Assembly: GCA_016867375.1 (NCBI GenBank)
Contig: VGJQ01000003.1
Span: 1-47,532 of the forward strand
DNA length: 47,532 bases
DNA from: Candidatus Kaiserbacteria bacterium
GTDB taxonomy: Bacteria > Patescibacteriota > Minisyncoccia > Phycocordibacterales > UBA2100
Direction of reading: 5' to 3'
Shown here: positions 1 to 47,532 of the stretch, piece after piece
Layout: each line of letters starts with the position of its first letter
How positions within the stretch are numbered: the stretch's first letter is position 1
The notes under the pieces: generated by a model
What the model was told of the DNA's origin: nothing
The model's database searches: none
The model's input: only the letters and a program-made list of their open reading frames with translations
Made by a program: the position numbers and the translations under genes

Positions 1-1
1 C

Positions 2-2116
2 GAACGTGCCACCACTCCCACTTTCTCCAGCAACGGCATGTACCCCTGCAGCGGGTACTGTCTCGCGTACCTCCAAGGCAACGGCACCACCTCTGCATAC
101 ATTCTCGAAGACGATGTAGCAACCGCCACACCTGCTTGCACAGAACACTGCAATTCCAACGTGCTGTTTTTGCCGGGGATTGAGGCGAGTCGGTTGTATG
201 CTACCTCGACCGACTTTCTAGACTTTGAACACGAAAATCAACTGTGGGAGCCGAACGTGAATGCAGATGTCGATAAACTAGCACTCTCAAGTAGTACAGG
301 TGAGAGCCTTAATCCGATTATCTACACAAGTGATGTGATGGATGAGACTACTTTCCCGATCGTTGGATCAAATATCTACAAATCATTTCTCGATGATATG
401 AATAAGCTTGTCATTCAAGAAACTATCCGTAGTTTCAAACCCCTTCCTTACGATTGGCGTATGGATGTGCGAGATGTGGTACGCAATCCCATCAAAACGA
501 GATCAAGCCATTACTCTATGGTCGAGGAAGTCGAGAAGTCAGCTCATAACTCAAGAACTGGCAAGGTAACCATCGTTGCACATTCAATGGGCGGGCTCGT
601 TGCCAAGGCTCTTTTAGACGAACTTGAGATACGTGGTGAAGCAGATTTAGTGGATAAGGTGATCTTTGTGGCAACGCCGCAGTTGGGTACACCACAGGGG
701 GTGCTGACAATGCTGCACGGCGAGTCATTTGGGTATGGATATATTCGTGCATCCAATGTCCGTGAAGTTGCTGAAAACATGAAAAGCGGCTATGAACTAC
801 TGCCTTCGCTCGATTATTTTGCTGCACTCGGCACGGATACTGATCCTATCATCGAATTCAGCACCACGACATCGCTTACCCTTTCATATCGCGAAGCATA
901 TGGTGGCAGTATTTCCACGTATTCAGTGCTCCGCCGCTTTCTGCTCGGGCAGGGCGATGGTCGTGATGAGCCGGCGTCAAACGACGTGAACACACCCAAC
1001 AAGCTTAAAGAGTCTTTCATGCTCAATGCTGAGGATTGGCACAGTATGCATGGATCATCGTGGACGCCGCCCGACGGTATACAAGTCATCAATGTCGTCG
1101 GATGGGGGATACCCACACTTCGCGGTATTCGCTACAACGAGGCTCACGGAACGATAGATCCACAACCGCTTGGCTTGGATGACACGAAGATGATCGAGGG
1201 GGATGGCACAGTGATATATCCATCGGCAAAAGCCGCATTGGGGGCGATTTATTGGGTGAATATCAAAGCTCATAATATCGGTCTCAGGAAAAATAGGGAA
1301 CACAAAGACATTCTCGAAATAAGTTCTCTTCGCACACTACTCACCAACATCATCACTGAATCCGATACCGCACTTCCAGAATTTGTCTCATATACCAAGC
1401 CAACGACCGAAGCCGCAACAGCACTCAACATCGGCGTGCACTCGCCGGTTGTATTGCACCTATACGATAGCGTGGGGCATCACACCGGGCCGATATCGAA
1501 TCCAGACCCAGAATCTGATCTCGATCTCGACGAAGAACAAATCCCGAACAGTTACTACTGGCGCATCGGCGAAGGACAATATGCAGGCACGGATATGGCC
1601 ACCTCGACGACAGTCACTCTCAAGGGTACGGATGTGGGCACGTTTGATATAGACATTCACACCGTCGTCGGCGGTACATCATCGATGACCATCTTTTCGG
1701 ATATTCCAGTCACCGCAAGCACGACCGCAACACTTAAAGTCAGTGGAAACGCATCCCCATCGCTCGCTGTAGATATCAACAGCGACGGTACCGTAGATGC
1801 TACAATTGCTCCAGGGAAGGGTATTACCGCGGAAGAACTCGTGTCGCTTCTGCGCGGCCTTGCGGATTCTCTGAATCTTCCAGCTAAACAGGACAAAAAG
1901 CTCGACAAAAAGATCGCGAAACTTCAAAAAGTCCTCAACAAGGAGTACAAGAGTGAGAAGAATGAGAAACGCAAGCTCTCAAATGCGATTGATACGATCA
2001 TATCTCGTATCATCAAATGGGAGCAGAAAGGCATTTTGACCAATGATGAGGCGGCATCGCTCATTGCGATACTTGAGCAGATGCAAATAGTAAAGATATT
2101 AGCAACTAATCAATGA
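2..2116 (+). CDS. alpha/beta hydrolase, LCAT/lipase-like, 5'-partial, with Lys/Glu-rich coiled-coil tail
   Basis: Nucleophile elbow VAHSMGGLV and an LFLPGIEASRLY strand. The frame has no stop between nt 2 and the ATG at 38, so it probably continues upstream of the window. Confidence 0.6.
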   Translation, partial: ERATTPTFSSNGMYPCSGYCLAYLQGNGTTSAYILEDDVATATPACTEHCNSNVLFLPGIEASRLYATSTDFLDFEHENQLWEPNVNADVDKLALSSSTGESLNPIIYTSDVMDETTFPIVGSNIYKSFLDDMNKLVIQETIRSFKPLPYDWRMDVRDVVRNPIKTRSSHYSMVEEVEKSAHNSRTGKVTIVAHSMGGLVAKALLDELEIRGEADLVDKVIFVATPQLGTPQGVLTMLHGESFGYGYIRASNVREVAENMKSGYELLPSLDYFAALGTDTDPIIEFSTTTSLTLSYREAYGGSISTYSVLRRFLLGQGDGRDEPASNDVNTPNKLKESFMLNAEDWHSMHGSSWTPPDGIQVINVVGWGIPTLRGIRYNEAHGTIDPQPLGLDDTKMIEGDGTVIYPSAKAALGAIYWVNIKAHNIGLRKNREHKDILEISSLRTLLTNIITESDTALPEFVSYTKPTTEAATALNIGVHSPVVLHLYDSVGHHTGPISNPDPESDLDLDEEQIPNSYYWRIGEGQYAGTDMATSTTVTLKGTDVGTFDIDIHTVVGGTSSMTIFSDIPVTASTTATLKVSGNASPSLAVDINSDGTVDATIAPGKGITAEELVSLLRGLADSLNLPAKQDKKLDKKIAKLQKVLNKEYKSEKNEKRKLSNAIDTIISRIIKWEQKGILTNDEAASLIAILEQMQIVKILATNQ

Positions 2117-2120
2117 GAGT

Positions 2121-2522
2121 ATGGACATACATAAGAGAATCGCATGGGGACTTATGGGGTCTTATACCGTATGTGCAGCCATTTTCTACATCTCGCTGTA
2201 CAGGTATTGTCGGATTATCGCGGAATACAGTTTGGGATGGTGCAATGTATACAATGTTCAGATGGTCCTTTATTCGTTAGGTGCTTTATTTTGTGTGACG
2301 CTACCCTTAGTGTTTTCGAATAAGAGATTATTTACTGTGTGGTCGTGGTTCATGACCGTTTCAGTGCCGCTTCTTTTACTAAACATCTTCCTATCAATAT
2401 CTGGTCACCCTTTGGGCTTGACGTATCCTTTCATTATATTATTGCTGATCGCTTTTGTTTTGACTGGCTACATCGTCATGTTTGGTGCATGGCTGTGGGA
2501 CAGAAAGATAAATAAAACATAA
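2121..2522 (+). CDS. hypothetical multi-pass membrane protein
   Basis: 133-aa ORF with about 4 hydrophobic segments, starting 5 nt after the upstream stop. Lower GC than its neighbours. Confidence 0.5.
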   Translation: MDIHKRIAWGLMGSYTVCAAIFYISLYRYCRIIAEYSLGWCNVYNVQMVLYSLGALFCVTLPLVFSNKRLFTVWSWFMTVSVPLLLLNIFLSISGHPLGLTYPFIILLLIAFVLTGYIVMFGAWLWDRKINKT

Positions 2523-2806
2523 TCAAAATTCTATGTTTAGTAAGAACATACTGTTAGTGATGACGTTTCTGTCAGGGCTTTGGTGGTTTTTTGGATGATT
2601 GATGGATTTGGCTATCTGGGAACACATCAACAAGATGCGCAAACGCATGCGATAATGAGTAATGTGAAGCTTCTTATCTTTTTGGCATTTTATGTTGCAT
2701 GGCGAGTGACCCCTGAATCTAAAAATCAATAACTCTCGCGCACCACATCTGGGAGTGGAAGGGAACGCAGGAGCATGTCGCCAGATAATCTTTTGAGATA
2801 AACATC

Positions 2807-3286
2807 ATGGGATTTTTTAGCAACATATTCGGGGGTCGCAAAAAGCTCAATGTCAGCATTGACATCAGTGGTATTGAACTTAGCGCGGAACAAAAGGCGT
2901 TGTTCGACAAAATCGAGAATACGAAAGAGCGCATGTTCATAACCGGCAAAGCCGGAACTGGTAAATCGGTGCTTTTGCAATATTTCCGCGCCAATACAAA
3001 AAAGCAGACGGTCGTTTGTGCGTTCACTGGTGTTGCCGCGCTCAATGTCGGCGGACAGACAATAAATTCACTTTTTAAAATTCCGCCAGGATTTATTCAT
3101 CTTGACCGGCTAACGCTCAGTCAAAAGACGGCAACGCTCTTGCGCCATATTAATACGGTTGTGATTGATGAAGTTTCAATGGTTCGCGCGGACATGATGG
3201 ATGCGATAGATGTTCTGTTGCGTAAAGCACGAGGCAACGACATTCCGTTCGGCGGTGTACAAATCGTGATGTTCGGGGATTTATGA
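2807..3286 (+). pseudogene. Pif1/RecD-family helicase, N-terminal fragment only
   Basis: Walker A GKAGTGKS and Walker B VVIDEVSM. It ends at MFGDL just before the expected QLPPV motif. The stop abuts a 25-nt palindrome, and no C-terminal half is found in any frame downstream. Confidence 0.75.
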
Positions 3287-3310
3287 TTGTCGAGGTCAGA
3301 CCTCGACAAT
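3286..3310. repeat. perfect 25-nt palindrome P1 (attgtcgaggtc-a-gacctcgacaat)
   Basis: Read directly: 12-nt arms around a 1-nt centre. The 21-nt core at 3288-3308 is identical to 4320-4340. Confidence 0.95.
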
Positions 3311-3343
3311 ACCGCCACGCTTTTCACACTCATCTCCCTTATA

Positions 3344-3446
3344 ATCATCACCTGGAAATATCTCGCTACGAGGAAGCTGTCGAAGTAGATACCACGGACT
3401 CGCCACGACAACCATCACCGCACGCGATGAAGCGGGCAATACCACG
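3344..3446 (+). repeat. 103-bp exact direct repeat, copy 1 (copy 2 at 4197-4299)
   Basis: Base-for-base identical on manual comparison. Weaker homology extends over 3311-3464 versus 4164-4317. The repeat covers the last codons of a membrane-protein gene (..ITWKYLATRKLSK*) plus downstream sequence. Confidence 0.9.
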
Positions 3447-3804
3447 GCCCTCGTCTACACCGAGAAGCTTCCATCTCCCGACAGGAGAGACACTATCACT
3501 TTACTAGAGATCGCCTACAACGGCGCGACCACGACGCTCGATGCCTCCCTATCATACAAGTGGCGTCAAAACAAAGACGGCGCGTACAAGCTCTTCGTCT
3601 CGCATATCAAGACCAATGCGACGACTACAGAATCCCACTATCGACCCAAGAAAGATGTGACGGTCATGATAACCAAGCCTCAAGAGCTCGATGACTCTGA
3701 AAATGATGACGACTCGTATATCCGACCAACCAAGCTGACACTGCCGGGAATGGTGGTACCATATATACGAACGGAGGCGGGAAATATAATTATTGAATAT
3801 TAAA
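3345..3804 (+). pseudogene. 5'-truncated ORF (C-terminal part of a probable surface protein)
   Basis: Open frame SSPGNISLRG..TITARDEAGNTTALVYTEK...IIEY* with no start codon. Its first 34 codons recur at 4198-4299, where an ATG lies upstream at 4159 in the same frame. TITARDEAGNT resembles Ig-like surface-repeat motifs. Confidence 0.45.
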
Positions 3805-3806
3805 CT

Positions 3807-4241
3807 ATGCTTATACCTAGCAAACGAACACTTTTAGTTTCTTCAGGTGTGTTGAGTGCGGTAATTTTTGTATGGAATTATGTCGGCAACTATCGTATTT
3901 GTGACTTCCTCCTTACTGAAGGCTCTAGTGGAGGTTGTCCCACAATATTGACCGTGGTTGGAGTTTGTTTGTTACCCATTATTCCGTTATTCTTTTTCTC
4001 TCTCATCACCTACAAAATGCGTGATGTGGTCACTCAAGCTTGGATGCGCTTCGCGCTCGTGTGGATCCCACTCTCGATCGTCCTCGCCGCACTGACGCCG
4101 GATTCTCCTGCAGGAGGTTTCGGTCCACAGATAAGTCTCGGCAAAGGGGATACGGTGTTTGTCATGTCACTCCTTTTCGTCCTCATCTCACTCACCATCA
4201 TCACCTGGAAATATCTCGCTACGAGGAAGCTGTCGAAGTAG
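3807..4241 (+). CDS. hypothetical membrane protein
   Basis: 144-aa ORF with about 4 TM segments. Its 3' end is duplicated as an orphan fragment at 3311-3385. Confidence 0.6.
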   Translation: MLIPSKRTLLVSSGVLSAVIFVWNYVGNYRICDFLLTEGSSGGCPTILTVVGVCLLPIIPLFFFSLITYKMRDVVTQAWMRFALVWIPLSIVLAALTPDSPAGGFGPQISLGKGDTVFVMSLLFVLISLTIITWKYLATRKLSK

Positions 4242-4299
4242 ATACCACGGACTCGCCACGACAACCATCACCGCACGCGATGAAGCGGGCAATACCACG
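4197..4299 (+). repeat. 103-bp exact direct repeat, copy 2
   Basis: Identical to 3344-3446. Confidence 0.9.
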
Positions 4300-4315
4300 A
4301 TCCTCATTTATACCG

Positions 4316-4344
4316 ATACTGTCGAGGTCAGACCTCGACAGTAT
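4316..4344. repeat. perfect 29-nt palindrome P2 (atactgtcgaggtc-a-gacctcgacagtat)
   Basis: 14-nt arms around a 1-nt centre. It has the same 21-nt core as P1 but different outer arm bases that are still self-complementary. Confidence 0.95.
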
Positions 4345-4396
4345 GTTGGAATCGTCATCGATTTGGGTTTCTTCTTGCGTTGGAGAATACTTCTTC

Positions 4397-4425
4397 TTGG
4401 AAAAATCATATGTACAAGCTAGAAT
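4397..4425 (+). promoter_or_regulatory. sigma70-like promoter TTGGAA-17-TAGAAT
   Basis: Hexamers with a 17-nt spacer. The -10 ends 6 nt before the ATG at 4432, so the transcript would be leaderless. Confidence 0.4.
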
Positions 4426-4431
4426 GTTCAC

Positions 4432-4611
4432 ATGAGCACAGACCGCAGTAAAAACAAAGATGGTCAATTCGCCGCAAAGCGTTTTGATACTAAAATTTCC
4501 ACCATAGAAAAACAATATGGTGTCGATTTGGGTGTGCGTGGCGACATGAAACTCGGCAATTATCTTAAAGATAAGGGTTACCCTTCACTTTCCAAGATGC
4601 TCAAAAAATAG
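4432..4611 (+). CDS. small basic protein, 59 aa (below the ORF-track cutoff)
   Basis: Manual translation MSTDRSKNKDGQFAAKRFDTKISTIEKQYGVDLGVRGDMKLGNYLKDKGYPSLSKMLKK*. It lies 6 nt upstream of the next ORF. Confidence 0.5.
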   Translation: MSTDRSKNKDGQFAAKRFDTKISTIEKQYGVDLGVRGDMKLGNYLKDKGYPSLSKMLKK

Positions 4612-4617
4612 GCGTTT

Positions 4618-5133
4618 ATGGCGGGGTCAAATTTTCCTTTCATTACGGATCCTATATTACGCCAGAATCTAGACGATGCGTTTCAGCATATAGTCGTGCT
4701 CATTCCCTTTTCCGAGTCTGCGACGTATAACGACGCCGCTAAGAATAGCTTTCGGAAGACAATAATCATCTACACGGCCTCCATCATCGAGGCCCTACTA
4801 TTTCATCTTGTTGATAAGAAATTGAATGAGCAAGATTTAGTGGATATATGCTGGGAGCTTACAAATAAACAAGTGTTGTATGACGTGAGTGATTCACATC
4901 AAATCGTTGCGGGAGACTGGAAACAAAAAATAACAGCTACAAAGAAGGATAAGCTCAATCTCGGCGGTATTAATTCTCTGCTTAAAAGCAAAAAGATTAT
5001 CGGAAACGTTTTGTATGACAAAGTAGATTTGGTAAGAAAGCTGCGGAATAGCCAGCATATCGGCCCGCACACCTCCATAAAATCTTTTCCAAAGTGGATA
5101 TCGAACAGGCATTCTCGGTCGCTAGCGACGTAA
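4618..5133 (+). CDS. hypothetical protein, possibly HEPN-like
   Basis: 171-aa helical-looking ORF with RKLRNSQH, an Rx6H spacing compatible with the HEPN Rx4-6H motif. The assignment is weak. Confidence 0.4.
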   Translation: MAGSNFPFITDPILRQNLDDAFQHIVVLIPFSESATYNDAAKNSFRKTIIIYTASIIEALLFHLVDKKLNEQDLVDICWELTNKQVLYDVSDSHQIVAGDWKQKITATKKDKLNLGGINSLLKSKKIIGNVLYDKVDLVRKLRNSQHIGPHTSIKSFPKWISNRHSRSLAT

Positions 5134-5337
5134 AAAAGTTCGTAGCAGCACGGATTGTATAGGATTTGTAAGGTAAGGAACGATTTGTCGCCTTGCGGCG
5201 GAATAAAGGAGACAGGCATATTTGATGCAAAGCGCACTTGCAATAAATCTGCTGATCTTGGTGTATACTATATTTGATAAACCCGCATCAGACCCCGATG
5301 CGGGTTTATCATATACATGCTATCTTCATGATGACGT

Positions 5338-5733
5338 ATGCGATATCTTGGCATAGACTACGGCGAAAAGAGGATAGGACTCGCACTCTCTGATATGGGT
5401 GGGCTGATCGCATCTCCTCATTCTATGGTGTCCAACGATTCCAAAGCGTTGGCGTATATCACGAGCCTCATTCGAGATGAGGGTGTCGAGCGTTTGGTGA
5501 TGGGGGATACGCGCGCGGTCGGAGGATCCATCAACATGGTAACGCCCGACGCAGAGCGTTTTGCCCAAGCGCTTACCAGGGTGAGCGGTATTCCCGTCGA
5601 TCTTGCGTACGAGGGATGGAGTTCGTTTGAGGCGGCGCGCTATGCGCCGGGGGATCTGCATGATGACTCCGTCGCCGCTGCGGTCATCTTGCAACGATTT
5701 ATCGACATGACATCTGGTGATACAGTAGAATAA
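5338..5733 (+). CDS. ruvX: Holliday-junction resolvase-like nuclease RuvX/YqgF
   Basis: The N-terminus MRYLGIDYGEKRIGLALSD is typical of the YqgF family. Confidence 0.85.
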   Translation: MRYLGIDYGEKRIGLALSDMGGLIASPHSMVSNDSKALAYITSLIRDEGVERLVMGDTRAVGGSINMVTPDAERFAQALTRVSGIPVDLAYEGWSSFEAARYAPGDLHDDSVAAAVILQRFIDMTSGDTVE

Positions 5734-5738
5734 ATACT

Positions 5739-6074
5739 ATGAAAGACATCATCCAATACGAAGATTTTGCCAAGCTTGATATCCGTATCGGGACTATTAA
5801 AGCAGTGGAGCCGGTTCCGGACACTGATAAGCTACTCAAGTGTACGATCGATTTTGGCGAGGAATTGGGAGAGCGGACGATCGTGTCTGGTATTGCACAG
5901 TGGAAGTCTCCGACGGATATGATCGGCAAACAGTGTCCCTACATCGTCAATCTCGCACCGCGTATGCTGCGCGGTGTGGAAAGCGCGGGGATGTTGCTTG
6001 CCGGTACCGACGCACAGGGCGTAGCCTTTTTGCATCCGGAAAGGGAAGTCCCTCCCGGCACTGCACTTAGTTAG
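5739..6074 (+). CDS. stand-alone tRNA-binding (EMAP/CsaA/Trbp111-like) domain protein
   Basis: FAKLDIRIGTI..VEPVPDTDKLLKCTIDFGE...IVSGIA matches the OB-fold domain usually fused to the MetRS C-terminus. Confidence 0.8.
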   Translation: MKDIIQYEDFAKLDIRIGTIKAVEPVPDTDKLLKCTIDFGEELGERTIVSGIAQWKSPTDMIGKQCPYIVNLAPRMLRGVESAGMLLAGTDAQGVAFLHPEREVPPGTALS

Positions 6075-6122
6075 ACCACCTATACACAAAGCAGGTACGT
6101 CTAGGGTGGTATAATACATAGC

Positions 6123-7250
6123 ATGTCCGCCACCAAATCGGATAGCATCAATCGCGCGCGTCGCTCCCTTGTCGATACGCTGACGAGTGCTTTTCCCCCG
6201 CCTACATCCCTTGATATGCAGGCGGCTGGGATCGATATATCCGATGGGTCAATACGGTGGGTCGTCCTTGAAGGTGAGCGCGGCTCTGCGCGCGTGCGCC
6301 ATTTTGGCGAGCGCGAGCTTTCTCCCGGTATTGTGGTGAAAGGTATGGTCCAGGATGTGCCAGCACTTGCAGAGGTCTTGCGAGAGATCAAAAAGGAGCT
6401 TGGCGGGATCATATACGCGCATGCGGCGCTGCCTGAAGAAAATGCCTATGTCTTTGATATGTATGTGCCCGAAGGTCAATCCCGGGAGGAGATCATGCGC
6501 GTGATCGAATTCGAATTTGCGGACCGTGTACCGATCCCGCCGGCATCTGCCGTGTATGACTACGATATCGTAACCCCCCGTGATGGGGACGCGGGCATGG
6601 AGATTTCTGTTTCGGTATTTCCGCGTGAAGCGGCGGAGAAGTATGTGGAAGCGTTCAAACATGCCGGCCTCGTACTTCTCTCTTTGGAGATTGAGGCACA
6701 TTCGATCGCGCGCGTCATCACTACGGGAAAAGAGGGGAATCATGTCACCCTCCTCGTCGACTTCGGGCGCACGCGGACTGGTTTTGCCGTGCTCAAGAAT
6801 GGTATTCCTATTTTTACCTCCACCGTGGAGATAGGTGGCGAAGGTGCCACGCAAGGTCTTGCAAAGGAGCTCGGATTGTCCAAAGAAGAACTCGATAAAT
6901 TCAAAGACGAAGAAGGTCTGCGTGCAAAGCCGGGGTCGCCCGGTCTCGAAGTGCTTTCCGGGACGGCTTCCGCGTTTGCCGATGAGGTCGCGCGCCACTT
7001 TCACTACTGGGATACGCGTCGCGATCCGCAGACGGATCATGTCACGCATGTCGATCGTGTCGTAATGGTGGGTGGGGGAGCAAATCTCAAAGGCATTACC
7101 GATTTCATCGCGCGTCGCGTCCATGCCCATACCGACCGCGGAGACATATGGACCAATGTATGCTCATTCGACGAATACATCCCGCCGATCGATTATCGTA
7201 CCGCTTTGCAGTATGCGACCGCGGTCGGGCTTGCGCTGCGCGCGCTATAA
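6123..7250 (+). CDS. pilM: type IV pilus assembly ATPase-fold protein PilM
   Basis: 375-aa actin-like fold protein, followed by PilN-like and PilO-like genes. Confidence 0.75.
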   Translation: MSATKSDSINRARRSLVDTLTSAFPPPTSLDMQAAGIDISDGSIRWVVLEGERGSARVRHFGERELSPGIVVKGMVQDVPALAEVLREIKKELGGIIYAHAALPEENAYVFDMYVPEGQSREEIMRVIEFEFADRVPIPPASAVYDYDIVTPRDGDAGMEISVSVFPREAAEKYVEAFKHAGLVLLSLEIEAHSIARVITTGKEGNHVTLLVDFGRTRTGFAVLKNGIPIFTSTVEIGGEGATQGLAKELGLSKEELDKFKDEEGLRAKPGSPGLEVLSGTASAFADEVARHFHYWDTRRDPQTDHVTHVDRVVMVGGGANLKGITDFIARRVHAHTDRGDIWTNVCSFDEYIPPIDYRTALQYATAVGLALRAL

Positions 7251-7266
7251 GTACTGAGACTACACT

Positions 7267-7791
7267 ATGTCCAATCTTCTCCCCATACCTGCCGAACAAG
7301 AACTGCTCCGTGCATTTCGTATGCAGCTTTTGTTGCTCGCCTCGCTTTTTCTCATCGGTGTGGGGATTATCGCGGGGGTGATTTTGGTGCCAAGCTCTAT
7401 CATCGTGAAAAAGAATCGCGCTTCGCTCGAAAGTGGCATCGCCGCTCTCAATGCTTCCACGACAGACTCAGTCGATATGGAATTATTGTCGCATATGCGG
7501 ATGCGCATGGATGTGCTTGCGCCGCTTGTACTTGCTACGACGACCCCGTCTGAGATGATCCAGACTGTGCTCGCTTTTGAACATTCGGGTATATCGATCA
7601 GTCGTATCGCATACAATAAAGACAAAGTTGCGACCATCATTCTTTCAGGTTCAGCGGTGTCGAGTGAGAGCATCAGTGCATTCCAGCGGACTCTTCTCTC
7701 GTCTGGGACATATGCCAAAGTCTCGGTGCCTGTCGGTGCTTTGGCGGGTGTCGATAACGACCGCTTCAACATCACGATCACCGGAAAATAA
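7267..7791 (+). CDS. pilN: PilN-like pilus assembly protein
   Basis: N-terminal SNLLP motif, a single TM segment, and position after pilM. Confidence 0.65.
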   Translation: MSNLLPIPAEQELLRAFRMQLLLLASLFLIGVGIIAGVILVPSSIIVKKNRASLESGIAALNASTTDSVDMELLSHMRMRMDVLAPLVLATTTPSEMIQTVLAFEHSGISISRIAYNKDKVATIILSGSAVSSESISAFQRTLLSSGTYAKVSVPVGALAGVDNDRFNITITGK

Positions 7792-7793
7792 CT

Positions 7794-8342
7794 ATGAATA
7801 AACCCATCTCCACATATCTCGCATACGGAAGCTTCGCGGTGGCTGTCGCGGTGTGGGCGGCAGTCGGTTATTTTGGCTCTACGGTACAGGGCGAACAGTC
7901 CGCATATCTGGGCCGGATTATTGAGGCGGGAGAGCAGGCACAGAAGGTGGCGGCGAATGCGCGCCTGCATGTGCTCGCGACAAATCACAAAGACAATGCC
8001 TTGCGCATCGATGCATACATGGCACCCGATGCTTCCATGATCATCGATAGCATCAAGTCGGTCGGCACGGCAGCGGGAGTGCCGGTGAAAATCAGCAGCG
8101 CACTTCCCGGGGTGGTACCCAAGAATCAGAAAAATCTCCATGCCGTCGTGTTTCTCATCGAAAGCACGGGTAGTTTGGATTCGCTCATGCGCGCGCTCGC
8201 TTTGTTTGATGCGCTCCCCCTGCCTTCGTCGGTCGAGTCTGTCGACTTGTCGGAGGAAGAAAATCAATCCGGACGAACGGCAAAAACCTGGCGTATGAAT
8301 GCAAGAATTCGGGTCTTTACCACGGAAGCGGTGTCATCATAA
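7794..8342 (+). CDS. PilO-like pilus assembly protein
   Basis: Single N-terminal TM segment. Called from its position in the pilMNO-like operon. Confidence 0.45.
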   Translation: MNKPISTYLAYGSFAVAVAVWAAVGYFGSTVQGEQSAYLGRIIEAGEQAQKVAANARLHVLATNHKDNALRIDAYMAPDASMIIDSIKSVGTAAGVPVKISSALPGVVPKNQKNLHAVVFLIESTGSLDSLMRALALFDALPLPSSVESVDLSEEENQSGRTAKTWRMNARIRVFTTEAVSS

Positions 8343-8352
8343 TACATAGAAT

Positions 8353-8670
8353 ATGAACATTTCTCGGTATACAAAAATCCTGCATTCGAATTCGTTTCAG
8401 CCCGAAGAGTTGCGTCTGACGCTCGTGCTGTATTGGCGTATGTTGCTCGGGTCAGTTTTGACGATCATCATCATCGTATTTGCATATGGAGGGTGGCAAC
8501 TTTTCGAGGTCATGGAAAATGCCGATATCTTATCTTCGGATGTTTCGGCCGATTCGCATAATGCACCGATAAAAAATGAGGATGTGAACGCGCTCGTGAA
8601 AGCGATTTCGTCGCGCCAGGAGCATTTTGACCGCTCTACGCCGGATGTCGCCACGGACCCTGCGCGGTAG
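8353..8670 (+). CDS. hypothetical single-pass membrane protein, last gene of the pilus cluster
   Basis: 105-aa ORF with one TM segment, in the same operon spacing. Confidence 0.45.
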   Translation: MNISRYTKILHSNSFQPEELRLTLVLYWRMLLGSVLTIIIIVFAYGGWQLFEVMENADILSSDVSADSHNAPIKNEDVNALVKAISSRQEHFDRSTPDVATDPAR

Positions 8671-8710
8671 CGTTGACCGCGGGCGGTCGGGCGCATACGA
8701 TAGGGGAATT

Positions 8711-8782
8711 GCCTCTGTAGCTCAATGGATAGAGCCGCGGACTTCTAAGCCGTTGATGTAGGTTCGATTCCTACCGGAGGCA
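8711..8782 (+). tRNA. tRNA-Arg (anticodon TCT)
   Basis: Hand-folded cloverleaf. Acceptor gcctctg/cggaggc, T-arm gtagg-ttcgatt-cctac, anticodon loop cttctaa. The 31:39 pair is an A-G mismatch. No CCA is encoded. Confidence 0.8.
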
Positions 8783-8792
8783 CAAAATGAGG

Positions 8793-8865
8793 TGGGCAGT
8801 ACAGGACTCGGACCTGTGACCCTCTCGGTGTAAACGAGATGCTCTACCAACTGAGCTAACTGCCC
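8793..8865 (-). tRNA. tRNA-Val (anticodon TAC)
   Basis: The reverse complement folds as gggcagt..gctc-agttggt-agagc..tctcg-tttacac-cgaga..acagg-tccgagt-cctgt-actgccc-a. Confidence 0.85.
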
Positions 8866-8931
8866 TTAAGGGGCATCATAGCCGAAATAGTTGCCTCTGG
8901 AAAGCTTAAATGCTATAGTGCCCGTCACTGT

Positions 8932-9381
8932 ATGGAAAAGGCAATCAAGGTATCGGTAGTCGATATGGAGGCGCGTCAGGCGCTCGGGATTCGCCCGGGT
9001 GATACTGTCCGTGTCTCTCAGAAGATCGAGGAAAAGGGCAAATACCGCCTCCAGGCGTTTGAGGGTCTTGTATTGGCCGTCAAGCATGGCTCAGAGGCTG
9101 GAGGCACCTTCACGGTCCGCCGTGTCGCTTCTGGGGTCGGGGTAGAGAAGATCTTCCCGATCTACAGCCCCATGATCGATAGTATCCAGATCGTCAAGCG
9201 TGCGACCGTCCGTCGCGCCAAGCTCTACTACATCCGCGAGAAGGTCTCACGCGAAGCGCGCCGCCTCTTGCGTCGCACCCGCATGATGGGTGCCACGACG
9301 GCCGACTTTGAAAAGGGTGCAGAGCCCGAGGTGTCTGCGGTCGAAACCGCCGACGTCGTCGCTGCCGAGCAGGCGGAATAG
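8932..9381 (+). CDS. rplS: ribosomal protein L19 with acidic C-terminal extension
   Basis: GDTVRVSQKIEEKGKYRLQAFEGLVLAVKH..FTVRR is an L19 signature. A TTGCCT-17-TATAGT promoter lies upstream. Confidence 0.9.
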   Translation: MEKAIKVSVVDMEARQALGIRPGDTVRVSQKIEEKGKYRLQAFEGLVLAVKHGSEAGGTFTVRRVASGVGVEKIFPIYSPMIDSIQIVKRATVRRAKLYYIREKVSREARRLLRRTRMMGATTADFEKGAEPEVSAVETADVVAAEQAE

Positions 9382-9462
9382 AACAAACAGTCCCCACAAG
9401 GGGATTTTTTGTTTTTAAAATTGGTAGACGCTATTACCTTGAGAATATGATAGTATTACTGC

Positions 9463-10131
9463 ATGGGGAAGCGGGGACCAAAACCAAAAAAGATACTCTC
9501 AGAAGAATGGTCTTCTCACCTTGCATATGCGATAGGACTACTTGCATCCGATGGATGCTTGTCTGCCCCGTCTCACGGATATTTGATTGATCTGACATCA
9601 AAAGATAGGGAACAGCTTGAAAATTTTATAACCTGTCTCGGTGTGCCGTTCAAGATTACAAGAAAATTAGGAGGAAACGGAAAAGGGTACTTACGCGTAC
9701 AGTTCAAGAATATTACCTTCTATACTTTCCTAATCTCTGTGGGATTGACCCCAGCAAAGTCAAAGACAATCGGCGCCTTGAATATTCCCGACGCATATTT
9801 CTTTGATTTTTTGCGTGGACTCTTCGATGGCGATGGAAGTACATACTCATATTGGGATAAAAGATGGCGTTCGAGCTTTATGTTCTATCTTACTTTTGTG
9901 TCAGCGAGCCCTCTATTCATCAACTGGCTTCGAGAGAATATAGCAAGACTTTCCGGTGCGAGAGGTCATATTTCGGGTGCCAAAAGAGGGGTTCTTTATC
10001 AGCTTCGATATGCAAAAAAAGATGCTCTCGTGATCTTGAAGAAAATGTACAAAAAGAAAGAAGTTGTTTGCTTGCGGCGCAAAAGATTGAAAATAGAAGA
10101 AATGTTGCGTATAGTGGGGGAGTCATTGTAG
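9463..10131 (+). CDS. free-standing double-motif LAGLIDADG homing endonuclease
   Basis: Two motifs, LAYAIGLLASDGCL and FLRGLFDGDGS. GC is visibly lower than in rplS. It is not embedded in any host gene. Confidence 0.8.
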   Translation: MGKRGPKPKKILSEEWSSHLAYAIGLLASDGCLSAPSHGYLIDLTSKDREQLENFITCLGVPFKITRKLGGNGKGYLRVQFKNITFYTFLISVGLTPAKSKTIGALNIPDAYFFDFLRGLFDGDGSTYSYWDKRWRSSFMFYLTFVSASPLFINWLRENIARLSGARGHISGAKRGVLYQLRYAKKDALVILKKMYKKKEVVCLRRKRLKIEEMLRIVGESL

Positions 10132-10162
10132 TCTTGCAATGGAGATTATTTGACAGATGCTT

Positions 10163-10244
10163 GCGCAGGTGGCGGAACTGGTATACGCGTACGTTTGAGG
10201 GGCGTATGGAGCAATCCTTGGGGGTTCAAGTCCCCCCCTGCGCA
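10163..10244 (+). tRNA. tRNA-Leu (anticodon GAG), class II with long variable arm
   Basis: Acceptor gcgcagg/cctgcgc, anticodon stem tacgt/gcgta with loop ttgaggg, 13-nt variable arm, T-arm ggggg-ttcaagt-ccccc. Confidence 0.85.
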
Positions 10245-10253
10245 CAAAATGCC

Positions 10254-10278
10254 AAAACCGGAGTATTGCTCCGGTTTT
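10254..10278 (+). terminator. intrinsic terminator after tRNA-Leu
   Basis: aaaaccggag-tattg-ctccggtttt hairpin with a U-tail. Confidence 0.7.
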
Positions 10279-10308
10279 GTCGCTTTTTGTAGCAAGAGGG
10301 GGAGACAC

Positions 10309-10397
10309 AAAAGTGACACCCCTTTTGCTGAAATGATGAACATATGTCATCCTTCACTGATGATGAGGGCACCACAAAGCTCTTCGATAGTCCGTAA
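10309..10397 (+). pseudogene. orphan 5' UTR plus first 17 codons of a PduO-type adenosyltransferase gene
   Basis: It aligns by eye with 13769-13862 (aaaagtgacacc..atgatgaa..tatgtcat.cttcactg...acaaagctcttcgatagtccg). It translates to [17 protein letters not shown] and then stops. Confidence 0.75.
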
Positions 10398-10426
10398 GGA
10401 GTGCATATCAAAAAGACGTCACCTAT

Positions 10427-11071
10427 ATGATTGAACAACTCACCTCACTAATACAGCCGATTGTCGTTACGTACGGGGCCACCGGAATTCTTTTTGCCAC
10501 CCTGCTTGAGGAAGTGATTGCACCTATCCCGTCGCCATTGGTACCACTTACCGCTGGTTTTTTTCTTTTGCCGGCGGGCGCGGGCTTTTTGGAAGTGATT
10601 CGGGGAGCGCTCTTTGTTATCGCCGTGCCAGTGGCCTTTGGCATCACGCTCGGGTCTTTGGCCGTGTACGGTCTGGGTTATTGGGGAGGAAAACCCGTTA
10701 TCGAAAAAAATAAAAAATGGATTGGGTTAAGCTGGAAAGATTTGGAAAAAACCGAACAGAAGCTGACTCGCGGGAAGGGGGATGAAATCACACTTTTTGT
10801 ACTGCGCGTGTTGCCCATTGTCCCAGGTGTGGCAGTATCCGGCTTTTGCGGAATAGCACGCTATCCACTGAAGACATTTATGATCATTACGTTTGTTGGT
10901 GCATTCGTGCGCGCTGCTGCTTTGGGTGTCGTGGGGTGGTATGTGGGAGCGGCATATATGGAGTACGTCGACGTCATCTCTAAACTAGAAAAGTACTTCT
11001 TTGCTGTTGTAATCGTCTTGATATTATTCTTTGCAGGACGCTGGTACTATTTAAAAAAGATGTGCGCATAA
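10427..11071 (+). CDS. DedA/SNARE-associated family membrane protein
   Basis: 214-aa polytopic ORF with a conserved GYWGGKP-type loop. A paralog lies at 16194-16802. Confidence 0.7.
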
Positions 11072-11168
11072 TATAAATTGAGGATGTGTGTGATGGGCAC
11101 ATGTGAAAAGGAAATTTTCAGTGGCTGACGAGCGTCAGCGTACTAGCGAAGTCGGACTTCACTTAGTA

Positions 11169-12005
11169 CTAATCAAAATCGACACCCCAATATTTCTTGA
11201 ATTTTCCCTTGATCTTTTTTGCTTTCCCAGGATTTTTTTCGAGCCAGACATGTGCTTTCGTTTTTTGCTGGAAAATTGAGAGGACTGCGTGCAAATCAAG
11301 GTCATCCATTGATTTTGTACGCGCATACATATCATCTATTCGTCGGGCGATTTGTGGGTCGACTTTGACCGTGAGCACATAATCATCCACCACGTTGATG
11401 TACGTGGCCCGATCTGCCTCAAAAGGACTTTTTCCGAATGAATATACGACGGTATCTTTATCCCAAAACTTCTGTGTCCAACGATCGAGAAATGTATTAC
11501 CGCCGACGATGAGGTACAATTTTGACTTCGCCAGCTTGAGCGACTTGATGTACTGCTTTTCTTGCTTTGTCTGTACCAGGTGAAACCATGGGTGGGGATT
11601 CCAGCCCAGGAGAACTTTCTTTTCCGATTGTTGTATGAGTATCAGAAGGATGTGTGACCAAAAGTCGTTCATCTTGAGTAAATCGCTGAAATGCCAGATC
11701 TCCCGTTTGTGTTCATCGGGTAGTATCGTCGGTAGTTGCGGACGTTCGACATATTTTTTCTCGAGCGTCTGCGCCAACGCCAGGGAATCAAGTACCCACG
11801 GTAGGCGCAAACCATACATACCGCTCACCTTGAACACTACACCTTCTTTCTGGAGCTTCTTGAGTTCCTTATAAAATCCTTGCAGCGAATATTGCTTGCC
11901 GCCTGCAGCGCTTATGCTGTCTCGGAGCTGCACTACACTCTGCTCCGGCCGTTCCGCCAGCGAACGGATGATATTACTCGCCAAACTATGTTGCTTTTCC
12001 AGCAT
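11169..12005 (-). CDS. hypothetical protein with probable N-terminal winged-helix domain
   Basis: 278-aa ORF. The N-terminal 70 aa resemble a wHTH (..SLQGFYKELKKLQKEGVVFKV..). The remainder has no recognisable motif. Confidence 0.5.
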   Translation of the reverse strand: MLEKQHSLASNIIRSLAERPEQSVVQLRDSISAAGGKQYSLQGFYKELKKLQKEGVVFKVSGMYGLRLPWVLDSLALAQTLEKKYVERPQLPTILPDEHKREIWHFSDLLKMNDFWSHILLILIQQSEKKVLLGWNPHPWFHLVQTKQEKQYIKSLKLAKSKLYLIVGGNTFLDRWTQKFWDKDTVVYSFGKSPFEADRATYINVVDDYVLTVKVDPQIARRIDDMYARTKSMDDLDLHAVLSIFQQKTKAHVWLEKNPGKAKKIKGKFKKYWGVDFD

Positions 12006-12119
12006 ATTATACTATTAGTTGAAAAGAGTATGTCTATTATACATTTTGTTGAATGCCGGTCAAGGGCGTGATTTTATGTTCCCGGACGAGAAGTCCTTAC
12101 TCGAAAAAAGGAGATGTCT

Positions 12120-12476
12120 ATGTTGAGTCAGGAACATATCCGAGTACCTGGTTGCTCTGGCGTGACGGTGCGCGAGATGCCGTCCGCGCACGGGCTGCAC
12201 ATTCTCGAAGTAAATGTGGCGCCAGGCGGAGAAATACCTCTCCATACCCATGACTGCGCCGCGACCATGATTATCACGCGAGGGAGTGCATGTAAGCTCA
12301 TCTCTGGTGGTAGCGGTGATTATGTTGGCCCTGGCGACGTCGTGAGGAAAGCAAAAGGGGAGCCACATGGCTTCTCAGCAATCGGGGAAGACGGCTTCCA
12401 GTTCATTTCGTTCTCAGACGGAGACGGGATCTTGCGCGAGCACTCGGATGACGATTGGGATCTGCGCTACGTCTGA
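12120..12476 (+). CDS. cupin-domain protein
   Basis: GGEIPLHTHD...GEPHGF are cupin metal-binding motifs. The start was chosen at the second ATG, 6 nt after AAGGAG. Confidence 0.7.
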   Translation: MLSQEHIRVPGCSGVTVREMPSAHGLHILEVNVAPGGEIPLHTHDCAATMIITRGSACKLISGGSGDYVGPGDVVRKAKGEPHGFSAIGEDGFQFISFSDGDGILREHSDDDWDLRYV

Positions 12477-12529
12477 CAGATTTAATGTGTGGTGGCGGAT
12501 TAACTCTCGCCACCACCATTTTCAACACT

Positions 12530-12922
12530 ATGGTTGTCCATCATCACACTATTCTCATCGCAACGGTTCGTCGACCATCGGCGAAAATAGAATGTGGCGA
12601 TCTGGAACAATTCTTGCACCGGCTTGTAAAGCGAATCGGTATGCAGGAGCTTTTCAAACCCATCGCTATTCACGGCAAATACGGCTTTACCGGCATTGTC
12701 GGCATCGTTACGTCGCATATCGCCTTTCACTATTTCGAGGAAGACCACACGTTGCATTTCGACGTGTACAGTTGTAAACCATACGATATTGATACGCTGC
12801 TGAAATTCATTGACGAATACTGGGGCATCGAGCATGGCGAGATATTATTTGTAGATAGGGAAACGCTTTTCGATGTGAAGCGGTACTCATACTCCGCAGG
12901 AAGACTGGCAGAGGTGAGGTGA
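12530..12922 (+). CDS. S-adenosylmethionine decarboxylase-like (SpeH/class 1 pyruvoyl) protein
   Basis: GFTGIVGIVTSHIAFHYFEE..HFDVYSCKP parallels the ..ESHisiHTWPE..DvftCG signature. It has T-S instead of E-S at the presumed cleavage site. The start is set at MVVHHH. Confidence 0.55.
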   Translation: MVVHHHTILIATVRRPSAKIECGDLEQFLHRLVKRIGMQELFKPIAIHGKYGFTGIVGIVTSHIAFHYFEEDHTLHFDVYSCKPYDIDTLLKFIDEYWGIEHGEILFVDRETLFDVKRYSYSAGRLAEVR

Positions 12923-12963
12923 TGGATTGCATTGCCGCCATCCTTATAAAATAACCAAGAAGT

Positions 12964-13752
12964 ATGGAAACATTCCCGGATCCTCACATAGCCGACGTGG
13001 CACAGGAGTATACAAAAAAGGGATTGAAAGATGCCGACATTCAGACACTACAAGATGTCGTAGGCAACGACGCTGCGCGATTCCGCCGCCTTGCGCAACG
13101 ACGACTTTTTGGGGAGCCGTTTGCATACATATTCAACAAAGCTGATTTTCTCGGGCATAGCTTGTATGTCGATCGGCGTGTCTACATTCCCAACCAGGAA
13201 ACCGAGAAAATGGTGCGCGCAGTAATCGAGACAATGCCTGATGATGCGACAGTGGTGGATGTCGGGTGCGGTTCGGGCGCTATAGCGAGTGCCATCAAAC
13301 TCGCCAAACCACATGCGAAGGTATTTGCGGTAGACATCGACCCGCGGACGCTCGATGTAGCCCGCTTGAATGCGCAAAATCTCGGGGCGTCGGTTGAATG
13401 TATGGAAAGTTATTATGTGGACGATCTCTATATCGCTTCTCCTGATTTTTGCATAGCCGATCTGCCGTACGGAGACAAGCATACGATTCTCGATACGAAC
13501 GTGCCGCAAGAAATTCCTCATCTACCCCCGACTTCTTTTTGGCATCCACTAGGAACACTAAACGCTTACCAAGAACTCATACAGTCCATCGCGCGGAAAA
13601 AATGGAGCACCACGCTCTTTTTTGAGACCGGTAAAGTGGATGGAGAATGCGTTTCCGCCATCATTCCGCAGTATTTGCGATGGGAATATATACGTACGGA
13701 TCCGGCATATTCGTATACGAAAGTATATTTTACGGGTGTAAGCGAACAGTAG
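12964..13752 (+). CDS. HemK/PrmC-like class I SAM-dependent methyltransferase
   Basis: SAM-binding VVDVGCGSGAI. The catalytic tetrad reads DLPY instead of NPPY. Confidence 0.6.
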   Translation: METFPDPHIADVAQEYTKKGLKDADIQTLQDVVGNDAARFRRLAQRRLFGEPFAYIFNKADFLGHSLYVDRRVYIPNQETEKMVRAVIETMPDDATVVDVGCGSGAIASAIKLAKPHAKVFAVDIDPRTLDVARLNAQNLGASVECMESYYVDDLYIASPDFCIADLPYGDKHTILDTNVPQEIPHLPPTSFWHPLGTLNAYQELIQSIARKKWSTTLFFETGKVDGECVSAIIPQYLRWEYIRTDPAYSYTKVYFTGVSEQ

Positions 13753-13805
13753 CCACAAGAGGAAATGAAAAAGTGACACCTCCTTTTTACTGGTATGATG
13801 AATGT

Positions 13806-14390
13806 ATGTCATTCTTCACTGGCAAAGGGGATGGGGGTACTACAAAGCTCTTCGATAGTCCGCAGGGCGTACGCGTCACAAAATCGTCGCCCATTTTTGA
13901 ATGTCTTGGTCAGCTCGATGAACTCAACACGATCGTGGGATGGTGCAAGGTCGGGTGTCCAGAGGATTTTGTCGTGGATGAGGTGCGGGGTGCGCAGATA
14001 CTCAGCGGTGTGCAGGATCATCTTTTCACGATTCAGGCCGAGGTCGCCGGAGCACCCAAATCCGTGCCGCAGGAACGTGTGGAAGTGCTCAGTGCACTCA
14101 TCACATCCATCGAGTCACAGCTTCCCGAAGTGAAGAGTTTTCTCGTGCCGGGCGGGACGGAGTTGTCCGCCCGACTCGACATCGCGCGCGCTGTCTCGCG
14201 CCGTGTCGAGCGCCGTCTCGTCACGGTGCATGAGTCCGGCGATCCCTCGAATCCCTCGGGACAAGGACGCATCATATCGGAGGGGAGTCGCGCGTATGCA
14301 AATAGACTCTCGTCACTTTTCTATGCACTCACTCGATTCGCAAATCACCGCGCGGGAGTGGTAGAGCGGCCGCCGGAATATCTCACCTGA
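13806..14390 (+). CDS. ATP:cob(I)alamin adenosyltransferase, PduO type
   Basis: MSFFTGKGDGGTTKLF..LGQLDELN signature. The ORF-track start at 13647 is an upstream read-through extension. Confidence 0.8.
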   Translation: MSFFTGKGDGGTTKLFDSPQGVRVTKSSPIFECLGQLDELNTIVGWCKVGCPEDFVVDEVRGAQILSGVQDHLFTIQAEVAGAPKSVPQERVEVLSALITSIESQLPEVKSFLVPGGTELSARLDIARAVSRRVERRLVTVHESGDPSNPSGQGRIISEGSRAYANRLSSLFYALTRFANHRAGVVERPPEYLT

Positions 14391-14391
14391 T

Positions 14392-15495
14392 ATGGCATCG
14401 CGCTATTTTCCAAAAAGCACCGAAGAGCTTGTACGTTGGTATGAGCGATATGTCTCACCCTTTGCTCTCATTCTCGGCTTTTTGGCTGATAATTTCTTTT
14501 TCTTTTCGCGCGTGGATTCTCTGCAGACACATCTCCTGTTTTTCTTTTATCTTTTGGTCGTCGGATCCTGCATCCTATTGATTCATTTCATCCAAGCGGG
14601 GAAGATGCGCGATCGTCGCATTGTGAATATGGCACCGTTTATTCCCGTCGTCATGCAGTTCATGTTTGGTAATCTCTTTAGCGGGTACCTGGCGCTGTAT
14701 AGTCGCAGTGCATCGATCGCTGTCAGCTGGATATTCGTCGTGGTGCTCGCGGGCCTTTTGATCGGCAATGAGCGCTTCAGAAATCTCTACACGCGATTCA
14801 CGTTTCAGATCAGTCTCTACTTTACGGTACTGTTTTCGTTCCTCATCTTTTTCTTGCCGACTGTTTTTCTCCACATCGGTCCGTGGATGTTTGTGTTGAG
14901 CGGGGTCGTCAGTTTGATCGCGATCGCGCTGTTTATGCTGCTGCTCAATAGATTTCTACCTATGATCGTGCGTGCGGACTTTCGGCGCACGCTTGCGATC
15001 ATTATCACGATCTTCGCTACATTCAACATCCTGTATTTTGCCGACCTGATCCCGCCGGTACCCATCGCGCTCAAAGAGGCGGGTGTGTACCATAAAGTGA
15101 CCCGTACGCAAAGCGGTGATTATGAGCTTTTGGCTGAGCCAGTGCCTTGGTATGAGTCATATCTGCGCTACAACACCGCCTATCATGTTGTCGCGGGGGA
15201 GGGAGTGTATGTATACAGTGCAGTCTTTGCACCGACTGGGCTCTCCACGGGCATCTTGCACGAGTGGCAGCGGTTTGATGAGATTTCCGAACGATGGATA
15301 GATGCGGGGACGCTGCGTTTTGCCATTACCGGCGGACGCGAAGGTGGATACCGCGGATACTCGCTCAAATCATTTCCGGCGCCGGGTACGTGGCGAGTAA
15401 ATGTAATCACCGAATACGGAAAATTGGTCGGCAGAGTATCCTTCAGGGTCATACCGGTCGCGACAAGCGTCCCCCTCATTTCTCTGACGAAATAA
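14392..15495 (+). CDS. polytopic membrane protein with C-terminal soluble beta-rich domain
   Basis: 367-aa ORF with about 7 TM segments followed by a roughly 130-aa domain. It may be DUF2914-like, from memory only. Confidence 0.5.
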   Translation: MASRYFPKSTEELVRWYERYVSPFALILGFLADNFFFFSRVDSLQTHLLFFFYLLVVGSCILLIHFIQAGKMRDRRIVNMAPFIPVVMQFMFGNLFSGYLALYSRSASIAVSWIFVVVLAGLLIGNERFRNLYTRFTFQISLYFTVLFSFLIFFLPTVFLHIGPWMFVLSGVVSLIAIALFMLLLNRFLPMIVRADFRRTLAIIITIFATFNILYFADLIPPVPIALKEAGVYHKVTRTQSGDYELLAEPVPWYESYLRYNTAYHVVAGEGVYVYSAVFAPTGLSTGILHEWQRFDEISERWIDAGTLRFAITGGREGGYRGYSLKSFPAPGTWRVNVITEYGKLVGRVSFRVIPVATSVPLISLTK

Positions 15496-15580
15496 GCTCT
15501 GTGTCAGAGTGTCTGCGGAGTTACCTTGCTACATCCACCCCACCCCACATCACCCGATGTGTTTGACGTCTCCACTTGCG

Positions 15581-15618
15581 ATACACTAATTCTACGCTAT
15601 AGCGTATACTTAGTGTAT
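15581..15618. repeat. 38-nt nested near-perfect palindrome
   Basis: atacactaa-ttc-tacgcta|tagcgta-tac-ttagtgtat. The right arm overlaps the ATG of a 27-codon mini-ORF. Confidence 0.85.
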
Positions 15619-15682
15619 GGGAAATCTGGAGCAATCGAGCAAGAAGAAACGGCGGCGCAAAGATGTTACCTCGCCCATTTTA

Positions 15683-15745
15683 GGGCCCGTTCATAAATAA
15701 TTACCACTTTCTTGTACATAAGTATGATGTAGGGCATAATCGGGG
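15683..15745. mobile_element. degenerate or truncated copy of the MITE-like element
   Basis: The left end TA-gggcccgttcataaataa matches the left end at 40717-40737. The right end is not recognisable. Confidence 0.5.
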
Positions 15746-15771
15746 TCTGTGAGTGAAAAGGGGTAAGGTAT

Positions 15772-15847
15772 GGTGCTTATGGTGTAATGGTTAGCACTAC
15801 AGCTTGTGGAGCTGTCAGTTCCGGTTCAAATCCGGATAGGCACCCCA
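15772..15847 (+). tRNA. tRNA-His (anticodon GTG) with encoded G-1 and CCA
   Basis: Acceptor gtgctta/taggcac, anticodon stem acagc/gctgt with loop ttgtgga, T-arm tccgg-ttcaaat-ccgga. An extra 5' G lies opposite discriminator C, and CCA follows. Confidence 0.85.
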
Positions 15848-15956
15848 ATATATAGAAATTGCAGAAATGAAGAGAATTGTGCCTACTTTTTGTTAAGGAG
15901 GTGTCTTTTTGTATAATGAAATAAGTGTTTTGCAGGTTTATCACGGGGAGGAGGAG

Positions 15957-16157
15957 ATGCTCCATGCGTTCCTGAAAAAGCTCGGGATGGTCGCCCTGAT
16001 CTCATATGTGATCGAGATCCTGATGTTTCTCGTACTGTGGCAGTTGATGGGATATGCGTTTTGGGATGCGGCCAAGATATCCTGGCTCACATCTTGGCCA
16101 ATACTGCCACTGATCCCCGTAGCCATCTACTTTGTGAAAAAAAGATACCGCGGATGA
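15957..16157 (+). CDS. small membrane protein
   Basis: 66-aa ORF with 2 TM segments. The ATG is preceded by GGAGGAG. Confidence 0.5.
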   Translation: MLHAFLKKLGMVALISYVIEILMFLVLWQLMGYAFWDAAKISWLTSWPILPLIPVAIYFVKKRYRG

Positions 16158-16193
16158 CAATGGTGATTGTTGTCTGCGGTGTCGTTTTTTGTA

Positions 16194-16802
16194 TTACTTC
16201 GGTTCCACGAGGCGCTGCTGTGCGTATCGCAGAGCAAGCAGGGAGGTGCCTAGTATGATGATACTTAAGACGATTTGCTGCGAGAGTGAAAGTGGCTTAA
16301 ACGCTTCTCCCACATAAGCACCGATCAGTACCACCGCAAACACCCATATAAATGCGCCGATCGTATTGATCGTCAAAAAACGCGGATAGGGGACGCGGAG
16401 CGTGCCAGCGGTGATGAGTGTGGGTATCGCAAGGCCAAATCCCATGGTGAGCTTCGAGAGGATAATGATCTGTATGTCGAATCGTTTGAATCGACGCTCG
16501 ACACGGTCGAGGTCTTGGGGCTCAAATCCGAAGAAATGACCCCATTTTTGTGCAAACGTGCGCGTCCCAAATCGGCCGACGAGATACCAGCAGGTATCGG
16601 AGCTTACGTCTGCCGCGAGGAGGGTGAGGTACATAGGCCAAAACGCGGCGGCACCGATCGACCAGAGGAGTCCGCCGGCCATCATCGCGATCGTCCCCTC
16701 AAAGAAGCACGCGAAGAACAAAAGCGCATATTTTGAAGTATCAATGAAGGTCAATATGTCAGCCAGTACGGATGATTCCATAGTGTGTATTTCATAGTAC
16801 AC
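16194..16802 (-). CDS. DedA family membrane protein
   Basis: 202-aa polytopic ORF, a paralog of 10427-11071. Confidence 0.7.
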   Translation of the reverse strand: MYYEIHTMESSVLADILTFIDTSKYALLFFACFFEGTIAMMAGGLLWSIGAAAFWPMYLTLLAADVSSDTCWYLVGRFGTRTFAQKWGHFFGFEPQDLDRVERRFKRFDIQIIILSKLTMGFGLAIPTLITAGTLRVPYPRFLTINTIGAFIWVFAVVLIGAYVGEAFKPLSLSQQIVLSIIILGTSLLALRYAQQRLVEPK

Positions 16803-16863
16803 TATAGCAAGTGTGGCGTAGTGAACGCGATGTGCCGTACCTTTATGGTGATATACTTACGGA

Positions 16864-17070
16864 ATGGAAGATCAGGAACTAGCTCGCCGACTCGATGAGA
16901 TGATGGCAAAGCTCGACGCCGTCTATGCTTCGTCTGAAAAGACGCGCAAGCTGTTCGTGGCGATGATTGTGATAGCCATTATCGCTTTTGTGCTTCCTTT
17001 GATCGGACTGCTCTTTGCGGTACCTGCGTTTCTCTCGACATACGACAGTATCGCGAATATCGGCATGTAG
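16864..17070 (+). CDS. small membrane protein
   Basis: 68-aa ORF with one long hydrophobic segment. Confidence 0.4.
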   Translation: MEDQELARRLDEMMAKLDAVYASSEKTRKLFVAMIVIAIIAFVLPLIGLLFAVPAFLSTYDSIANIGM

Positions 17071-17119
17071 CCACCCTATTTATTGTTTATCATTATTATT
17101 TATAATCACATCATTCATT

Positions 17120-17938
17120 ATGGAAGACATGAATCAGCGAAAAGATTTACACATTCATCCGCCGCAGGTGATTGTCACGCTCGCTGCCGTGGCACTCGGC
17201 ATGCTCGCACTCTTTCTCCTCATACTTACGGTGAGCGAGTTGCGCGGGTACAAATATATCGGTGCAGGCATCAGTCCGACCAATACGATCTCCGTTTCGG
17301 GAGAGGGTGAGGTATTTGCGGTGCCCGACACGGGCGAATTTAGCGTGACCATCCAAGAAGAGGCAAAAGAAGTCGCGAAGGCGCAGGATGAAATGGCAAA
17401 GAAGGCAAATGCAATCATGGCGTATCTCAAAGGTGCGGGTGTTGAGGAGAAAGACATCAAGACCACCGACTACAACGTATCTCCGCGATATGAATGGACG
17501 CAGGGTATCTGCACAGGTGGCTATTGTCCGCCCGGCAAACAAAATCTCATCGGATTCCAGGCTTCCGAGACGATCAATGTAAAGGTGCGTGACACGCAGA
17601 AAGCTGGTGAACTCCTCTCGGGAGTCGGTGGCAAGGGCGCTTATCAGGTGAGTGGTCTCTCATTTACGATCGACGACGAAGATGCTCTCAAGGCAGAGGC
17701 GCGCGACAAGGCGATCGAGCAGGCAAAGGAGAAGGCTGATGTACTCGCCAAGTCGCTTGGCGTGTCGATCGTGCGCGTCGTTGGCTTCTATGAAAATGAA
17801 GGAGGTTATCCCACTCCGATGTATGCGCGCGCGGATATGGCTATGGGCGGCAGTATGGAAAAGGCTGTTGTACCGGAGATCGCTGTAGGGCAGAACAAAA
17901 TCATCTCCAATGTTAACGTGACCTACGAGATCAGATAA
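17120..17938 (+). CDS. SIMPL/DUF541-family secreted protein
   Basis: TM anchor followed by ISVSGEGEV.AVPD...GFQASETINVKVRD...KAIEQAKEKADVLAKSLG, typical of the SIMPL family. Confidence 0.7.
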   Translation: MEDMNQRKDLHIHPPQVIVTLAAVALGMLALFLLILTVSELRGYKYIGAGISPTNTISVSGEGEVFAVPDTGEFSVTIQEEAKEVAKAQDEMAKKANAIMAYLKGAGVEEKDIKTTDYNVSPRYEWTQGICTGGYCPPGKQNLIGFQASETINVKVRDTQKAGELLSGVGGKGAYQVSGLSFTIDDEDALKAEARDKAIEQAKEKADVLAKSLGVSIVRVVGFYENEGGYPTPMYARADMAMGGSMEKAVVPEIAVGQNKIISNVNVTYEIR

Positions 17939-17947
17939 AGTAGTACG

Positions 17948-18241
17948 ATGGCCAAAAAAGACTTCGACCTAAAGATGAACGAGCGGCTCTCGCTCTTCAA
18001 ACTCCTCGCCGATCGCAATCGATACCGATGCGTCGTGCTCTTGATGCGTTCCAAGACGGGCGGATCGGTGAGGACGATCGCAGAGGCGCTCAATATGAGT
18101 CATTCGTCGACGAGCCACCTGCTCGCGGTTTTGCACGATGCGGGCATCGTCATGTACAAGAAGAGTGGGCGAGAAGTCTCATATAGCTTGGCCAAGACCC
18201 CCCAAGCAAAGCGTGTCATTAAGCTGGTGCAGGCTTCTTAG
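17948..18241 (+). CDS. ArsR/SmtB-family HTH regulator
   Basis: LFKLLADRNRYRCVVLL...TIAEALNMSHSSTSHLLAVLHDAGIV. Confidence 0.75.
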   Translation: MAKKDFDLKMNERLSLFKLLADRNRYRCVVLLMRSKTGGSVRTIAEALNMSHSSTSHLLAVLHDAGIVMYKKSGREVSYSLAKTPQAKRVIKLVQAS

Positions 18242-18639
18242 ATCTGTCGCAGAAGGTCGAGGATGTAGTGCCCAAAAATACTCACGCCGATGATGGTTGC
18301 AGAGATGGATGCGATGAGTACTGCGCCTGCCGCTACGTCCTTGGTGTCGCGTGCGTAGGGATGATATTCGGGAGAGGTGAGATCGATATCGATTTCGATC
18401 GCCGTATTTACCGCTTCGGCCGACAAGACAAATCCCGCGGCGACCACAAGCAGCATCCAATCGAGGTATGAGATGTGAAAATAGAGACCCGCTATTACCG
18501 CGACGACCAAAATGGCGATATGTATCCACGCGTTGTGGGTCGTTTTCAGGAATATCCAGATGCCGCGTCCTGCATGGACGAAGCCTTTTGCTCGTTTGAT
18601 GATAGAAAATGGTTCGACACCACGCCCCTGTTCTTCCAT
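18238..18639 (-). CDS. dgkA: diacylglycerol/undecaprenol kinase DgkA family
   Basis: 3-TM protein with EAVNTAIE and DTKDVAAGAVL motifs. Confidence 0.75.
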   Translation of the reverse strand: MEEQGRGVEPFSIIKRAKGFVHAGRGIWIFLKTTHNAWIHIAILVVAVIAGLYFHISYLDWMLLVVAAGFVLSAEAVNTAIEIDIDLTSPEYHPYARDTKDVAAGAVLIASISATIIGVSIFGHYILDLLRQI

Positions 18640-18757
18640 GCCGGATAGTATACCACCAGGCGATAACTCTTGACTTTTTGCTTCGTTTTGCTATTATTGC
18701 AATCAAGCCCCGCGAGGGGTTTTAAAAATGCCAATTTTGGCGCTAATATAGACACCT

Positions 18758-19051
18758 ATGGCAAACCGCATCGTTCAATACGTAAAAGACACCCGGGGCG
18801 AACTCCATCACGTCGCCTGGCCTACACAGCACCAGACGATCGTGTACACGATTCTCATTGCCGCAGTCTCTGTATTCATCGCGCTCTACCTCGGACTCTT
18901 CGACTTTTTCTTTACGACCAGTCTCGCCAAGGGTTTGAACACTCTTCCGCGCACCTCCCCGATAGAGGTCACGCAGCAGCCGATACAGGTGACCCCGGAG
19001 GCAATTCCCACATTCGACACCAGTTTGGGTGGGACTCCGACTAACAACTAA
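18758..19051 (+). CDS. secE: preprotein translocase subunit SecE with C-terminal extension
   Basis: YVKDTRGELHHVAWPT followed by a TM helix. It lies immediately upstream of nusG. Confidence 0.8.
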   Translation: MANRIVQYVKDTRGELHHVAWPTQHQTIVYTILIAAVSVFIALYLGLFDFFFTTSLAKGLNTLPRTSPIEVTQQPIQVTPEAIPTFDTSLGGTPTNN

Positions 19052-19078
19052 AAACTATCAACTAACACACCCTCTTTT

Positions 19079-19624
19079 ATGGCACGACAAACACATGGTA
19101 GCGAGAGACAGTGGTATGCAGTCCATACCTATTCAGGATATGAAGACGCGGTTGCGCGCAATCTCAAACAGCGTATCGATTCTTTTGGAATGCAGGAACA
19201 GATTTTCCAGGTGGTAGTCCCGATCGAAAAGAAGATCAAGATCAAAAACGGCCGCAAGACCGAGATCAAGGAAAAGATCTTCCCGGGCTACGTGCTTGTC
19301 GACATGATCGCGACCGACGATGCGTGGAGTGTCGTGCGCAACACGCCCCAGGTCACCGGATTCGTCGGCACCGCCAATCAGGCAGTGCCGCTGGCACAGG
19401 CAGAGGTGGACAAGATCCTCAAGCGCGCCGGTGGTGACACGGTCCGTCATGCGATCGATCTCGCGGCAGGCGAGGCGGTCGTCATCATCGATGGACCGTT
19501 TAAAGACCTCGAGGGTAAGGTAGGGGAGGTCGACGAAGAGCGCGGCAAGGTCAAAGTCATGGTCCCGATGTTTGGCCGCGAGACTCCCGTAGAGCTCGAA
19601 GCCGACCAGGTGCAGAGGGTTTGA
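19079..19624 (+). CDS. nusG: transcription antitermination factor NusG
   Basis: WYAVHTYSGYE NGN domain and a KOW motif (GPFKDLEGKV). Confidence 0.9.
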   Translation: MARQTHGSERQWYAVHTYSGYEDAVARNLKQRIDSFGMQEQIFQVVVPIEKKIKIKNGRKTEIKEKIFPGYVLVDMIATDDAWSVVRNTPQVTGFVGTANQAVPLAQAEVDKILKRAGGDTVRHAIDLAAGEAVVIIDGPFKDLEGKVGEVDEERGKVKVMVPMFGRETPVELEADQVQRV

Positions 19625-19625
19625 C
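19599..19625 (+). repeat. 27-nt exact direct repeat, copy 1 (3' end of nusG including the stop)
   Basis: aagccgaccaggtgcagagggtttgac, identical to 21528-21554. Confidence 0.95.
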
Positions 19626-19710
19626 GAAAGTTGTCTGTAAGGGTAACCTGACGATGGCTGATTTCGGCTACCCGGCGCTGGCGCCGGTTCACTGATGAAC
19701 GGAGACCGAT

Positions 19711-19992
19711 ATGACCCTAATGGTTCAAACTTCTGATGGAAATGGAGTTGAGGCACGATTTACCCACAGTTGCCCTACGTCTCTTATGTGTGATGGTGTG
19801 CAAATAGGGGACGTTGAGATTCCGCTCGAAGATTTTGTCGCGATGGCAGTGCACTTTCTTTCCGGCGGCTTCTTCGACTGGAATAATGGCGAAACTCCTT
19901 CCTCCGTAAATGAAGCACTCACTACGTTGTTTGCGCGATATTATTGGATCGACGGGAGATGGGTACTCAAAAAAGACGCCACTGTGTCATAG
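19711..19992 (+). CDS. hypothetical protein
   Basis: 93-aa ORF followed by a strong hairpin plus T-tract at about 20013-20057. Confidence 0.45.
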   Translation: MTLMVQTSDGNGVEARFTHSCPTSLMCDGVQIGDVEIPLEDFVAMAVHFLSGGFFDWNNGETPSSVNEALTTLFARYYWIDGRWVLKKDATVS

Positions 19993-20046
19993 CTGTTTCC
20001 TTGTTTAGTTAACCCCGACCCCGCAGTAACCATCTGTTAAGGGTCG

Positions 20047-20075
20047 GGGATTTTTCTTTGGTGAAATGGTGTAAT
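20047..20075 (+). promoter_or_regulatory. extended -10 promoter (TGGTGTAAT) within a 24-nt repeat
   Basis: gggatttttctttggtgaaatggt is identical to 20574-20597. The -10 ends 8 nt before the ATG at 20084. Confidence 0.5.
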
Positions 20076-20083
20076 GAGTGGGT

Positions 20084-20377
20084 ATGGGAGATATAGCAAT
20101 ATTGGTCGAAAAAGCGCGGCCGATCTTCAAAAAATACGGCTTTCGCAAGGTCGGTGTATTTGGGTCGCGTGCGCGGGGTGATAATCGCCCCGACAGCGAT
20201 GTTGATTTACTCTTTTCCGACAGCGGACATCCGCTTGGTTTTAGCCAACTTCTCGATGCTGAAGAAGAATTGAAGCAGGCACTGGGTGCAGAAGTCGATC
20301 TCGTGCCGGACACCACAGTCGTTGCGCGTATGCGGCCGGGGATTAAACACGATCTCAAGATTATTTATGAAGGATAG
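20084..20377 (+). CDS. mntA: MNT-type nucleotidyltransferase antitoxin
   Basis: GVFGSRARGDNRPDSDVDLL is a GSxxRGx(n)SDxD motif. Confidence 0.8.
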   Translation: MGDIAILVEKARPIFKKYGFRKVGVFGSRARGDNRPDSDVDLLFSDSGHPLGFSQLLDAEEELKQALGAEVDLVPDTTVVARMRPGIKHDLKIIYEG

Positions 20378-20495
20378 CAAGGTGTACGCCGATCTTATTA
20401 TCGCGGCGTGCAAAAAGGTCTCTGATTTTATCGCAGGATTCACGAAAGAAGACTTCATGCACATTCAACTTGAATGTCAAAAGTCTGACTTTTGA
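20367..20495 (+). pseudogene. HepT (DUF86/HEPN) toxin, N-terminal 42 codons only
   Basis: ATGA overlap with the MNT gene. MKDSKVYADLIIAACKKVSDFIAGFTKEDF looks like a DUF86 N-terminus, but it lacks the RNxxxH region. The stop lies inside palindrome P3. Confidence 0.65.
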
Positions 20496-20499
20496 CATT
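20473..20499. repeat. perfect 27-nt palindrome P3 (aatgtcaaaagtc-t-gacttttgacatt)
   Basis: 13-nt arms around a 1-nt centre, read directly. Confidence 0.95.
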
Positions 20500-20573
20500 G
20501 GGCTCTACAAGGCAGGGCAAACGCATTAAAAATATGCCTTGAAATCACAAGATATTTTCAATGATGCATTACA

Positions 20574-20602
20574 GGGATTTTTCTTTGGTGAAATGGTATA
20601 CT
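20574..20602 (+). promoter_or_regulatory. extended -10 promoter (TGGTATACT) within a 24-nt repeat
   Basis: Same 24-mer as 20047-20070. The -10 ends 6 nt before the ATG at 20609. Confidence 0.5.
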
Positions 20603-20608
20603 AGCTGC

Positions 20609-21016
20609 ATGGGACAAGGACTGGCTTTGACGCAGACACAACAAGACGAACTTCGAAAGCTCGGGACCGTTTTGTGCTATCTGCATGGTTCTGTTGCCAC
20701 TGGTAAGGCGGGGCGGGAGAGCGATGTTGATATCGCGGTACTCTTCGATCGTGCGCCGACGGATTTGGTGGGTACCACGACGGCCGTTGTCCGCGCACTG
20801 CAAGGTTTTGTGCCCGAGCGTGAGATGGATGTGGCGATCCTCAATCAAGCAACGCCGCTCTTGATGCAAACGGTCGCAGTCCATGGCAAGCTTCTTTTTG
20901 AACGATCGATCGGCGACGGACTTTTATTCCAGATCCGTGCAATGCATGAATACGAATCGTCGCGGCACATCGTCCGCATCGGACGTCGCCTTGCTCTCGC
21001 ACGTGCTGGCCTATGA
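20609..21016 (+). CDS. mntA: MNT-type nucleotidyltransferase antitoxin
   Basis: LHGSVATGKAGRESDVDIAVL motif. 4-nt overlap with the downstream HepT gene. Confidence 0.8.
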   Translation: MGQGLALTQTQQDELRKLGTVLCYLHGSVATGKAGRESDVDIAVLFDRAPTDLVGTTTAVVRALQGFVPEREMDVAILNQATPLLMQTVAVHGKLLFERSIGDGLLFQIRAMHEYESSRHIVRIGRRLALARAGL

Positions 21017-21432
21017 CTGACCTCGCACAAGAACTCATCGCCGAAAAGATTACAAAATGCGCCGGGGCGCTCGCGGATCTCAAGCGCTATCGAGAAGTCG
21101 GTACGCTTGAATACTTGCGCGCCACCCCCGATATATATTTTGCAGTATGTTATCGTTTTCTCACCGCCATCGAATCACTGTTTGATCTCGGACAGTTCAC
21201 CCTTGCCGATGTGGGCGTGCGCGCCGAGAGTCAGCGCGAGGTCCCGGTATTGCTCGCCAAACACACTATCATCACGGACGATCTCGCAGATCGATTTGTT
21301 CGGATGTACGGATTCCGCAATCGACTTGCGCACGGGTACGACTCCTTGAGCGATGAGAAGGTCGCTGAATACCTTGCAAAGCATCTGGACGACATTGAGT
21401 CACTGCTGACGGTTTTTCAAAAAGGTATGTAG
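21013..21432 (+). CDS. hepT: HepT (DUF86/HEPN) RNase toxin
   Basis: FRNRLAHGY matches the RNxxxHxY HEPN motif. Confidence 0.8.
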   Translation: MTDLAQELIAEKITKCAGALADLKRYREVGTLEYLRATPDIYFAVCYRFLTAIESLFDLGQFTLADVGVRAESQREVPVLLAKHTIITDDLADRFVRMYGFRNRLAHGYDSLSDEKVAEYLAKHLDDIESLLTVFQKGM

Positions 21433-21449
21433 TAGTAGCGAATATGTAC

Positions 21450-21480
21450 AAGCCAAGCGTCGCTTGGCTTTTTGTGTTTG
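21450..21480 (+). terminator. intrinsic terminator
   Basis: aagccaagc-gtc-gcttggctt followed by ttt. Confidence 0.65.
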
Positions 21481-21527
21481 TGGCATAATCTAAGGCGTAA
21501 TCCGTAAGGCGTCGCCTTACGGATTGT

Positions 21528-21554
21528 AAGCCGACCAGGTGCAGAGGGTTTGAC
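21528..21554 (+). repeat. 27-nt exact direct repeat, copy 2 (orphan nusG 3' end)
   Basis: Identical to 19599-19625. It is preceded by the 12-bp-stem hairpin at 21499-21525. Confidence 0.95.
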
Positions 21555-21618
21555 AGAGGTAAAAATACCTGCTTTATTTGCACTAGGTTAGAACGTGATA
21601 CATAAGGGGGAGGTTGGC

Positions 21619-22227
21619 TTGTTGGACACGACATTCACGGAGCATGCGTTCAAGCGAGTGAGTGAGCGTCTTCATCTCTCGCCTGAGGAAGTCGCACAGC
21701 TTCTTAATGAGGACAAATATGTTCCTCTCGGGAAGGATGGTTCTTCCAAGAGAGTACATAAGCTGTTTTACAGCGAACCGGACTCATTCTGGTTTGTGGC
21801 GGTGCAGGATGAAGTGACTAAGGAAGTAGTTACGGTGTTGCCAGTCGATTATCACCATCGTTGGAAGGTTTCGGGTGATGCGCTGAGTTTCGCTCGCGCG
21901 AGGACTCGTGGCGAACAGATATCATTACCACACCCAATGCTTCCCGGACCAGAGACGGAGTCGGGGCCAGAGATGGTGACGCTTCGATTTTTGGGGCAGA
22001 TAATCAACCAGAAATGTAAGACACGTACCGTTGGTCTCGGTAGGATGCGGTATGAGTTGAGACATCTTGATCTGGTCAGTTATGACTCGGCGGTGCAGAA
22101 ATTTCTCAGGGACCAGCTTGAGGAAGTACCTTTCGTAGAAGGAGAATTTCTTGAGGAAATACATGCCTACTACGGAAAAGGCGGAAACAAAAAGTACATG
22201 AACCTTCAACTTAAAACGCTACTCTAG
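21619..22227 (+). CDS. hypothetical protein, N-terminal DUF4258-like region
   Basis: TFTEHAFKRVSERLHLSPEEV resembles the H-A-x-x-R..R-x-I-s motif of DUF4258-type toxins, from memory. A TTG start 5 nt after GGGGAGG is preferred over the GTG at 21595. Confidence 0.45.
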   Translation: MLDTTFTEHAFKRVSERLHLSPEEVAQLLNEDKYVPLGKDGSSKRVHKLFYSEPDSFWFVAVQDEVTKEVVTVLPVDYHHRWKVSGDALSFARARTRGEQISLPHPMLPGPETESGPEMVTLRFLGQIINQKCKTRTVGLGRMRYELRHLDLVSYDSAVQKFLRDQLEEVPFVEGEFLEEIHAYYGKGGNKKYMNLQLKTLL

Positions 22228-22304
22228 CTAGGGGGTAGCGTTTTTTCATACACAAGCGGTGGGCCCTTGAAATCCCCGGCCATTCCTGTATAGTGTCCCG
22301 ACAT

Positions 22305-22727
22305 ATGGCAAAAGAAGTCACCAAGATCATAAAGCTCCAGCTCCCAGCGGGGGCTGCCACGCCGGCTCCTCCGGTAGGTACCGCACTTGGCCCGGCGGGC
22401 GTCAATATCGCCGAATTCGTCAAGCAGTTCAATGATCAGACCCGCCCCCAGGCAGGCTCGATCCTCCCGGTCTTGATGCATGTGTACAAGGACCGCACGT
22501 TTACTTTTGTGGTCAAGAAGCCACCGGCGAGCCAGCTCGTACTCAAGGCCGCAGGTATCGAGAAGGGTTCGTCCAAGCCGCACAGTCAGAAAGTAGGCAA
22601 GATCACCAAGGTGCAAGTCGAAGCGATCGCCAAGGACAAGATGGAAGACATGAATGCTCACGATGTAGCACATGCCGCATCCGTCATCGCCGGTACTGCA
22701 CGCAGTATGGGCGTGGACGTGGTCTAG
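22305..22727 (+). CDS. rplK: ribosomal protein L11
   Basis: [26 protein letters not shown] signature. Confidence 0.9.
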
Positions 22728-22786
22728 ATTTGAATTTAAAAGAAAGAAAACGCCGAGTCGAGTGACCCGGCGTTTTTGATTTTTTA

Positions 22787-22844
22787 GAGCCCGTTCATAC
22801 GTGGCGTTCACAAAGAACGGGTACGTCATTTGTGGACGAGCCCT
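22787..22844. mobile_element. 58-bp internally deleted MITE-like element flanked by TA/TA
   Basis: Its ends gagcccgttcat... and ...atttgtggacgagccct match the 91-bp copy at 40719-40809. It appears to lack the segment between two aacggg repeats. Confidence 0.7.
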
Positions 22845-23947
22845 TAGACGCGTTCCGCGATCCGTACGTTGGTGTATTCGGGATCATCGGTGACTTCTTT
22901 GATCACCTTGATCCAGTCAGGGATTTTCACCTGAGTATTTTCCTCGGTGAGTTCCACCTCAAGCATGTAGAGCGTCTTTCCGCCTCGTATGGGGATCATG
23001 TCGTATTCCAGATACTGCCCCTCATACGGAAAACAAACCCGCGTTTTGCGTATGAGTTTCTTTGACGGATCACGTTGGGTGGCGAACAGTGTAGCATACT
23101 CACGTGCGCTGATGACGCGCTCAATCTCCTCGTTTTTGCCCGGACCAAGATATTTTTTGTCCGTCCGAAAGTAGAGAAAATTGGCACCATCCTGTCCTCG
23201 TTTGCGGATACGCGATGTGACCGCCGGATCAGATGAAAGTAGGTATGCTTGCTCGATCAGGATCATCTCATGCGGCATAGGCCAATGATTCGCTTCAACA
23301 TAGTGGCAGAGGAACTTACGTTCAATCTCAATTGGTACGGGAATACCAAGGAGTGCGTATATTTCGTGCTCCAGTCGCGCGAGTTTGCCGGCGAAGTCGG
23401 TCGAATTGTCGATCTCGCGCCAATGCGGCGCCCCGATCCAAACCCTTCGGGTCCGATCATCCAATTCCCGTGCCTGCGCGATGGTCTCACGTCTCGCCGC
23501 GTTGTTTGCAAGCGTGTAGTGTTGCTCTGCGCCGTTGGCGGCGGTCGTCAAATGGATGACGCCTTGATAGCCGTCCCGCGCCTCGACGTGGCTTCTGATC
23601 CCGTTTCTCCGCAGTGCTTGCAGGTATATTTTCACGTCATCGACGTATGCTTTGGATGTGGCTTTGCCGCGATCGCAGAACAGAACGGGTTTCAGCTTCG
23701 ATCGCGATTTCGCCGCGCGCAGCATGACATCCTCAAGATGTTTGGCTGTTCCGATGACCGCTGTCTGGAATTCGAGTGTCGGCCATGGTGCCGGCCATAT
23801 GTTGCCGTTCATGAGCAGTGTTGCCGCTTCGGGCACTACGATCGGATAGAACCCTTTCTGGGAAAGCTGTTCGACCATATGGGCGAGTGCGGTGGTCTTG
23901 CCTCCGCAAGGGCCGCCATCGAAACAGATTTTGGGTACGTGTATCAT
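22844..23947 (-). CDS. P-loop NTPase (AAA_28-like) fused to a CYTH domain
   Basis: N-terminal GGPCGGKTT Walker A. The C-terminal half begins with the EIERKFL ExExK CYTH signature. Confidence 0.65.
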   Translation of the reverse strand: MIHVPKICFDGGPCGGKTTALAHMVEQLSQKGFYPIVVPEAATLLMNGNIWPAPWPTLEFQTAVIGTAKHLEDVMLRAAKSRSKLKPVLFCDRGKATSKAYVDDVKIYLQALRRNGIRSHVEARDGYQGVIHLTTAANGAEQHYTLANNAARRETIAQARELDDRTRRVWIGAPHWREIDNSTDFAGKLARLEHEIYALLGIPVPIEIERKFLCHYVEANHWPMPHEMILIEQAYLLSSDPAVTSRIRKRGQDGANFLYFRTDKKYLGPGKNEEIERVISAREYATLFATQRDPSKKLIRKTRVCFPYEGQYLEYDMIPIRGGKTLYMLEVELTEENTQVKIPDWIKVIKEVTDDPEYTNVRIAERV

Positions 23948-24016
23948 TTTGCACCTTTCCGTTTCAAAGAACCTGTTTCGACCATATCACAATTCATAAA
24001 TATCTGACAGTGTGGT

Positions 24017-25708
24017 ATGAAGTACAATACTTGTATGGATACGGCACAGGGGATCAGGGAGGCAATCACAGGAGCGCTCGGGCAGCTCGGTATTTCTGCT
24101 GCGGCAGAAACGATCACCCTTGAATTTCCGGCCGATATGGCCCATGGAGACTATGCGACCAATGTCGCGCTTGTGTTTGCCAAGCAGGTAGGGATGGCGC
24201 CACGCGACATGGCCACCATGATCGTCGAAAAACTCGGCACTATCGATGGTGTTGCACGAATCGATATTGCTGGCCCCGGCTTCATCAATTTCACCCTCTC
24301 ATCGCAGGCGCTCGCCATTTCACTCAATGAAGCACTGATACAAGACGCGTGGGGTGCGAGCGATGTATGTCCCGACGAGACGGTGATGGTCGAATACACC
24401 GACCCCAATCCGTTTAAAGCATTTCATATCGGGCACCTCATGAGCAACACGATCGGAGAGTCGATTGCGCGCCTTTTGCAATTCTCGGGAGCCAAAGTCA
24501 TCCGCGCCAACTACCAGGGAGATCTCGGCGTACACGTGGCGTGCGCGATCTGGGGGATCCAGAAGCTCGGCATTCATCCCGAAAGCGCCGATGAGTTTGG
24601 TACTGCGTACGCAGCAGGCGCGACCGCATACAAGGAAGATCCTGTTGCCAAAAAGGAGATAGACGAGATCAATACAAAGCTCTACGAGCGCTCCGACCCT
24701 GCACTCAATATTCTCTATGACACCGGGCGTACCACATCACTCGAGGCATTTGAGCGGATTTACGGTATCCTGGGCACACATTTTGATCACTATTTTTTCG
24801 AGAGCCAGACAGCGCCGATCGGTAAGAATATCGTCATTACACACCCGGATATCTTTCCCGAATCTGAAGGTGCACGCGTCTTTAAAGGGGAGGAGCACGG
24901 TCTCCATACGCGTGTCTTTATCAACGCCAAAGGCATCCCGACCTACGAAGCCAAAGAGCTTGGACTCGAAAAACTCAAGAAAGATTTGTACCCCGAGACC
25001 AAGCTTCTCATTATAGTGACTGGCAATGAAGTCGTCGATTTCTTCCGCGTCGTCAAAAGAGCGCTCGAGCTCACCTATCCGCACATTGCCGACGAGATGG
25101 TGCACGTGCCACATGGCATGATGAAGCTTCCGACGGGCAAGATGTCCTCGCGCACAGGAGATGTCATCACAGGCGAATCACTCTTGCGAGAGCTTGCCGC
25201 AGCGGCCAAAGTGCGTGTCACCGAAAGCCGTGCGGGAGATACGGAGAAGCTATCACAAGAAGTGGCTGTGGCTGCGATCAAATACCAAATCCTCAAACAG
25301 GATTCTAGTAAAGATATTGTGTTTGATCGTGAGCGTTCGCTCTCGCTCGAAGGTGACTCCGGACCATACTTGCAATACACCTATGCGCGCACCGGTGCCG
25401 TGGTAGGGAAGGCACATATGCAGGGGATCGAGTCACGCGTTGACATGAACGCCGAGCCTACCGAAGTTGTTCGACTTATCCATCGTTTTCCGGCAGTCGT
25501 CGAGCAAGCCGCGCGCGATCTCAAGCCCCACCTCATCACACAGTATCTCCTTTCGCTCGCAAGTGCTTTTAATAGCTGGTATGCGCAGGTGCAAATCATC
25601 GATACTTCGGAGCATGCGCCGCACAAGGTGGCGGTGACGGCAGCGGTCAATCGCACCCTCAAAAACGGCCTCTGGATTCTCGGCATCCCCGCGCCGGAGA
25701 AGATGTAG
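24017..25708 (+). CDS. argS: arginyl-tRNA synthetase
   Basis: HIGH-type AFHIGHLMS, class I core, C-terminal anticodon-binding domain. An alternative start lies at 24035. Confidence 0.9.
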   Translation: MKYNTCMDTAQGIREAITGALGQLGISAAAETITLEFPADMAHGDYATNVALVFAKQVGMAPRDMATMIVEKLGTIDGVARIDIAGPGFINFTLSSQALAISLNEALIQDAWGASDVCPDETVMVEYTDPNPFKAFHIGHLMSNTIGESIARLLQFSGAKVIRANYQGDLGVHVACAIWGIQKLGIHPESADEFGTAYAAGATAYKEDPVAKKEIDEINTKLYERSDPALNILYDTGRTTSLEAFERIYGILGTHFDHYFFESQTAPIGKNIVITHPDIFPESEGARVFKGEEHGLHTRVFINAKGIPTYEAKELGLEKLKKDLYPETKLLIIVTGNEVVDFFRVVKRALELTYPHIADEMVHVPHGMMKLPTGKMSSRTGDVITGESLLRELAAAAKVRVTESRAGDTEKLSQEVAVAAIKYQILKQDSSKDIVFDRERSLSLEGDSGPYLQYTYARTGAVVGKAHMQGIESRVDMNAEPTEVVRLIHRFPAVVEQAARDLKPHLITQYLLSLASAFNSWYAQVQIIDTSEHAPHKVAVTAAVNRTLKNGLWILGIPAPEKM

Positions 25709-25849
25709 AAAATCGCCTCACTTTTTATCTCCTGAGACCATATGTTTGCAGGCATTGCATTCCAGTACACAGGAATATGATCATTCATTTTAAAATTAAA
25801 TAGGCACCCAATTTTTGTTGGGCGCCTATTTTTCATGTCCGAAATCTGT

Positions 25850-26071
25850 TCAGCGCTTGCGGTCATACACCGGTGGATCCAGATAAACGTCATGGTCGTC
25901 CTGGAACTTTGCCGCACATTCGCGGCAGCAAAAACGGCATGGGACGACTTCGCCATCACCAGAAGACGACAGTGTTTTGAAATCAAGCCCATTATCGTCG
26001 ATCGGCTTCTTACACTGGTCGCATTTGTCACGTTTTGAGGCGTTCACGGTCTTTTCCCTTTCATCGTACAA
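25850..26071 (-). CDS. small zinc-ribbon protein
   Basis: CDQC...CRFCCREC cysteine pairs. A hairpin at about 25798-25835 lies between it and argS. Confidence 0.5.
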   Translation of the reverse strand: MYDEREKTVNASKRDKCDQCKKPIDDNGLDFKTLSSSGDGEVVPCRFCCRECAAKFQDDHDVYLDPPVYDRKR

Positions 26072-26164
26072 TTACGTCTGCTGTAGAGGATAACCCAGCT
26101 CACATGCTGAAGCAACAGTTTTTGATGCCTCGCCGTTGGGCGTTTCCTTTGCTACGATACGGCA

Positions 26165-29100
26165 ATGAGTGCTGAAAAAGAGCCACAAAAGTCAGAAGTC
26201 GCCAAGCGTGAAGAGGATGTCCTCGCTTTTTGGGATACGCACGAGATTTTTCAAAAGACCGTCGAGCGTGAACCTAGTAAGGGTGAATACGTCTTTTATG
26301 ACGGTCCGCCGTTTGCCACGGGCTTGCCGCATTATGGGCACCTGCTCCAGAGCTTCGTCAAAGACGTGATCCCGCGCTACAAGACTATGCAGGGCTATCG
26401 CGTGGAGCGCCAATGGGGATGGGATTGTCATGGATTGCCGATCGAAAACATCGTTGAGAAAGAGCTCGGCACCAAGTCGAAGAAAGATATCATGCAGATG
26501 GGGGTCAAGAAGTTTAATGATTTGTGCCGCAAACGCATCTTTACCTTCATCGGCGAATGGGTGCGCATCATCCCGCGCATCGGACGCTTCGTCGATATGA
26601 AGCATGCATATCGCACGATGGATTTTTCATACATGGAAAGCGAGTGGTGGGCGTTTAAGACGCTCCATGAAAAAGGCCTTATCTACGAAGACTATCGCAG
26701 CATGCACATCTGTCCGCGCTGTGAGACCACACTTTCTCAAGGCGAAGTGGCGGAAGGATATAAGGATGTGAAGGACCTATCGGTGACGGTGAAGTTTAAA
26801 GTGAAGCCGGGGCAAAAGATCGGTGAGTGGGAAGTGCCGGAAAATACGTACCTCCTCGCATGGACGACTACGCCATGGACTCTGCCGGGGAATGTGGCTC
26901 TTGCTATCAATAGCACATTCGTATATTTAGCGGTTAAAGCGTTCAGTGACAACACTGACAACACATATCTTTTATTGAAAGATGCCTTGCTTGATCATTT
27001 ACTAAAAGGTGAAGGGGCACTTAGATATTCTCAATTATTTTCCAAAGATGACCATCATTGGTTGGGGGGAGCAAAAGACACTCATTCTGAAAATATAAAA
27101 GAAATACCCGGACAAGAAATGCTCGGCCTCGAATACGCACCCCTCTTCGACTACTACGCCAAGGACGAAAAGCTCAAGAATCGCGAGAACGGATGGAAGG
27201 TGTACGAGGCTGATTTTGTGACGACCGATACGGGCACTGGTATCGTGCATATTGCGCCGGCATTCGGGGCCGACGACATGGCATTAGGCAAGCGCGAAAA
27301 CTTGCCCTTTGTACAGCACGTAAAGATGGATGGCACGTTTGCGCCCGAAACGGGCGAATTCGCCGGGATCGACCTCAAACCGCGCGCGAAAGGCAAGCCC
27401 GAAGAAATACGAGAAGCCGATCTTGCTATCGTGCGGCATCTCGAAGAAAAAGGGTTGGTATTTTCACACGAGAAGTACGAACACGCCTACCCGCACTGCT
27501 GGCGATGCGATACCGCACTCCTCAACTACGCGACGTCGTCGTGGTTTGTCGCGGTGGAAAAGATGAAGCCGACTCTGCTCGAGGCGGCGCAGAGCATCAA
27601 TTGGTCGCCGGAGCACATCAAAGAGGGGAGATTTGGCAAATGGCTCGAGGGTGCACGTGATTGGTCGATCAGCCGCCAGCGCTTTTGGGCCAATACGATT
27701 CCCGTGTGGCGCTGCGACACGTGCAAGAGAGACCACGTCTTCGGCTCCGCGGCAGAGCTCGCGCAGGCGAGCGGCTCGACCGTCTCCGATCTCCACAAAG
27801 ATGTCGTCGATGAGATAGCGTTCAAATGTAAAAAGTCAGACTTGCTACAATCACAGGAGTGTGATGGGATTGCTCGGCGTGTGCCCGATGTGCTCGATAC
27901 GTGGTTTGATAGCGGTTCCGTGCCGTTTGCTACAGAGCACTACCCTCATGAAAATGCCGAACGGTTTGTTGCGCGGATGCCTGCCGACTTCATCGGCGAA
28001 GCGCAGGATCAGACGCGCGCGTGGTTCTACTATCTCCATGTGCTCTCGGGCGGACTCTTCGGTAAAGCGGCATTCAAAAATTGCATTGTCACGGGGCTCG
28101 TCCTCGCCGAAGACGGTAAGAAGATGTCCAAGAAGCTCAACAATTATCCCGATCCAATGACGATCGTCGATAGGTACGGCGCGGATGCATTACGTCTCTA
28201 CGTGCTTTCGGCGCCGATCGTGCAGGGCGAAAATCTCAATTTCTCCGAGCATGGTGTCGATGAAGCGCTCAAAAAAAACATCGGTCGCCTGCACAACGTG
28301 CTCTCGTTTTACCAACTGTATGCCCCCTCGACGAAGCTCGGGGCAGGGGATGTGCTGCGCGGCCACACGAGTACCCATCTGCTCGATCAATGGATCCTTT
28401 CTCGCCTCGCACTCTTCACACGAGAGGTGACTGCTGGTATGGAGGCGTATCAGCTTGATGCTGCGTCGCGTCCGATCCCCGGATTTATCGACGATCTGTC
28501 CGTATGGTATATACGCCGCTCGCGTGACCGTTTTAAGGCAACCGATGAAACTACCTCATCATCGCTTGCCGACAAGCAAGCTGCGTTAGCGACTTTACGC
28601 TACGTACTCCACACGCTCGCACGCGTTATCGCGCCCATCATGCCGTTTTATGCCGAGTACCTCTTCCAGGCAGTGTGCGAAGATGAAGACGAAGAAAGCG
28701 TGCATATGACGATGTGGCCCGATGCCTCGCAGATGCAGTGCGACACAAATCTTCTTCTGGTGATGGAGCAGGCGCGCCGCATCGTATCCATGGCGCTGGA
28801 GGAGCGTGATAAGGCAGGTATCAAAGTGCGTCAGCCGCTCTCTCGTCTGTCGGTGTCTGCCGAGGATGCCCTCCGTTTTTCGAAAGATCTACTCGATATC
28901 ATTGCAGAAGAGGTGAATGTGAAAGAAGTGTCTTCTGGCTCGGCACTTTCGCTTGATATTTCGATTACACCCGAGCTGCGTGAAGAAGGCTTCATCCGTG
29001 AATTTACGCGCTATGTGCAGCAGCGTCGCAAGGATATGCAGCTCATGCCGTCCGATGCGATCCGTCTTTTTGTGCCCGAAAACGAGGTGATCCGTCGCTC

Positions 29101-29221
29101 TGAAGCATCACTCCGCAAGACACTCAATACTGTGGAAATTGTCTTTACATCAGAATGGCAAGGTGCCATGCTCTCGCTCGATGAGAAGCACATGCTCGTC
29201 GGCGTCGAACGTGTGGCATAG
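26165..29221 (+). CDS. ileS: isoleucyl-tRNA synthetase
   Basis: PHYGHLL (HIGH), WTTTPWTLP editing domain, KMSKKL (KMSKS). Confidence 0.95.
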   Translation: MSAEKEPQKSEVAKREEDVLAFWDTHEIFQKTVEREPSKGEYVFYDGPPFATGLPHYGHLLQSFVKDVIPRYKTMQGYRVERQWGWDCHGLPIENIVEKELGTKSKKDIMQMGVKKFNDLCRKRIFTFIGEWVRIIPRIGRFVDMKHAYRTMDFSYMESEWWAFKTLHEKGLIYEDYRSMHICPRCETTLSQGEVAEGYKDVKDLSVTVKFKVKPGQKIGEWEVPENTYLLAWTTTPWTLPGNVALAINSTFVYLAVKAFSDNTDNTYLLLKDALLDHLLKGEGALRYSQLFSKDDHHWLGGAKDTHSENIKEIPGQEMLGLEYAPLFDYYAKDEKLKNRENGWKVYEADFVTTDTGTGIVHIAPAFGADDMALGKRENLPFVQHVKMDGTFAPETGEFAGIDLKPRAKGKPEEIREADLAIVRHLEEKGLVFSHEKYEHAYPHCWRCDTALLNYATSSWFVAVEKMKPTLLEAAQSINWSPEHIKEGRFGKWLEGARDWSISRQRFWANTIPVWRCDTCKRDHVFGSAAELAQASGSTVSDLHKDVVDEIAFKCKKSDLLQSQECDGIARRVPDVLDTWFDSGSVPFATEHYPHENAERFVARMPADFIGEAQDQTRAWFYYLHVLSGGLFGKAAFKNCIVTGLVLAEDGKKMSKKLNNYPDPMTIVDRYGADALRLYVLSAPIVQGENLNFSEHGVDEALKKNIGRLHNVLSFYQLYAPSTKLGAGDVLRGHTSTHLLDQWILSRLALFTREVTAGMEAYQLDAASRPIPGFIDDLSVWYIRRSRDRFKATDETTSSSLADKQAALATLRYVLHTLARVIAPIMPFYAEYLFQAVCEDEDEESVHMTMWPDASQMQCDTNLLLVMEQARRIVSMALEERDKAGIKVRQPLSRLSVSAEDALRFSKDLLDIIAEEVNVKEVSSGSALSLDISITPELREEGFIREFTRYVQQRRKDMQLMPSDAIRLFVPENEVIRRSEASLRKTLNTVEIVFTSEWQGAMLSLDEKHMLVGVERVA

Positions 29222-29276
29222 CCATACTCAAGACACAATGACACAAGTTAGACTTGTGTCTTGATATACTAAAGAG

Positions 29277-29846
29277 ATGTACCAGAAGTACTGCACCGAA
29301 GCGATCGTGCTTAGTATGCGCGAATCAGGCGAGTCCGATCAGGCGCTCGCGCTCCTCACGCGTGACTTTGGCCTGGTGTGGGCCCGGGCAGGGGCGATGC
29401 GGCGCGAGTATTCCAAGATGCGCTATTCGCTTCAGCTATATGCACACGCATCTGTCTCGCTCGTGCGTGGCAAGGCGAACTGGCGCGCGGCGGGTGCGTC
29501 GTGCAGTACGCCGGCCTTGAGAGGGGAGAGTCTGCGCGCCTTTGCGCGCATCGCGCATCTTGTGGTGCGTTTGGTCGTCGGGGAAGAGCGTAGCGACTAC
29601 CTCTTCGAAGCAGTGTTGCAGGCACATGCTTCGCTTCTGCACGCAGGAGACGAGATGATTCCGACGATCGAGATCGTCGCGGTGGCGCGTATCCTCTTTG
29701 CACTCGGGTACATCTCTGCCGAAGCGCTCGAGACGACACTCTTCGCTCACACTGCGTACTCGTTTGATCACTTGCATGAGGCAGAGATGATCCGTGACAA
29801 TCTACTCATATCTATCAATCGTGCCCTTGCCGAAACGCACCTATAG
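29277..29846 (+). CDS. recO: DNA repair protein RecO
   Basis: N-terminal OB-fold pattern TEAIVLSMRESGESD..LLTRDFG. Confidence 0.7.
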   Translation: MYQKYCTEAIVLSMRESGESDQALALLTRDFGLVWARAGAMRREYSKMRYSLQLYAHASVSLVRGKANWRAAGASCSTPALRGESLRAFARIAHLVVRLVVGEERSDYLFEAVLQAHASLLHAGDEMIPTIEIVAVARILFALGYISAEALETTLFAHTAYSFDHLHEAEMIRDNLLISINRALAETHL

Positions 29847-29848
29847 TT

Positions 29849-31867
29849 TTGTGGTATTATTTTGGGATGGATCCGTCGGAAGTTCCCCAGATCGACCACG
29901 AGAAAGAAAAGATCGAGCGCCTGCGTCGGGTGATGTATTCACGCGCGCTCTCAGGCAAGATCAAAGACAAAGAGCGACGCGCGCTTGAAGAGCATCCCGA
30001 AATAGTCGGCGAAGACTGGGTGCATCCCGAAGACAGCACTCCTGCGGCGATCATTGCACCCCGTGGCATTACGTTTTTGCGCACATTTCTGCACGGACTA
30101 CTCATGGTGGCGGCACTCTTTTTCACCGGTTCGATCCTCTTTTTTGCATACTACTTTACCTTCGGTGCGGGCAGCTTGTCCGCGTCGGCCAACAACATCG
30201 ACATCATCGTATCCGGTCCGCCGCAGATATCTGGCGGAGAGCCGACGGAGCTCCAAGTCTCCATCACCAATCGCAATCGCGTGCCGCTCGAGCTCTCGCA
30301 GCTCATCGTCACCTATCCAGACGGTACACGCTCGGTGAGCGATCTCCTGACTCCGCTTGTGTCGGTACGGCAAGACCTACAGGTCATTCAATCGGGCGAG
30401 ACCAAACAGGGTGTTCTCAATGCTGTGTTTGCAGGCCAGGCAGGGGAGCACAAAGCGGTGAAAGTCGAGCTTGAGTATCGCTTGAGCGGATCAAATGCAA
30501 TCTTTGTTGCCGCGCGAGAATACAGCCTCCTCTTTGGTACCTCCCCGCTCTCTGTATCGGTCGACGGCAACACGTCGACCATTTCCGGACAGCCGGTCGA
30601 GATGATCGTCACCGTCTCATCAAATGCCGATGCGGCCGTGCGCGATGTGGTGCTTCGTGCCGACTATCCGTTTGGATTTTCGCTTACCTCCACGCAGCCA
30701 GAAGCGGACGAAGCAGGAGTGTGGAAGCTCGGTGATATCGGTCCGGGCCAAAAGAGGTCGGTCGTCATCGGCGGGACTATACTCGGGGAAATGGGTGATG
30801 ATAAAGTATTCAACTTCACTGCAGGTGGGCGGGCAAATTCTTCAAGTACGGCGATCGAGACGCAGTTTGCGGAAATGCCTTTCCGTATCGGAGTCGCTCA
30901 GCCGTTTTTGGGACTTTCTCTGAGTATCAATAGGTCCGCGACGACGAGCAGTATTCTCGCGCCGGGCGATGTCGCACAGGTGATTATCAGCTATACCAAC
31001 AATCTGCCCGGGCAAATCACCGATGCGGTCATCGTGGCGCGCTTGTCGGGTATTGAGATAGATGGGACGACGGTCCAGTCCGCCGACGGATTCTATCGAT
31101 CGACAGACAACGTCATGCTGTGGGATAAGAGTACGACCGATGGCAGATTGGCCGTTATCCCTTCAGGTGAACGAGGTGCGGTGACGTTTTCGTTCAAGAT
31201 TCCTGATTCTGCTACGCTTGCTAATACATCGAATCCCTTTATCGATATCAGCGTCAATGCGAAAGGAAATCGTATTTCAGATGCGGATGCACCTCAAAAT
31301 CTACAGGCAGCGACGATCGGGCATATCGCCGTGGCGAGCGATCTACAGCTCTCCGCCCAGGGTCTGTATTACCAAAATCCGTTCGGGACCGTCGGTCCGA
31401 TGCCTCCCAAGGCAGGACAGGAGACCAACTACGCGATTGTATTTACCATCAAAAATACGACCAACAGGATCACAAAAGCTAAGGTGACAGCGACCATCCC
31501 ACCCTATGTGCGTTGGCTTGGGAGCCATGCGCCCGCGCACGAATCCCTGGCGTTCAATCAAAACTCAAGCGTTTTCACCTGGGATGTGGGGGATATCGAG
31601 CCGGGGGTAGGGCTCAACGGATCAGTGCCACGGCAGATTGCCATTGCAATCGGTTTCAATCCCTCGACTTCTCAGATCGGCCAGCAACCAATCCTGCTTC
31701 AGGGGGTGACGTTGACCGGTATCGACGAGTCGACGGGCGGAAAAGTAGTGCGTACGACGCGGCCTGAGGTCACGACGGACTTGATACGTGTGTCGAAGTC
31801 TTCGGGGCAGGTGGTGGTAGGGACGGATAGTGGATTTAACCCCGATCATGCCGCAGTAGTGAAATAG
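29849..31867 (+). CDS. large membrane-anchored extracytoplasmic protein, hypothetical
   Basis: One TM segment near residue 90, then about 570 aa that are beta-rich and Thr/Ser/Gly-rich. An alternative start lies at 29867. Confidence 0.5.
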   Translation: MWYYFGMDPSEVPQIDHEKEKIERLRRVMYSRALSGKIKDKERRALEEHPEIVGEDWVHPEDSTPAAIIAPRGITFLRTFLHGLLMVAALFFTGSILFFAYYFTFGAGSLSASANNIDIIVSGPPQISGGEPTELQVSITNRNRVPLELSQLIVTYPDGTRSVSDLLTPLVSVRQDLQVIQSGETKQGVLNAVFAGQAGEHKAVKVELEYRLSGSNAIFVAAREYSLLFGTSPLSVSVDGNTSTISGQPVEMIVTVSSNADAAVRDVVLRADYPFGFSLTSTQPEADEAGVWKLGDIGPGQKRSVVIGGTILGEMGDDKVFNFTAGGRANSSSTAIETQFAEMPFRIGVAQPFLGLSLSINRSATTSSILAPGDVAQVIISYTNNLPGQITDAVIVARLSGIEIDGTTVQSADGFYRSTDNVMLWDKSTTDGRLAVIPSGERGAVTFSFKIPDSATLANTSNPFIDISVNAKGNRISDADAPQNLQAATIGHIAVASDLQLSAQGLYYQNPFGTVGPMPPKAGQETNYAIVFTIKNTTNRITKAKVTATIPPYVRWLGSHAPAHESLAFNQNSSVFTWDVGDIEPGVGLNGSVPRQIAIAIGFNPSTSQIGQQPILLQGVTLTGIDESTGGKVVRTTRPEVTTDLIRVSKSSGQVVVGTDSGFNPDHAAVVK

Positions 31868-31931
31868 CTCGGTCCGCTCCTTGTAATCTCGTGATTTTGT
31901 GACGTTGCAATTCAATGCTACTCTGCCACAT

Positions 31932-33425
31932 ATGGCTGAAGTATCAATGGAAAAGATCATATCCCTCTGCAAACGCCGCGGATTCATATTTCAGGGGTCC
32001 GAAATATATGGCGGCCTTACCGGTACCTGGGACTATGGTCCGTACGGCATTGAGCTCAAGAACAACATCAAGAATCTTTGGTGGAGGATGTTTGTCCAAG
32101 GCCGCGACGACATGGTGGGTCTTGATGCGGCGATCTTGATGAATCCGCGCGCATGGGAAGCGAGTGGGCATGTGAGCGGCTTTTCTGATCCGCTCGTGGA
32201 TTGTAAAAAATGCGGGACTCGGCAACGAGCGGACGTTCTTATGGAGGATAAAAAGAGTTTGTTCCAAGAAAAAGTGAATGAGTATATGAACGAAGACGTT
32301 ACATATTCAAGGTCTAAAAAGACAGCTTTTATAGAATCATCTGGCATTCCTTACGAAAGAACAGATGTCGCACGTAAAGCCATTACAGAATATATTGGTC
32401 CGCTGGCTCAGCGTTTCCTAAACGAACATATTAATTGTCCAGCGTGTAATTCTCGGGCATGGGGTGAGCCACATAAATTCAATATGATGTTTAAAACATC
32501 TATTGGGGCCATTGATGATGGAAGTTCAATTTCATACCTTCGTCCAGAAACCGCAGGCGGCATCTTCGTCAATTTCAAAAACGTCGTCGATTCTGTACAT
32601 CCTAAGATGCCGTTTGGCATCGGGCAGATCGGCAAGGCATTTCGCAACGAGATCGCCCCGCGCGACTTTATCTTCCGTGTACGTGAGCTTGAGCAGATGG
32701 AGATCGAGTATTTCGTGAAGCCTTCGGATTGGGAGGGGAGTTTTGAGGAGTGGCGCCAGGAAGTCCATCATTTCATCGACGCGGTCGGCATCGACGAAAA
32801 AGCCGTCCATGAGCTGGAGGTGGCGCCCGAAGATCGCGCACACTACAGCAAGCGCACGATCGATTTCGAGTTCGATTTTCCGTTTGGCCGCAAAGAGCTT
32901 TTTGGCCTCGCATACCGCACCGACTTCGACCTCTCCGCACATGCCGGGGCATCGGGTGTGAAGCTTGAGATGCAGGGCGAGGAGGGGGAGAAGCCGTACA
33001 CGCCGCATGTTATCGAGCCGTCGTTTGGCGTCGATCGTACGGTGCTCGCAGTGCTTGCAAGCGTCTACACCGAAGACGAGCTTGGTGGCGAACCACGCAC
33101 CTATCTCAAGTTCAACAAAGCCGTGGCCCCCATCAAAGCCGCGGTCTTTCCACTCCTCAAAAACAAGCCCGAGCTCGTCGCCAAAGCGCGCGAGGTCTAC
33201 ACGATGCTCAAGCAGGAGGTGCCGCAGATCATGTGGGACGACAACGGCAACATCGGCAAGCGCTACCGCCGCCAAGACGAGATTGGCACGCCGGTCTGTA
33301 TCACGATCGACTTTGATACTTTGGGTGAGACTGCAGACTTTAAAGACACCGTCACCGTCCGCGACCGCGATACCGGAGAGCAACAGCGGGTGAAAATAGA
33401 GGATTTGACAAATATTATTAATTAG
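31932..33425 (+). CDS. glyQS: glycyl-tRNA synthetase (alpha2 type)
   Basis: RRGFIFQGSEIYGG, YLRPETAGGIFVNF, GIGQIGKAFRNEI class II motifs. The start is uncertain (31899, 31932 or 31947). Confidence 0.9.
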   Translation: MAEVSMEKIISLCKRRGFIFQGSEIYGGLTGTWDYGPYGIELKNNIKNLWWRMFVQGRDDMVGLDAAILMNPRAWEASGHVSGFSDPLVDCKKCGTRQRADVLMEDKKSLFQEKVNEYMNEDVTYSRSKKTAFIESSGIPYERTDVARKAITEYIGPLAQRFLNEHINCPACNSRAWGEPHKFNMMFKTSIGAIDDGSSISYLRPETAGGIFVNFKNVVDSVHPKMPFGIGQIGKAFRNEIAPRDFIFRVRELEQMEIEYFVKPSDWEGSFEEWRQEVHHFIDAVGIDEKAVHELEVAPEDRAHYSKRTIDFEFDFPFGRKELFGLAYRTDFDLSAHAGASGVKLEMQGEEGEKPYTPHVIEPSFGVDRTVLAVLASVYTEDELGGEPRTYLKFNKAVAPIKAAVFPLLKNKPELVAKAREVYTMLKQEVPQIMWDDNGNIGKRYRRQDEIGTPVCITIDFDTLGETADFKDTVTVRDRDTGEQQRVKIEDLTNIIN

Positions 33426-33471
33426 TTACTCTTTTGGCCAGCATCTCTGGCATCAACACAGGAGGTTATTA

Positions 33472-33654
33472 ATGGCGAATAATGATGCCAAAGGAGTTGC
33501 GCTCGTCGGTTATTGCTCGGACCATAGGGATGATCCCATCTGTGTTCGCCCAATTACCAATGCGGAGATTTTTGTTGCCCTTGGAGGTGTCCTATTAATA
33601 TTGCTCACCGCAATTGTTTCCGCGTACCCCCGTAAGCGTAAGCGATTCAGGTAA
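33472..33654 (+). CDS. small membrane-anchored protein
   Basis: 60-aa ORF with a C-terminal TM segment plus a basic tail. AT-rich. Confidence 0.4.
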   Translation: MANNDAKGVALVGYCSDHRDDPICVRPITNAEIFVALGGVLLILLTAIVSAYPRKRKRFR

Positions 33655-33661
33655 AGAAACG

Positions 33662-33697
33662 CCCTGCGCCACAATTCGGCGCGGGGTGAATTTTTGT
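33662..33697 (+). terminator. intrinsic terminator T1
   Basis: ccctgcgcc-acaattc-ggcgcgggg followed by tgaatttttgt. It closely resembles T2 at 34789-34827. Confidence 0.7.
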
Positions 33698-33735
33698 ACT
33701 TGCATACATTTGATTTATACGTATACTATATACTT

Positions 33736-33966
33736 ATGAATACCGTCACCTTTACGAGCACTATTTCCCCGAGTTTGATCGCGTGGCTGGATGCTGAGGC
33801 CAAGAAAGCGAAGCGCACGCGACGCGACATGCTTGAAGAAGCTTTGATCGCTTTTAAACGGGTAAAAATGCGTGAAGGGTTTGTGCGCGCTGCAAAAGAC
33901 GCAGATATTGTCGAGATGGCGGAGTGGGGTATGGATGAATATTCCAAGATGATCAATCGTCTATGA
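33736..33966 (+). CDS. ribbon-helix-helix (CopG-like) antitoxin
   Basis: VTFTSTISPSLIAWLDAEAKKAKRTRRDMLEEAL is an RHH pattern. ATGA overlap with mazF. Confidence 0.7.
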   Translation: MNTVTFTSTISPSLIAWLDAEAKKAKRTRRDMLEEALIAFKRVKMREGFVRAAKDADIVEMAEWGMDEYSKMINRL

Positions 33967-34301
33967 AAGTGCGCCAGGGGGAGATTTGGTACGCGCAATT
34001 GAATCCTGTAAAAGGAAGCGAACAGGGCGGTCGAAGGCCTGTGGTGATTATTTCAGGCAACACTATGAACGAAACACTTCCCGTCGTGATCGTTTGTTCG
34101 ATGTCGACCAAAATAAAAGAATATCCGGGATGTGTGATATTGCGAGCAAATAAAGGGACCGGTCTAAAACAAGATTCCGAGGTTGTCACGTTCCAAGTGC
34201 GCACGCTCGCGCATGCACGCCTAACCAAGAAAGTGGGCGTGGTCACAAGCGAAGAATTCCGTGCAATCCTACAAGGCTTGCAGGAAGTGTTGGTTCTATA
34301 A
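33963..34301 (+). CDS. mazF: MazF/PemK-family endoribonuclease toxin
   Basis: [28 protein letters not shown] is a hallmark PemK N-terminus. Confidence 0.85.
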
Positions 34302-34304
34302 TTT

Positions 34305-34479
34305 CCAAGTCGAGATCGGCACGCCCGTGTGCATCACGATCGACTTTGATACGCTCGGCGACCCTTCGATAGGCTCAGGGCAGGGAACCGGCCGCAAAGA
34401 CACGGTCACCGTCCGCAATCGCGATACGGGGGAGCAAAAAAGGGTAAGAGTGGGGGATTTGACTTCCTATCTCAAATAG
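34305..34479 (+). pseudogene. orphan diverged copy of the glyQS 3' end
   Basis: It translates to ..[44 protein letters not shown]. Compare the glyQS C-terminus [49 protein letters not shown]. Confidence 0.85.
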
Positions 34480-34492
34480 ATTACCAATAGCC

Positions 34493-34765
34493 TTGGGAAA
34501 ATCCCGTAGCAGGAGAAAGAAGATGTCTAAGGTGATTATCGATCTCGGCTCAAGGCGGCGAGCCAAAATTGGAGATAGGGTTTTGGTTCTCGCAAAAGAA
34601 ACAATCAAGGGCGAAGACAGGGGTAGTTTGCACTTAGGTACCTTCAGAGCGTTCCCCCCAAAAGGGGAGAACAACCCCATAATTCAGCTCGACGACATCA
34701 AAAGATTTCGTCGGGGCAAGCGTGAAATCGTGGGGCATATTCCATTGTCCGGAGAAATCAAATAG
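34493..34765 (+). CDS. hypothetical basic protein
   Basis: 90-aa ORF followed by terminator T2. Confidence 0.4.
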   Translation: MGKSRSRRKKMSKVIIDLGSRRRAKIGDRVLVLAKETIKGEDRGSLHLGTFRAFPPKGENNPIIQLDDIKRFRRGKREIVGHIPLSGEIK

Positions 34766-34788
34766 GCGTGCCACGCCTTCAGCTGTTA

Positions 34789-34827
34789 CCCCGCGCCAGA
34801 GCAATCCGGCGCGGGGTGATTTTTTGT
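34789..34827 (+). terminator. intrinsic terminator T2
   Basis: ccccgcgcc-loop-ggcgcgggg followed by tgattttttgt. Confidence 0.7.
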
Positions 34828-34849
34828 CGTGTCGTGGTACGATGCGGCT

Positions 34850-35917
34850 ATGAAAGAGAGGGAACACACCATCATCACCATCACGACCGGCACTGTCCTC
34901 AAGACGCTCGCGCTCATCATCCTCTGTCTCCTCATTTTCTACTTGCGCGAGATCGTCCTCGACGTACTCACGGCGATCGTCCTTGCCTCAGCTATCGAGC
35001 CGGCAGTCCGTGGTCTGCGGAGGGCCGGATTTCCGCGCATCTTGAGTATCGTGACGGTGTATGTGGGGATGATCACTATGTTTTTTGCGATATTCTATTT
35101 CTTCCTCCCGCTTCTCTTCGAGGACATCACGGCCTTCGTATCTTCCATCCCGACATACATCGAGGCGATCAATCGCAGCGGGGTGCTCGATCGATACACC
35201 GATGTCTTCGGTTCGGCAGCAGTGCCGGGCGCTGCTGCACCCAATTTCTTCGCAAGATTCCAAGAGTTTATGAGTTCGACATTTTTGGGGCAGGCCTTCA
35301 GTAGTGTCGGGGGTATATTCAGCGGCGTATTTTCTCTCGTCATCATTCTTGTCTTCTCATTTTACTTCGCGGTGATTGAGACGGGTGTCGACGACTTTCT
35401 CGAGATCATCATGCCACGACAGTACAAACGCTATGCGCTCGGGCTGTGGAAGCGCGTCCAGCACAAGATCGGTCTGTGGATGCAGGGTCAGGTGCTGCTG
35501 GCACTCATTATGGGTGTCCTCGTCTTTCTCGGTCTCACGATACTCGGCGTGCCCAATGCACTCTTGCTTGCGGTCTTGGCGGCCGTTTTCGAAGTCATCC
35601 CGGTATTTGGTCCGGCGCTCGCGGCGATCCCTGCGATTGCGATTGCGTTTACCTACGGTGGTTTGGCGCTCGGTCTGATGACTGTCGCGCTGTATGTCAT
35701 TGCGCAGCAGTTTGAGAATCACCTGATCTACCCGCTTGTGGTGACGCGCGTGGTAGGTGTGCCGCCCTTGCTCGTGATCCTGGCGCTCATCGTCGGGGCG
35801 CAGCTCGCCGGCTTCTTGGGCATCATCCTTTCGGTCCCGATCGCGGCATCCATTCAGGAGTTTATCCGCGATATCAAGCATGACCGTATCCGCCTCGAGA
35901 CCTCATCGGACGCCTGA
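34850..35917 (+). CDS. AI-2E (PerM/UPF0118) family transporter
   Basis: About 8 TM segments, with conserved FEVIPVFGP and QFENHLIYP motifs. Confidence 0.75.
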   Translation: MKEREHTIITITTGTVLKTLALIILCLLIFYLREIVLDVLTAIVLASAIEPAVRGLRRAGFPRILSIVTVYVGMITMFFAIFYFFLPLLFEDITAFVSSIPTYIEAINRSGVLDRYTDVFGSAAVPGAAAPNFFARFQEFMSSTFLGQAFSSVGGIFSGVFSLVIILVFSFYFAVIETGVDDFLEIIMPRQYKRYALGLWKRVQHKIGLWMQGQVLLALIMGVLVFLGLTILGVPNALLLAVLAAVFEVIPVFGPALAAIPAIAIAFTYGGLALGLMTVALYVIAQQFENHLIYPLVVTRVVGVPPLLVILALIVGAQLAGFLGIILSVPIAASIQEFIRDIKHDRIRLETSSDA

Positions 35918-35927
35918 TCCAGCCTCT

Positions 35928-37379
35928 ATGCAGCAGAAGCCTTTCTACATCACGACGTCAATTCCGTATGTAAATGCGGCTCCGCACATCGGACACGCGG
36001 AGGAATTTGTGCAGGCGGATATCATCGCACGCTATCAGCGACTGCGCGGACGCGATGTACGCTTCCTCTCGGGCACCGATGACAATGCACTCAAAAATGT
36101 GCTCAAGGCCGAGGAGGCGGGGGAGCCAGTGGCACAGTATGTGTCCCGACACGCGGATATCTTTGAGGATCTTTTGCAGAAGCTCGCTATTTCCAATGAC
36201 GACTTCATCCGCACCGCATCCGACCCGCGCCATGCACGTGGTGCACAGAAACTCTGGCAAGCATTCAAACCAGAAGACGTGTACAAGAAATCCTACAAAG
36301 GCTTGTATTGTGTCGGATGTGAAGAGTTTAAGACCGAGAAAGACCTGGTGCATGGCGAATGCCCCGAACACCCCGGAAAAAAGCTCGAAGAAGTCGAGGA
36401 GGTCAATCATTTCTTCCGGCTTGGCAACTATGCGGCGACACTCGAAGAACTGCTCGTGAGCGGCTCGCTCAAGATAGTGCCGGAATCACGCAAGAACGAA
36501 GTGCTCGCCTTTATCCGCGGCGGCCTCGAAGACCTTTCGATCTCGCGCAGTCGCGCGCGAGCCCGCGATTGGGGAGTGCCGGTCCCGGGAGACGACGGCC
36601 AAGTCATGTATGTGTGGGTGGACGCGCTGTCCAATTACATCACGGCGCTCGGATATGCCGACGAGGGCAATCTCTATCAGAAATACTGGGCGGGGGAGGC
36701 CGACAAAGTGCACGTGATCGGCAAGGGAATATCGCGTTTCCATGCGATCTACTGGCCTGCCTTTTTACTCTCGGCAGGAGTGCCGCTCCCGACTGAGCTT
36801 TTCGTACACGGATATCTCACGGTCGATGGTCAAAAGATGAGCAAGACAATCGGCAATGTGATCGACCCCTTTGAGCTCATCACCGAATACGGCGCCGATG
36901 CGACACGCTTCTTCCTCGCGCGACACATCCATCCCTTTGAGGATTCCGATTTCACCCGCGAGCGTTTTCGCGAAGCCTACAATGCCGACCTTGCCAATGG
37001 TCTCGGCAATCAGGCGGCGCGTATCATGAAGCTTGCACAGGATAATCTCGATCGTCCGGTAGAGCTTTCTGCAGAATCGCTCACGCTGCAGCAGCCGTTT
37101 TGTGAGCTTGTAGAAAAGTATGAATTGAGCGCCGCGACTGCACTCATCTGGGAGCATATCTCGAAAGCCGATTTGTACATCCAAGAGAAAAAGCCCTTTA
37201 CGCTCGTGAAATCCGACGATACGCGCGAGGAAGGCAAGGAAATCATCGCGAAGCTCGTCAATCACCTCGCAATGATCGCCACCCACCTCGCCCCCATCAT
37301 GCCAGAGACTGCCGCGAAGATCATGACGGCGATCAAAGAAAATAAAAAGCCGGAGAATTTATTCGCGCGTAAGGATTAA
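35928..37379 (+). CDS. metG: methionyl-tRNA synthetase, short form without C-terminal tRNA-binding domain
   Basis: PYVNAAPHIGH (HIGH) and KMSKTIGN (KMSKS). It ends after the anticodon-binding domain. Confidence 0.9.
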   Translation: MQQKPFYITTSIPYVNAAPHIGHAEEFVQADIIARYQRLRGRDVRFLSGTDDNALKNVLKAEEAGEPVAQYVSRHADIFEDLLQKLAISNDDFIRTASDPRHARGAQKLWQAFKPEDVYKKSYKGLYCVGCEEFKTEKDLVHGECPEHPGKKLEEVEEVNHFFRLGNYAATLEELLVSGSLKIVPESRKNEVLAFIRGGLEDLSISRSRARARDWGVPVPGDDGQVMYVWVDALSNYITALGYADEGNLYQKYWAGEADKVHVIGKGISRFHAIYWPAFLLSAGVPLPTELFVHGYLTVDGQKMSKTIGNVIDPFELITEYGADATRFFLARHIHPFEDSDFTRERFREAYNADLANGLGNQAARIMKLAQDNLDRPVELSAESLTLQQPFCELVEKYELSAATALIWEHISKADLYIQEKKPFTLVKSDDTREEGKEIIAKLVNHLAMIATHLAPIMPETAAKIMTAIKENKKPENLFARKD

Positions 37380-37384
37380 CACGT

Positions 37385-37852
37385 ATGGCACATATACATG
37401 AAAAGATCGATTTCACTATCAGTGTTATGGTTGTCGATAATGGAAAGGTATTTCTGCATAAGCACAAGAAACGCGGTATTTGGCTCCCACCTGGCGGACA
37501 TATAGAGCTCGATGAAGATCCTAATCAGGCGGCGCTGAGGGAAGTAAAAGAAGAGGTTGGTTTCGACGTAGACCTCGTAGGAGGCTCGCGACTGCCGTTT
37601 ACTTTTACCAACGGCACACAAGATCTCGTGCCGCCGATGTTTCTCAATAGGCATCGCATCAGCGAGACACATGAACATGTCGATCTTCTCTATTTTGCCC
37701 GCTGTGTAGGTGGAGAGCTTGTGCCCGAGGAAGAGGGTATTGAAATGCGATGGTTTACAGAAGACGAGATTAAGGTCAATGCCGAGGGTATTCACGAAGA
37801 TGTGCAAGTATACGCTCTGGCGGCACTCAAGCACTTTAGGGATAATTTATAA
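37385..37852 (+). CDS. NUDIX hydrolase
   Basis: Nudix box GGHIELDEDPNQAALREVKEEVGF. Confidence 0.85.
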   Translation: MAHIHEKIDFTISVMVVDNGKVFLHKHKKRGIWLPPGGHIELDEDPNQAALREVKEEVGFDVDLVGGSRLPFTFTNGTQDLVPPMFLNRHRISETHEHVDLLYFARCVGGELVPEEEGIEMRWFTEDEIKVNAEGIHEDVQVYALAALKHFRDNL

Positions 37853-37857
37853 TAAAT

Positions 37858-38115
37858 ATGCCATATATTCCACAGTCAGATCGAACAAAGTTCGACGATG
37901 CTATCACCACACTCAAGCCCGAAAAGGCGGGGGAGCTCAATTACATCATCAGTCGCCTCTGTGCCGACTACATCGCCCGCATGGGCAAGAAATATGCCAC
38001 TCTCAACGAAGTGATGGGCGTCCTCACGTGTGCCGCGTCCGAATTCTACCGCCGCCTTATCGCACCCTACGAAGATGAGAAGATCAAATCAAGCGGGGAT
38101 ATCGCAGGTTACTAA
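37858..38115 (+). CDS. conserved hypothetical 85-aa protein (intact paralog of 40528-40877)
   Basis: MPYIPQSDRTKFDD...LNYIISRLC...EFYRRLIAPYEDEKI. It starts 5 nt after the nudix stop. Confidence 0.6.
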   Translation: MPYIPQSDRTKFDDAITTLKPEKAGELNYIISRLCADYIARMGKKYATLNEVMGVLTCAASEFYRRLIAPYEDEKIKSSGDIAGY

Positions 38116-38208
38116 CTATGACGGTGTATAGGGTTGGAACGAGTTGCCAGCAGGACTTGTATAGGTTACAAAGGGGTTAGTTTTGTTCAAAAAAGAAGGA
38201 ACAAAAGA

Positions 38209-38847
38209 ATGAAAGAGGTGATTCAGAAGGTGGAAGAAGCGGTCCGTGAGTTCATGGCAGTGCAGGATAAGGCCCATGACTGGCATCATATCCATCGGGT
38301 GCGCACAATGGCGTTGCGGATTGCTGCATTTGAGGGAGGCGATACAGAGCTCATCGAACTCGCGGCGCTCGTCCACGATGTCGGCGATTATAAGTTCCAT
38401 GAGAGCAAGGAAGTGGGCGAGCAAGCCGCAGTCGATCTCATGGCACGTTATGGCGTCCCACAGCGGATGGTTGAGAAGGCGGTCGATATTATGCGGCGCG
38501 TGTCATTCAAGGGTCTCGATGTTGCCGACGACATGCCGACACTTGAGGGAAAGATCGTGCAAGACGCGGATCGTCTCGATGCGATTGGCGCGATCGCGAT
38601 CGCGCGCACTTTCACGTATGGCGGCACCAAAGGTCGATCCATGCATGATCCGGATGCTCCGCTCACGATACGTTCTTCCGAAGAATATTTGATAGGAAAC
38701 CGTTCGAGCATTCACCACTTCTTCGACAAACTCTTGCATCTGAAGAATCGACTGCATACGAAGACCGCACGAGAGATCGCGACCGAACGACATACCTTCA
38801 TGGAAGAGTTCATCCGCCGTTTCTTAAGAGAATGGGATGGCAAATAA
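38209..38847 (+). CDS. HD-domain phosphohydrolase
   Basis: HDWHHIHRV ... LVHDVGD ... DADRLDAIGA motifs. Confidence 0.8.
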   Translation: MKEVIQKVEEAVREFMAVQDKAHDWHHIHRVRTMALRIAAFEGGDTELIELAALVHDVGDYKFHESKEVGEQAAVDLMARYGVPQRMVEKAVDIMRRVSFKGLDVADDMPTLEGKIVQDADRLDAIGAIAIARTFTYGGTKGRSMHDPDAPLTIRSSEEYLIGNRSSIHHFFDKLLHLKNRLHTKTAREIATERHTFMEEFIRRFLREWDGK

Positions 38848-38880
38848 TAGAAACAGCCCGGCGTTCATACGTCGGGCTGT

Positions 38881-38931
38881 TCACTTTTGTTTCTTGGGTG
38901 CTTGTGGCGCGTTGCGGTCGAGACAGACGCG
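38881..38931 (-). pseudogene. orphan 3' end of a paralog of the 87-aa gene at 41673-41936
   Basis: The minus strand reads RVCLDRNAPQAPKKQK*, versus ACLDRNAPMRPKKQK* at the end of 41673-41936. It shares the adjacent terminator sequence. Confidence 0.75.
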
Positions 38932-38989
38932 TAAGGGCGCGCGCGTTTCTAACAAACCAGCTCTTCAGATATTTGTGTGGACCGCGCGG

Positions 38990-39418
38990 TCAATCGCTTT
39001 TCTTGAGATACTCCACGATGTGCCGCAGGTAATCTCGGTATTGGCCGATCTCGTGCGATATGTCGTCCACCATGCGAACGATATCCACTTTGCCGTAGCG
39101 ATGTACGACGAGATTGCGCAATCCGACGGAAGGCGCAATGCGTCGCGCGAAGTTGTCCGGCAACATACCGCGCTCACCGATCGTTGTGAATGTGCTTTGG
39201 TAATCATCGGGCGCAGGAAGATTCGAAGATGCGATGATGTGCGTGTTGATGTCGATGGCGCAGTCGACGATGAGTTGAAAGAGCCGCTCCACGGTGTGCA
39301 ATTTGAAATTGTCATGCACAATCTCGCGCGTGCCAAGGGCGAGTGTCGGTTCGAGTTCGGCGAGATATGCCTGCATGTCGGCCATCTTCGTTTCCACAAG
39401 ATTTTTGTCGAACGTCAT
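38990..39418 (-). CDS. hepT: HepT (DUF86/HEPN) RNase toxin
   Basis: GLRNLVVHRY RNxxxHxY motif. Confidence 0.8.
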   Translation of the reverse strand: MTFDKNLVETKMADMQAYLAELEPTLALGTREIVHDNFKLHTVERLFQLIVDCAIDINTHIIASSNLPAPDDYQSTFTTIGERGMLPDNFARRIAPSVGLRNLVVHRYGKVDIVRMVDDISHEIGQYRDYLRHIVEYLKKSD

Positions 39419-39825
39419 ACGGCGGGTGCGGCGAGGAACGCGTCAAGCGACGCGCGGCGCAAATCGCGCAACGGTTTTGTCTCCACGAATCGCTTGAAAG
39501 CATACATACCAAACCGAGCGAAAACATGCGGTTCGCGCTCGTAAAGAAGTATCCCTTCTGAGGCGTGTTTTTGCAAGAGGGGGGATGCGCTGCGTATGTC
39601 GACGACGTCCGTTTCTATACCGATGCGTTCTCCGATTTCGTACGCCATTTCCGCCAAATCGAGTGGCGAGAGCGGGCAATCGGCTTGCACAGCGATATCC
39701 GCATCGCTTCCCGCGTGTGTGCGCCCTGTCGCCTGCGAGCCGAATAACACAGCGAAAGATACCCCGTATCGGGGCGCGATCGTCTCTATTGCCGCGCGCG
39801 CCTCACTGATCTCAATCTGCTTCAT
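39415..39825 (-). CDS. mntA: MNT-type nucleotidyltransferase antitoxin
   Basis: LFGSQATGRTHAGSDADIAV. 4-nt overlap with hepT. The start is taken at MKQIEIS rather than the track start at 39912. Confidence 0.8.
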   Translation of the reverse strand: MKQIEISEARAAIETIAPRYGVSFAVLFGSQATGRTHAGSDADIAVQADCPLSPLDLAEMAYEIGERIGIETDVVDIRSASPLLQKHASEGILLYEREPHVFARFGMYAFKRFVETKPLRDLRRASLDAFLAAPAV

Positions 39826-39905
39826 GTAGACATTATACCATATCAACGGAAAAGTTATGCCGAACCAAAAGTTGACTTTTTCGTCAACAAAAGTACACTT
39901 TTGGT

Positions 39906-40187
39906 ATGGCAAAGATCACTGTCTCAGATTCCAATATTGGCCTCAAAGAGTTGCGCGACAATGTCGATACATACATCGCGGCCGTAAAAAAGGGTAAGAA
40001 GTTTACCGTCTACCGACATTCAAAGCCGGTGTTTGCCATCGTGCCTCCCGAGGAGGTCGAATACGACCTCGATGAGCTCGACGGTCCGGGATGGAAGACG
40101 TTGATTGATTTTACAAAGATTCGCAAGGGCGGGGTCCCGGCCGAAGAGGTGCTTGCTGCTATCGACCGTGTGTATGGACAGAGTTGA
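39906..40187 (+). CDS. Phd/YefM-like antitoxin
   Basis: LKELRDNVDTYIAAVKKGKKFTVYRHSKPVFAIVPPEE pattern. It overlaps the downstream toxin gene. Confidence 0.65.
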   Translation: MAKITVSDSNIGLKELRDNVDTYIAAVKKGKKFTVYRHSKPVFAIVPPEEVEYDLDELDGPGWKTLIDFTKIRKGGVPAEEVLAAIDRVYGQS

Positions 40188-40407
40188 AAAATTCATACGC
40201 AAAGTCGGTAAAGATCGTGCGCCCTCCGTCAGAGCGATTATCGCGAGGATAGTTGTAAACGATCTTGCAGGTTTGGATGTCCGAAAACTCAAAGGTAAGG
40301 ATTTTGAATATCGTATTCGTGTCGGCCGCATCCGCATCAAATTTGTTCGTAGTGCCTTGGGTAATAATGAGGTCATCGACATCACTTTCCGCGATAACAA
40401 CACGTAA
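40174..40407 (+). CDS. RelE/ParE-superfamily toxin
   Basis: 77 aa with LKGKDFEYRIRVGRIRIKF, matching the RelE-like L.G....yRiRvGdyRi motif. Confidence 0.65.
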   Translation: MDRVEKFIRKVGKDRAPSVRAIIARIVVNDLAGLDVRKLKGKDFEYRIRVGRIRIKFVRSALGNNEVIDITFRDNNT

Positions 40408-40412
40408 GGGTA

Positions 40413-40455
40413 TTAAAAGGCGACGCCTTTTAGGCAAAAAGGCGTCGCCTTTTTC
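40413..40455 (+). terminator. long inverted repeat / terminator
   Basis: aaaaggcgacgcctttt-aggc-aaaaaggcgtcgccttttt. Confidence 0.6.
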
Positions 40456-40527
40456 TCGCCCCCCTAACCCCTCTCGACTGCCCGACGCAAACATGCGTCG
40501 TGTCGCCTTTTAATATATAATCCTCAC

Positions 40528-40877
40528 ATGCCCTATATCCCACAGTCAGATCGTACAAAGTTCGACGATGCCATCACGGCGCTCAAGCCCGAAAAGACGG
40601 GGGAGCTCAATTACGTCATCAGTCGCCTCTGTGCCGACTACATCGCCCGTACGGGCACAGGGTACGCCAATCTCAACGAGGTGATGGGCGTCCTCACGTG
40701 TGCGTCGGTTGAGTTTTAGGTCCCGTTCATAAATAACTGCAACACAAAATGAACGGGCCCATAAGTGTAGTCCACAAATAACGGGTACGTTAATTTGTGG
40801 ACGAGCCCTTACCGCCGCGTGGTGGCCCCGTACGAAGATACAAAGATCGCATCCGATGGCGATATTAAGGGATATTG
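40528..40877 (+). pseudogene. paralog of 37858-38115 disrupted by a 91-bp insertion
   Basis: Collinear with the intact paralog up to ..SVEF, then TAG from the insertion. The remainder, YRRVVAPYEDTKIASDGDIKGY*, resumes after the element. Confidence 0.85.
40719..40809. mobile_element. 91-bp MITE-like element with TA target-site duplication
   Basis: TA at 40717-40718 and 40810-40811. Removing the element plus one TA restores gag ttt tac cgc cgc = EFYRR as in the paralog. Imperfect terminal inverted repeats and two internal hairpins (40722-40757 and 40770-40802). Confidence 0.8.
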
Positions 40878-40934
40878 AGATGATGCGGACTCTTGCATTT
40901 GTGCAAAAGATATAGTGTGATACAGTTTCGTCAT

Positions 40935-41156
40935 ATGGAACGAGAGTACACGGCAGTAATAAAAAAAGAGGGTTCATGGTACGTCGCGTGGCTTGAAGAG
41001 GTGCCAGGCGTCAATACGCAAGGTCGGACGCTCAAAGAAGTGCGCGAGAACTTGAAAGATGCGGCGATGTTGCTGTTTGAGGTCAATCGCAAGATCTCTC
41101 GCGCCCATGGCCGCGGAGTCATACACGAGCCGTTGCGCATCACGGTGGCGGCATGA
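40935..41156 (+). CDS. hicB: HicB-like antitoxin
   Basis: YTAVIKKEGSWYVAWLEEVPGVNTQGRTLKEVRENLKDA pattern. ATGA overlap with hicA. Confidence 0.7.
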   Translation: MEREYTAVIKKEGSWYVAWLEEVPGVNTQGRTLKEVRENLKDAAMLLFEVNRKISRAHGRGVIHEPLRITVAA

Positions 41157-41350
41157 AGCGGGCAAAACTGGTGGCATACCTCGAAGAAAAAGGATGCCTA
41201 CTCATTCGTGAGGGGGCGAAGCATTCGGTTTTTATAAACATGAATGCACAACTCTCCTCAACAGTCCCTCGACATCGCGAAATAAGAGACGCTCTTGCCG
41301 GTAAGATATGCAAAGATTTAGGTATTCCAAAAATCCGCCAAGGAAAATAA
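41153..41350 (+). CDS. hicA: HicA mRNA interferase toxin
   Basis: KLVAYLEEKGCLLIREGAKHSVF...VPRHREI pattern. Confidence 0.75.
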   Translation: MKRAKLVAYLEEKGCLLIREGAKHSVFINMNAQLSSTVPRHREIRDALAGKICKDLGIPKIRQGK

Positions 41351-41359
41351 ACAGCAATT

Positions 41360-41587
41360 ATGTCCTGGCATTTTGCACTTATAAATAAAAGGCTGGCGGA
41401 ATTCTTTTTCAAAAAGAAATGCGGTCGAATCATGCCGCAAGGTCATTGTTATATGACTCGCGAAAACTGTGACACAGCAGAAGAACAGAAGTGGATAGAT
41501 GAAGATATCAAAAAGCATAGTTTCACATACCGAAGTGGAAAATATCGGCATATCCCCACTGGAAAGATCTTTTCCAGGCACACTTGA
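41360..41587 (+). CDS. hypothetical 75-aa protein
   Basis: AT-rich ORF with no recognisable motif. Confidence 0.35.
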   Translation: MSWHFALINKRLAEFFFKKKCGRIMPQGHCYMTRENCDTAEEQKWIDEDIKKHSFTYRSGKYRHIPTGKIFSRHT

Positions 41588-41640
41588 TGGAACAGTTTCT
41601 CAAACAATGTATGAAAGAGTGGAAAGGTAACGACGTGTAG
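41587..41640 (+). pseudogene. orphan 3' end resembling the HD-hydrolase gene terminus
   Basis: MEQFLKQCMKEWKGNDV* versus the HD C-terminus EEFIRRFLREWDGK*. It is followed by the same terminator sequence as at 38850-38885. Confidence 0.5.
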
Positions 41641-41672
41641 AAACAGCCCGACGGATAGGTGCGTCGGGCTGT

Positions 41673-41936
41673 TCACTTTTGTTTCTTTGGCCTCATTGGC
41701 GCGTTGCGGTCGAGGCACGCACGTTCGACTTCGGGGAGGTGGCAAAATGTCTCTACTGCCTGCTCCTCCTGTCCTTCCGGCACGGCGACGCACAGCGGAG
41801 GGTAGTATCCGCCATAGGCATCGTGGATCACGGTGTATCCATACTGCTCGATGATAGCGACGGCCTGCCGGTATGAGACGCCGTCCCGAAAGATGACCAG
41901 GATGCGCCCTGGTAAGTATTCTGGATCGCGTGTCAT
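41673..41936 (-). CDS. hypothetical 87-aa protein
   Basis: ORF with its terminator. The 3' end is duplicated at 38881-38931. Confidence 0.5.
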   Translation of the reverse strand: MTRDPEYLPGRILVIFRDGVSYRQAVAIIEQYGYTVIHDAYGGYYPPLCVAVPEGQEEQAVETFCHLPEVERACLDRNAPMRPKKQK

Positions 41937-41994
41937 GGGTTGTCCTCCTGCGCTTCTCCTATTATATCTCGATCTTCTGCTCTATAATCCACCT

Positions 41995-42825
41995 ATGAAA
42001 TACTTCGACGCACATACACATGTACAGTTTGCCGCTTATGATGTCGATCGTGCAGAGACTGTCGCGCGGGCGCTTGAGGCAGGAGTGGGGATGAATGTCG
42101 TGGGGACGCAGATCGATACTTCGCGTGCTGCGCTCGCGGTGGCGCAGCAGTACGATGGTGTGTGGGCGACGATCGGTCTGCACCCGGTACATACCAGTAA
42201 GTCATATCACGATACCAAAGAGCTCGGGGAAGGTGGGCAGGAGTTTACTTCGCGTGGCGAAGTGTTTGATTTTGCCGCGTACGAAGCGCTCGGCCGGGAC
42301 CCAAAAGTGATCGCCATCGGCGAGTGCGGGCTCGACTATTATCGCGTCGACGAAAGCACCAAGGCGATCCAGGTGGAGACCTTTGTGCAGCAGATTGAAT
42401 TGGCCAATGCACTCGGCAAGCCCCTCATGCTCCATATCCGCAACGGGGTGGGGGAGGCCAATGCCTATCTCAATGCACTTGAGCTCATCAAATCACATGC
42501 GAAGGTACAGGGTGATGTACACTTCTTCGCGGGGGATTGGGAGATCGCGCAGAAGTTTCTCGATAGTGGCTTCACACTCTCATTCACCGGTGTGGTCACG
42601 TTTACCCATGATTACGACGAGGTGGTGCGCAATACGCCACTCGACATGATCTTGTCTGAGACCGATGCTCCCTACATCACACCGGTGCCTTATCGCGGCA
42701 AGCGCAACGAATCGGCATACATTCCGCACATCGTCGAAGCAATCGCCCGGATTAAGAGTGAGGATATTGAGACAGTGCGCACACAACTGCTCGAAAATGC
42801 GCGGCGTGTGTTTGGTGTAACTTGA
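41995..42825 (+). CDS. tatD: TatD-family metal-dependent DNase/hydrolase
   Basis: FDAHTHVQF HxH start, GECGLDY, TDAPY motifs. The track start at 41833 is an upstream extension. Confidence 0.85.
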   Translation: MKYFDAHTHVQFAAYDVDRAETVARALEAGVGMNVVGTQIDTSRAALAVAQQYDGVWATIGLHPVHTSKSYHDTKELGEGGQEFTSRGEVFDFAAYEALGRDPKVIAIGECGLDYYRVDESTKAIQVETFVQQIELANALGKPLMLHIRNGVGEANAYLNALELIKSHAKVQGDVHFFAGDWEIAQKFLDSGFTLSFTGVVTFTHDYDEVVRNTPLDMILSETDAPYITPVPYRGKRNESAYIPHIVEAIARIKSEDIETVRTQLLENARRVFGVT

Positions 42826-42906
42826 CGTAGGGCTCTATTTATATTATTTTCACGTGAGGCTACACAACCTTTGGTCTCTTACAAAATACAACTTACGGAG
42901 GTAGCG

Positions 42907-43962
42907 GTGAAGACCTACATTCTCAATACGGGCGGAACGCTCGGGATGGTGGGTAAACCACTTCGTCCCGCGAAGTCCGCAAAGGAACTACTGGAGGGTA
43001 TTAATGTACCGTCTGGAATTGAGATTACGTTGGAAGACTTTCCACTTCGGCAAGATTCGACCAATGTGATGCACAAAGATCGCGTCCAAATGGGTGAGTT
43101 GATCGCCACAGTTTATGACGAGCATGATGCGTTCGTTGTTCTCCATGGCACCGACTCTCTCGCCGAGACGTGCGCGTTCTTCTCGATGCTGTTTAAGCTC
43201 TCACTCCAGAAACCTCTGTTCGTCATTGGTGCGCAGATGAGTAAGGACGAGAGCGGTACCGACGTACCGATGCAGATTGCAAACACGTTACGGGTAGCTG
43301 ATGCTTTCATCCATAACAATGTTGTGGGTGTGTACAGCGTTTGTATTGGCGATGTCCTTCACGGCGCAAGGGTGCGCAAGCGGCGCGATTCGGACTTCTC
43401 AGCGTTCTACACGCCGGGGATTTATCCCGTTGCTCAGGCATGGCCGCATGTGCTCATTCAGGAATGGGCACGAAAAAAGGATGGCGTTCTCGAAGTGCAG
43501 GGGCTACGCCTCGATTCGCAGTTCGAGCAACAGGTTGCGATCATAATTGTTTCTGCCGACAGCCCGCCCTACATTCTCATGGACATGGTGAAGGCAGGGA
43601 AAATCCGAGGCGTGGTTCTGGAGTGTAAAGGGGCGGGCAATGTTCCCGACCGTGTTTGGGACTTTGCTGACGAGGGTTCCTACTCGTGGATTGACGCGAT
43701 TCGTGCGGCTACACAAAAAGGAATTCACGTCGGAATCCTCTCACCGTTTGAGGACGGACGTGTCGAACTTGAGCGCTACGAACTCGGTCAGAAGGCGAAG
43801 GAGGCAGGGGCAATCAGTCTTGAGAGTCTCACCCCGGCGATGGGCGATGTGAAGCTTCGGCAAGCCATTGCCATGCATCCAGAACATCCTGACCGGATCC
43901 AGCGGTTCATCTCCACAAACATTCTCGGCGAACTCTTGCCGGGATTTGTGAACGAACGCTAA
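42907..43962 (+). CDS. L-asparaginase, type I-like
   Basis: NTGGTLGM and LHGTDSLAET motifs. GTG start 6 nt after GGAGG. Confidence 0.75.
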   Translation: MKTYILNTGGTLGMVGKPLRPAKSAKELLEGINVPSGIEITLEDFPLRQDSTNVMHKDRVQMGELIATVYDEHDAFVVLHGTDSLAETCAFFSMLFKLSLQKPLFVIGAQMSKDESGTDVPMQIANTLRVADAFIHNNVVGVYSVCIGDVLHGARVRKRRDSDFSAFYTPGIYPVAQAWPHVLIQEWARKKDGVLEVQGLRLDSQFEQQVAIIIVSADSPPYILMDMVKAGKIRGVVLECKGAGNVPDRVWDFADEGSYSWIDAIRAATQKGIHVGILSPFEDGRVELERYELGQKAKEAGAISLESLTPAMGDVKLRQAIAMHPEHPDRIQRFISTNILGELLPGFVNER

Positions 43963-43981
43963 TTGGTTTGCAATTCATTAA

Positions 43982-44020
43982 GGACTGGTTTAGGTATTCC
44001 CTAGGCCAGTCCGATTTTTT
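43982..44020 (+). terminator. intrinsic terminator
   Basis: ggactgg...ccagtcc followed by gatttttt. Confidence 0.65.
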
Positions 44021-44028
44021 ATCAAAAG

Positions 44029-44099
44029 GTGAGGATGTCGAGGTGGTGCGCACACAACTGCTCGAAAATGTCCGGCGTGTGTTTGCAGTTAGGATTTGA
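44029..44099 (+). pseudogene. orphan copy of the tatD 3' end
   Basis: GEDVEVVRTQLLENVRRVFAVRI* versus the tatD C-terminus SEDIETVRTQLLENARRVFGVT*. The core gtgcgcacacaactgctcgaaaatg is identical. Confidence 0.85.
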
Positions 44100-44160
44100 C
44101 TTATTTCTCACGACTAGGTATCCTGCTCACGGATACCTTTCAGGCAAGTAGGAGAGGACA

Positions 44161-44529
44161 ATGGTAAGTGAAGTGGAACGTAAGGTCGCGGCGAGTCTTG
44201 GCCTGAGTGAGGTTGAAGTGGCGCTCATCAACCGGGCGGGCGGGGTGCAGCGCCAACAGCTGGAACTCGAGCTACTTGAAGAACTAAAGACATGCGATAT
44301 GGCACGCGTCAGAGAAATATACGATGCGGCGTCTAGTGGGTCTACGTTGGAACAACAGGCATATTGTCGTTGGTGCGAACTTATCGACCAGGCGATAGCT
44401 GCAGCCACGCGGCTGCACGACCTGGAGCCGATACTTGCAGTGGCACCAATTGCGTATAGGCCCACAGCCAAGAAGAAAGCGGTCAATAAAGGTGTGGAGA
44501 TGTTGAGTGGCACAAGACGAGAGTCTTGA
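44161..44529 (+). CDS. hypothetical protein
   Basis: 122-aa ORF with an AGGAGAGG Shine-Dalgarno sequence. A hairpin terminator lies at about 44536-44575. Confidence 0.45.
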   Translation: MVSEVERKVAASLGLSEVEVALINRAGGVQRQQLELELLEELKTCDMARVREIYDAASSGSTLEQQAYCRWCELIDQAIAAATRLHDLEPILAVAPIAYRPTAKKKAVNKGVEMLSGTRRES

Positions 44530-44612
44530 CAGGACGCAGGGCGCGACCATCCAATTGGTCGCGCCCCCTTTCTTGCAGGAGCCCAGGAGCTGTGCTACAG
44601 TGCCCCCTACAT

Positions 44613-45131
44613 ATGGCAAAAGCAAAAGCAGGCGCAATCGAGACTCAGGATGTCGCACAGGAGGCGGCAGAATCTCGTATTTATGAGGTCGGTTACCACA
44701 TCATCCCCACCGTCAAGGAGGAGAATCTTGATGCGGTAGTCGGCAAAGTCCGCTCTATCATAGAAAAGGCAGGAGGTTCGTTTATCGCCGAAGGCGCTCC
44801 GGTCGCGATGAAGCTTAGTTACCCGATGTCTATCCGCGAAAATGAGCGTCACACCGAATACGATCACAGCTTCTTCGGCTGGCTCAAATTTGAGGCCCCT
44901 GCCGAGGCGGTACTTGCGCTCGAAAAGGCACTCAAGGCCGACATGCAGATCCTCCGCCACATCGTCTTCCGCACGGTCCGCGAGGAGACACGCGCTCGCC
45001 TCAAGCTCGGCACTTTGCGCGAGGTGCGCCGTACTGATACCATCAAGCCAGTCCGCCGTGTAGAGGAGGTCGCGGCGCCGGTCTCTGAGGTGGATCTCGA
45101 CAAGGCACTCGAAGAGCTTACGACGGACTAA
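44613..45131 (+). CDS. rpsF: ribosomal protein S6 with N- and C-terminal extensions
   Basis: RIYEVGYHIIP core. Position in the rpsF-ssb-rpsR operon. Confidence 0.8.
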   Translation: MAKAKAGAIETQDVAQEAAESRIYEVGYHIIPTVKEENLDAVVGKVRSIIEKAGGSFIAEGAPVAMKLSYPMSIRENERHTEYDHSFFGWLKFEAPAEAVLALEKALKADMQILRHIVFRTVREETRARLKLGTLREVRRTDTIKPVRRVEEVAAPVSEVDLDKALEELTTD

Positions 45132-45136
45132 TCACT

Positions 45137-45613
45137 ATGTATATCAATAAAGCCCTCATCTTTGGCAATCTCACGCGCGATCCCGAATTGCGCGCGCTTC
45201 CGTCGGGGATGAATGTCGCGAGCTTCTCGATCGCGACCAATCGCGTGTTTAAAGACCGTGATGGCAAGAAGCAGGAGCAGACCGATTTTCATAATATCGT
45301 TGTCTTCGGACGCGAAGCCGACATCGTCAGTCAGTATCTCAAGAAAGGCTCTTCTGCATTCATCGAAGGACGCATCCAGAATCGTAGCTGGGACGACAAA
45401 AAGACGGGCGAGAAGAAATACCGCACCGAAATCGTCGCCGATCATGTCCAGTTTGGGCCGAAAGGCTCTGGGGGTGCCGGTGGTTCTGGCGGGGGAGGCA
45501 ATTACGCTTCCAACAACGCCCAGCGAGATGAATCATCAGATCATTCATCCGGAGGTGGCTCAGGGATAGATTACCCGAAAGAAGACATCAATCCCGACGA
45601 CATCCCGTTCTAA
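45137..45613 (+). CDS. ssb: single-stranded DNA-binding protein
   Basis: OB-fold N-terminus, Gly-rich linker, acidic DDIPF tail. Confidence 0.9.
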   Translation: MYINKALIFGNLTRDPELRALPSGMNVASFSIATNRVFKDRDGKKQEQTDFHNIVVFGREADIVSQYLKKGSSAFIEGRIQNRSWDDKKTGEKKYRTEIVADHVQFGPKGSGGAGGSGGGGNYASNNAQRDESSDHSSGGGSGIDYPKEDINPDDIPF

Positions 45614-45646
45614 AAAGTAAAAGAAAAAATATAAAATTAAAAAAAT

Positions 45647-45841
45647 ATGAACATTTTGACTCAAAACGACATACAGCACATCGACTACAAAGATGTTGAC
45701 TTGCTCAAGCAATTCATCAATCCGCACGGCCGCATGATGAGTCGCCGCCGCGCCGAGCTCACCTCGCGTCAGCAGCGTGCAGTCGAGGCCGCCGTCAAGC
45801 GTGCCCGCTTCATGGGCCTTCTCCCATACGTGCAGAAGTAA
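45647..45841 (+). CDS. rpsR: ribosomal protein S18
   Basis: IDYKDVDLLKQFI...R.LTSRQQRAVEAAVKRARFMGLLPY. Confidence 0.9.
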   Translation: MNILTQNDIQHIDYKDVDLLKQFINPHGRMMSRRRAELTSRQQRAVEAAVKRARFMGLLPYVQK

Positions 45842-45860
45842 TATTTCACAATATGATAAG

Positions 45861-45892
45861 AAACAGGCGGACCCTATGGGTCCGCCTGTTTT
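45861..45892 (+). terminator. intrinsic terminator
   Basis: aaacaggcggaccc-tat-gggtccgcctgttt. Confidence 0.75.
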
Positions 45893-45939
45893 AGTGCTAT
45901 AAGTGAGACCAGATATACATATCGAAAAGGGAGGCATAC

Positions 45940-46374
45940 ATGGCCATACCGCACGTTACCGCGCTCATTCTAGAAGAGAGAATCACTCTCAGGCAGGTAT
46001 CTGTCATTTTGCGTCAGGCGTGCGCATCTGATACGAGTTTTGATCCGCTTGGATGGTCAATTGATATGCCGTGGTGGGGACACTGTGCTGCGGTATCACT
46101 CATCATTCAGGATTATTTCGACGGCACTATCATGCGTCAGTCGCTCGAGCATGTCCCGGGATTTGAGAAATTTCGATCGCACTATTCCAACAGACTTCCA
46201 AGCAGTGAAGATGTTGATCTGACGATCGGCCAGCTTCGGAATCTCTTACCGACAGATACACCCAAAGAAGAGCGGACGAGGCAGCAGATGCTCCACAATC
46301 TCGACATGCTTCGACGATATGAGACGCTCAAGGGTCGGTTTGAGAGGAAGCTTGCTCAGACGCTGATATGGTGA
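45940..46374 (+). CDS. hypothetical protein (possibly YunG-like)
   Basis: 144-aa ORF. The W..GHCAAVSLIIQDYFDG pattern recalls the YunG family, from memory only. Confidence 0.45.
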   Translation: MAIPHVTALILEERITLRQVSVILRQACASDTSFDPLGWSIDMPWWGHCAAVSLIIQDYFDGTIMRQSLEHVPGFEKFRSHYSNRLPSSEDVDLTIGQLRNLLPTDTPKEERTRQQMLHNLDMLRRYETLKGRFERKLAQTLIW

Positions 46375-46382
46375 TCTATGAA

Positions 46383-46410
46383 AGCGGCCGCGACATACAT
46401 GTCGCGGCCG
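46383..46410. terminator. bidirectional hairpin between convergent genes
   Basis: gcggccgcgaca-taca-tgtcgcggccgc, a 12-bp stem. Confidence 0.65.
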
Positions 46411-46463
46411 CTATCTTTCTGAATTCACTACCTCCTATACCACTAACCACTAGTGGCTATCCA

Positions 46464-47030
46464 TTACACCCGCTCCGTGTACTCGCCGCTCTCGGTGTTG
46501 ATGCGGATCACGTCACCTGCTTCGATAAACATCGGCACGGTGATCTTGGCACCGGTCTCGAGCTCTACGAGCTTATCACCACCCTGGGCGGTGTTGCCGC
46601 GGGTATTGGGCGGGGCCTCGGTCACTTTGAGCTCGACTTTGACGGGCACATTGACCTGCACTGGTTCGTCGTCAAACCATCGCACTGTCACTTCGGTATT
46701 ACTCTTGAGCCATTTGCCCGCATCGCCGATCATGTCGTCGGAGAGCTCGAAGCGCTTGGACTTGTCCTCGGCTTCGTGAAAGACCCACTCGCCGTTGCGG
46801 TGATAGATGAAGATTGCTTGGCGATTTTCTACCTCGGCCTCTTCGACCTTGTCGGAGACATGGAACGTGTGTTCCATGATCGAGCCACTCTTGAGATTGC
46901 GTAGTTTGGCCTGATTGACCGGCTTGCGCTGCTGTTTGCGGAAGACCCACGCAGAGACGACCTCGTACGGTTCGTCGTCCATGATAATAAGCTTCTTCGG
47001 AAGCACGTCATTGTATGCGAGCATTGCCAT
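46464..47030 (-). CDS. efp: elongation factor P
   Basis: Collinear by eye with E. coli EF-P over all three domains (..GDVIRINTESGEYTERV C-terminus). The tip loop is atypical (see findings). Confidence 0.85.
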   Translation of the reverse strand: MAMLAYNDVLPKKLIIMDDEPYEVVSAWVFRKQQRKPVNQAKLRNLKSGSIMEHTFHVSDKVEEAEVENRQAIFIYHRNGEWVFHEAEDKSKRFELSDDMIGDAGKWLKSNTEVTVRWFDDEPVQVNVPVKVELKVTEAPPNTRGNTAQGGDKLVELETGAKITVPMFIEAGDVIRINTESGEYTERV

Positions 47031-47069
47031 ATGGCAGGATTGTATAGTATTTGGGCCATTCTGTCGCTA

Positions 47070-47098
47070 TTGACATAATATTATGTACAGTATATAAT
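47070..47098 (+). promoter_or_regulatory. consensus sigma70 promoter TTGACA-17-TATAAT
   Basis: Exact consensus hexamers with a 17-nt spacer, 42 nt upstream of the GTG at 47141. Confidence 0.6.
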
Positions 47099-47140
47099 TA
47101 CTAGTAGTAAGAATCTTGGTTAGTCTAGAAGGAGGAAGAT

Positions 47141-47422
47141 GTGAATACCATAGCTTCTACTCAAATCGAACAGGTGCGGTCGAGACTCGGGGCGTTTACC
47201 GTAAACCAGCTTCGGAAGGCGCGTGTCATTTGCCCATGTGTGCCGGATCCGAGTAATCCAGGCGGTTACTACGATCGTTGGGTCATACTCGAATTCCGTA
47301 GTCGTTTTCTCGGCATTCTTCGGAGGAAGATCCTCTACTTCGAACCCACCGCATTCGACGACGACAATCAAATGCGTGTGAACGATTATGTTAGGCGACT
47401 GATTGCCGCAGTTACCTACTGA
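47141..47422 (+). CDS. hypothetical protein
   Basis: 93-aa ORF with a GTG start after GGAGGAAG. A hairpin terminator lies at about 47436-47470. Confidence 0.45.
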   Translation: MNTIASTQIEQVRSRLGAFTVNQLRKARVICPCVPDPSNPGGYYDRWVILEFRSRFLGILRRKILYFEPTAFDDDNQMRVNDYVRRLIAAVTY

Positions 47423-47532
47423 TATACGGAAAACTAGCTCTGCCGAACCACTATACTCGGCAGAGCTCTTTATATTGGAGAACGTCGAGATTGCTTCGCG
47501 GCTTTGCTACGGGATCGACGAGGCGGATGTCT

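Follow-up and report, generated by a model that had tools for sequence, protein, structure and literature searches.

The REP and REPIN sequences that accompany RAYT genes in E. coli and Pseudomonas are short hairpin repeats dispersed in the genome (PMC2817692, PMC3116915, PMC3479197), and the structure of TnpA_REP with REP, together with cleavage, has been described for E. coli (PMC3479197). In-frame REPs inside genes are documented, including in uvr genes (PMC3733652), as are REPs inside tnpA_REP genes and REP classes that lack the GTAG foot (PMC6006769). REP sequences are also targets of IS (PMC1525189). Neither Parcubacteria nor Saccharibacteria is mentioned in the study of complete genomes by Quentin et al. 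(2018; PMC6006769). Here, we describe a locus in a 47.5-kb stretch of Patescibacteria (CPR) DNA (the window, meaning the whole stretch analysed) that is probably a local footprint of a REP/RAYT-type selfish repeat, rather than an assembly artefact or a novel recombination system. The locus would be a known kind of selfish DNA in a variant form, not a new mechanism.

A 21-nt core, TGTCGAGGTCAGACCTCGACA, was re-found at the two predicted positions and occurs exactly twice in the window (Table 1), while none is expected by chance (0 matches in 100 shuffles of the window). No third site with up to three mismatches was found in the 47.5 kb. Flanking bases that differ between the copies lengthen the core by 2 nt at P1 and 4 nt at P2, giving the predicted perfect palindromes of 25 nt (ATTGTCGAGGTCAGACCTCGACAAT) and 29 nt (ATACTGTCGAGGTCAGACCTCGACAGTAT). 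For comparison, a palindrome with 12-nt arms has a calculated expectation of ~0.003 in a sequence of this length. As single-stranded DNA, P1 and P2 are predicted to fold into hairpins of -11.2 kcal/mol (z = -4.4) and -14.0 kcal/mol (z = -6.6), respectively; both therefore have the stable single-stranded stem-loop that is one mark of a REP. The palindrome unit is free of stop codons in all three frames of both strands, and the centre base is A on the + strand in P1 and P2 alike. The motif ATTTAT lies upstream of both, which is within chance.

Table 1. Positions of the palindromes, repeats and gene fragments in the window
Feature	Position	Strand	Description
Helicase gene fragment	2807..3286	+	PIF1/RecD-like; N-terminal 159 codons plus stop, ends ..VMFGDL
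P1	3286..3310	none	25-nt perfect palindrome, core 3288-3308, 12-nt arms; REP-like hairpin unit
Orphan membrane-gene 3' end	3311..3388	+	ends ..NTATLFTLISLIIITWKYLATRKLSK and stop; paralogue of the small membrane-protein gene at 3807-4241
R1	3344..3446	+	first copy of 103-nt exact repeat; spans membrane-gene stop and start of ORF2 homology
ORF2A	3381..3803	+	5'-truncated C-terminal fragment (~140 aa) of an LCAT-like surface-protein gene
Small membrane-protein gene	3807..4241	+	complete; 144 aa; 44 homologues
R2	4197..4299	+	second copy of 103-nt exact repeat
ORF2B	4234..4316	+	initial ~27 codons of another, diverged copy of ORF2; ends in ..NTTILIYTD at P2
P2	4316..4344	none	29-nt perfect palindrome, core 4320-4340, 14-nt arms; REP-like hairpin unit
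P2 right flank	4345..4431	+	unrelated to ORF2 and helicase; promoter-like site 4397-4425 before 59-aa gene at 4432
Core of P1/P2 family			TGTCGAGGTCNGACCTCGACA

Other identities for P1 and P2 were rejected. Intrinsic terminators are GC-rich hairpins followed by a T run; a terminator scan reported neither palindrome, and a T run follows neither. The attC sites of integrons are imperfect palindromes of 57-141 bp whose R''/L''-L'/R' cores read GTTRRRY, and an intI gene lies close by. P1 and P2 are 21-29-nt perfect palindromes without GTTRRRY, and the integrase check, which took in the ORFs around the P1..P2 segment, found no integrase among those examined. An Rfam gathering score was reached in the window only by four tRNAs, which speaks against a known structured RNA family. 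The anatomy does not fit CRISPR or phage ends, and the core is absent from viral contigs.

Both palindromes lie on joints of unrelated sequences, and neither splits an otherwise continuous gene. P1 joins helicase codon 159 to a membrane-gene tail. The helicase fragment matches Pfam PIF1 over profile positions 2-148 of 223 (E=7e-28), and an intact orthologue of 457 aa in a Moraniibacteriota MAG (L039), with 90% identity over the 159 residues, goes on with YQLPPIV. The locus of this orthologue, the closest to the helicase, has no synteny with the window. When defence-system context was sought, the helicase fragment gave only generic RecD/PIF1-like matches and the two downstream small proteins gave no match. 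The orphan tail on the other side of P1 has diverged from the full membrane gene over its first 33 nt and is identical to it over its last 45 nt. P2 joins ORF2B, at codon ~27, to the promoter region of the next gene; the ILIYT variant near the cut occurs naturally, a homologue (P0006) reading NTTILIYTEKLPSP. All three truncations that the original prediction had placed at the palindromes are thus real: the premature stop of a Pif1-like helicase directly before P1, the orphan membrane-gene 3' end after P1, and the second ORF copy interrupted by P2. A fourth truncation, loss of the ORF2 5' end, has no palindrome at that point. Protein searches found no intact, unrearranged allele above 68% identity, and a PilM-based scan of GTDB genomes found no relatives. 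Exact matches to the 59-aa and 171-aa proteins encoded downstream were found in two sequencing runs only, SRR7985589 and SRR16108666.

The segment between P1 and P2 had been called scrambled. It is instead a partial tandem repeat: 1.2 copies of a native 853-bp gene cassette comprising an LCAT-like C-terminal fragment and a small membrane gene. The direct repeat (3320-3463 and 4173-4316) has 92% identity and includes the exact 103-nt block R1/R2, which was found where it had been predicted. Outside the block there are 13 mismatches in 41 aligned bases, versus 0 in 103 inside it, and the differences between the flanks are conservative and synonymous, in line with paralogy. The frame of ORF2A is open from 3345 and has no ATG, GTG or TTG before 3657, so that it lacks a canonical start codon. 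Homologues of ORF2 (P0001-P0011) are the C-terminal parts of longer proteins, and ORF2A is collinear with LCAT-like genes in six other loci (L119-L124). The homologues of the small membrane protein are mostly 130-150 aa, and the family is widespread in CPR metagenomes. The order of LCAT 3' part followed by membrane gene recurs in L119 and L123, and the whole segment is collinear with the upstream LCAT-like and membrane genes of the window (38-2522) and with cassette arrays in relatives.

Copies that share the core at 20-21 of 21 bases are found in unrelated metagenomes and MAGs. In a Lloydbacteria MAG, a core with 20/21 bases flanks an IS200-like (Pfam Y1_Tnp) transposase gene, and in L003, L001 and L006 the sequence TGTCGAGGTC[G/C]GACCTCGACA lies on both sides of, and within, a 226-aa ORF. 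The identical, A/T-centred 21-mer forms an inverted doublet in frame in uvrC (L007), and the identical 21-mer is in frame in a 958-codon ORF (L002). One gene with the core in frame seems, by its sequence motifs alone, to encode a tRNA synthetase. In-frame genic copies are in uvrC (three), gatB, the 958-codon ORF, and ORFs of 235 and 359 codons. A variant, CTGGTCGAGGTCSGACCTCGACCAG, has 7 copies (exact 19-mer core) in one 239-kb Saccharibacteria contig; two of them, with opposite centre bases, flank a 205-aa transposase homologue, and one is in frame in gatB. A second inverted doublet of palindrome units is found in L132. High-GC matches to the 19-21-mer (Streptomyces, L004 and others) were discarded as coding-sequence coincidences, ~9 chance matches being the calculated expectation in 596 Gb.

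The 226-aa ORF matches Pfam Y1_Tnp with 28.3 bits (cut-off 23). The sole NCBIfam match of the transposase is REP_Tyr_transpos, at 30-36 bits and thus far under the cut-off of 80. The best PDB profile match, 4ER8 (E. coli TnpArep), is weak (E=0.19), with the HUH and Y motifs aligned. NHFHLLL and YIHLNP are conserved in the transposase family (25 sequences). At 37 loci with a transposase of this family, family palindromes lie within about 215 nt on both sides in 27 cases, and at least one does so in 33; in 16 cases the transposase ORF itself contains a copy. The internal copy precedes the HUH motif and lies some 135-190 nt from the transposase start. REPtron loci of 2-4 kb carry 3-6 palindrome copies each.

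The units of the family are 21-39 nt long with a 1-5-nt centre. Their apex, RAGGYY-N-RRCCTY, is conserved across the transposase family, with AGG/CCT invariant, and the outer stem is lineage-specific. Position frequencies in 114 copies show conservation only in the apex, (C)RAGGYY, with no conserved bases outside the stem and no GTAG/GTGG or CGTC foot. In the outer stem, both members of a pair change in 133 cells versus 50 in shuffles, a count that is partly circular since the copies were chosen as perfect palindromes. We rejected the centre base as a mark of orientation because centre bases around transposase genes are inconsistent. The suggestion of a palindrome-associated element is therefore supported in substance: the core is a member of a dispersed repeat family whose copies lie on either side of IS200-like/RAYT-like HUH transposase genes in many Patescibacteria. 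The related suggestion of a site for an unknown recombinase or nuclease holds, in substance, as to a recognition site but not as to "unknown", since the enzyme class is that of an IS200-like/RAYT-like HUH tyrosine transposase.

Together, these observations make it probable that P1 and P2 are REP-like repeats, and that a RAYT/TnpA_REP-type enzyme, an IS200-like HUH tyrosine transposase, keeps the family going in Patescibacteria (CPR). Because the window has only two copies, and tblastn found no transposase gene of this family in its 47.5 kb, this organism is linked to a RAYT system through sequence identity with copies elsewhere. The cognate transposase would bind and cut the units as single-stranded hairpins, which TnpA_REP of E. 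coli has been shown to do, and so spread them. The CPR family shares with REP/RAYT systems a Y1 HUH transposase gene that, in relatives' loci, is flanked on both sides by its cognate repeat, a lineage-specific repeat that co-varies with the transposase, and inverted doublets (L007, L132). In contrast to REP/RAYT systems, the CPR units are perfect palindromes with the apex described above and lack a foot; their copy numbers are low (7 per 239 kb), with many copies intragenic where REPs are mostly extragenic; and their transposase is distant, falling under the NCBIfam RAYT cut-off, with none in the window.

Individual described classes come closer in some of these traits. In TnpA_REP subclass 2.4, as in the CPR family, a REP lies inside the transposase gene and the frame is kept, but that REP is between HUH and Y, whereas the internal CPR copy is upstream of HUH (Quentin et al. 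2018, PMC6006769). In the same study, whose classes 2.6 and 3 are also close to the CPR family, symmetric, double-foot REPs occur, and the structures associated with some classes have no GT[AG]G (PMC6006769). Intragenic REPs and Rickettsia palindromic elements (RPE) likewise keep the reading frame of the functional genes that they enter, with uvr and tRNA-synthetase genes as notable cases, and single units and dimers add short peptide segments there (PMC3733652 and references therein). RPE-1 is longer, however, at 100-150 bp compared with 21-39 bp for the CPR units, and P1 and P2 themselves are at joints of gene fragments, not in frame in intact genes. The REP/RAYT-type system is extended to ultra-small CPR bacteria in an atypical form, characterised by perfect palindromes, the conserved RAGGYY-N-RRCCTY apex without a GTAG foot, units that are often in frame within essential genes, and one inside the transposase gene. 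For annotation, the 21-39-nt units account for short unexpected peptide insertions in CPR genomes (VEVRPR, SRSDLD, RGxTST and relatives), and for some CPR gene truncations.

What placed P1 and P2 on joints? REP-associated recombination or deletion at both joints is the most likely explanation. REP units would first have inserted into the PIF1-like helicase gene and the neighbouring array of LCAT-like and membrane-protein cassettes. Recombination at or between REP units, by a homologous route, by transposase cleavage and rejoining, or by replication template switching at the hairpin, would then have removed the intervening DNA, leaving one REP unit per joint and three truncated genes. The 103-nt exact repeat may be a crossover or gene-conversion tract of two diverged tandem cassette copies. 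Shyamala, Schneider and Ames (1990) reportedly found REP at the join-points of enterobacterial chromosomal duplications and deletions. As in those cases, a REP unit sits exactly on a novel joint of formerly non-adjacent sequences; there, however, parental REPs on both sides are known, and both joints in the window carry symmetric flank extensions. A simple crossover between REPs with unlike flanks is not expected to leave the 4-nt symmetric extension of P2, which counts against that route. Hence, P2 calls for a second step or for a joint formed by copying of the flank. Since no unrearranged allele was found, histories of deletion, insertion and transposition all fit.

Elements of the IS200/IS605 type do not duplicate their target, and they insert on the 3' side of a fixed tetra- or pentanucleotide. 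P1..P2 could be a mobilised, non-autonomous element of this type (PATE-like) with cassette cargo, which entered the helicase gene by peel-and-paste and was followed by deletion of the helicase 3' part. Subterminal hairpins are what IS200/IS605 transposases act on (PMC6006769), the segment is bounded exactly by P1 and P2, and their shared centre base is as expected for left and right ends on a single strand, although centre bases are unreliable as an orientation mark across the family. The circularly permuted content, 1.2 copies of an 853-bp unit, recalls a circular intermediate, but the 103-nt repeat lacks the hairpin that a transposon circle junction would have. Moreover, the helicase does not resume to the right of P2, so that one more deletion has to be assumed, and the collinearity of the cargo with the upstream genes and relatives' arrays suggests a native origin. 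A second copy of P1..P2 was not found in three collections, and the segment holds host gene fragments and no transposase, in contrast to a hairpin-ended transposon, whose marks are different left and right subterminal hairpins on one strand together with internal tnpA/tnpB or further copies elsewhere. We therefore regard mobilisation as unlikely.

Both palindrome joints are present base-for-base in the Logan assemblies of two separate runs, SRR7985589 and SRR16108666. The P1 junction is in contigs L008 and L009, which both end 30 nt into R1, and the P2 junction is in contig L010, which starts 30 nt before the end of R2. In both runs, the Logan contigs (k=31) break only within the 103-nt repeat, and the order tail-R-U-R-head (U, the unique part between the repeats) rests on the window's own assembly. 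The true order might be helicase-P1-tail-R-head-P2, with 179 nt between the palindromes, and with the 750-bp unique part in a separate array or circle that shares the repeat, possibly in a co-occurring strain. Both paths fit the graph, since the breaks are exactly at the two R ends; the copies differ sharply just outside R; and no Logan contig on record encodes the predicted partial product of the unique part. Yet R is shorter than common read lengths, assemblers with a larger k resolve it, and the window's assembler put U between the copies. The same pattern would also follow from crossover or gene conversion over a short tract of two tandem paralogues, and the separate part would have to be an 853-bp circle or tandem array without other exits. 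We consider this partial misassembly quite improbable, and both palindromes and all three truncations stand either way. It is very improbable that the palindromes were made on the spot, without a mobile element, by foldback or hairpin-capped double-strand-break repair, or as a library or adapter foldback. The palindromes are exactly on the breakpoints, their extensions are copy-specific, and a short part of the P1 left arm is similar to the native helicase gene (ATTGTCG.GG, located 14 nt downstream in L039), all as such an origin would have it. However, de novo events would yield unlike cores at P1 and P2, and the two joints share an identical 21-mer. It recurs in unrelated public assemblies from other studies, where it surrounds transposase genes and keeps the frame within conserved genes. 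The proposal that the core arose by foldback break repair is set aside on these grounds. An adapter, linker or foldback artefact is contradicted by the agreement of two independent runs on both joints and by the recurrence of the family, at meaningful positions, in dozens of independent MAGs.

A further reading goes beyond REP-associated recombination at this locus. We raise tentatively, and with considerable doubt, the possibility that the atypical REP family actively promotes the truncation of genes and the reduction of genomes in Patescibacteria. Units would insert in any stop-free frame and then serve as points of breakage or template switching; formation of a joint would copy a few to a dozen flank bases inverted, leaving behind a "grown" palindrome, a scar recognisable in the sequence itself. 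On this view, P1 and P2 would be two recent scars of this kind.

Under REP-associated recombination, too, the copy-specific extensions could arise by intrastrand template switching across the hairpin, with one flank copied inverted to the other side. Quasipalindrome correction by intrastrand template switching (Ripley-type mutagenesis) is an established mutational process. A flank copied inverted would lengthen or perfect a hairpin, as in L128 compared with L126 and, to a lesser extent, at P1 and P2. In contrast to an element family, this is a general mutational process, and its operation here is read from sequence only. The extensions offer a sequence-level handle on hairpin-driven template switching. 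The original prediction that the symmetry is produced locally, not just copied, is supported: extensions of at least 3 nt are found in 19 of 99 copies versus 1.5 expected (about 11 with other subfamilies' copies set aside), and in the L128 palindrome, but not in L126, 12 nt of the downstream coding flank are present as an inverted copy.

The palindromes P1 and P2 are very probably members of a REP-like family of short palindromic repeats. Their common 21-nt core, TGTCGAGGTCAGACCTCGACA, occurs twice in the window (3288–3308 and 4320–4340) and, in agreement with the original prediction, each copy lies inside a longer perfect palindrome, of 25 and 29 nt. No further site with up to three mismatches was found across the 47.5-kb window, and none of 100 dinucleotide-preserving shuffles of the window contained a match. 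Folded as single-stranded DNA, P1 and P2 have energies of -11.2 and -14.0 kcal/mol, far past shuffled controls.

Features of the P1–P2 locus and Logan contigs that span its joints
Feature	Position in window	Description
PIF1-like helicase ORF	2807–3286	covers only positions 2–148 of the 223-position Pfam model
P1	3286–3310	25-nt perfect palindrome, ATTGTCGAGGTCAGACCTCGACAAT
Membrane-gene paralogue, 3ʹ end only	3311–3388	related to membrane gene 3807–4241
ORF2 (first copy, ORF2A)	3345–3803	152-codon open frame; first ATG/GTG/TTG not before 3657 (codon 105)
Second ORF2 copy (ORF2B)		cut at P2; last residues ..NTTILIYTD
P2	4316–4344	29-nt perfect palindrome, ATACTGTCGAGGTCAGACCTCGACAGTAT
L008 (SRR7985589)	152–3373	through P1
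L009 (SRR16108666)	170–3373	through P1
L010 (SRR16108666), plus one further similar place	from 4270	spans P2 and continues into ruvX and pilM

A local, de novo origin of the core is not supported, as the core recurs in unrelated genomes, around transposase genes. A scan of JGI metagenome contigs for the core, with the centre base left free, yielded seven loci. Three of these (L003, L001 and L006) are one and the same Lloydbacteria scaffold sequence, in which the core is found on the flanks of a 226-aa ORF; the upstream copy (~30–52, TTGTCGAGGTCGGACCTCAATAG, by eye) is degenerate, another overlaps the stop codon of the ORF, and a third is in frame within it. In L007, two copies of the identical A/T-centred 21-mer, spaced 34 nt apart and inverted relative to each other, form a doublet within the uvrC reading frame (..CTPCSVEVRPRQGGEDCRGLTSTDGRPCKPC..), with a related palindrome, TGTTGGAGGTCTGACCTCCAACA, in frame further along. 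In L002 and L005, a unit and a degenerate second unit are in frame in a 958-codon ORF. L004 (67% GC) matches only by coincidence of coding, through ..LSRSDLD.. of a GspE-like N-domain.

The 19-nt core matched 28 stretches of GTDB genomes. On a 239-kb Saccharibacteria contig there are seven copies with the consensus CTGGTCGAGGTCSGACCTCGACCAG: two, with opposite centre bases, bracket a 205-aa transposase homologue, one is in frame in gatB (..ILVEVGPRPAV..), and further copies are in 235- and 359-codon ORFs. The unit has no stop codon in any of the three frames on either strand (VEVRPR / SRSDLD / CRGQTST), and hence in-frame copies are tolerated. High-GC matches to the 19-mer were discarded as background, with ~9 estimated to occur by chance in 596 Gb. 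Those in Streptomyces (L011, L014, L015, L024, L026, L030 and L036; GTCGAGGTC[A/T]GACCTCGAC) are unrelated to the CPR family and adjoin a conserved ..GGGAGGATCATCGGGCGGCGGCG.. flank, i.e. they represent one conserved locus of its own.

Judging from profile matches, the 226-aa ORF is an IS200-like transposase. It scores 28.3 bits against Pfam Y1_Tnp (cut-off 23), and its sole NCBIfam match is “REP-associated tyrosine transposase”, at a score well under the model cut-off. For a profile of 25 homologues, the best PDB sequence was 4ER8 (E. coli TnpA_REP), a weak match (E=0.19) with the HUH and Y motifs aligned. A scan of GTDB genomes, based on the aligned 226-aa and 205-aa transposases, identified 37 loci, nearly all in Patescibacteria. 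At 33 of these, at least one family palindrome lies beside the transposase gene; at 27, perfect palindromes of one family are found on both sides of the gene, within ~215 nt. A copy is also present inside the transposase ORF at 16/37 loci, usually 135–190 nt from the start. This position is ahead of the HUH motif and in a segment of variable length, where the sequence then reads (L/I/V)EV(Q/E/S/G)P(P/R/L). Examples of these in-frame copies are L126:878–908, L128:435–487, L134:1683–1705 and L136:436–472. The internal copy always agrees with the lineage-specific flanking copies of the same genome, implying that it was re-inserted repeatedly, arose by conversion, or has a function, for example in autoregulation.

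Across 114 non-redundant copies, AGG and CCT at the apex are invariant, with the consensus (C)RAGGYY-N-RRCCTY(G), whereas positions beyond the stem show no conservation and there is no GTAG or CGTC foot. P1 and P2 match this plan exactly. The outer stem differs between genomes by changes on both sides (133 such cells, as compared to 50 in shuffles). Cells are paired in 85% of cases, versus 31–46% with slid partners, but the copies were picked as perfect palindromes, such that inner pairs are paired by construction. Non-circular evidence comes from homologous transposase genes, which carry different flanking palindromes of one plan.

How does this family relate to known REP systems? REPs flanked by a RAYT/TnpA_REP gene, together a REPtron, are well described (PMC2817692, PMC3116915, PMC3479197), and the Patescibacteria family works alike. 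However, it departs from textbook REPs in its foot tetranucleotide and in not being extragenic, and its transposase is only distantly related to curated RAYTs. For these reasons, we regard it as a variant of a REPtron-type system and not as a canonical member. REP classes that lack a GT[AG]G foot have been reported (PMC6006769), as have in-frame intragenic REPs, including those in uvr genes and tRNA synthetases (PMC3733652). In TnpA_REP subclass 2.4, REP copies are located within the transposase gene with the frame kept, although there they lie between HUH and Y (PMC6006769) rather than upstream of HUH. A limited literature search found no paper tying REP/RAYT systems to CPR/Patescibacteria. 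Of the explanations first put forward for P1 and P2, a palindrome-associated element and a site for a recombining enzyme, here an HUH transposase, are retained; an artefact and an unrecognised system are not. The locus is of value mainly for what it exposes, namely a family that extends across the CPR and a signature of flank copying.

All three predicted gene truncations are present (helicase, membrane-gene tail and ORF2B). P1 and P2 do not split genes that would otherwise be continuous: both are located where unrelated sequences meet. The helicase ORF stops at ..VMFGDL, where a 457-aa orthologue (90% identical; Moraniibacteriota MAG L039) goes on YQLPPIV. From 14 nt past the break, L039 (8460–8500) reads CCAATTGTCGCGGATAGA / ATTGTCGCGGATAGA and the window (3276–3300) reads GATTGTCGAGGTCAGA. 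The left arm of P1, ATTGTCGAGGTCAGA, equals the native L039 helicase sequence ATTGTCGCGGATAGA at 12 of 15 positions, and the 14 nt that precede the latter in L039 are absent from the window. The right arm resembles native membrane-gene sequence (AGTCTCGGCAAA versus GACCTCGACAA). These likenesses are a hint, not proof, of microhomology-guided joining. Downstream of P2, a 171-aa protein (4618–5133) has an R-x4-H motif (LRNSQHIG) as in HEPN domains, with no match in Pfam, NCBIfam or PADLOC. This protein and the helicase fragment may be the remnant of a small accessory island.

The segment between P1 and P2 is 1.2 copies of an 853-bp unit of ORF2 and membrane gene, in the order membrane tail, ORF2A, membrane gene, ORF2B head. 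Directly upstream (38–2522) are a membrane gene and an LCAT-like gene, so the pieces of the cassette appear native; the helicase fragment looks like an intruder. ORF2 corresponds to the C-terminal ~140 residues of an LCAT-like surface-protein family, which includes the first gene of the window (38–2116, Pfam LCAT), and is 5ʹ-truncated: the homologues P0001–P0005 have 70–130 more residues upstream. Gene order in relatives is LCAT-like gene, small membrane protein, LCAT 3ʹ fragment, membrane protein (L119–L122), or LCAT-like gene with an ORF2-type C-terminus, then membrane protein (L123/L124). A similar start-less LCAT fragment is at the equal position in relatives (L119:~9800–10384), and such fragments thus persist in cassette arrays. 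The predicted internal direct repeat (3320–3463 versus 4173–4316) has 92% identity overall and includes a block of 103 identical nt, R (3344–3446 = 4197–4299). Outside this block, the two copies differ by conservative and synonymous changes (TLFTLISLII versus LLFVLISLTI, ALVYTE versus ILIYTD), and the ILIYT variant is also found in the relative P0006; the copies are thus probably diverged paralogues that have a recent crossover or conversion tract in common, rather than duplicates that have mutated.

Could the arrangement be a library or assembly foldback artefact? The window is reproduced base for base in Logan assemblies of two separate runs (SRR7985589 and SRR16108666), which argues against this, and their contigs cross both joints, such that P1 and P2 were independently assembled. 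These contigs cover the palindrome joints rather than the placement of the 750-bp unique part, U, between the R copies; they end exactly 30 nt within R, which is expected with k=31. This break inside R makes the assembly graph compatible with tail, R and head being contiguous and R-U being a separate 853-bp circle or array. We consider such an arrangement unlikely, and it would leave the nature of P1 and P2 unchanged.

As to how the locus arose, we tentatively favor REP-mediated deletion as a possible history. In its simplest version, REP units would have been present ahead of the 59-aa gene, as well as in ORF2B, the helicase gene and a membrane-gene paralogue; the DNA between them would have been lost through recombination at the units, leaving a single unit per joint. 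In enterobacteria, REP units were reportedly found at join-points of duplications or deletions by Shyamala et al. in 1990. Three routes are conceivable for this recombination: homologous exchange between identical repeats of 21–29 bp, a switch of template where replication stalls at the hairpins, or cleavage and rejoining by the transposase, an activity that TnpA_REP has in vitro. However, simple exchange between differently flanked units would not leave the 4-nt symmetric extension at P2.

As proposed, each palindrome is extended by bases of its own flanks, and the same is seen outside the window. Of 99 copies in a crude census, 19 had extensions of at least 3 nt past the locus-shared core, compared to 1.5 expected; ~11 are left once copies of other subfamilies are set aside. 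The longest extensions are 9–12 nt. A clean example of growth by flank copying is L128:435–487, a 53-nt perfect palindrome inside the transposase ORF. Relative to the related L126 gene (copy at 878–908), the upstream 12 nt of the L128 palindrome, CCTCTCTTTTCC, add four codons (PSLF) and repeat, in inverted orientation, the coding flank on the downstream side, GGAAAAGAGAGG. Because the extension copies its own coding flank, we infer that it may be a product of intrastrand template switching across the hairpin (quasipalindrome correction).

The window contains other palindromes. An intergenic 27-nt perfect palindrome, AATGTCAAAAGTCTGACTTTTGACATT (20473–20499), has the frame TGTC....GTC-N-GAC....GACA in common with P1 and P2, but its middle is A/T-rich. 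It might represent an unrelated operator or a relative that has decayed. A second intergenic set (21450–21470, 21499–21525 and 40414–40454) has the centres AAGGCG-W-CGCCTT / GCGTCGC; part of this set has a 3ʹ T run and is terminator-like, and at 40415–40453 a pair of units is arranged as an inverted doublet, the arms being 17 nt long. Long perfect palindromes are also found at 38588–38605 (GCGCGATCGCGATCGCGC, a doubled HIP1-like GCGATCGC within an ORF), 45861–45891 (AAACAGGCGGACCCTATGGGTCCGCCTGTTT) and 46383–46412 (AGCGGCCGCGACATACATGTCGCGGCCGCT).

Follow-up and report, generated by a model that had tools for sequence, protein, structure and literature searches.

The stretch of Candidatus Kaiserbacteria bacterium DNA analysed here (the window; assembly GCA_016867375.1, contig VGJQ01000003.1, positions 1–47,532, forward strand) belongs to a small genome and contains borders of conserved genes into which toxin-antitoxin (TA) modules and a few metabolic genes have been inserted, each insert being flanked left and right by a fragment of the adjacent gene. 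On balance, we favour reading each site as the scar of a recombinase-independent insertion at a core-gene border. Repeat pairs were recovered by self-BLASTN and gapped alignment, and gene identities were obtained by Pfam. A first-pass annotation had placed five repeat pairs here, each with one in-frame and one orphan copy; all five are real and lie at or near where it put them (BLAST E 2e-6 to 3e-16), and the division into in-frame and orphan copies is borne out. Six such pairs in 47.5 kb compare with 12 pairs in 2.06 Mb across 167 related loci (Poisson P 5e-7), a scar density ~22-fold higher. The repeats vary in length from 27 nt to ~1.1 kb, and an exact-identity run of 20–34 nt lies inside every pair. 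Comparison of the repeats of the five cases found no core common to all sites, and no inverted repeats were found. It had also been claimed that no recombinase is encoded in the window, and family searches across the 47.5 kb agree, with no cassette gene matching an integrase or transposase family. No family could be detected for the 278-aa and 210-aa proteins mentioned below, whose structure models (pLDDT 36 and 40) are unusable. The five cases comprise the following features.

10289–10435, plus strand: case i orphan (left) copy, upstream region and first ~27 codons of cob(I)alamin adenosyltransferase
10427–13752, no overall strand: case i cargo, VTT/DedA, 278-aa gene (minus strand), cupin, AdoMet decarboxylase-like and methyltransferase genes
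13749–13901, plus strand: case i functional copy, upstream region and start of the intact adenosyltransferase
19599–19625, plus strand: case ii repeat 1, in-frame nusG end (last 8 codons and stop), containing GGGTTTGAC
19626–21527, plus strand: case ii cargo, 93-aa gene without assignment, MNT, truncated HepT (20368–20496), MNT, HepT
21528–21554, plus strand: case ii repeat 2 (orphan), followed by the 210-aa gene (21595–22227) and rplK (22305–22727)
33272–33697, plus strand: case iii unit 1, in-frame glyQS 3' end (to 33425), 60-aa membrane ORF (33472–33654), terminator
33694–34301, plus strand: case iii cargo, RHH-like antitoxin candidate and MazF/PemK toxin
34305–34827, plus strand: case iii unit 2, orphan glyQS 3' end (34305–34479), ORFan 80-aa ORF (34523–34765), terminator copy (34789–34827)
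37843–38932, plus strand: case iv unit 1, DUF6899 (37858–38115), HD gene (38134–38847), bidirectional terminator, orphan 3' fragment of an 87-aa gene
38933–40510, no overall strand: case iv cargo, HepT/MNT (minus), Phd and RelE-like gene (plus)
40511–41724, plus strand: case iv unit 2, second DUF6899, HicB/HicA (40893–41350), orphan HD 3' end (41538–41600), terminator, 87-aa-gene 3' end
42754–42854, plus strand: case v repeat 1, in-frame tatD end (last ~22 codons) and 30 nt
42855–44025, plus strand: case v cargo, asparaginase gene with its own leader and terminator
44026–44112, plus strand: case v repeat 2, orphan tatD 3' end and downstream sequence

The repeats of case i are ~75% identical (E 3e-16) with a 6-nt in-frame indel. 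The orphan, positioned just after tRNA-Leu, carries a two-codon deletion and a premature stop, and its end is overlapped by the start of the VTT gene (10427), while the intact adenosyltransferase gene occupies 13806–14390 and its N-terminus agrees with relatives (MxFxTGKGDGGTTKLF). A free-standing LAGLIDADG endonuclease (9463–10131) adjoins this site. In the relative L164 the cargo is missing and the adenosyltransferase directly follows tRNA-Leu. In case ii the repeats are identical at 27 of 27 positions and consist of the last 8 nusG codons, the stop and 1 nt; a second 27-nt repeat lies 5' of each MNT gene (20047–20073 and 20574–20600). These repeats are real but bracket only part of the insert, with the 210-aa gene between repeat 2 and rplK, and in L164 and L166 rplK comes directly after nusG.

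Case iii (33272–33409 versus 34305–34463; 69% identity, E 1.5e-14, 21-nt in-frame indel) is likewise a real pair, but one larger than first described, taking in a small gene and a terminator that is also duplicated (33662–33697 versus 34789–34827, 85%). The small ORF differs between the two units, and the orphan reading frame is open up to its own stop at 34479. Unit 1 is colinear with L081, where glyQS, the small ORF and AI-2E lie in order without the insert; the cargo is also missing from L002 and other relatives. The orphan has a 7-codon loop insertion, 21 of whose first 25 nt match the distant relative L010, a feature that simple in situ duplication does not account for.

The repeat pair of case iv (38742–38932 versus 41538–41724; core 81% identity, E 5e-14) is real and forms the right end of a degraded unit of ~1.1 kb. 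The first 63 codons of DUF6899 (37843–38048) recur at 40511–40718 (87%, E 9e-62), and this second copy falls inside what had been delimited as the cassette. It is broken after codon 63 by a ~105-nt hairpin element (40719–40822), shows purifying selection, and has a 3' part closer to L155 than copy 1 is, which points to a foreign allele or gene conversion. The convergent 87-aa gene is intact at 41673–41936 (minus strand), and its orphan 3' fragment lies at ~38880–38932 (minus strand). In L081 the terminator and the 87-aa gene come immediately after metG, the HD gene and the TA cargo both being absent from this site, and relatives of HicBA and Phd/RelE occur elsewhere within the metG–tatD interval of L002 and L083. 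The case v repeats are 88% identical in their core (E 6e-13). Repeat 1 holds a promoter-like TTGACG-17-TATTTT overlapping the tatD stop codon, and repeat 2 a promoter-like TTGACT-17-TATCCT before a 122-aa ORF and rpsF; in L002 rpsF follows tatD and the site is empty.

Comparison with related genomes upholds the view that these are genuine insertions at core-gene borders, the sites being empty in L164, L081, L002/L168 and many Parcubacteria. Backbone gene order is kept in more than 25 Parcubacteria loci, and per-gene identities are mosaic, showing that homologous exchange among lineages is frequent. The cargo is mobile: homologs of the asparaginase (81–89% aa) are found in three other contexts among relatives, and the asparaginase unit (42870–44020) aligns at 81% nt with L169, in a different context there, the alignment stopping ~5 nt short of the orphan start (44026). 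The same layout is seen at recA of L002, where a 151-nt repeat of 95% identity surrounds a 298-aa gene. The stop codon is the end of this repeat and of repeats ii and iii.

The junctions were compared with independent Logan contigs from SRR16108666 and SRR7985589, which are 99.9–100% identical to the window. The contigs from these two samples span most junctions: cases i, iii and v are crossed at both junctions and cases ii and iv at the left one, and the right-hand repeat copy of case iv and its join to tatD are covered from 40784 onward. Individual contigs span the cargo of case i (L172) and case iii (L161) and support unit 1 of case iv (L174) and the cargo of case v (L162 and L163). An assembly artefact, in which the assembler joined strain variants or a separate circular element through k-mers that they have in common, would fit the positions of the contig breaks, which lie in the DUF6899 repeat (37946/37975), at 40433/40784 and 8 nt short of the second nusG repeat, and the joints at 40433–40784 and 21520–21560 therefore rest on the window assembly. 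We nevertheless regard an artefact as highly improbable, given that single contigs in two different runs carry both copies for i, iii and v and also cross the left joint in ii and in iv, and that most repeats, at 69–88% identity, are too diverged to mislead a k-mer assembler.

The age of the copies was addressed by a three-way branch analysis, in which private substitutions of the orphan, the in-frame copy and a relative were counted by codon position. Those private to truncated orphans are uniform (10/13/14, P 0.70), as against 4/1/13 for the in-frame copies and 10/4/30 for the relatives, and the in-frame branch (18) is much shorter than that of the relative (44; P 0.0013). Orphan per-site divergence (12.7%) is near the third-position divergence of the in-frame copies (13.4%), and the orphans branch off the in-frame copy later than its split from the nearest relatives. 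From the evenness of these substitutions and the late branching, it follows that both copies were nearly identical at each event, the orphan then decaying neutrally. This result suits target duplication, displacement of a gene end, or Campbell integration from a close relative equally well.

Such neutral decay from a near-identical start could also follow ordinary local tandem duplication, by unequal crossover or slippage, with cargo inserted later into the dispensable junction. Case iv does resemble a ~1.1-kb tandem duplication, and a further pair (3320–3463 versus 4173–4316) lies where two candidate paralogous membrane-protein genes are clustered in tandem. We think this unlikely, since each of six sites would need two events, duplications of this type free of cargo were not seen in the window or the closest relatives, and in cases ii and v the cargo exactly fills the gap between complete repeat copies. 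About equally doubtful are integrase-less mobilisable islands, akin to CIMEs, with att sites in gene ends and a tyrosine or serine recombinase supplied from another part of the genome. The motif GGRTTTGAC occurs five times in the window against 0.67 expected, always within repeats ii, iii and v, the short and exact 27-nt match of repeat ii resembles an att core, and in L164 a ~18-nt duplication of the tRNA-Leu 3' end flanks a small insert. However, the motif overlaps the nusG and tatD stop codons and the −35-like TTGAC, so that a promoter is the simpler reading, and cases i and iv lack a common motif. The range of repeat lengths also counts against this model, no integrase lies within the 47.5 kb despite at least six events, and the allele resembling relatives in cases i and iii is that of the in-frame copy, which is thus not an element-borne replacement.

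Somewhat less improbable, though still not the reading we prefer, is a circle carrying one copy of a core-gene end, derived for example by excision between flanking repeats in a donor, which integrated by a Campbell-type single homologous crossover in the same gene end and regenerated the flanking repeats. The layout agrees with such a product in every case, and the model would explain why the orphan and ORFan lie to the right of MazF in case iii, this being a circular permutation of a natural order of gene end, small gene, terminator and TA module. The exact runs in every pair could support RecA pairing, the mosaic identities are as expected of frequent exchange among lineages, and the second DUF6899 copy and HD' look like foreign alleles. 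Against this, the inferred crossovers are all forced to the extreme edge of homology, the orphan branches are neutral and short so that a diverged donor copy is unneeded, and transformation delivers linear, single-stranded DNA. Insertion by circles had been the mechanism first suggested; its genuine border insertions and mobile cargo stand, but no circular junction or excision polymorphism was found in the available contigs and no core is common to all sites, leaving a circular single-crossover model compatible but unproven.

In integrase islands and CIMEs that occupy the 3' end of a tRNA or protein gene, gene-end direct repeats flank the accessory DNA and the target gene is intact. The present sites share these properties, but have no integrase nearby, no core common to all sites and repeats of up to ~1.1 kb, and in one case it is a 5' end, together with its promoter, that is duplicated. 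When a circular molecule such as a suicide plasmid integrates by a Campbell-type single crossover, the homology–insert–homology product has an identical topology, although no replicon, circular form or donor was identified here.

The earlier proposal of a novel general capture mode was too strong, as similar scars without mobility genes have been described. Insertion with long target duplication is known for restriction-modification (RM) genes (PMC2853133; Furuta et al., 2010, citing Nobusato et al., 2000), where inserts of a few kb without integrase or transposase are flanked by direct repeats of >30 bp and variable length, which may extend into the 3' end of the adjacent gene, and a related genome has one copy and no insert. 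The present sites are alike in their repeat-flanked inserts, empty relatives, absence of integrase or transposase and addiction-type cargo. They differ in that the cargo is TA modules and metabolic genes in a CPR (Kaiserbacteria) host, most repeats are old and diverged (69–92%, against >90% identity for the majority of the RM repeats listed), six or more events fall in 47.5 kb, and several repeats end exactly at a stop codon. In rhs/CDI/T6SS loci, C-terminal displacement and orphan 3' ends are put down to homology-facilitated illegitimate recombination, in which the DNA that arrives is anchored in a conserved gene and shifts the resident 3' end downstream, and repetition builds arrays without a recombinase (PMC5361080 and references therein). 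Here too a gene end and cargo would be brought in and the resident end displaced as an orphan without a recombinase, but the ends are those of housekeeping genes (nusG, glyQS, tatD and the adenosyltransferase 5' end), there is no polymorphic toxin domain, and the displaced and functional ends were near-identical at the event, unlike the different alleles of those loci. The scar type thus has precedents at RM and polymorphic-toxin loci, and the novelty here lies in its cargo, host and density.

Under the preferred reading of recombinase-independent insertion, DNA originating in a close relative or in another part of the genome would be joined into the chromosome with its cargo (TA modules, the asparaginase gene or the five-gene set), most likely via illegitimate or homology-facilitated illegitimate recombination after DNA uptake. 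Competence and recombination genes have been reported in Patescibacteria (PMC12455944). Case v has 3–4 nt of microhomology and case ii has none, with no convincing example at any joint, and we infer the joining chemistry, the uptake route and the selective filter set out here. The L010-like loop of the glyQS orphan and the L155-like 3' part of the second DUF6899 copy also count against this reading. A target stretch of 27 nt to ~1.1 kb would be left on both sides of the cargo, carrying the gene end with embedded promoter or terminator signals; the copy that keeps the core gene intact would then be held by purifying selection and the other would decay as a pseudogene. Promoter-like sites are present in both copies of repeat v; the overall promoter scan gave no enrichment over shuffles, which leaves the argument from promoter retention weak. 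In a gene-dense genome such as this, insertions by which a gene end is deleted or split, or which part the next gene from a promoter within the upstream 3' end, would be lost, so that the survivors may be biased towards duplicated gene ends.

All five repeat pairs described in the first-pass annotation were recovered when the window was compared with itself, and in every pair one copy is still in frame as part of its core gene and the other is a detached orphan, as had been claimed. Pfam searches confirmed the adenosyltransferase, NusG, the HD protein and the convergent 87-aa gene among the core genes, and VTT/cupin/AdoMetDC/methyltransferase, MNT/HepT, MazF, Phd, HicA/HicB and asparaginase among the cargo; the identity of glyQS and tatD comes from precomputed Pfam matches on retrieved Logan contigs. 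The repeats are ~87–207 nt long in cases i, iii, iv and v and 27 nt in case ii, and the inserts measure 0.6–3.3 kb.

Repeat pairs bracketing the five cassettes (window coordinates, left copy and its partner)
Case i, adenosyltransferase (cobAT): 10289-10435 and 13749-13901; ~75% identity, E 3e-16
Case ii, nusG: 19599-19625 and 21528-21554; 27/27 identical
Case iii, glyQS: 33272-33409 and 34305-34463; 69% identity, 21-nt in-frame indel, E 1.5e-14
Case iii, terminator pair: 33662-33697 and 34789-34827
Case iv, HD/87-aa: 38742-38932 and 41538-41724; core 81% identity, E 5e-14
Case v, tatD: 42754-42854 and 44026-44112; core 88% identity, E 6e-13

The original outline needs correcting for cases ii, iii and iv. 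In case ii the 27-mer does bracket the toxin–antitoxin (TA) cargo, but compared with relatives the insertion is larger and adds a 210-aa gene outside the repeats, between the second nusG repeat and rplK (22305-22727). The glyQS-end pair of case iii likewise stands, but the terminator is duplicated too; the small ORF differs between the units. Unit 1 has a membrane ORF of 60 aa and unit 2, beside the orphan, an ORFan of 80 aa; a homolog search with the latter for a donor context returned only the query itself. The case iv pair is real, but forms the right end of a ~1.1 kb unit: codons 1–63 of the DUF6899 gene are present a second time at 40511-40718 (87%, E 9e-62), where an element of ~105 nt with hairpin ends interrupts the copy, which continues from 40810.

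This element (40719-40822) carries hairpins near both ends (CCCGTTCAT..ATGAACGGG; GTCCACAAAT..ATTTGTGGAC, ending GAGCCCTTA) and its point of entry into the DUF6899 copy is a TA. The stretch separating rplK from the AAA_28 3' end holds a related copy of ~65 nt (22783-22846), and the element looks like a MITE or an IS200/IS605 derivative. The pair 22796-22868 and 40760-40834, considered as a further orphan gene end, was ruled out as being this same element. Within cassette ii, a 27-nt sequence (26/27) precedes both MNT genes (20047-20073 and 20574-20600) and the first HepT is shortened to 42 codons (20368-20496), which suggests that an MNT/HepT module took in a second one and that a similarly short duplication arose with it. 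The glycyl-tRNA synthetase of the window (31899-33425) has a ~60-residue insertion (~residues 113-170) that is absent in L081, a relative's contig, and in several other relatives.

Logan contigs from two sequencing runs (SRR16108666 and SRR7985589) match the window at 99.9–100% identity. They cover both copies of case i (L172 and L173) and the whole of cases iii (L161) and v (L162 and L163); L162 and L163 also carry the right-hand case iv repeat copy and its join to tatD (from 40784). The left joints of cases ii and iv are found in L001 and L174, respectively. Of the junctions for which the first-pass annotation called for validation, both copies of i, iii and v and the left joints of ii and iv are thus spanned. 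Breaks in the Logan contigs fall within the DUF6899 repeat, at 40433/40784 and, ahead of the second nusG repeat, at a distance of 8 nt, so the last two joints come from the window assembly alone. An assembly artefact is an explanation of the repeat pairs that we regard as extremely improbable.

The source organism belongs to the Parcubacteria and is Kaiserbacteria-like. Its best reference genome is L002/L168 (JACROD010000014; MetG 61% identical), and the order argS-ileS-recO-672aa-glyQS-AI2E-metG-tatD-rpsF-ssb-rpsR-efp is conserved in >25 loci. Empty sites, a check proposed earlier, with one repeat copy and no insert, came from closer relatives in metagenomes: L164 (i, ii), L081 (iii) and L002 (v), which are not conspecific (61–88% protein identity). 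In L164 (DUF2914 83% aa), rplS, tRNA-Leu and adenosyltransferase follow in succession, as do nusG-rplK-AAA_28-argS; in L081 (MetG 88% aa), glyQS is followed by a 62-aa ORF, a terminator and AI2E; in L002, rpsF comes right after tatD. For case iv, L081 has the terminator and the 87-aa gene directly after metG and lacks both the cargo and the HD part of the repeat. What lies in the metG-tatD interval and at the nusG-rplK joint varies from one relative to the next (HicBA in L002, 74–75% aa; Phd/RelE in L083, 72% and 48% aa; a 770-bp insert in L168); these are recurrent insertion sites.

Several further observations concern these neighbourhoods. A free-standing LAGLIDADG endonuclease gene (9463-10131, GC 42%) lies beside case i, between rplS and tRNA-Leu; L164 lacks this gene and has a gap of 41 nt, and a 91-aa remnant is kept in another relative, L166. 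In L164, the closest relative, ~18 nt of the tRNA-Leu 3' end (CCCCCTGGGCACAAAAC; ~3583-3600) are repeated at ~3765-3785 after a ~180-nt GC-rich insert, an att-like or target-duplication scar. Contig L139 has a 38-nt direct repeat (95%; 7319-7356 and 7982-8020) around one minus-strand ORF of 196 aa; immediately upstream, the glyQS position is occupied by a 471-aa ORF (5872-7287), and the hotspot may thus have received a further insertion of this type. In the Parcubacteria contig L027, glyQS and metG each follow a copy of one ~110-nt leader (6759-6868, 9915-10027), which includes an N-terminal 'IDSPRPISNG' extension.

The layout recurs in the related genome L002, where the last 46 recA codons are duplicated 1.1 kb apart (19987-20137 and 21101-21251, 95% identity) around a 298-aa gene with no known family, next to a MazF-like gene. 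At one set of thresholds, the 47.5 kb of the window yielded six repeat pairs, and 167 related loci totalling 2.06 Mb yielded 12 (Poisson P 5e-7), the recA pair among them. Background pairs in L122, L047, L009 and L008 were rejected as insertion scars, being internal gene repeats or paralogs. Elsewhere in the window, a truncated PIF1-like helicase fragment (2807-3286) is followed by an orphan (92%; 3320-3463 vs 4173-4316) made of the 3' end and 75 nt downstream of a 144-aa membrane-protein gene (3807-4241), of which a second small membrane-protein gene at 2121-2522 may be a paralog.

Asparaginase homologs (81–89% identity) occur in three other contexts:
L169: after a holB-like gene
L170: between rplJ and a NUDIX gene
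L171: between DivIC and glutaredoxin
The window from 42870 to 44020 aligns with L169 at 81%, asparaginase terminator included, and the alignment ends ~5 nt short of the tatD orphan; this cargo is mobile. Upstream of the cassette in L169 (~1290-1380) lies a fragment (FNLKYHLVWATKYRKPVL) similar to the N-terminal part of an IS200-like TnpA.

The age of the orphans was approached through their substitutions. Pairwise differences between the repeat copies fall mostly at third codon positions (omega ~0.2), and each difference was therefore assigned to a branch with the help of the closest relative's ortholog. For cases i, iii and v, the truncated orphans provide 291 nt. Changes private to the orphan are uniform over codon positions (10/13/14, P 0.70), those private to the in-frame copy number 4/1/13 and those private to the relative 10/4/30. 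An origin of the orphans from diverged functional alleles, as omega would imply, was dropped for i, iii and v, since the branch analysis puts the signal on the in-frame branch. That branch is much the shorter (18 changes vs 44 for the relative, P 0.0013), which places the separation of orphan and in-frame copy later than the split from L081/L164. The orphan's per-site divergence (12.7%) is close to the third-position divergence of the in-frame copy (13.4%), so it has been free of coding constraint for nearly the whole age of the pair. Together these results mean that the copies were nearly identical at each event. Only event ii is recent; the other four are old.

Some sequences depart from this pattern. 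Changes in the second DUF6899 copy (3/2/10 by codon position) show evolution under purifying selection, and the 3' part of that copy and the HD orphan are closer to the L155 and L002 alleles than copy 1 is. The glyQS orphan has an eight-residue loop (DPSIGSGQ; 34359-34394) with 21 of its first 25 nt common to the distant relative L010, against 66% identity in the flanking coding sequence. The loop and the case iv alleles do not fit plain in-situ duplication. Tandem duplications unrelated to the cargo are in our view quite improbable. Per-gene identities to three relatives, including L164 and L168, are mosaic (DUF2914 83/69/63%, SIMPL 62/63/81%, cobAT 77/77/77%): the SIMPL gene (16909-17938) is 81% identical to L168 and 62% to L164, and DUF2914, the cobAT neighbour, 83% to L164 and 63% to L168. 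Exchange among lineages is therefore common.

In agreement with the earlier statement that no recombinase is encoded, the cassette genes and unknown ORFs match no integrase, transposase or resolvase family in Pfam, NCBIfam or PHROGs, and no tyrosine or serine recombinase occurs within the 47.5-kb window. No family was found for the 278-aa and 210-aa cargo proteins; PDB sequence searches gave chance-level matches only, and single-sequence structure models were unusable (pLDDT 36 and 40). A DNA transposon or IS is not indicated, as no inverted repeat pair surrounds any cassette and the duplications, spanning 27 nt to ~1.1 kb, lack a fixed short length. Nor is an integron array: there is no integrase match, and the cassettes are scattered among core genes and edged by gene-end repeats, not by a common hairpin site. 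An Rfam scan of the window returned four tRNAs and nothing else.

An integrase acting in trans would leave a common site, and a k-mer search found no core common to all repeats. The motif GGRTTTGAC does occur five times in the window (19617, 21546, 33401, 34455, 44092; 0.67 expected), always inside repeats ii, iii and v, but it is absent from i and iv, and with no recombinase in the window we consider such an enzyme quite improbable. The motif overlaps the stop codons of nusG and tatD and a -35-like TTGAC, and is probably a -35 box overlapping gene ends, a reading that we favour over a recombination site. Both copies of repeat v have promoter-like sites, pointing at the cargo and at the next native gene; overall, the promoter scan gave no excess over shuffles. 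The stop codon marks the end of repeats ii and iii and of the L002 recA repeat. Microhomology at the joints amounts to a possible 3–4-nt overlap (AAAG/AAG) in case v and none in ii, the other joints being too decayed to judge. As regards a homologous anchor on the other side, with a donor-type tract in the core gene, identity followed in a sliding profile through glyQS has no step and no recombination breakpoint at the repeat edge, and cobAT stands equally far from three relatives (77/77/77%), unlike the adjacent DUF2914 gene (83/69/63%).

Insertion with long target duplication has been described for restriction-modification genes without mobility genes, defined by direct repeats >30 bp, a related genome with one copy and no insert, no mobility gene and an insert <20 kb (PMC2853133). 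Here too there are empty related sites, no mobility genes and inserts <20 kb, and the repeats exceed 30 bp in i, iii, iv and v, with case ii (27 nt) just below. The sole difference is the cargo, which comprises TA modules, asparaginase and metabolic genes; restriction-modification cargo was a screening criterion of that study, not a mechanistic feature (PMC2853133). Gene-end displacement at rhs/CDI/T6SS loci, attributed to homology-facilitated illegitimate recombination (PMC5361080), has this topology too. [quoted passage not shown] A gene-dense genome with signals inside its gene ends would then filter out all but the duplicating insertions. Competence has been reported for Patescibacteria (PMC12455944); of the competence-type genes considered in the window (comEC, pili, recA), pilM only was found. 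The Campbell-type integration of a circle proposed in the first-pass annotation would give the same product topology and would account for the permuted order in case iii, but the retrieved contigs show the integrated form only, and we hold it to be rather unlikely. The novelty suggested for the scar has to be narrowed, as the type is already known from restriction-modification genes, but we found no report of it in CPR genomes and a survey of horizontal transfer in Patescibacteria does not mention flanking duplications. What is notable here is the density, the involvement of housekeeping-gene ends and the use as a countable signature.

CPR/Patescibacteria genomes are small and apparently have few recognisable mobile-element genes, yet accessory genes are gained. 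The window documents at least six gains at essential-gene borders without a recognisable recombinase, and extends the restriction-modification scar type to toxin–antitoxin and metabolic genes. A simple explanation of the pattern by selection also suggests itself, namely that the signals in gene ends are needed by both the cargo and the next gene. A bolder and distinctly improbable reading is that CPR core-gene ends serve as homology-addressed attachment sites without a recombinase: cassettes would loop out as circles through their repeats, spread to related cells and re-enter by single crossover at the same end, the duplicated end being the cargo promoter. If this were true, the scar would be product and vehicle of mobility at once. 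Orphan gene ends offer a countable signature by which such gains can be found and dated in metagenome-assembled genomes.

Follow-up and report, generated by a model that had tools for sequence, protein, structure and literature searches.

A probable long-lived cargo slot between nusG and a pseudo-copy of its 3' end in a Candidatus Kaiserbacteria genome

To our knowledge, the movement of chromosomal toxin-antitoxin (TA) cassettes has never been well explained, and mobility genes are usually not carried. Chromosomal TA modules have a known role in stabilising dispensable DNA, as in the superintegron and in ICE stabilisation. The genomes of CPR bacteria are tiny and poor in classical mobile elements, and their accessory content is variable. 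Transposons usually duplicate some 2-15 bp of their target, and IS200/IS605 elements make no target duplication. In Prochlorococcus, partial tRNAs are scattered, along with degraded elements, through islands built by tycheposons (bioRxiv 10.1101/2020.12.28.424599). The microcin H47 island of E. coli is small, has extensive imperfect direct repeats and encodes no recombinase, and it relies on host functions to excise and integrate, crossing over where short segments are identical (PMC3191183).

The DNA analysed here (the window, 47,532 nt in full) comes from a Candidatus Kaiserbacteria (CPR) bacterium. An earlier note on it had reported a TA island between nusG and rplK, flanked by a perfect 27-nt repeat that includes the nusG stop. 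The repeat, AAGCCGACCAGGTGCAGAGGGTTTGAC, indeed occurs in exact copies at 19599-19625 and 21528-21554 only; a scan of the window at up to three mismatches gave no further match. None of 100 dinucleotide-preserving shuffles contained it, in agreement with the view that an exact 27-mer is beyond chance, and similarity does end at the repeat edges: the left copy lies between CTCG and GAAAG, the right copy between TTGT and AGAGG. The right copy starts 1.9 kb downstream of the nusG stop, for a repeat unit of 1929 bp, and is non-coding, with a TAA in the nusG frame at 21527-21529. We call it psi, for pseudo-copy of the nusG 3' end. The features of the slot and its neighbours are as follows.

19079-19624, plus strand: nusG, intact, 181 aa; Pfam NusG and KOW; length and C-terminus as in 80 relatives
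19599-19625, plus strand: left 27-mer copy; last 8 codons of nusG, TGA stop and one C
19711-19992, plus strand: orf93, predicted ORF, small accessory gene; a single homologue, 51% identity
20013-20059, plus strand: T1, terminator-like GC-rich hairpin and T-run; folding energy -17.8 kcal/mol
20047-20073, plus strand: inner 27-nt repeat, copy 1; T1 tail and -10-like TGGTGTAAT, upstream of MNT1
20078-20377, plus strand: MNT1, MntA-type nucleotidyltransferase; Pfam NTP_transf_2/Polbeta
20367-20495, plus strand: 42-codon ORF in the toxin position; overlaps the MNT1 stop and terminates inside palindrome 1
20473-20499, no strand: palindrome 1, perfect 13-1-13, AATGTCAAAAGTC T GACTTTTGACATT
20574-20600, plus strand: inner 27-nt repeat, copy 2; upstream of MNT2
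20609-21016, plus strand: MNT2, MntA-family antitoxin (type VII TA); NCBIfam MntA 65.8 bits, cutoff 60
21013-21432, plus strand: HepT2, HepT-family RNase toxin; Pfam HepT-like 1.6e-21, NCBIfam HepT 71.4 bits, cutoff 60
21450-21480, plus strand: T2, intrinsic-terminator-like hairpin and T-run after HepT2
21499-21525, no strand: palindrome 2, perfect 13-1-13, AATCCGTAAGGCG T CGCCTTACGGATT; stops 2 nt before psi
21528-21554, plus strand: right 27-mer copy, a 27-nt psi-nusG stub homologous to longer psi in L083, L087 and L094
21550-21578, plus strand: possible orf210 promoter, read by eye; TTGACA (last 5 nt of psi and A), 17 nt, TTTATT
21595-22227, plus strand: orf210, accessory gene of a large uncharacterised family (764 representative clusters)
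22267-22294, plus strand: promoter-like site for rplK; TTGAAA, 16 nt, TATAGT, conserved in L087 and L094
22305-22727, plus strand: rplK (ribosomal protein L11); Pfam Ribosomal_L11_N and Ribosomal_L11

Pfam confirms the identities of secE, nusG and rplK. MNT2 carries a GS...DxD motif, HepT2 carries RNRLAH (Rx4-6H) at residue 102, and the HepT2 start overlaps the MNT2 stop by 4 nt (21013-21016); in scores, motifs, gene order and overlap, the pair is a predicted type VII MntA/HepT system. MNT1, with an NCBIfam MntA score of 43.9 bits against the 60-bit cutoff, is an orphan or degraded module. The cargo had been described as a 93-aa ORF, an MNT with a truncated HepT, and an MNT with HepT. This holds for orf93, for MNT1 (its MntA score below cutoff) and for the MNT2/HepT2 pair, but the supposed truncated HepT, the 42-codon ORF, has no HepT match by Pfam, NCBIfam, hhalign against the HepT profile or PDB sequence search. 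No Pfam, NCBIfam or PADLOC family was found for orf93, whose homologue lies on an unrelated AT-rich contig (L093). The further 210-aa ORF placed between the right repeat and rplK is present as orf210. It too has no Pfam, NCBIfam or PADLOC family; its start codon is uncertain (homologues start about 12 codons later), and its AF2 model (pLDDT 74.7) has no significant fold match in the PDB.

The slot contains nested repeats. The inner repeat copies are 26/27 identical and bracket the MNT1 cassette, and palindromes 1 and 2 (folding energies -13.3 kcal/mol, z = -4.2, and -22.8 kcal/mol, z = -5.5) sit at the two ends of the MNT2/HepT2 segment; their sequences are unrelated and are not inverted copies. 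The composite content, two MNT cassettes each behind the same 27-nt sequence, the first with a cut-off second gene, speaks against the 1.9-kb island as a single unit. The 3' half of T1 also occurs in L083 and in Hainich contigs L096-L099, with GCAGAGGGTCGGGGATTTTCTTTTGTT common to L083 and L096. At the psi edge, the TTGACA is conserved in L083, L087 and L094, and the last bases of psi, with the following A, may act as the -35 box of orf210; the candidate promoter fails the -10 rule of the promoter scan.

The island ORFs and the larger ORFs elsewhere on the 47.5-kb contig (scanned or named by precomputed Pfam hits) gave no integrase, transposase or other recombinase, and because no recombinase is encoded, the 1.9-kb content is a non-autonomous islet. 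As in an integrative island, direct repeats derived from the nusG 3' end flank the insert and nusG is intact at 181 aa, but neither the island ORFs nor the other ORFs scanned in the window encode a tyrosine or serine recombinase. As in an H47-type island, the flanking direct repeats have short identity blocks and there is no recombinase of its own. A DDE transposon, or any other that makes a target duplication, was rejected on the lack of a transposase and of an inverted repeat joining the island ends. An integron gene cassette was likewise discarded: the window has no integrase domain, and the palindromes are 27 nt and perfect, with near-miss boxes only (GCCTTAC/GTAAGGC; attC judged by eye), whereas attC sites span 57-141 nt and have R''/R' boxes. 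Among pilus genes, the window encodes PilM, and its PilN match is sub-threshold.

The nusG-rplK junction had been called conserved, with a comparison of its spacing in related genomes suggested as a check. In most of 72 relatives the gap is indeed a tight 10-100 nt, but in about a dozen it is widened by unrelated insertions of 0.35-2.4 kb. The relatives with the tight junction lack orf210 as well, and in none of the relatives compared does orf210 directly follow nusG. Three related lineages, L083, L087 and L094, have a psi in the same place as the window, directly upstream of an orf210 homologue and ahead of rplK. These copies are longer (about 53 nt in L083, 74 in L087 and 85 or more in L094, against 27 in the window) and partly decayed. 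The right edge, GTTTGAC before A, is identical in all four lineages, and the left edge is different in each.

The bracketed genes also differ. L083, whose NusG is 96% identical in amino acids to that of the window, holds a 104-aa protein (orf104) that is membrane-spanning by eye only and has no Pfam family; L087 holds a truncated IS256-family transposase and an MntA, the MNT1 homologue (73% aa), which adjoins psi; L094 holds ParE and Phd/YefM; and the window holds orf93 and two MntA/HepT-type modules. The orf104 unit of L083 sits where the window has orf93 with its terminator. The nearest homologues of MntA/HepT2 lie on Hainich contigs L095/L096, between repeats of some 51 nt (46/51) and adjoining a nusG-like fragment.

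Though non-coding, psi is 83-93% identical between lineages, and the adjacent spacer is 49-71% identical. In L094, orf210 has an in-frame stop and psi is kept. The psi of L083 and that of L094 are slightly nearer to their own nusG than to any other sequence compared, and an AGG codon is common to the window psi and its own nusG, the other copies reading CGG or CG-. With 87-90% identity, as in L083 and L094, a 27/27 match has a probability of only about 2-6%. These comparisons suggest that psi has been homogenised with nusG, on a signal of a handful of sites in short copies. The L083 psi is a mosaic, its left part like its own nusG and its tail the ancestral TTTGAC, which is a suggestive hint of hybrid att sites and nothing firmer.

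We conclude, with a probability of about 0.62, that the stretch between nusG and orf210 has long served as a cargo slot, bounded by the nusG 3' end and by psi. The right 27-mer copy of the window is a truncated old psi around a composite, recombinase-less islet, not the fresh scar of one mobile island. Most likely, a circular DNA that bore a copied nusG 3' end entered nusG by recombination, either site-specifically or through a short stretch of identity (Campbell-type), which would have kept nusG intact and left a second copy of its end downstream. Later gain and replacement of cargo by recombination at short common sequences would then have put different genes in each lineage, and psi would have been shortened from its left side, to 27 nt in the window genome. 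At present, the 1.9-kb content is composite and joins orf93 and its terminator to a degraded MNT cassette and an intact MntA/HepT one, and the TA modules plausibly guard the repeat-flanked insert against loss when the repeats recombine. The circular intermediate, the enzyme, the TA-based stabilisation and the use of the promoter are parts of a mechanism that we infer entirely from the anatomy of the locus. On the other side, neither a circular form nor an empty site nor an active recombinase was seen in the assembled sequence, and the exact 27-mer is absent from three public collections, so that a search there for a sister strain with one copy came up empty. If the 1929-bp unit were excised precisely, the expected circle junction would read pal2-GT-27mer-GAAAGTTG.

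The same layout recurs at other genes. In the window, the 3' end of a class II aaRS gene is followed by a PemK/MazF toxin and a 159-nt in-frame pseudo-end, and the 3' end of tatD by an asparaginase and a pseudo-end; in L177, the tatD 3' end is followed by a HicA toxin with a neighbour and a 24/28-nt pseudo-end. Both window pseudo-ends keep the ORF, with mostly conservative amino-acid changes relative to the live gene, and the aaRS copies are 69% identical, with one 20-nt identical block. A scan of 97 insertion-bearing junctions (94 in species-representative relatives) gave one pseudo 3' end outside the window genome. At 1 of 94 other junctions, the process is not general among Kaiserbacteria, a rarity that is awkward for a purely host-driven homologous mechanism and so counts against the cargo-slot reading, as do the aaRS copies, whose divergence is too great for ordinary RecA recombination except by a crossover in the 20-nt block. 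A more general proposal, which we consider unlikely, is that TA pairs and small cargo of this lineage move as minimal recombinase-less circles that carry an essential-gene 3'-end fragment as portable homology. These would integrate at about 20-27 nt of identity into genes such as nusG, aaRS and tatD, each time restoring the gene with a pseudo-end left behind, and would be kept because their loss frees the toxin.

Several other explanations have to be set against the long-lived slot. To the earlier note, the 27-mers looked like attL/attR or a long target duplication of a single 1.9-kb unit. Its broader idea, a recombination-made duplication of the nusG 3' end around horizontally acquired cargo with nusG left intact, agrees with what we find, but its reading of the 27-mers does not, as L083, L087 and L094 carry longer, decayed psi around unrelated cargo. 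The note had itself named a 27-mer pair around unrelated cargo in relatives as evidence against it, and the psi of these three lineages are in substance that. The sharp edges it stressed are real, but the right one is the natural end of nusG abutting orf210 and the left one a truncation point that varies by lineage. We therefore regard it as decidedly unlikely that the 1929 bp came in recently at the nusG 3' end as one mobile TA island, with 27-mers that are att sites of an integrase supplied in trans or since lost, or else a very long target duplication. In its favour are the 27/27 identity, the sharp edges and a repeat that stops 1 nt past the nusG stop as if an element restored the gene, and the AGG that the window psi has in common with its own nusG would fit recent recombination at the site. 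Beyond the psi of the related lineages, this explanation has to contend with the composite content (an internal repeat and a cut-off gene), with the lack of a recombinase and of terminal inverted repeats, and with a length of 27 bp, well beyond the usual transposon duplication. Weak further evidence comes from the Logan unitigs of SRR16108666, which are unbranched across both 27-mer copies and so hint that no abundant empty-site variant was present in that sample. Misassembly, also raised in the note, can be given next to no credence, whether as a chimeric join or as a strain variant placed in tandem at a common k-mer. The repeat length is near usual k-mer sizes and the same contig holds several other diverged duplications, but a second, k=31 unitig-based assembly of SRR16108666 recovers both junctions and the interior at 100% identity (L001, window 15767-21520; L082, window 21496-29842, the break between them falling in palindrome 2), and three further lineages, with other samples and assemblers behind them, show the same architecture.

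One-sided homologous replacement after DNA uptake (homology-facilitated illegitimate recombination) is rather unlikely, though several points favour it. Linear DNA anchored in nusG or in orf210/rplK would have been joined illegitimately at its other end in or near the nusG 3' end, so that psi would be either the end displaced in the recipient or a fragment co-transferred from the donor, with no need for a circle or a dedicated recombinase. Such events would explain the fixed right edge, the variable left edge, the lineage-specific cargo, the missing recombinase and the truncated genes at cassette joints; the aaRS and tatD pseudo-ends resemble real gene ends of another allele rather than random decay, and PilM with the sub-threshold PilN may be compatible with DNA uptake. 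The signature should then be widespread, yet it was seen at 1 of the 94 other junctions, and conservation of psi at the level of coding sequence is left unexplained by this model alone. It is very improbable that psi is instead kept for a function, such as promoter or 5' leader of orf210 and rplK, as a local duplication selected to save downstream expression after an insertion and not as a recombination site. In each of the four lineages, the TTGACA at its edge matches the -35 hexamer perfectly and is followed 17-19 nt on by a -10-like hexamer, and psi is better conserved than the adjoining spacer. But a promoter would use only the last 5 nt of psi, leaving conservation over 50-85 nt unexplained; the left part is freely lost (27 nt remain in the window); between orf210 and rplK lies a conserved promoter-like site for rplK itself; and L094 retains psi despite the in-frame stop in orf210.

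The locus gives one bracket, a nusG end and its pseudo-copy, around four different cargos in four lineages, with a second TA-filled bracket on the same contig at aaRS and one at tatD in a relative. If the pattern holds more widely, it would offer a testable route of gene flow into essential-gene neighbourhoods, in which duplicated gene ends recombine over short identities and TA modules guard against loss. Were minimal circles truly at work, they would be a distinct mode of TA spread in streamlined genomes with almost no classical mobile-element machinery. If the pattern fails, the locus is an ordinary decayed integration site, and the caution stays that a perfect short repeat can be an old stub.

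Compared with integrative islands at gene 3' ends, such as those of Prochlorococcus, the slot is alike in that the target gene is intact, a partial 3'-end copy marks the far side of the cargo, one site holds different cargo in each lineage, and old degraded remnants pile up in a streamlined genome. It differs in its protein-coding targets (nusG, aaRS and tatD, not tRNA), in having no integrase or integrase fragment in the examples examined here, and in its tiny units of 0.6-1.9 kb, mostly TA pairs. Transposons with target duplications, IS200/IS605-type elements and PATE elements also have inserts flanked by direct repeats, and perfect hairpin-forming palindromes are present here; unlike them, the slot has no transposase, its palindromes are mutually unrelated, and 27 bp is far over the usual duplication. 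MNT2 and HepT2 resemble type VII MntA/HepT systems in exceeding the NCBIfam cutoffs, in canonical order and stop/start overlap, and in their Rx4-6H and GS...DxD motifs, whereas the first module is degraded (MNT1 below cutoff, its partner ORF not recognisable). The role of stabilising TA modules can be extended to this slot only by analogy. With the H47 island, the slot has in common the lack of a recombinase, direct repeats that are imperfect (here in the relatives) and identity blocks of about 20-27 nt within longer diverged repeats, and parasitic, in-trans mobility is plausible here. Mobility of H47 has been demonstrated experimentally, whereas this slot is known from its sequence; the H47 repeats are not copies of essential-gene 3' ends, and the host here is an uncultured CPR bacterium.

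The 27-mer AAGCCGACCAGGTGCAGAGGGTTTGAC occurs exactly twice in the window, at 19599-19625 and 21528-21554, and the left copy takes in the final eight codons of nusG (19079-19624), its TGA stop and a single base beyond. No further copy with up to three mismatches was found in the window or in 100 shuffles, and comparison of the flanks found no similarity past either edge. The perfect repeat and its sharp edges described in the earlier note were thus borne out, as was the 210-aa open reading frame (orf210, 21595-22227) between the right repeat and rplK. Pfam confirmed the identities of secE, nusG and rplK.

Two Logan contigs of SRR16108666, possibly the window's own sample, are 100% identical to the window over 15767-21520 (L001) and 21496-29842 (L082). 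A k=31 assembly thus recovers the interior as well as both junctions, and an artefact of assembly is scarcely credible. The break between the two contigs falls inside a perfect palindrome (21499-21525) and away from the 27-mer, and neither contig branches at the 27-mer copies, which is weak evidence that an abundant empty-site variant was not assembled in SRR16108666. They end and start within the palindrome (21496-21520) with an overlap of 25 nt, not k-1, and L082 diverges from the window beyond 29842, which points to trouble with coverage or with the assembly graph at the hairpin and, near 29.8 kb, to a strain variant. Exact searches for the 27-mer in genome_contigs, metagenome_contigs and viral_contigs gave 0 matches, so that neither a sister strain nor an empty site was recovered by this route.

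Going by its NusG relatives, the window belongs to Candidatus Kaiserbacteria (Paceibacterota/CPR). The nusG-rplK junction had been called conserved, which holds for most of the 72 loci having both genes, where the gap is 10-100 nt, but not for about a dozen, which carry unrelated insertions of 0.35-2.4 kb. Some of these encode recognizable proteins:

L010, 6689-8686: RVT_1 reverse transcriptase, a weak sub-threshold bAvd-like match and a 214-aa ORF
L004, 6170-8146: a layout similar to that of L010, by eye
L018, and by eye L055: GIY-YIG nuclease
L030, and by eye L038: uracil-DNA glycosylase
L016: aldehyde dehydrogenase

The L010 insertion looks like a diversity-generating retroelement; further insertions hold ORFs without known function. 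Ungapped and local searches found no second nusG-end copy in 13 species-representative relatives with insertions at this junction. Insertions have thus occurred at this junction repeatedly, but the repeat is not a general feature of it.

Relatives that do carry a second nusG end were found solely by tracing homologues of orf210. The few close homologues lie in three contigs that share the window's architecture, each with a pseudo-copy of the nusG 3' end (psi) upstream of orf210:

L083 (GCA_016182325.1; NusG 96% identical in amino acids): nusG, a 104-aa ORF (orf104) of no family and, by eye, membrane-spanning look, a terminator, a nusG-end copy of about 53 nt, orf210 homologue, rplK
L087 (ENA ERZ27280021): truncated IS256-family transposase, a homologue of the first islet nucleotidyltransferase MNT1 (73% aa), a 74-nt nusG-end copy, orf210 homologue, rplK
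L094 (Logan SRR22388152): nusG end, genes for ParE and Phd/YefM in opposite orientation, a nusG-end copy (one indel; 85 nt or more), an orf210 homologue with an in-frame stop, rplK

The right end of psi is identical in all four genomes (...GTTTGAC then A), and its left boundary differs in each. This pattern makes the right 27-mer of the window a remnant of an old psi, the shortest one to survive; its sharp right edge is the natural nusG end abutting orf210, and its sharp left edge is a truncation point. Among these four lineages, three of them represented by short contigs, the short psi copies are 83-93% identical, live nusG ends 85-91%, and the spacer between psi and orf210 49-71%; psi is not drifting freely. 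The psi copies of L083 and L094 are slightly nearer their own nusG than any other compared sequence and have in common variants that no nusG end shows (GTCGAG for GTAGAG, and CG at an Arg codon), which speaks for common descent and partial homogenisation. In the window, psi has AGG, as does the window nusG. At the 87-90% identity seen elsewhere, a 27/27 match has a chance of about 2-6%, so recent conversion or crossover between the two window copies is likely.

Between the 27-mers, orf93 comes first and matched no family; it is followed by MNT1, by an ORF of 42 codons that overlaps the stop of MNT1, and by MNT2 and HepT2. An NTP_transf_2 domain was recognized in MNT1, which scores 43.9 bits against NCBIfam MntA, under the 60-bit cutoff. 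MNT2 and HepT2 exceed the MntA and HepT NCBIfam cutoffs, contain the expected motifs and, as a pair, are an ordinary representative of the type VII MntA/HepT family; PADLOC gave just generic nucleotidyltransferase matches for the two MNT proteins (PDC-S09/PDC-M05A). The cargo is thus much as the earlier note had listed it, except for a "truncated HepT": the 42-codon ORF showed no HepT similarity by Pfam, NCBIfam, hhalign against a HepT2-family profile or PDB phmmer, and may come from another HepT subfamily. No recombinase gene was found in the islet or among the other scanned ORFs of the contig; precomputed Pfam hits supplied the names of the genes outside the scan.

By its internal anatomy, the 1.9-kb islet is a composite, in which the following features were recognized:

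20013-20059: T1, a GC-rich terminator-like hairpin with a T-run, ending orf93
20047-20073 and 20574-20600: inner 27-nt direct repeat (26/27), made of the T1 tail and a -10-like TGGTRTA
20473-20499: perfect 13-1-13 palindrome, within which the second ORF of the first cassette terminates
21499-21525: second perfect palindrome, unrelated to the first, ending 2 nt ahead of psi

The 3' half of T1 is near-identical to the end of the orf104 unit in L083, where that sequence adjoins psi directly. Relative to L083, the window has a block of both MNT cassettes (20060-21527) between T1 and psi and lacks the left half of psi. Neither blastn nor tblastx found homology between orf93 and orf104; the flanks alone correspond. 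The inner repeat lies upstream of both MNT genes, so the first cassette is flanked. The nearest homologues of MNT2/HepT2 (83% aa), in Hainich groundwater contigs L095-L099, are preceded by the same T1 tail. In L095 and L096 the homologue is flanked by a direct repeat of local sequence of about 51 nt (46/51; L095 4493-4543 and 5655-5705) and adjoins a fragment, about 55 nt long, with similarity to the KOW region of nusG (L095 about 5600-5660). This locus lies near lepA and a PemK module and is not the nusG locus.

The T1-tail motif AGGGTCGGGGATTTTYCTTT was rejected as a widespread cassette boundary or general repeat element, with 0 viral matches and 6 in unrelated phyla. The palindromes were rejected as IS200/IS605 or PATE ends, being unrelated to each other and lacking a TnpA, and as attC sites, being too short at 27 nt and lacking an IntI. 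An Rfam scan of 18000-24000 gave no matches. Elsewhere in the window, a perfect palindrome, ATTGTCGAGGTC A GACCTCGACAAT (3286-3310), marks the exact point at which a PIF1-like helicase ORF (2807-3286) is truncated; the palindrome at 20473-20499, at the end of the ORF after MNT1, resembles it in its TGTC...GTC/GAC...GACA pattern. A palindrome near-identical to that at 3286-3310 lies at 4316-4344, with a 144-nt direct repeat (3320-3463 and 4173-4316, 92%) between the two. A LAGLIDADG-like ORF (9463-10131) sits between rplS and tRNA-Leu (10163-10245). The short motif TTTTAGRGCCCGTTCATA... occurs three times (15678-15707, 22782-22811 and 40714-40743), intergenic or at gene ends and once just past the rplK terminator; two of these sites share a 52-nt stretch with 86% identity (22796-22846 and 40760-40811).

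The orf210 family comprises 764 representative clusters at E<=1e-3, matches no Pfam family and is otherwise uncharacterised; orf210 itself was assigned to no family by Pfam, NCBIfam or PADLOC. Its members have a conserved N-terminal domain of about 100 aa, sometimes alone, with the motif HKLFYSEPDSFWFVAVQD (alignments A1/A4), and elsewhere lie after greA, near a tRNA or in other places. One of 30 members weakly matches DUF4258 (E = 0.004). The AF2 model of orf210 (pLDDT 74.7) had no significant PDB match, its top local matches being chains of the MqsR toxin, a RelBE complex and another toxin-antitoxin complex (all E > 0.1); these are weak, non-significant hints of a DUF4258/RelE-like toxin fold.

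The layout of gene 3' end, cargo and pseudo-copy of the same end recurs at other genes:

31899-33425: class II aminoacyl-tRNA synthetase (typed to class), with a 90-aa ORF and then a PemK/MazF toxin (33963-34301) behind it
34305-34463: pseudo-copy of the last ~50 codons of the synthetase (159 nt, 69% identical), in-frame with its own stop, three bases past the toxin
41833-42825: tatD, followed by an asparaginase gene (42871-43962)
44026-44100: pseudo tatD 3' end, 88% identical over 57 nt, still reading as a C-terminus with a stop
L177 (a distant relative), 4773-5397: tatD, a HicA toxin (4800-5033) on the opposite strand, a neighbouring 97-aa ORF where an antitoxin gene would sit, and a pseudo tatD 3' end (24/28 nt)

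The synthetase bracket is the same as that at nusG, again holding a TA module. The pseudo tatD end of the window reads like a real allele in its sequence. An asparaginase gene between tatD and rpsF was present in none of 75 relatives having both genes, and an exact-protein look-up returned no record, hence no independent confirmation of the tatD structure. Among 97 insertion-bearing junctions (nusG-rplK, tatD-rpsF and metRS-tatD; three in the window itself), significant pseudo-ends were found just at the window nusG, the window tatD and L177, so the signature is rare and lineage-concentrated, often with TA modules. Diverged direct repeats (37843-38033 and 40511-40703, 87%; 38848-38925 and 41638-41717, 81%) bracket an HD-domain gene, a 235-aa ORF, a minus-strand MNT-type nucleotidyltransferase (39415-39912) and small ORFs; 37843-41717 is possibly a further repeat-flanked islet between a NUDIX gene and tatD.

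We favour, with a probability of about 0.6, the view that the nusG end was duplicated long ago, when circular DNA carrying a copy of that end recombined with the chromosome. Recombination would have been site-specific or via short identity, leaving nusG intact either way; cargo would later have been swapped and accreted at short shared sequences while psi was progressively trimmed, and the present islet is non-autonomous. Recombination between the 27-mers would give the circle junction ...CGCCTTACGGATTGT-AAGCCGACCAGGTGCAGAGGGTTTGAC-GAAAGTTGTCTG, and loss of the unit the empty-site junction ...CCCGTAGAGCTCG-27mer-AGAGGTAAAAATACC; the inner repeat would give analogous junctions for the unit 20074-20600. 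Toxin-antitoxin modules are known to stabilise DNA, and they plausibly persist here as loss of a repeat-flanked insert by repeat recombination would free the toxin. Repeat-flanked inserts would then often hold TA pairs by survivorship. We think it unlikely that TA circles without an integrase use gene-end fragments as portable homology.

The earlier note had read the 27-mer pair as attL/attR or a target duplication of the TA island. The perfect, sharp-edged repeat would fit such a single element, but longer psi copies around other cargo in L083, L087 and L094 speak against it, and we now hold it to be distinctly improbable. One-sided homologous replacement after DNA uptake, with a displaced or co-transferred gene end left behind, suits the allele-like pseudo-ends but sits ill with the rarity of the signature; we regard it as rather doubtful. 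The psi edge TTGAC|A reads as a perfect -35 hexamer, with TTTATT following at a spacing of 17 nt, although the site fails the -10 rule of the scan tool. This putative -35 may explain why the right edge was never lost; a purely regulatory role for psi seems very unlikely.

The islet differs from an integrase-bearing island in having no recombinase, and from a transposon in having no transposase, no inverted ends and a repeat of 27 bp; nor is it an integron cassette. We found no direct precedent in the literature for TA cassettes between duplicated gene ends, or for such islands in CPR bacteria. The locus resembles an integration hot spot at a gene 3' end with decayed elements, such as tycheposon-built islands with their scattered partial tRNAs (bioRxiv 10.1101/2020.12.28.424599). 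It is also like the microcin H47 island, which is without a recombinase and has imperfect repeats, with recombination in short identity blocks by host functions (PMC3191183).

Follow-up and report, generated by a model that had tools for sequence, protein, structure and literature searches.

A second glyQS 3′ end beside an RHH–MazF cassette in a Kaiserbacteria genome: a probable case of C-terminal displacement without an integrase

The 3′ end of the essential glyQS gene is present twice in the window, by which we mean the whole stretch of 47,532 nt that was analysed (contig VGJQ01000003.1 of a Candidatus Kaiserbacteria assembly). The gene itself is whole and ends with one version of its 3′ end (tail A). 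A 60-aa ORFan, a terminator, an RHH antitoxin and MazF follow, and after them comes a second version of the glyQS 3′ end that has no start codon (tail B). The two tails are of heterologous origin, the state without the cassette is the ancestral one, the junction between cassette and orphan recurs in a second lineage, and no recombinase gene was found in the window. We favour, with somewhat better than even confidence, the reading that the C-terminal part of glyQS was displaced by an imported block through homology-anchored recombination in which no integrase took part; tail A would then be the imported end.

Results

Anatomy of the glyQS locus

The glyQS product has 497 aa (492 aa as called elsewhere) and is 65–81% identical to the GlyRS proteins of Parcubacteria. 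The features of the locus are given below, with + for the forward strand.

31932..33425 (+): glyQS (glycine--tRNA ligase), intact functional gene; Pfam tRNA-synt_2b and HGTP_anticodon; its last 51 codons are tail A
33234..33277 (+): 44-nt block coding WDDNGNIGKRYRRQD, proposed left recombination anchor; nucleotide-identical across lineages
33272..33425 (+): tail A, the 3′ end that glyQS currently uses, with the short loop ETADF; direct repeat with 34305–34479
33472..33654 (+): ORF60, small hydrophobic ORFan with one hydrophobic helix, from the ORF list
33660..33697 (+): terminator A, intrinsic, from the terminator scan; 11-pair stem (9 G-C) and T-tract
33698..33735 (+): putative cassette promoter/operator region; TTGCAT (33700), palindrome TATACGTATA (33716–33725) and TATACT (33722–33727)
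33736..33966 (+): RHH (CopG/EndoAI-type) antitoxin, 76 aa, from a family profile search
33963..34301 (+): MazF/PemK toxin, 112 aa; PF02452 (PemK_toxin), E = 1.7e-29
34302..34304 (+): trinucleotide TTT that joins the MazF stop to the orphan, read from the sequence
34305..34479 (+): tail B, orphan glyQS 3′ end of 57 codons plus stop, long loop; HGTP_anticodon profile positions 50–92, E = 1.2e-7
34523..34765 (+): ORF80, ORFan 3′ of tail B
34789..34827 (+): terminator B (CCCCGCGCC...GGCGCGGGG plus T-tract), then the AI-2E promoter region, from repeat and motif searches
34850..35917 (+): AI-2E family transporter; Pfam, E = 7.2e-57; directly 3′ of glyQS in the relatives L001 and L002

A sequence-only reading of this DNA had described a second, diverged copy of the glyQS C-terminal region past RHH–MazF, with a 60-aa membrane ORF, a terminator and the toxin–antitoxin (TA) pair lying between the copies. 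The second copy is real and all of the quoted features are present, as tail B, ORF60, terminator A, the antitoxin and MazF; the gap from the MazF stop to the orphan, given as 4 nt, is actually 3 nt. An independent assembly argues against the possibility, raised in the same reading, that the second copy belongs to the contig end of another strain. The Logan contig L025 (SRR16108666, 8163 bp) carries the arrangement in full, and a single mismatch separates the two over 8136 nt (99.99%). The repeat is neither a product of chance nor a fold-back of the assembly. Exact look-ups of the MazF and AI-2E proteins returned only two Logan contigs of 5–10 kb for each, L025 being the one inspected and the other being reported as a similar place; no cassette-free close strain, and no donor, was found. 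ORF60 and ORF80 may not be real genes. Neither has a homologue among 5.8 billion proteins or a Pfam match, and ORF60 is missing from the relative L026. An Rfam scan of the window returned tRNAs only.

The RHH–MazF cassette

MazF is full length, its residues 4–110 aligning with positions 1–109 of the 109 in the PF02452 profile, and the antitoxin ORF overlaps its start by ATGA. As a single sequence, the antitoxin reaches only E = 0.024 against Pfam RHH_1, which is below the Pfam cut-off; a family profile of 18 sequences matches CopG (2cpg, E = 4.8e-5) and the EndoAI antitoxin (4me7_E, E = 2.4e-4), and about 40 loci have a homologue upstream of MazF. The pair resembles the type II TA systems EndoAI–EndoA (YdcD–YdcE) and MazEF in the succession of a small RHH antitoxin and a toxin of PemK/MazF fold, in the overlap of the two genes, and in the palindrome within the promoter region, although the characterised relatives nearest to it are distant. 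The pair is presumably active. The region 33698..33735 is the likely promoter and operator of the cassette; TATACT ends 8 nt 5′ of the antitoxin ATG, and the block, starting at the T-tract, is conserved in the window, L026 and a further relative, L027.

From the T-tract to the MazF stop, the three cassettes have 77–80% nucleotide identity among one another, and the cassette can be regarded as a conserved unit. The window MazF is 89% identical to that of L026 and 82% identical to that of L027. The closest homologues outside these two, in genomes and metagenomes, are 45–58% identical, and none of about 68 such loci adjoins a glyQS fragment. The association with glyQS is limited to the close cassette family. 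A search of viral contigs found no relatives.

Gene order in relatives

In L001 and L002 the order is DUF11–glyQS–AI-2E–metG. The direct adjacency of glyQS and AI-2E is ancestral and the cassette an insertion relative to it, in line with the earlier claim that the cassette had been inserted. L026 has the order glyQS–terminator–cassette–AI-2E, with no orphan tail. Past its cassette, TTTTTTTGGTCGT leads into AI-2E, which equals the window sequence minus tail B, ORF80 and the stem of terminator B; the T-tract of terminator B and GTCGT are homologous to the L026 sequence right after the MazF stop. In L027 an orphan tail adjoins the 3′ end of the cassette; it differs from tail B, belongs to the short TLEDD loop type, and is degenerate in its 5′ third and intact in its 3′ part. 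The orphans of the window and of L027 both begin ...AAGT, and the right end lies at the MazF stop in both lineages. The junction in the window reads TAATTT followed by CCAAGT, and L026 has TAGTTTTTTTGG at the same place.

Two long-separated glyQS tails

Homology of the orphan to glyQS restarts at 34305 (CCAAG) and runs to the stop codon at 34477–34479. The tails match at 48/57 and 62/84 positions in two ungapped blocks, about 78% overall, and tail B is the longer by exactly 21 nt, as read from the difference in offset; the estimates made by eye, roughly 80 percent identity and a 21-nt insertion, were thus close to the measured values. The repeat spans 154 nt in tail A and 175 nt in tail B. The longest exact word that the two share has 20 nt and is internal (33300–33319), and at the left edge of the repeat they share CCAAG only. 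Between the tails dS is about 1.06 and dN/dS is 0.14, and the loop type of each occurs in functional GlyRS of relatives, which upholds the earlier claim that the two ends differ in evolutionary origin. When tail B was compared with the residues that are at least 95% conserved among 119 relatives, its sole departure was D→V in the first codon after the junction, so tail B was under selection until recently. Tail B lacks an in-frame start at the homologous position, and no promoter for it came out of the scan. Tails A and B are best read as two long-separated functional alleles, and not as a decayed local duplicate.

The duplication reaches past the coding tail, as both units close with homologous terminators. 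Over their ungapped 3′ part these agree at 24 of 26 nt, and for the whole stem-loop we count 33 matches among 38 aligned nt, beside a gap of 3 nt; a motif search of the window found no further copy. The intervals between tail and terminator are of unrelated sequence in the two units.

Which tail is the newcomer

The closest relative, L003, gives the clearest indication of direction. There is no difference from L003 over the 56 nt up to the repeat boundary (33222–33277), and the next 49 nt, in tail A, have 12 differences, all of them synonymous (the peptide is identical). This switch at the repeat boundary is a moderate argument that tail A came in with the cassette and that tail B is native, the direction signal being one of about 50 nt only. 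In the first block, tail A differs from L003 at 12/55 nt and tail B at 7/55; the identity is 87% between tail B and L003 and 89% between tail A and the L026 tail, and 5 of 7 informative sites group tail A with L026 and tail B with L003. GC3 is 0.90 in the 50 codons before the boundary and 0.56 for tail A overall. In its first 17 codons tail A has a GC3 of 0.65, and tail B keeps 0.88. The comparison with L003 was restricted to stretches of identical peptide because a breakpoint scan over the last 450 nt was swayed by the variable C-terminus, which drove its best split to 33383 and not to the boundary.

The remainder of the tails is neutral. In the second block the quartet groups the two tails against L003 and L026, the distances of both tails to these two relatives are about equal, and neither polarity is favoured. 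A phylogeny of the two ends had been proposed as the means to tell which is native, and at the protein level it was uninformative. There the tails are equally distant from 119 GlyRS relatives (best-relative matches 37/48 and 37/47), and across these relatives the similarity of neither tail tracks that of the gene body (Spearman about 0); it is the synonymous switch that points, moderately, to tail A. The long loop of tail B is unlike L003.

Composition was considered as a sign of foreign origin and rejected, since the GC3 of the cassette (0.51–0.55) and of tail A is inside the genome range (0.58 ± 0.06). The one suggestive feature is the local contrast with the 3′ body of glyQS, which is unusually GC3-rich.

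The opposite direction is unlikely. Here glyQS with tail A, ORF60, terminator A and RHH–MazF would be resident and vertically inherited, as in L026, and the newcomer would be tail B with ORF80 and terminator B. Such a fragment would come from a cassette-free relative and begin inside its glyQS, with its right anchor in the T-tract or in AI-2E and an illegitimate join after the MazF stop. The gene order of L026, which lacks just tail B, ORF80 and the stem of terminator B, fits this course, as do the 89% identity of the first block of tail A to the L026 tail and a cassette composition that is ordinary for the genome; yet the switch from 0/56 to 12/49 exactly at the repeat boundary is left unexplained, and so are the high GC3 and the L003 similarity of the first block of tail B, both of which continue the gene body. 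This course would also require an illegitimate join to have happened independently in the window and in L027, both times at most a few nt from the MazF stop. A cassette with an A-like tail can be stable and apparently vertical, as seen in L026, an observation that fits this direction too.

Discussion

A course of events for the displacement

According to the displacement reading that we favour, a piece of about 1.03 kb (from about 33272/33278 to 34304) would have come from a related Parcubacterium, carrying a replacement glyQS 3′ end (tail A), ORF60, the terminator and the RHH–MazF operon with its own promoter. It would have entered the resident glyQS at the 3′ edge of the 44-nt block 33234–33277, which is without difference among the window, L001 and L003 and has one difference in L026. 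The left crossover would fall within the identical stretch of 44–56 nt, by host homologous recombination on DNA taken up from the relative. The last 57 resident codons would have moved downstream, along with ORF80, terminator B and the AI-2E promoter, to be left as an almost intact fragment, lacking start and promoter, 3 nt past the MazF stop. The right junction may have been made once, by homology-facilitated illegitimate recombination involving an L026-like donor of the order glyQS–terminator–RHH–MazF. One of the ends most likely came with the cassette, as the sequence-only reading proposed. Natural competence has been demonstrated in Saccharibacteria (PMC10633639); the demonstration is for Saccharibacteria and not for Parcubacteria.

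Comparison with known systems

The prophage e14 in icd of Escherichia coli supplies a diverged alternative 3′ end that leaves the gene intact, the native fragment being the icdC pseudogene at the far end, and recombination between the two ends would restore a functional chimeric gene (PMC13626634). The glyQS locus is like e14 (and phage 21) in that the gene is kept whole by an end borne on the element, with the displaced native end at its other side. However, e14 has about 15 kb, its own integrase and site-specific excision, whereas the glyQS insert has about 1 kb, lacks a recombinase, contains only a TA operon and an ORFan, and is flanked by repeats that are only about 78% identical. Streptococcal ICEs and IMEs sit in the 3′ ends of lysS, rpsI, rplL and guaA, and CIMEs are their integrase-less derivatives (PMC4701971). 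They share with the glyQS insert the choice of target, the 3′ end of a conserved housekeeping gene that is preserved, including an aminoacyl-tRNA synthetase gene (lysS), but they use tyrosine integrases and near-identical direct repeats of 13–17 bp, neither of which is found in the glyQS insert.

Closer in route are the Rhs, CDI and T6SS effector-immunity loci, in which C-terminal displacement leaves orphan 3′ modules and homology-facilitated illegitimate recombination was suggested (PMC5361080). These loci share with glyQS a conserved upstream anchor, a new 3′ end that comes linked to a toxin/antidote pair, a former 3′ end that has been moved downstream and lacks a start codon, and the absence of an integrase. 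The glyQS breakpoint lies in its conserved upstream anchor (33234–33277), at whose 3′ edge the synonymous differences set in. The displaced end in the effector loci is a toxin domain, whose retained immunity gene gives a selective reason, whereas in glyQS it is the anticodon-binding domain of GlyRS, a housekeeping protein, and the TA pair is a separate operon. The type of outcome is already known from e14 in icd; here it comes without an integrase, and a second lineage has the cassette with a stranded glyQS end.

Site-specific integration, as in e14 and in the ICEs at the lysS 3′ end (PMC13626634; PMC4701971), would be a quite improbable origin of the insert. The 1-kb unit would be a non-autonomous (CIME-like) element or the remnant of a larger island, its integrase being elsewhere or lost, with the conserved glyQS block as attB and the replacement end carried in attP. 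The geometry agrees with this: the target is inside an ultra-conserved block, the crossover falls at the left edge of the repeat so that tail A is wholly of one type and the orphan wholly of the other, and the right end is fixed at the MazF stop in two lineages whose orphans start alike. What speaks against it is the machinery. Searches of the 1.03-kb insert and of all sizeable ORFs across the 47.5-kb window gave no integrase, transposase or recombinase domain, and a recombinase was also absent from the short L026 and L027 contigs; the repeats have no identical core longer than 20 nt, and the 20-nt run is internal, off the boundary. Moreover, the L026 cassette has no att-like duplication, and the cassette has no relatives on viral contigs. 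The likeness to islands that integrate into gene 3′ ends, drawn in the sequence-only reading, therefore fails for want of an integrase and of a short identical att core. A reading of the insert as integron- or transposon-like was rejected, there being no terminal inverted repeats, no attC-like structure and no transposase.

Very improbable, finally, are a local tandem duplication of the glyQS 3′ end with one copy decaying and the cassette inserted separately, which the flanking direct repeats would suit but which conflicts with the unrelated tail-to-terminator regions and with dS, dN/dS and natural loop variants that place the evolution of both tails, as functional ends, in separate lineages, and a chimera of two strains, such as metagenome assemblies can produce, given that the longest shared word (20 nt) is below typical assembly k-mers (k = 31 for Logan) and that an independent contig is 99.99% identical over the locus.

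A possible mobile cassette and its meaning

If displacement took place as we favour, the cassette would thereafter lie between two glyQS-homologous arms, the left one being the gene body and the right one the orphan, and so flanked it could pass into any related glyQS by an ordinary double crossover. The orphan left by every such entry would be a hybrid, its 5′ piece old and its 3′ piece newly taken from the host. This model of spread draws on two orphan-bearing loci only. We advance tentatively, and as doubtful, the idea that tail B is not a mere scar but the right homology arm of a minimal, integrase-free mobile TA cassette, a natural knock-in construct whose left side would be formed by the ultra-conserved glyQS block and the replacement tail that belongs to the cassette. 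If it is true, the cassette enters the glyQS of any related Parcubacterium after DNA uptake, the 3′ part of the orphan is renewed each time with the tail of the new host, and the MazF pair would punish loss of the cassette through recombination between tails A and B.

The window holds a second diverged partial gene duplicate, of DUF6899 (37858–38048 and 40528–40718), flanking a TA-rich stretch. It hints that the same process is perhaps general in this genome.

Stranded marker fragments such as tail B can be mis-called as genes, and they may raise the counts of duplicate markers in estimates of genome quality; they are also natural markers of past recombination. The locus shows that aminoacyl-tRNA synthetase genes of these lineages are recombination mosaics, glyQS comprising at least three segments of different affinity. 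It provides an example, at the level of sequence, of how TA modules can enter and persist in the very small genomes of CPR/Patescibacteria without integrases or transposons, the module here being carried on the conserved end of an essential gene. Should the cassette spread by way of its homology arms, streamlined bacteria that are naturally competent would have in it a simple path for gene flow, and possibly a widespread one.

A second, diverged glyQS end lies behind the cassette

The GlyRS of the window is 65–81% identical to proteins named Sungbacteria, Kaiserbacteria, Parcubacteria or Paceibacterota, and we assign the window to a Parcubacteria (CPR) genome. The gene order around the locus is IleRS, RecO, a DUF11 surface protein, glyQS, a block of small ORFs, cassette and orphan glyQS end, an AI-2E family transporter, and metG.

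Features of the glyQS–AI-2E interval
31932–33425, glyQS (its present 3' end, tail A, at 33272–33425)
33472–33654, ORF60, hydrophobic, 60 codons
33660–33697, terminator A, a strong intrinsic terminator (terminator scan)
33736–33966, antitoxin gene, 76 codons
33963–34301, MazF/PemK toxin gene, ATGA overlap with the antitoxin gene
34305–34479, tail B, orphan glyQS end, CCAAG at the restart of homology, 57 in-frame codons and then a stop
34523–34765, ORF80, 80 codons
34789–34827, terminator B, followed by the AI-2E gene

The sequence-only reading had placed the cassette between the glyQS end and a diverged second copy of it, roughly 80% identical in nucleotides and with a 21-nt insertion, all of which was borne out. 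Tails A and B align in two ungapped blocks (48/57 and 62/84 nt matching, ~78% overall), tail B has exactly 21 extra nt in the loop between the blocks, and it still matches the C-terminal half of the HGTP_anticodon domain (E = 1.2e-7). The gap after the mazF stop, first read as 4 nt, is 3 nt, with homology restarting at 34305. The duplication proved larger than the tail copy seen then. Terminators A and B, the only two sites of this motif in the window, share 24 of 26 nt over their ungapped 3' part and, across the entire stem-loops, 33 of 38 aligned nt with a 3-nt gap besides (our own reading of the sequence). The layout is thus tail, small ORF and terminator, then RHH–MazF, then tail, small ORF and terminator again. 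The ORF60 and ORF80 regions are unrelated to each other, and homologues were found for neither ORF.

The arrangement is not an assembly artefact. It is present in its entirety, with one mismatch in 8136 nt, on a separate Logan contig of the locus (L025, from SRR16108666, 8163 bp), and the longest exact word common to the two tails (20 nt) is too short for a repeat-induced misjoin at usual k-mer sizes.

The RHH–MazF pair

The toxin matches the PemK/MazF domain over its full length (E = 1.7e-29). As a single sequence the antitoxin reached only E = 0.024 against Pfam RHH_1; a profile built from 18 homologues found upstream of MazF relatives matched the CopG repressor (2cpg, E = 4.8e-5) and EndoAI (4me7_E, E = 2.4e-4), the RHH antitoxin of EndoA, the Bacillus MazF homologue. 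The conserved region upstream of the antitoxin gene, a putative promoter and operator, contains TTGCAT, a palindrome (TATACGTATA) and, 8 nt ahead of the ATG, TATACT. A scan with one genome per species gave distant MazF relatives in Patescibacteria and Bacteroidota (45–58% identity only); most have the same antitoxin upstream, and none of these loci has glyQS nearby.

The two tails as separate alleles

Between tails A and B, dS is ~1.06 and dN/dS 0.14, a divergence of the same order as that between tails of different lineages. Against 119 relatives, tail A keeps every residue conserved at 95% or more, and tail B keeps all but one, an invariant D that has become V in the first codon past the junction. 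Tail B therefore belonged to a working glyQS until recently. Its extra loop, DPSIGSGQG, is a natural variant present in the GlyRS proteins P0004, P0020 and P0069 of relatives. We regard the tails as separate alleles and not as a gene end with its decayed duplicate, in keeping with the different origins proposed earlier.

The nucleotide sequence of the loop, CCTTCGATAGGCTCAGGGCAGG (34363–34384), matches the glyQS loop of L002, a relative's locus (6402–6423), exactly, with three degenerate pattern positions; outside the loop, tail B and the L002 tail are only 70–76% identical. In another frame the loop reads PFDRLRAG, and the window has no further copy. It could be a small conserved insertion sequence common to the several Parcubacteria GlyRS named.

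States of the locus in relatives

The two relatives with the same insertion domain in GlyRS, L001 and L002, share the synteny and have AI-2E directly 3' of glyQS (gaps of 76 and 35 nt); the ancestral state thus lacks both cassette and small ORFs. On contig L026 (1932 bp; MazF 89% identical to that of the window), a glyQS end, terminator, RHH and MazF are followed directly by TTTTTTTGGTCGT and AI-2E. What follows the MazF stop there corresponds by homology to the window's terminator B T-tract and AI-2E promoter region, and no orphan glyQS end lies between MazF and AI-2E. On L027 (1489 bp; MazF 82% identical), terminator, RHH and MazF are followed at once by a further glyQS orphan, '...INFQTLEDDTATVRDRDTGKQERVAIGGLTSTIK*'. 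Its loop is the short TLEDD type, which also occurs in other functional GlyRS. The first third of this orphan departs from invariant residues at nine positions; the remainder is intact. The conserved cassette in the window, L026 and L027 extends exactly from the terminator T-tract to the MazF stop (77–80% nucleotide identity), and the flanks differ.

Behind the L027 orphan (919–1180) are a 63-aa membrane ORF and what we read as a terminator-like hairpin, repeating the tail–small ORF–terminator layout of both window units with unrelated small ORFs. These lineages may commonly carry small, rapidly evolving ORFs 3' of glyQS.

Which end is native

Comparison of the tails with relatives, suggested earlier as the test of nativeness, is powerless at the protein level, where all relatives are as far from one tail as from the other. 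The glyQS body is closest to that of L003, a Sungbacteria MAG (91–93% nucleotide identity at the 5' end and in codons 401–460; no differences at 33222–33277). Within that stretch, the 44-nt block 33234–33277, coding for WDDNGNIGKRYRRQD, is shared without change by the window, L001 and L003, and L026 has a single difference. Nearby synonymous sites are saturated, and the block suggests strong nucleotide-level constraint or else repeated homogenisation by recombination.

From 33278, tail A shows 12 differences from L003 in 49 nt, all synonymous (a 17-residue peptide is unchanged). Over the first block (55 nt), tail B differs from L003 at 7 positions, two of them in the D-to-V codon, and tail A at 12. 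Five of seven informative sites in this block group tail A with L026 against tail B with L003, and none groups tail A with L003. The last 50 codons ahead of the boundary have a GC3 of 0.90; in the first 17 codons of each tail the value is 0.88 for tail B and 0.65 for tail A. This switch in differences, the GC3 values and the site groupings put a breakpoint of the functional gene where the repeat begins on the left, and of the two tails it is B that appears to continue the glyQS body naturally. The second block gives no such directional signal, and the tail B loop is not L003-like. Of the earlier proposal that one end arrived with the cassette and replaced the native one, the first block thus leans towards tail A as the newcomer; we hold it only somewhat better than an even chance that tail A came with the cassette. 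Both direction and mechanism are inferred from little sequence.

How the unit may have entered

We favour a two-step history, since a purely illegitimate right junction is unlikely to fall within a few nt of the MazF stop twice. The anchor would be the 44–56-nt identical stretch amid otherwise ~80%-identical sequence, which would account both for the position of the breakpoint and for the start of both known orphans just past it. In the first step, an L026-like donor (glyQS–terminator–cassette) would have produced the sandwich once, by homology-facilitated illegitimate recombination. In the second, the cassette, now with two glyQS-homologous arms, would enter related glyQS genes through an ordinary double crossover, with the exchange on the right lying between the old orphan and the recipient's own tail. 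Such a history predicts what is observed: a conserved MazF-stop/orphan junction (the window and L027 orphans both start ...AAGT), an older 5' piece (strongly decayed in L027, with the D-to-V change in the window) and a fresh 3' piece of host-specific loop type. L026 would either predate the sandwich or derive from one whose orphan unit was deleted between T-runs. The model assumes natural competence in Parcubacteria; competence has been shown in Saccharibacteria (PMC10633639).

The reverse polarity, with cassette and tail A resident and tail B imported together with ORF80 and terminator B, fits L026 well. We consider it unlikely, because it leaves the breakpoint in the functional gene unexplained and requires two independent joins at the MazF stop. 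Insertion by a trans-acting integrase, which would fit the geometry and the defined end, is a shade less probable again, as no gene supports it: neither the insert nor any sizeable ORF of the 47.5-kb window has an integrase, transposase or other recombinase domain. The insert boundaries also have no short identical core, so the likeness to integrating islands drawn earlier breaks down on the traits that define a site-specific island. The dS, the loop types and the independent contig make local duplication or chimeric assembly highly improbable.

The outcome is similar to that of e14 in icd, where icdC is the pseudogene (PMC13626634), and to that of ICEs inserted at the lysS 3' end (PMC4701971). 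The closest analogue in process is C-terminal displacement at Rhs, CDI and T6SS loci, where an upstream conserved anchor recombines homologously, the other end joins illegitimately and the old 3' end moves downstream (PMC5361080).

Other mosaic and toxin–antitoxin features of the window

A second diverged partial gene duplicate surrounds TA genes at 37858–41156. An intact DUF6899 gene (37858..38115, Pfam E = 2.3e-29), inside which L025 terminates, is followed 2670 nt downstream by a truncated copy (40528–40718) that covers the first ~63 codons (86% identity across 191 nt), with a stop at its end and no 3' remainder. The copies enclose genes for an HD-domain protein, for a HepT/MNT pair on the minus strand (38990..39912) and for a Phd/YefM-like antitoxin accompanied by a 100-aa ORF; next comes a UPF0150/HicB-like ORF. 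In L002, metG/NUDIX and TatD, which bound this whole stretch in the window, are neighbours. A further MNT nucleotidyltransferase/HepT pair (20561–21432, plus strand) brings the TA-like modules of the window to at least four, a high number for a small CPR genome.

The GlyRS insertion domain (32217–32531, codons ~96–200) has a GC3 of 0.31, against 0.72 in the rest of glyQS and 0.58 in the genome. It is absent from L003, though the flanking codons are 91–93% identical in nucleotides, and has 62% protein identity to the same domain in low-GC L002. Independently of its tail, glyQS looks like a recombination mosaic.

A free-standing ORF (9463–10131) between ribosomal protein L19 and tRNA-Leu (10163–10245) has weak LAGLIDADG-type matches and could be homing-endonuclease-like or WhiA-like. 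No other gene checked has a GC as low (0.42; GC3 0.42). A 159-aa ORF (2807–3286) matches PIF1-like helicases in their N-terminal P-loop part only (profile positions 2–148 of 223); the helicase gene may be truncated here, or its other parts may lie in neighbouring ORFs.

Implications

That an insert-borne end completes an essential gene and strands the native end downstream is an outcome already known. New here are the insert, an integrase-less unit of 1 kb with a MazF-type TA pair as its sole recognisable cargo; the gene hit, glyQS; the host, a CPR bacterium; and a second lineage in which the same cassette is followed by an orphan of a different host type. Together with the second partial duplicate and the glyQS mosaic, the locus suggests that recombination on short conserved anchors is a common route by which this genome gains accessory genes.

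Follow-up and report, generated by a model that had tools for sequence, protein, structure and literature searches.

A putative miniature inverted-repeat element interrupting one of two DUF6899 paralogs in a Candidatus Kaiserbacteria contig

Analysis of a 47,532-nt contig of Candidatus Kaiserbacteria (assembly GCA_016867375.1, contig VGJQ01000003.1; the whole contig is referred to as the window) provided evidence for the inactivation of a gene by a small mobile element. Positions 40719-40808 are very probably one copy of a non-autonomous cut-and-paste DNA transposon (MITE), whose family duplicates a 3-bp TWA target upon insertion. The contig has two DUF6899 paralogs, and the window copy would have entered a TTA inside codons 63-64 (TTT TAC) of one of them and created an immediate TAG, thereby severing the conserved YRRVVAPYED...GD tail and leaving a pseudogene. 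For its movement the element may have depended on a DDE transposase of the IS5 or PIF/Harbinger kind that is encoded elsewhere and acts in trans.

The interrupted DUF6899 gene and its surroundings

The features of the interrupted gene and of its paralog are as follows.

40528..40718, plus strand: disrupted DUF6899 gene, 5' part, codons 1-63 and the first two bases of codon 64
40716..40718, no strand: left copy of the target-site duplication (TSD), TTA; its TA and the first G of the element form the premature TAG at 40717-40719
40719..40808, no strand: putative MITE, 90 bp, termini GG...CC, without coding capacity
40809..40811, no strand: right copy of the TSD, TTA
40812..40880, plus strand: disrupted DUF6899 gene, 3' part, from the last base of codon 64 to the TGA stop, with every family-invariant residue kept
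37858..38115, plus strand: intact DUF6899 paralog (PF21840, E=2.3e-29, profile positions 1-85 of 85)

The open reading frame starting at 40528 terminates at the TAG after 63 codons, and its 63-aa product (P0003) was assigned to PF21840. In its gene context the insert reads gtt gag ttt TA/G GTCCCGTTCATAAATAACTGCAACACAAAATGAACGGGCCCATAAGTGTAGTCCACAAATAACGGGTACGTTAATTTGTGGACGAGCCC/TTA ccg ccg, where slashes mark the ends of the element. Deletion of 93 nt gives MPYIPQSDRTKFDDAITALKPEKTGELNYVISRLCADYIARTGTGYANLNEVMGVLTCASVEFYRRVVAPYEDTKIASDGDIKGY followed by a stop codon, an 85-aa protein that equals the intact paralog in length and stop position, and the empty site reconstructed in this way is GAGTTTTACCGCCGC. 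The restored reading frame and the paralog are 82% identical and both end in GDIxGY directly before the stop. At the target itself the disrupted copy has TTT TAC, which holds a TTA, whereas the intact paralog has TTC TAC without this triplet. The first-pass annotation had described an element caught inside a gene whose paralog shows the uninterrupted EFYRR, and the 93-nt deletion bears this out. Its remark that the downstream frame is preserved and yet a TAG follows at once is likewise correct.

We then considered whether the insert is conserved in the genes of relatives. Across the insertion site the Pfam DUF6899 profile runs without a break, and with the restored protein as query we found 54 homologues of 79-128 aa, none of which has an insert at this site. 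They covered 95-100% of the query, with the exception of the window's own truncated 63-aa product (74%). An alignment of 16 homologues placed the insertion point between E62-F63 and Y64-R65-R66, where none has extra residues and where the most conserved block of the family, E(F/L)YRRVVAPYED.K...GD, opens. The pN/pS ratio between the paralogs was 0.24 overall, 0.21 upstream and 0.26 downstream of the insert, and the 22 downstream codons retain all ten family-invariant residues of that region, with no sign of decay. Because the ratio is alike on both sides and the invariant residues are kept, the insertion appears to be recent in comparison with the split of the paralogs.

As for the empty-site allele, no 85-aa protein identical to the restored sequence was among the homologues found, and exact look-ups of the intact and the truncated DUF6899 proteins in public assemblies returned no record. 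The filled site was recovered with the same right junction in two independent Logan assemblies (SRR7985589 and SRR16108666), both of which end in the loop of the second hairpin of the element at window position 40784. We saw no route to a full-length product, as the frame offers a single start codon beyond its last stop, a TTG that is buried in a hairpin stem and has no obvious ribosome-binding site. We regard the locus with good confidence as a pseudogene caused by a MITE insertion. The loss of this gene may be tolerable owing to the intact paralog.

A dense toxin-antitoxin cluster (38990-41350) lies between and just after both DUF6899 copies. It comprises HepT/MNT, a Phd-like antitoxin with its partner and a UPF0150 (HicB-like, weak hit)/HicA pair. 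The contig additionally contains dispersed duplications of 25-160 bp, spaced 0.5-3.5 kb apart (3288-4343, 10289-13894, 19599-21554, 33272-34463, 38870-41724 and 42758-44085). Three of them pair the 3' end of a gene with a downstream copy, namely NusG (100%), a class-II aaRS (81-84%) and TatD (88%), the last with an asparaginase gene between the 3' end and its copy; the two DUF6899 copies bracket the toxin-antitoxin island in a similar manner. These gene-end duplications look like scars of cassette insertion at gene ends. Elsewhere in the contig, a PIF1-like helicase (2807-4435) is seemingly fragmented: for the ORF 2807-3286 the match to PF05970 is confined to the N-terminal part of the profile, and short ORFs and a duplication of 144 bp within the region (3320-3463 and 4173-4316) come after it. 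A free-standing ORF with a LAGLIDADG domain (9463-10131, weak Pfam hits) is located between tRNA-Val (8791-8865) and tRNA-Leu (10163-10245).

The element and its relatives

Two hairpins and two further copies were located in the window.

40719..40760, no strand: hairpin 1, the left terminal inverted repeat (TIR; GGTCCCGTTCATAAATAA) paired with an internal inverted copy
40770..40808, no strand: hairpin 2, running into the right TIR TTAATTTGTGGACGAGCCC (family consensus TTATTTGTGGACGAGCCC)
22787..22843, no strand: second copy, a short 57-bp variant with TTA at 22784-22786 and 22844-22846 (HMM E=6.5e-6)
15683..15700, no strand: solo left-end fragment GGGCCCGTTCATAAATAA with TTA before it, 73 nt upstream of tRNA-His

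The stretch 40711-40820 reads gag ttt TA/G GTCCCGTTCAT...GTGGACGAGCCC/TTA ccgccgc. A family HMM built from the 90-nt class of other genomes, with the window copy left out, matched the element over its full length (E=8.4e-12, covering model positions 1-91 of 91). The TIRs of the window copy are imperfect, with 12 of the 16 first bases agreeing between its two ends, and its right end has one mismatch to the 18-mer that we used for the genome and metagenome scans. Both stem-loops reported in the first-pass annotation are present. Hairpin 1 has arms of 12 nt at 40719-40730 and 40749-40760 that are 92% complementary, and hairpin 2 has arms of 10 nt at 40770-40779 and 40793-40802 that are 100% complementary. 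The element folds better than shuffled sequence both as DNA (-25 kcal/mol, z=-3.96) and as RNA (-43.8 kcal/mol, z=-4.04). Read in the frame of the gene the insert contains four stop codons and it encloses no ORF; it can therefore not be a translated insertion. Rfam searches of the whole window at the gathering threshold returned only tRNAs, and a search of 40650-40880 at a permissive E-value gave a spurious miRNA match as best hit (E=6.8) and no intron, ribozyme or riboswitch.

Further copies of the element exist both in the window and elsewhere. BLAST within the window revealed the short variant and the left-end fragment. The right TTA of the short variant (22844-22846) serves as the TAA stop of an AAA_28 gene on the minus strand, and directly beyond the other end of this copy is a terminator-like hairpin (22776-22747). 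A 201-aa ORF called in a public assembly (22224-22829) has its ATG inside this copy and is probably an over-extended gene call. The left-end fragment (15680-15700 including its TTA) has no right end and is either the remnant of a truncated copy or the target of a later rearrangement. The three window copies have CCCGTTCATA and the loop ACGGGTACGT, compared to CGTCCATA and ACGAGGACGT in the copies from other genomes, which suggests that the window copies form one lineage-specific subfamily that may have been amplified within the lineage.

In a genome collection of 596 Gb, exact matches to the right-end 18-mer were found at six loci, five of them genuine elements, in Ca. Lloydbacteria (two), Ca. 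Staskawiczbacteria, a Patescibacteria MAG and a contig binned as Nitrospirota. In a metagenome collection, exact matches to the repeat 18-mer were found at 28 loci, about 17 of which were genuine. After removal of duplicate loci and chance coding matches, about 17 distinct elements of the family remained outside the window, from Patescibacteria genomes and groundwater metagenomes. The rejected hits (eleven metagenome matches, representing nine distinct sequences, and one genome match) were chance matches in coding sequence without TTA flanks, for example in the Walker B motif LFVDEP of an ABC-ATPase, which is encoded by TTATTTGTGGACGAGCCC. BLAST of the mini-element against the PLSDB plasmids gave no match, and three scans of viral contigs gave nothing other than one chance match in an AT-rich phage gene. 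With the exception of loci of the same strain (L001, L036 and L037), the element was the sole similarity between the window and the fetched loci; judged from these comparisons, a sole similarity of this kind between unrelated DNAs is what would be expected of a mobile element. The earlier view of a MITE-like, non-coding, TIR-bearing element with a target-site duplication is thus upheld, and the element proved in addition to be multi-copy. Both outcomes that would have refuted this view, a lack of further copies and an insert conserved in relatives, failed to appear. One apparent repeat end in L001 (GGGCTCGTCCGGAAATAC at 8350) was rejected, being a strain-specific RecO C-terminus without TTA flank. 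At the 3' end of RecO this same-strain public assembly (L001 8348-8403) departs from window 29843-29900, so that the C-terminus and the downstream sequence differ; this divergence is a strain-level rearrangement junction and not a MITE end.

Family members occur in sizes of 51, 90-91 (commonest), 98, 147-149, 159, 178-179 and 230-231 bp and share the TIR consensus GGGCTCGTCCACAAATAA of 18-20 bp, which the 179-bp element in L006 shows without mismatch over 18 bp at either end. Elements of the 90-nt class consist of two units linked by ACAAAG, in each of which the TIR pairs with an inverted copy of itself inside the element. This form looks like a head-to-tail pair of mini-elements of roughly 45 nt, and L005 180-230 corresponds to a monomer of the mini-element. 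In an alignment of 10 sequences 93% of the cells pair. Five pairs show changes on both sides, of which four belong to hairpin 1 with its 11 pairs, and the observed covariation score was reached by none of 500 shuffles. A compensated pair was also found between the orthologous insertions in L010 and L013 (GTTCAT/ATGAAC versus GTCCAT/ATGGAC). For this small sample of related sequences the changes are suggestive of a pairing that selection, or else conversion between the copies, has maintained. A simple TIR-transposon model would not call for such compensatory changes in the hairpins.

Two other forms were noted among the fetched loci. A second MITE subfamily with the same left TIR (L010 9757 to about 9870 and L032 2523 to about 2645) has a long and conserved internal hairpin, CCAAAGGCnGCCTTTAAGAATCTTnCCCCAAAGGCnGCCTTTGG. 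The 178-179-bp subfamily (L006 7400-7578 and L024 646-823) has perfect or near-perfect TIRs and a partly palindromic core that is conserved between the two unrelated contigs and might fold as RNA.

Target duplication, mobilization and alternative explanations

The first-pass annotation had proposed a 91-bp element flanked by a duplicated TA, of Tc1/mariner/IS630 type. Comparison across the family instead gave a 90-bp element with GG...CC termini flanked by TTA. At the window locus the two boundary models excise the identical 93 nt and leave the same empty site; the length of the duplication can therefore not be distinguished from this locus by itself. The termini are GG...CC in every copy, and in 17 of 18 independent insertions the outer triplets are identical on both sides, 12 with TTA/TTA, four with TAA/TAA (L009, L017, L018 and L021) and one with TAT/TAT (L005 7270-7418). 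The lone discordant flank, GAA/TAA, is a single event present in two related contigs (L010 and L013). No insertion combines TTA on one side with TAA on the other (Fisher P about 5e-4 for TTA/TAA co-variation). A 3-bp model needs no extra base and puts both terminal repeats in register. The family thus duplicates a 3-bp TWA next to fixed GG...CC ends rather than a TA, and with this the assignment to Tc1/mariner/IS630 loses its support.

A DDE cut-and-paste transposase acting in trans would follow from the TIRs together with a duplication of fixed length. Duplications of 3 bp are made by canonical Harbinger elements, which have the IS5 family among their relatives (PMC12730594). From the length of the duplication, its target and the GG termini we somewhat favor an IS5/Harbinger-type mobilization. 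A 3-bp TWA duplication together with GG termini is typical of PIF/Harbinger and of the IS5-family groups IS1031, ISL2 and IS427, and not of IS630.

As stated in the first-pass annotation, the window encodes no transposase: a Pfam search of its 38 ORFs (47.5 kb, the whole contig) found none. Neither the window, the 38 fetched loci (about 300 kb) nor the exact-match hits of both collections contained an autonomous element with the same repeats, and no pair of TIRs lying 0.3-4 kb apart in any of the loci encloses a transposase, such pairs belonging only to separate MITEs. A search for the Y-2-R-3-E-6-K motif in 451 open frames (150 aa or longer, from window and loci with about 350 kb in total) gave a single match, at the extreme N-terminus of a 175-aa frame of the window. 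Three candidates were inspected manually and dismissed. L006 5599 is a chance match in a 779-aa coding ORF (tRNA-synthetase subunit-like by eye), L010 9757 belongs to another MITE subfamily, and the candidate in L018 is a MITE overlapping the end of a gene. An 812-bp interval between repeats in L032 holds a 172-aa ORF that is membrane-protein-like by eye.

For a Tc1/mariner/IS630-derived MITE of 91 bp with a TA duplication, the flanks TA...TA at the window locus fit as well as TTA...TTA and imply the same empty site, IS630/Tc1-mariner elements do duplicate TA, and bacteria are well known to carry MITEs derived from IS630, for example RUP. Applied to the family, however, this model requires an extra base at the left end in the TAA and TAT copies (L009, L017, L018, L021 and L005b) and at the right end in the TTA copies, and no transposase of the IS630 type was seen in the window or the fetched loci, which makes this origin very improbable. 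The two subterminal hairpins, which are of similar sequence and in direct orientation and whose pairing is kept by compensatory changes, recall the ends of IS200/IS605 elements. They would suit a palindrome-associated or REP-like single-strand element that inserts 3' of a TTA without duplication, the right-hand TTA then belonging to the element. The left and right triplets co-vary (TTA/TTA, TAA/TAA, TAT/TAT), as expected of a duplication and not of a fixed element end, and both TTA and TAA occur for one fixed orientation of the element. Given also the true TIRs of family members, perfect over 18 bp in L006, and window and loci in which no TnpA or TnpB gene was seen, we consider a single-strand element highly improbable.

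A further alternative concerns the gene and not the element, namely that the insert is removed or skipped, by a bypass as in gene 60, as an intron-like RNA or as an in-frame insertion like an RPE, and that the gene is still functional. The length of 93 nt is a multiple of three, the codons downstream are undamaged, and a stop and a hairpin directly after the last sense codon resemble the take-off site of T4 gene 60. The take-off codon would be UUU, however, without a matching landing codon, since CCU precedes UAC; the insert contains four in-frame stops, and the Rfam searches, which included introns and ribozymes, gave no match. The same element is moreover found elsewhere in 3' UTRs and intergenic DNA in both orientations, and a recent insertion accounts equally well for undamaged codons downstream. 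A functional gene is thus extremely improbable, and the insertion of a TWA-duplicating MITE remains the preferred reading.

Association with stop codons and comparison with known repeats

The duplicated triplet coincides or overlaps with a stop codon, that of an ORF with 90 aa or more, in 12 of 20 copies, compared to a background of 6.4% of the TTA/TAA triplets in the same loci that touch such a stop (binomial P about 4e-10). Either the triplet is itself a TAA stop, or TTA and the first G of the element form or preserve a TAG. Owing to the duplication of the triplet the stop of the gene is retained and the element is turned into 3' UTR, as in the second window copy with its AAA_28 gene. At L002 6075-6077 and L035 1567-1569 the TAG stop consists of the TA of the TSD and the first G of the element, and at L018 1660-1756 a 294-aa ORF takes its final residues and its stop from the element. 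The orientation of the element relative to the gene is mixed, which argues against a strand-specific role as RNA. The mixed orientation agrees with survivorship in gene-dense genomes no less than with active targeting. Since most copies of the family sit on stop codons, the window copy inside a gene (40719-40808) is atypical and an exception within the family.

The family shows similarities to several groups of known repeats. With Tourist-type MITEs of PIF/Harbinger and with the IS5 family (IS1031, ISL2, IS427) it shares the 3-bp TWA (TTA/TAA) duplication, and with Tourist-type MITEs also termini starting with GG or GA, short TIRs, a length below 250 bp and the lack of an ORF. It is unlike these in its CPR/Patescibacteria hosts, in the double hairpin made of four copies of the repeat and in the location of most copies on stop codons. 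The RUP elements of Streptococcus pneumoniae (IS630/Tc1-mariner-derived) and the Correia elements of Neisseria are likewise non-coding repeats of around 100 bp with TIRs and are co-transcribed with neighboring genes; these duplicate TA, in contrast to the 3 bp found here. Rickettsia palindromic elements (RPEs), which are found within protein-coding genes and have a length that is a multiple of three, resemble the window copy as small palindromic repeats inside a protein gene. RPEs are open and translated within the protein, whereas the four in-frame stops of the present insert truncate it. Hairpin pairing conserved through compensatory change is shared with IS200/IS605-derived palindrome-associated elements and with REP/BIME, which have neither TIRs nor a TSD, both of which are present here.

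Literature searches on the repeat sequence, on MITEs in CPR and on IS families in Patescibacteria found nothing relevant, and this MITE family of groundwater CPR bacteria is apparently undescribed. The knock-out of a gene by a MITE is a known kind of event. The present locus would be a clean and internally controlled case of it, with the filled site and the paralogous uninterrupted site within 3 kb. For annotation and assembly, the family fragments short-read assemblies and causes false gene starts and changed C-termini (window 22224-22829 and L018), and through its stop-codon habit the same hairpins are placed in the 3' UTRs of many CPR genes. The association with stop codons, the maintained double hairpin and the lack of a partner among the sequences searched are for now observations at the level of the family. 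That the repeats are structurally constrained, CPR-wide double hairpins riding on stop codons and more than inert MITEs seems doubtful to us. If true, such a reading would point to a hairpin-dependent transposition chemistry, or to a use of the elements by the host as RNA or DNA structures in 3' UTRs, comparable to REP or Correia elements, and this in genomes that are regarded as poor in mobile DNA. An autonomous partner, if found, would document active DNA transposition in reduced genomes, and the element described here offers a first handle on a MITE family that appears to be common to several lineages of groundwater Patescibacteria.
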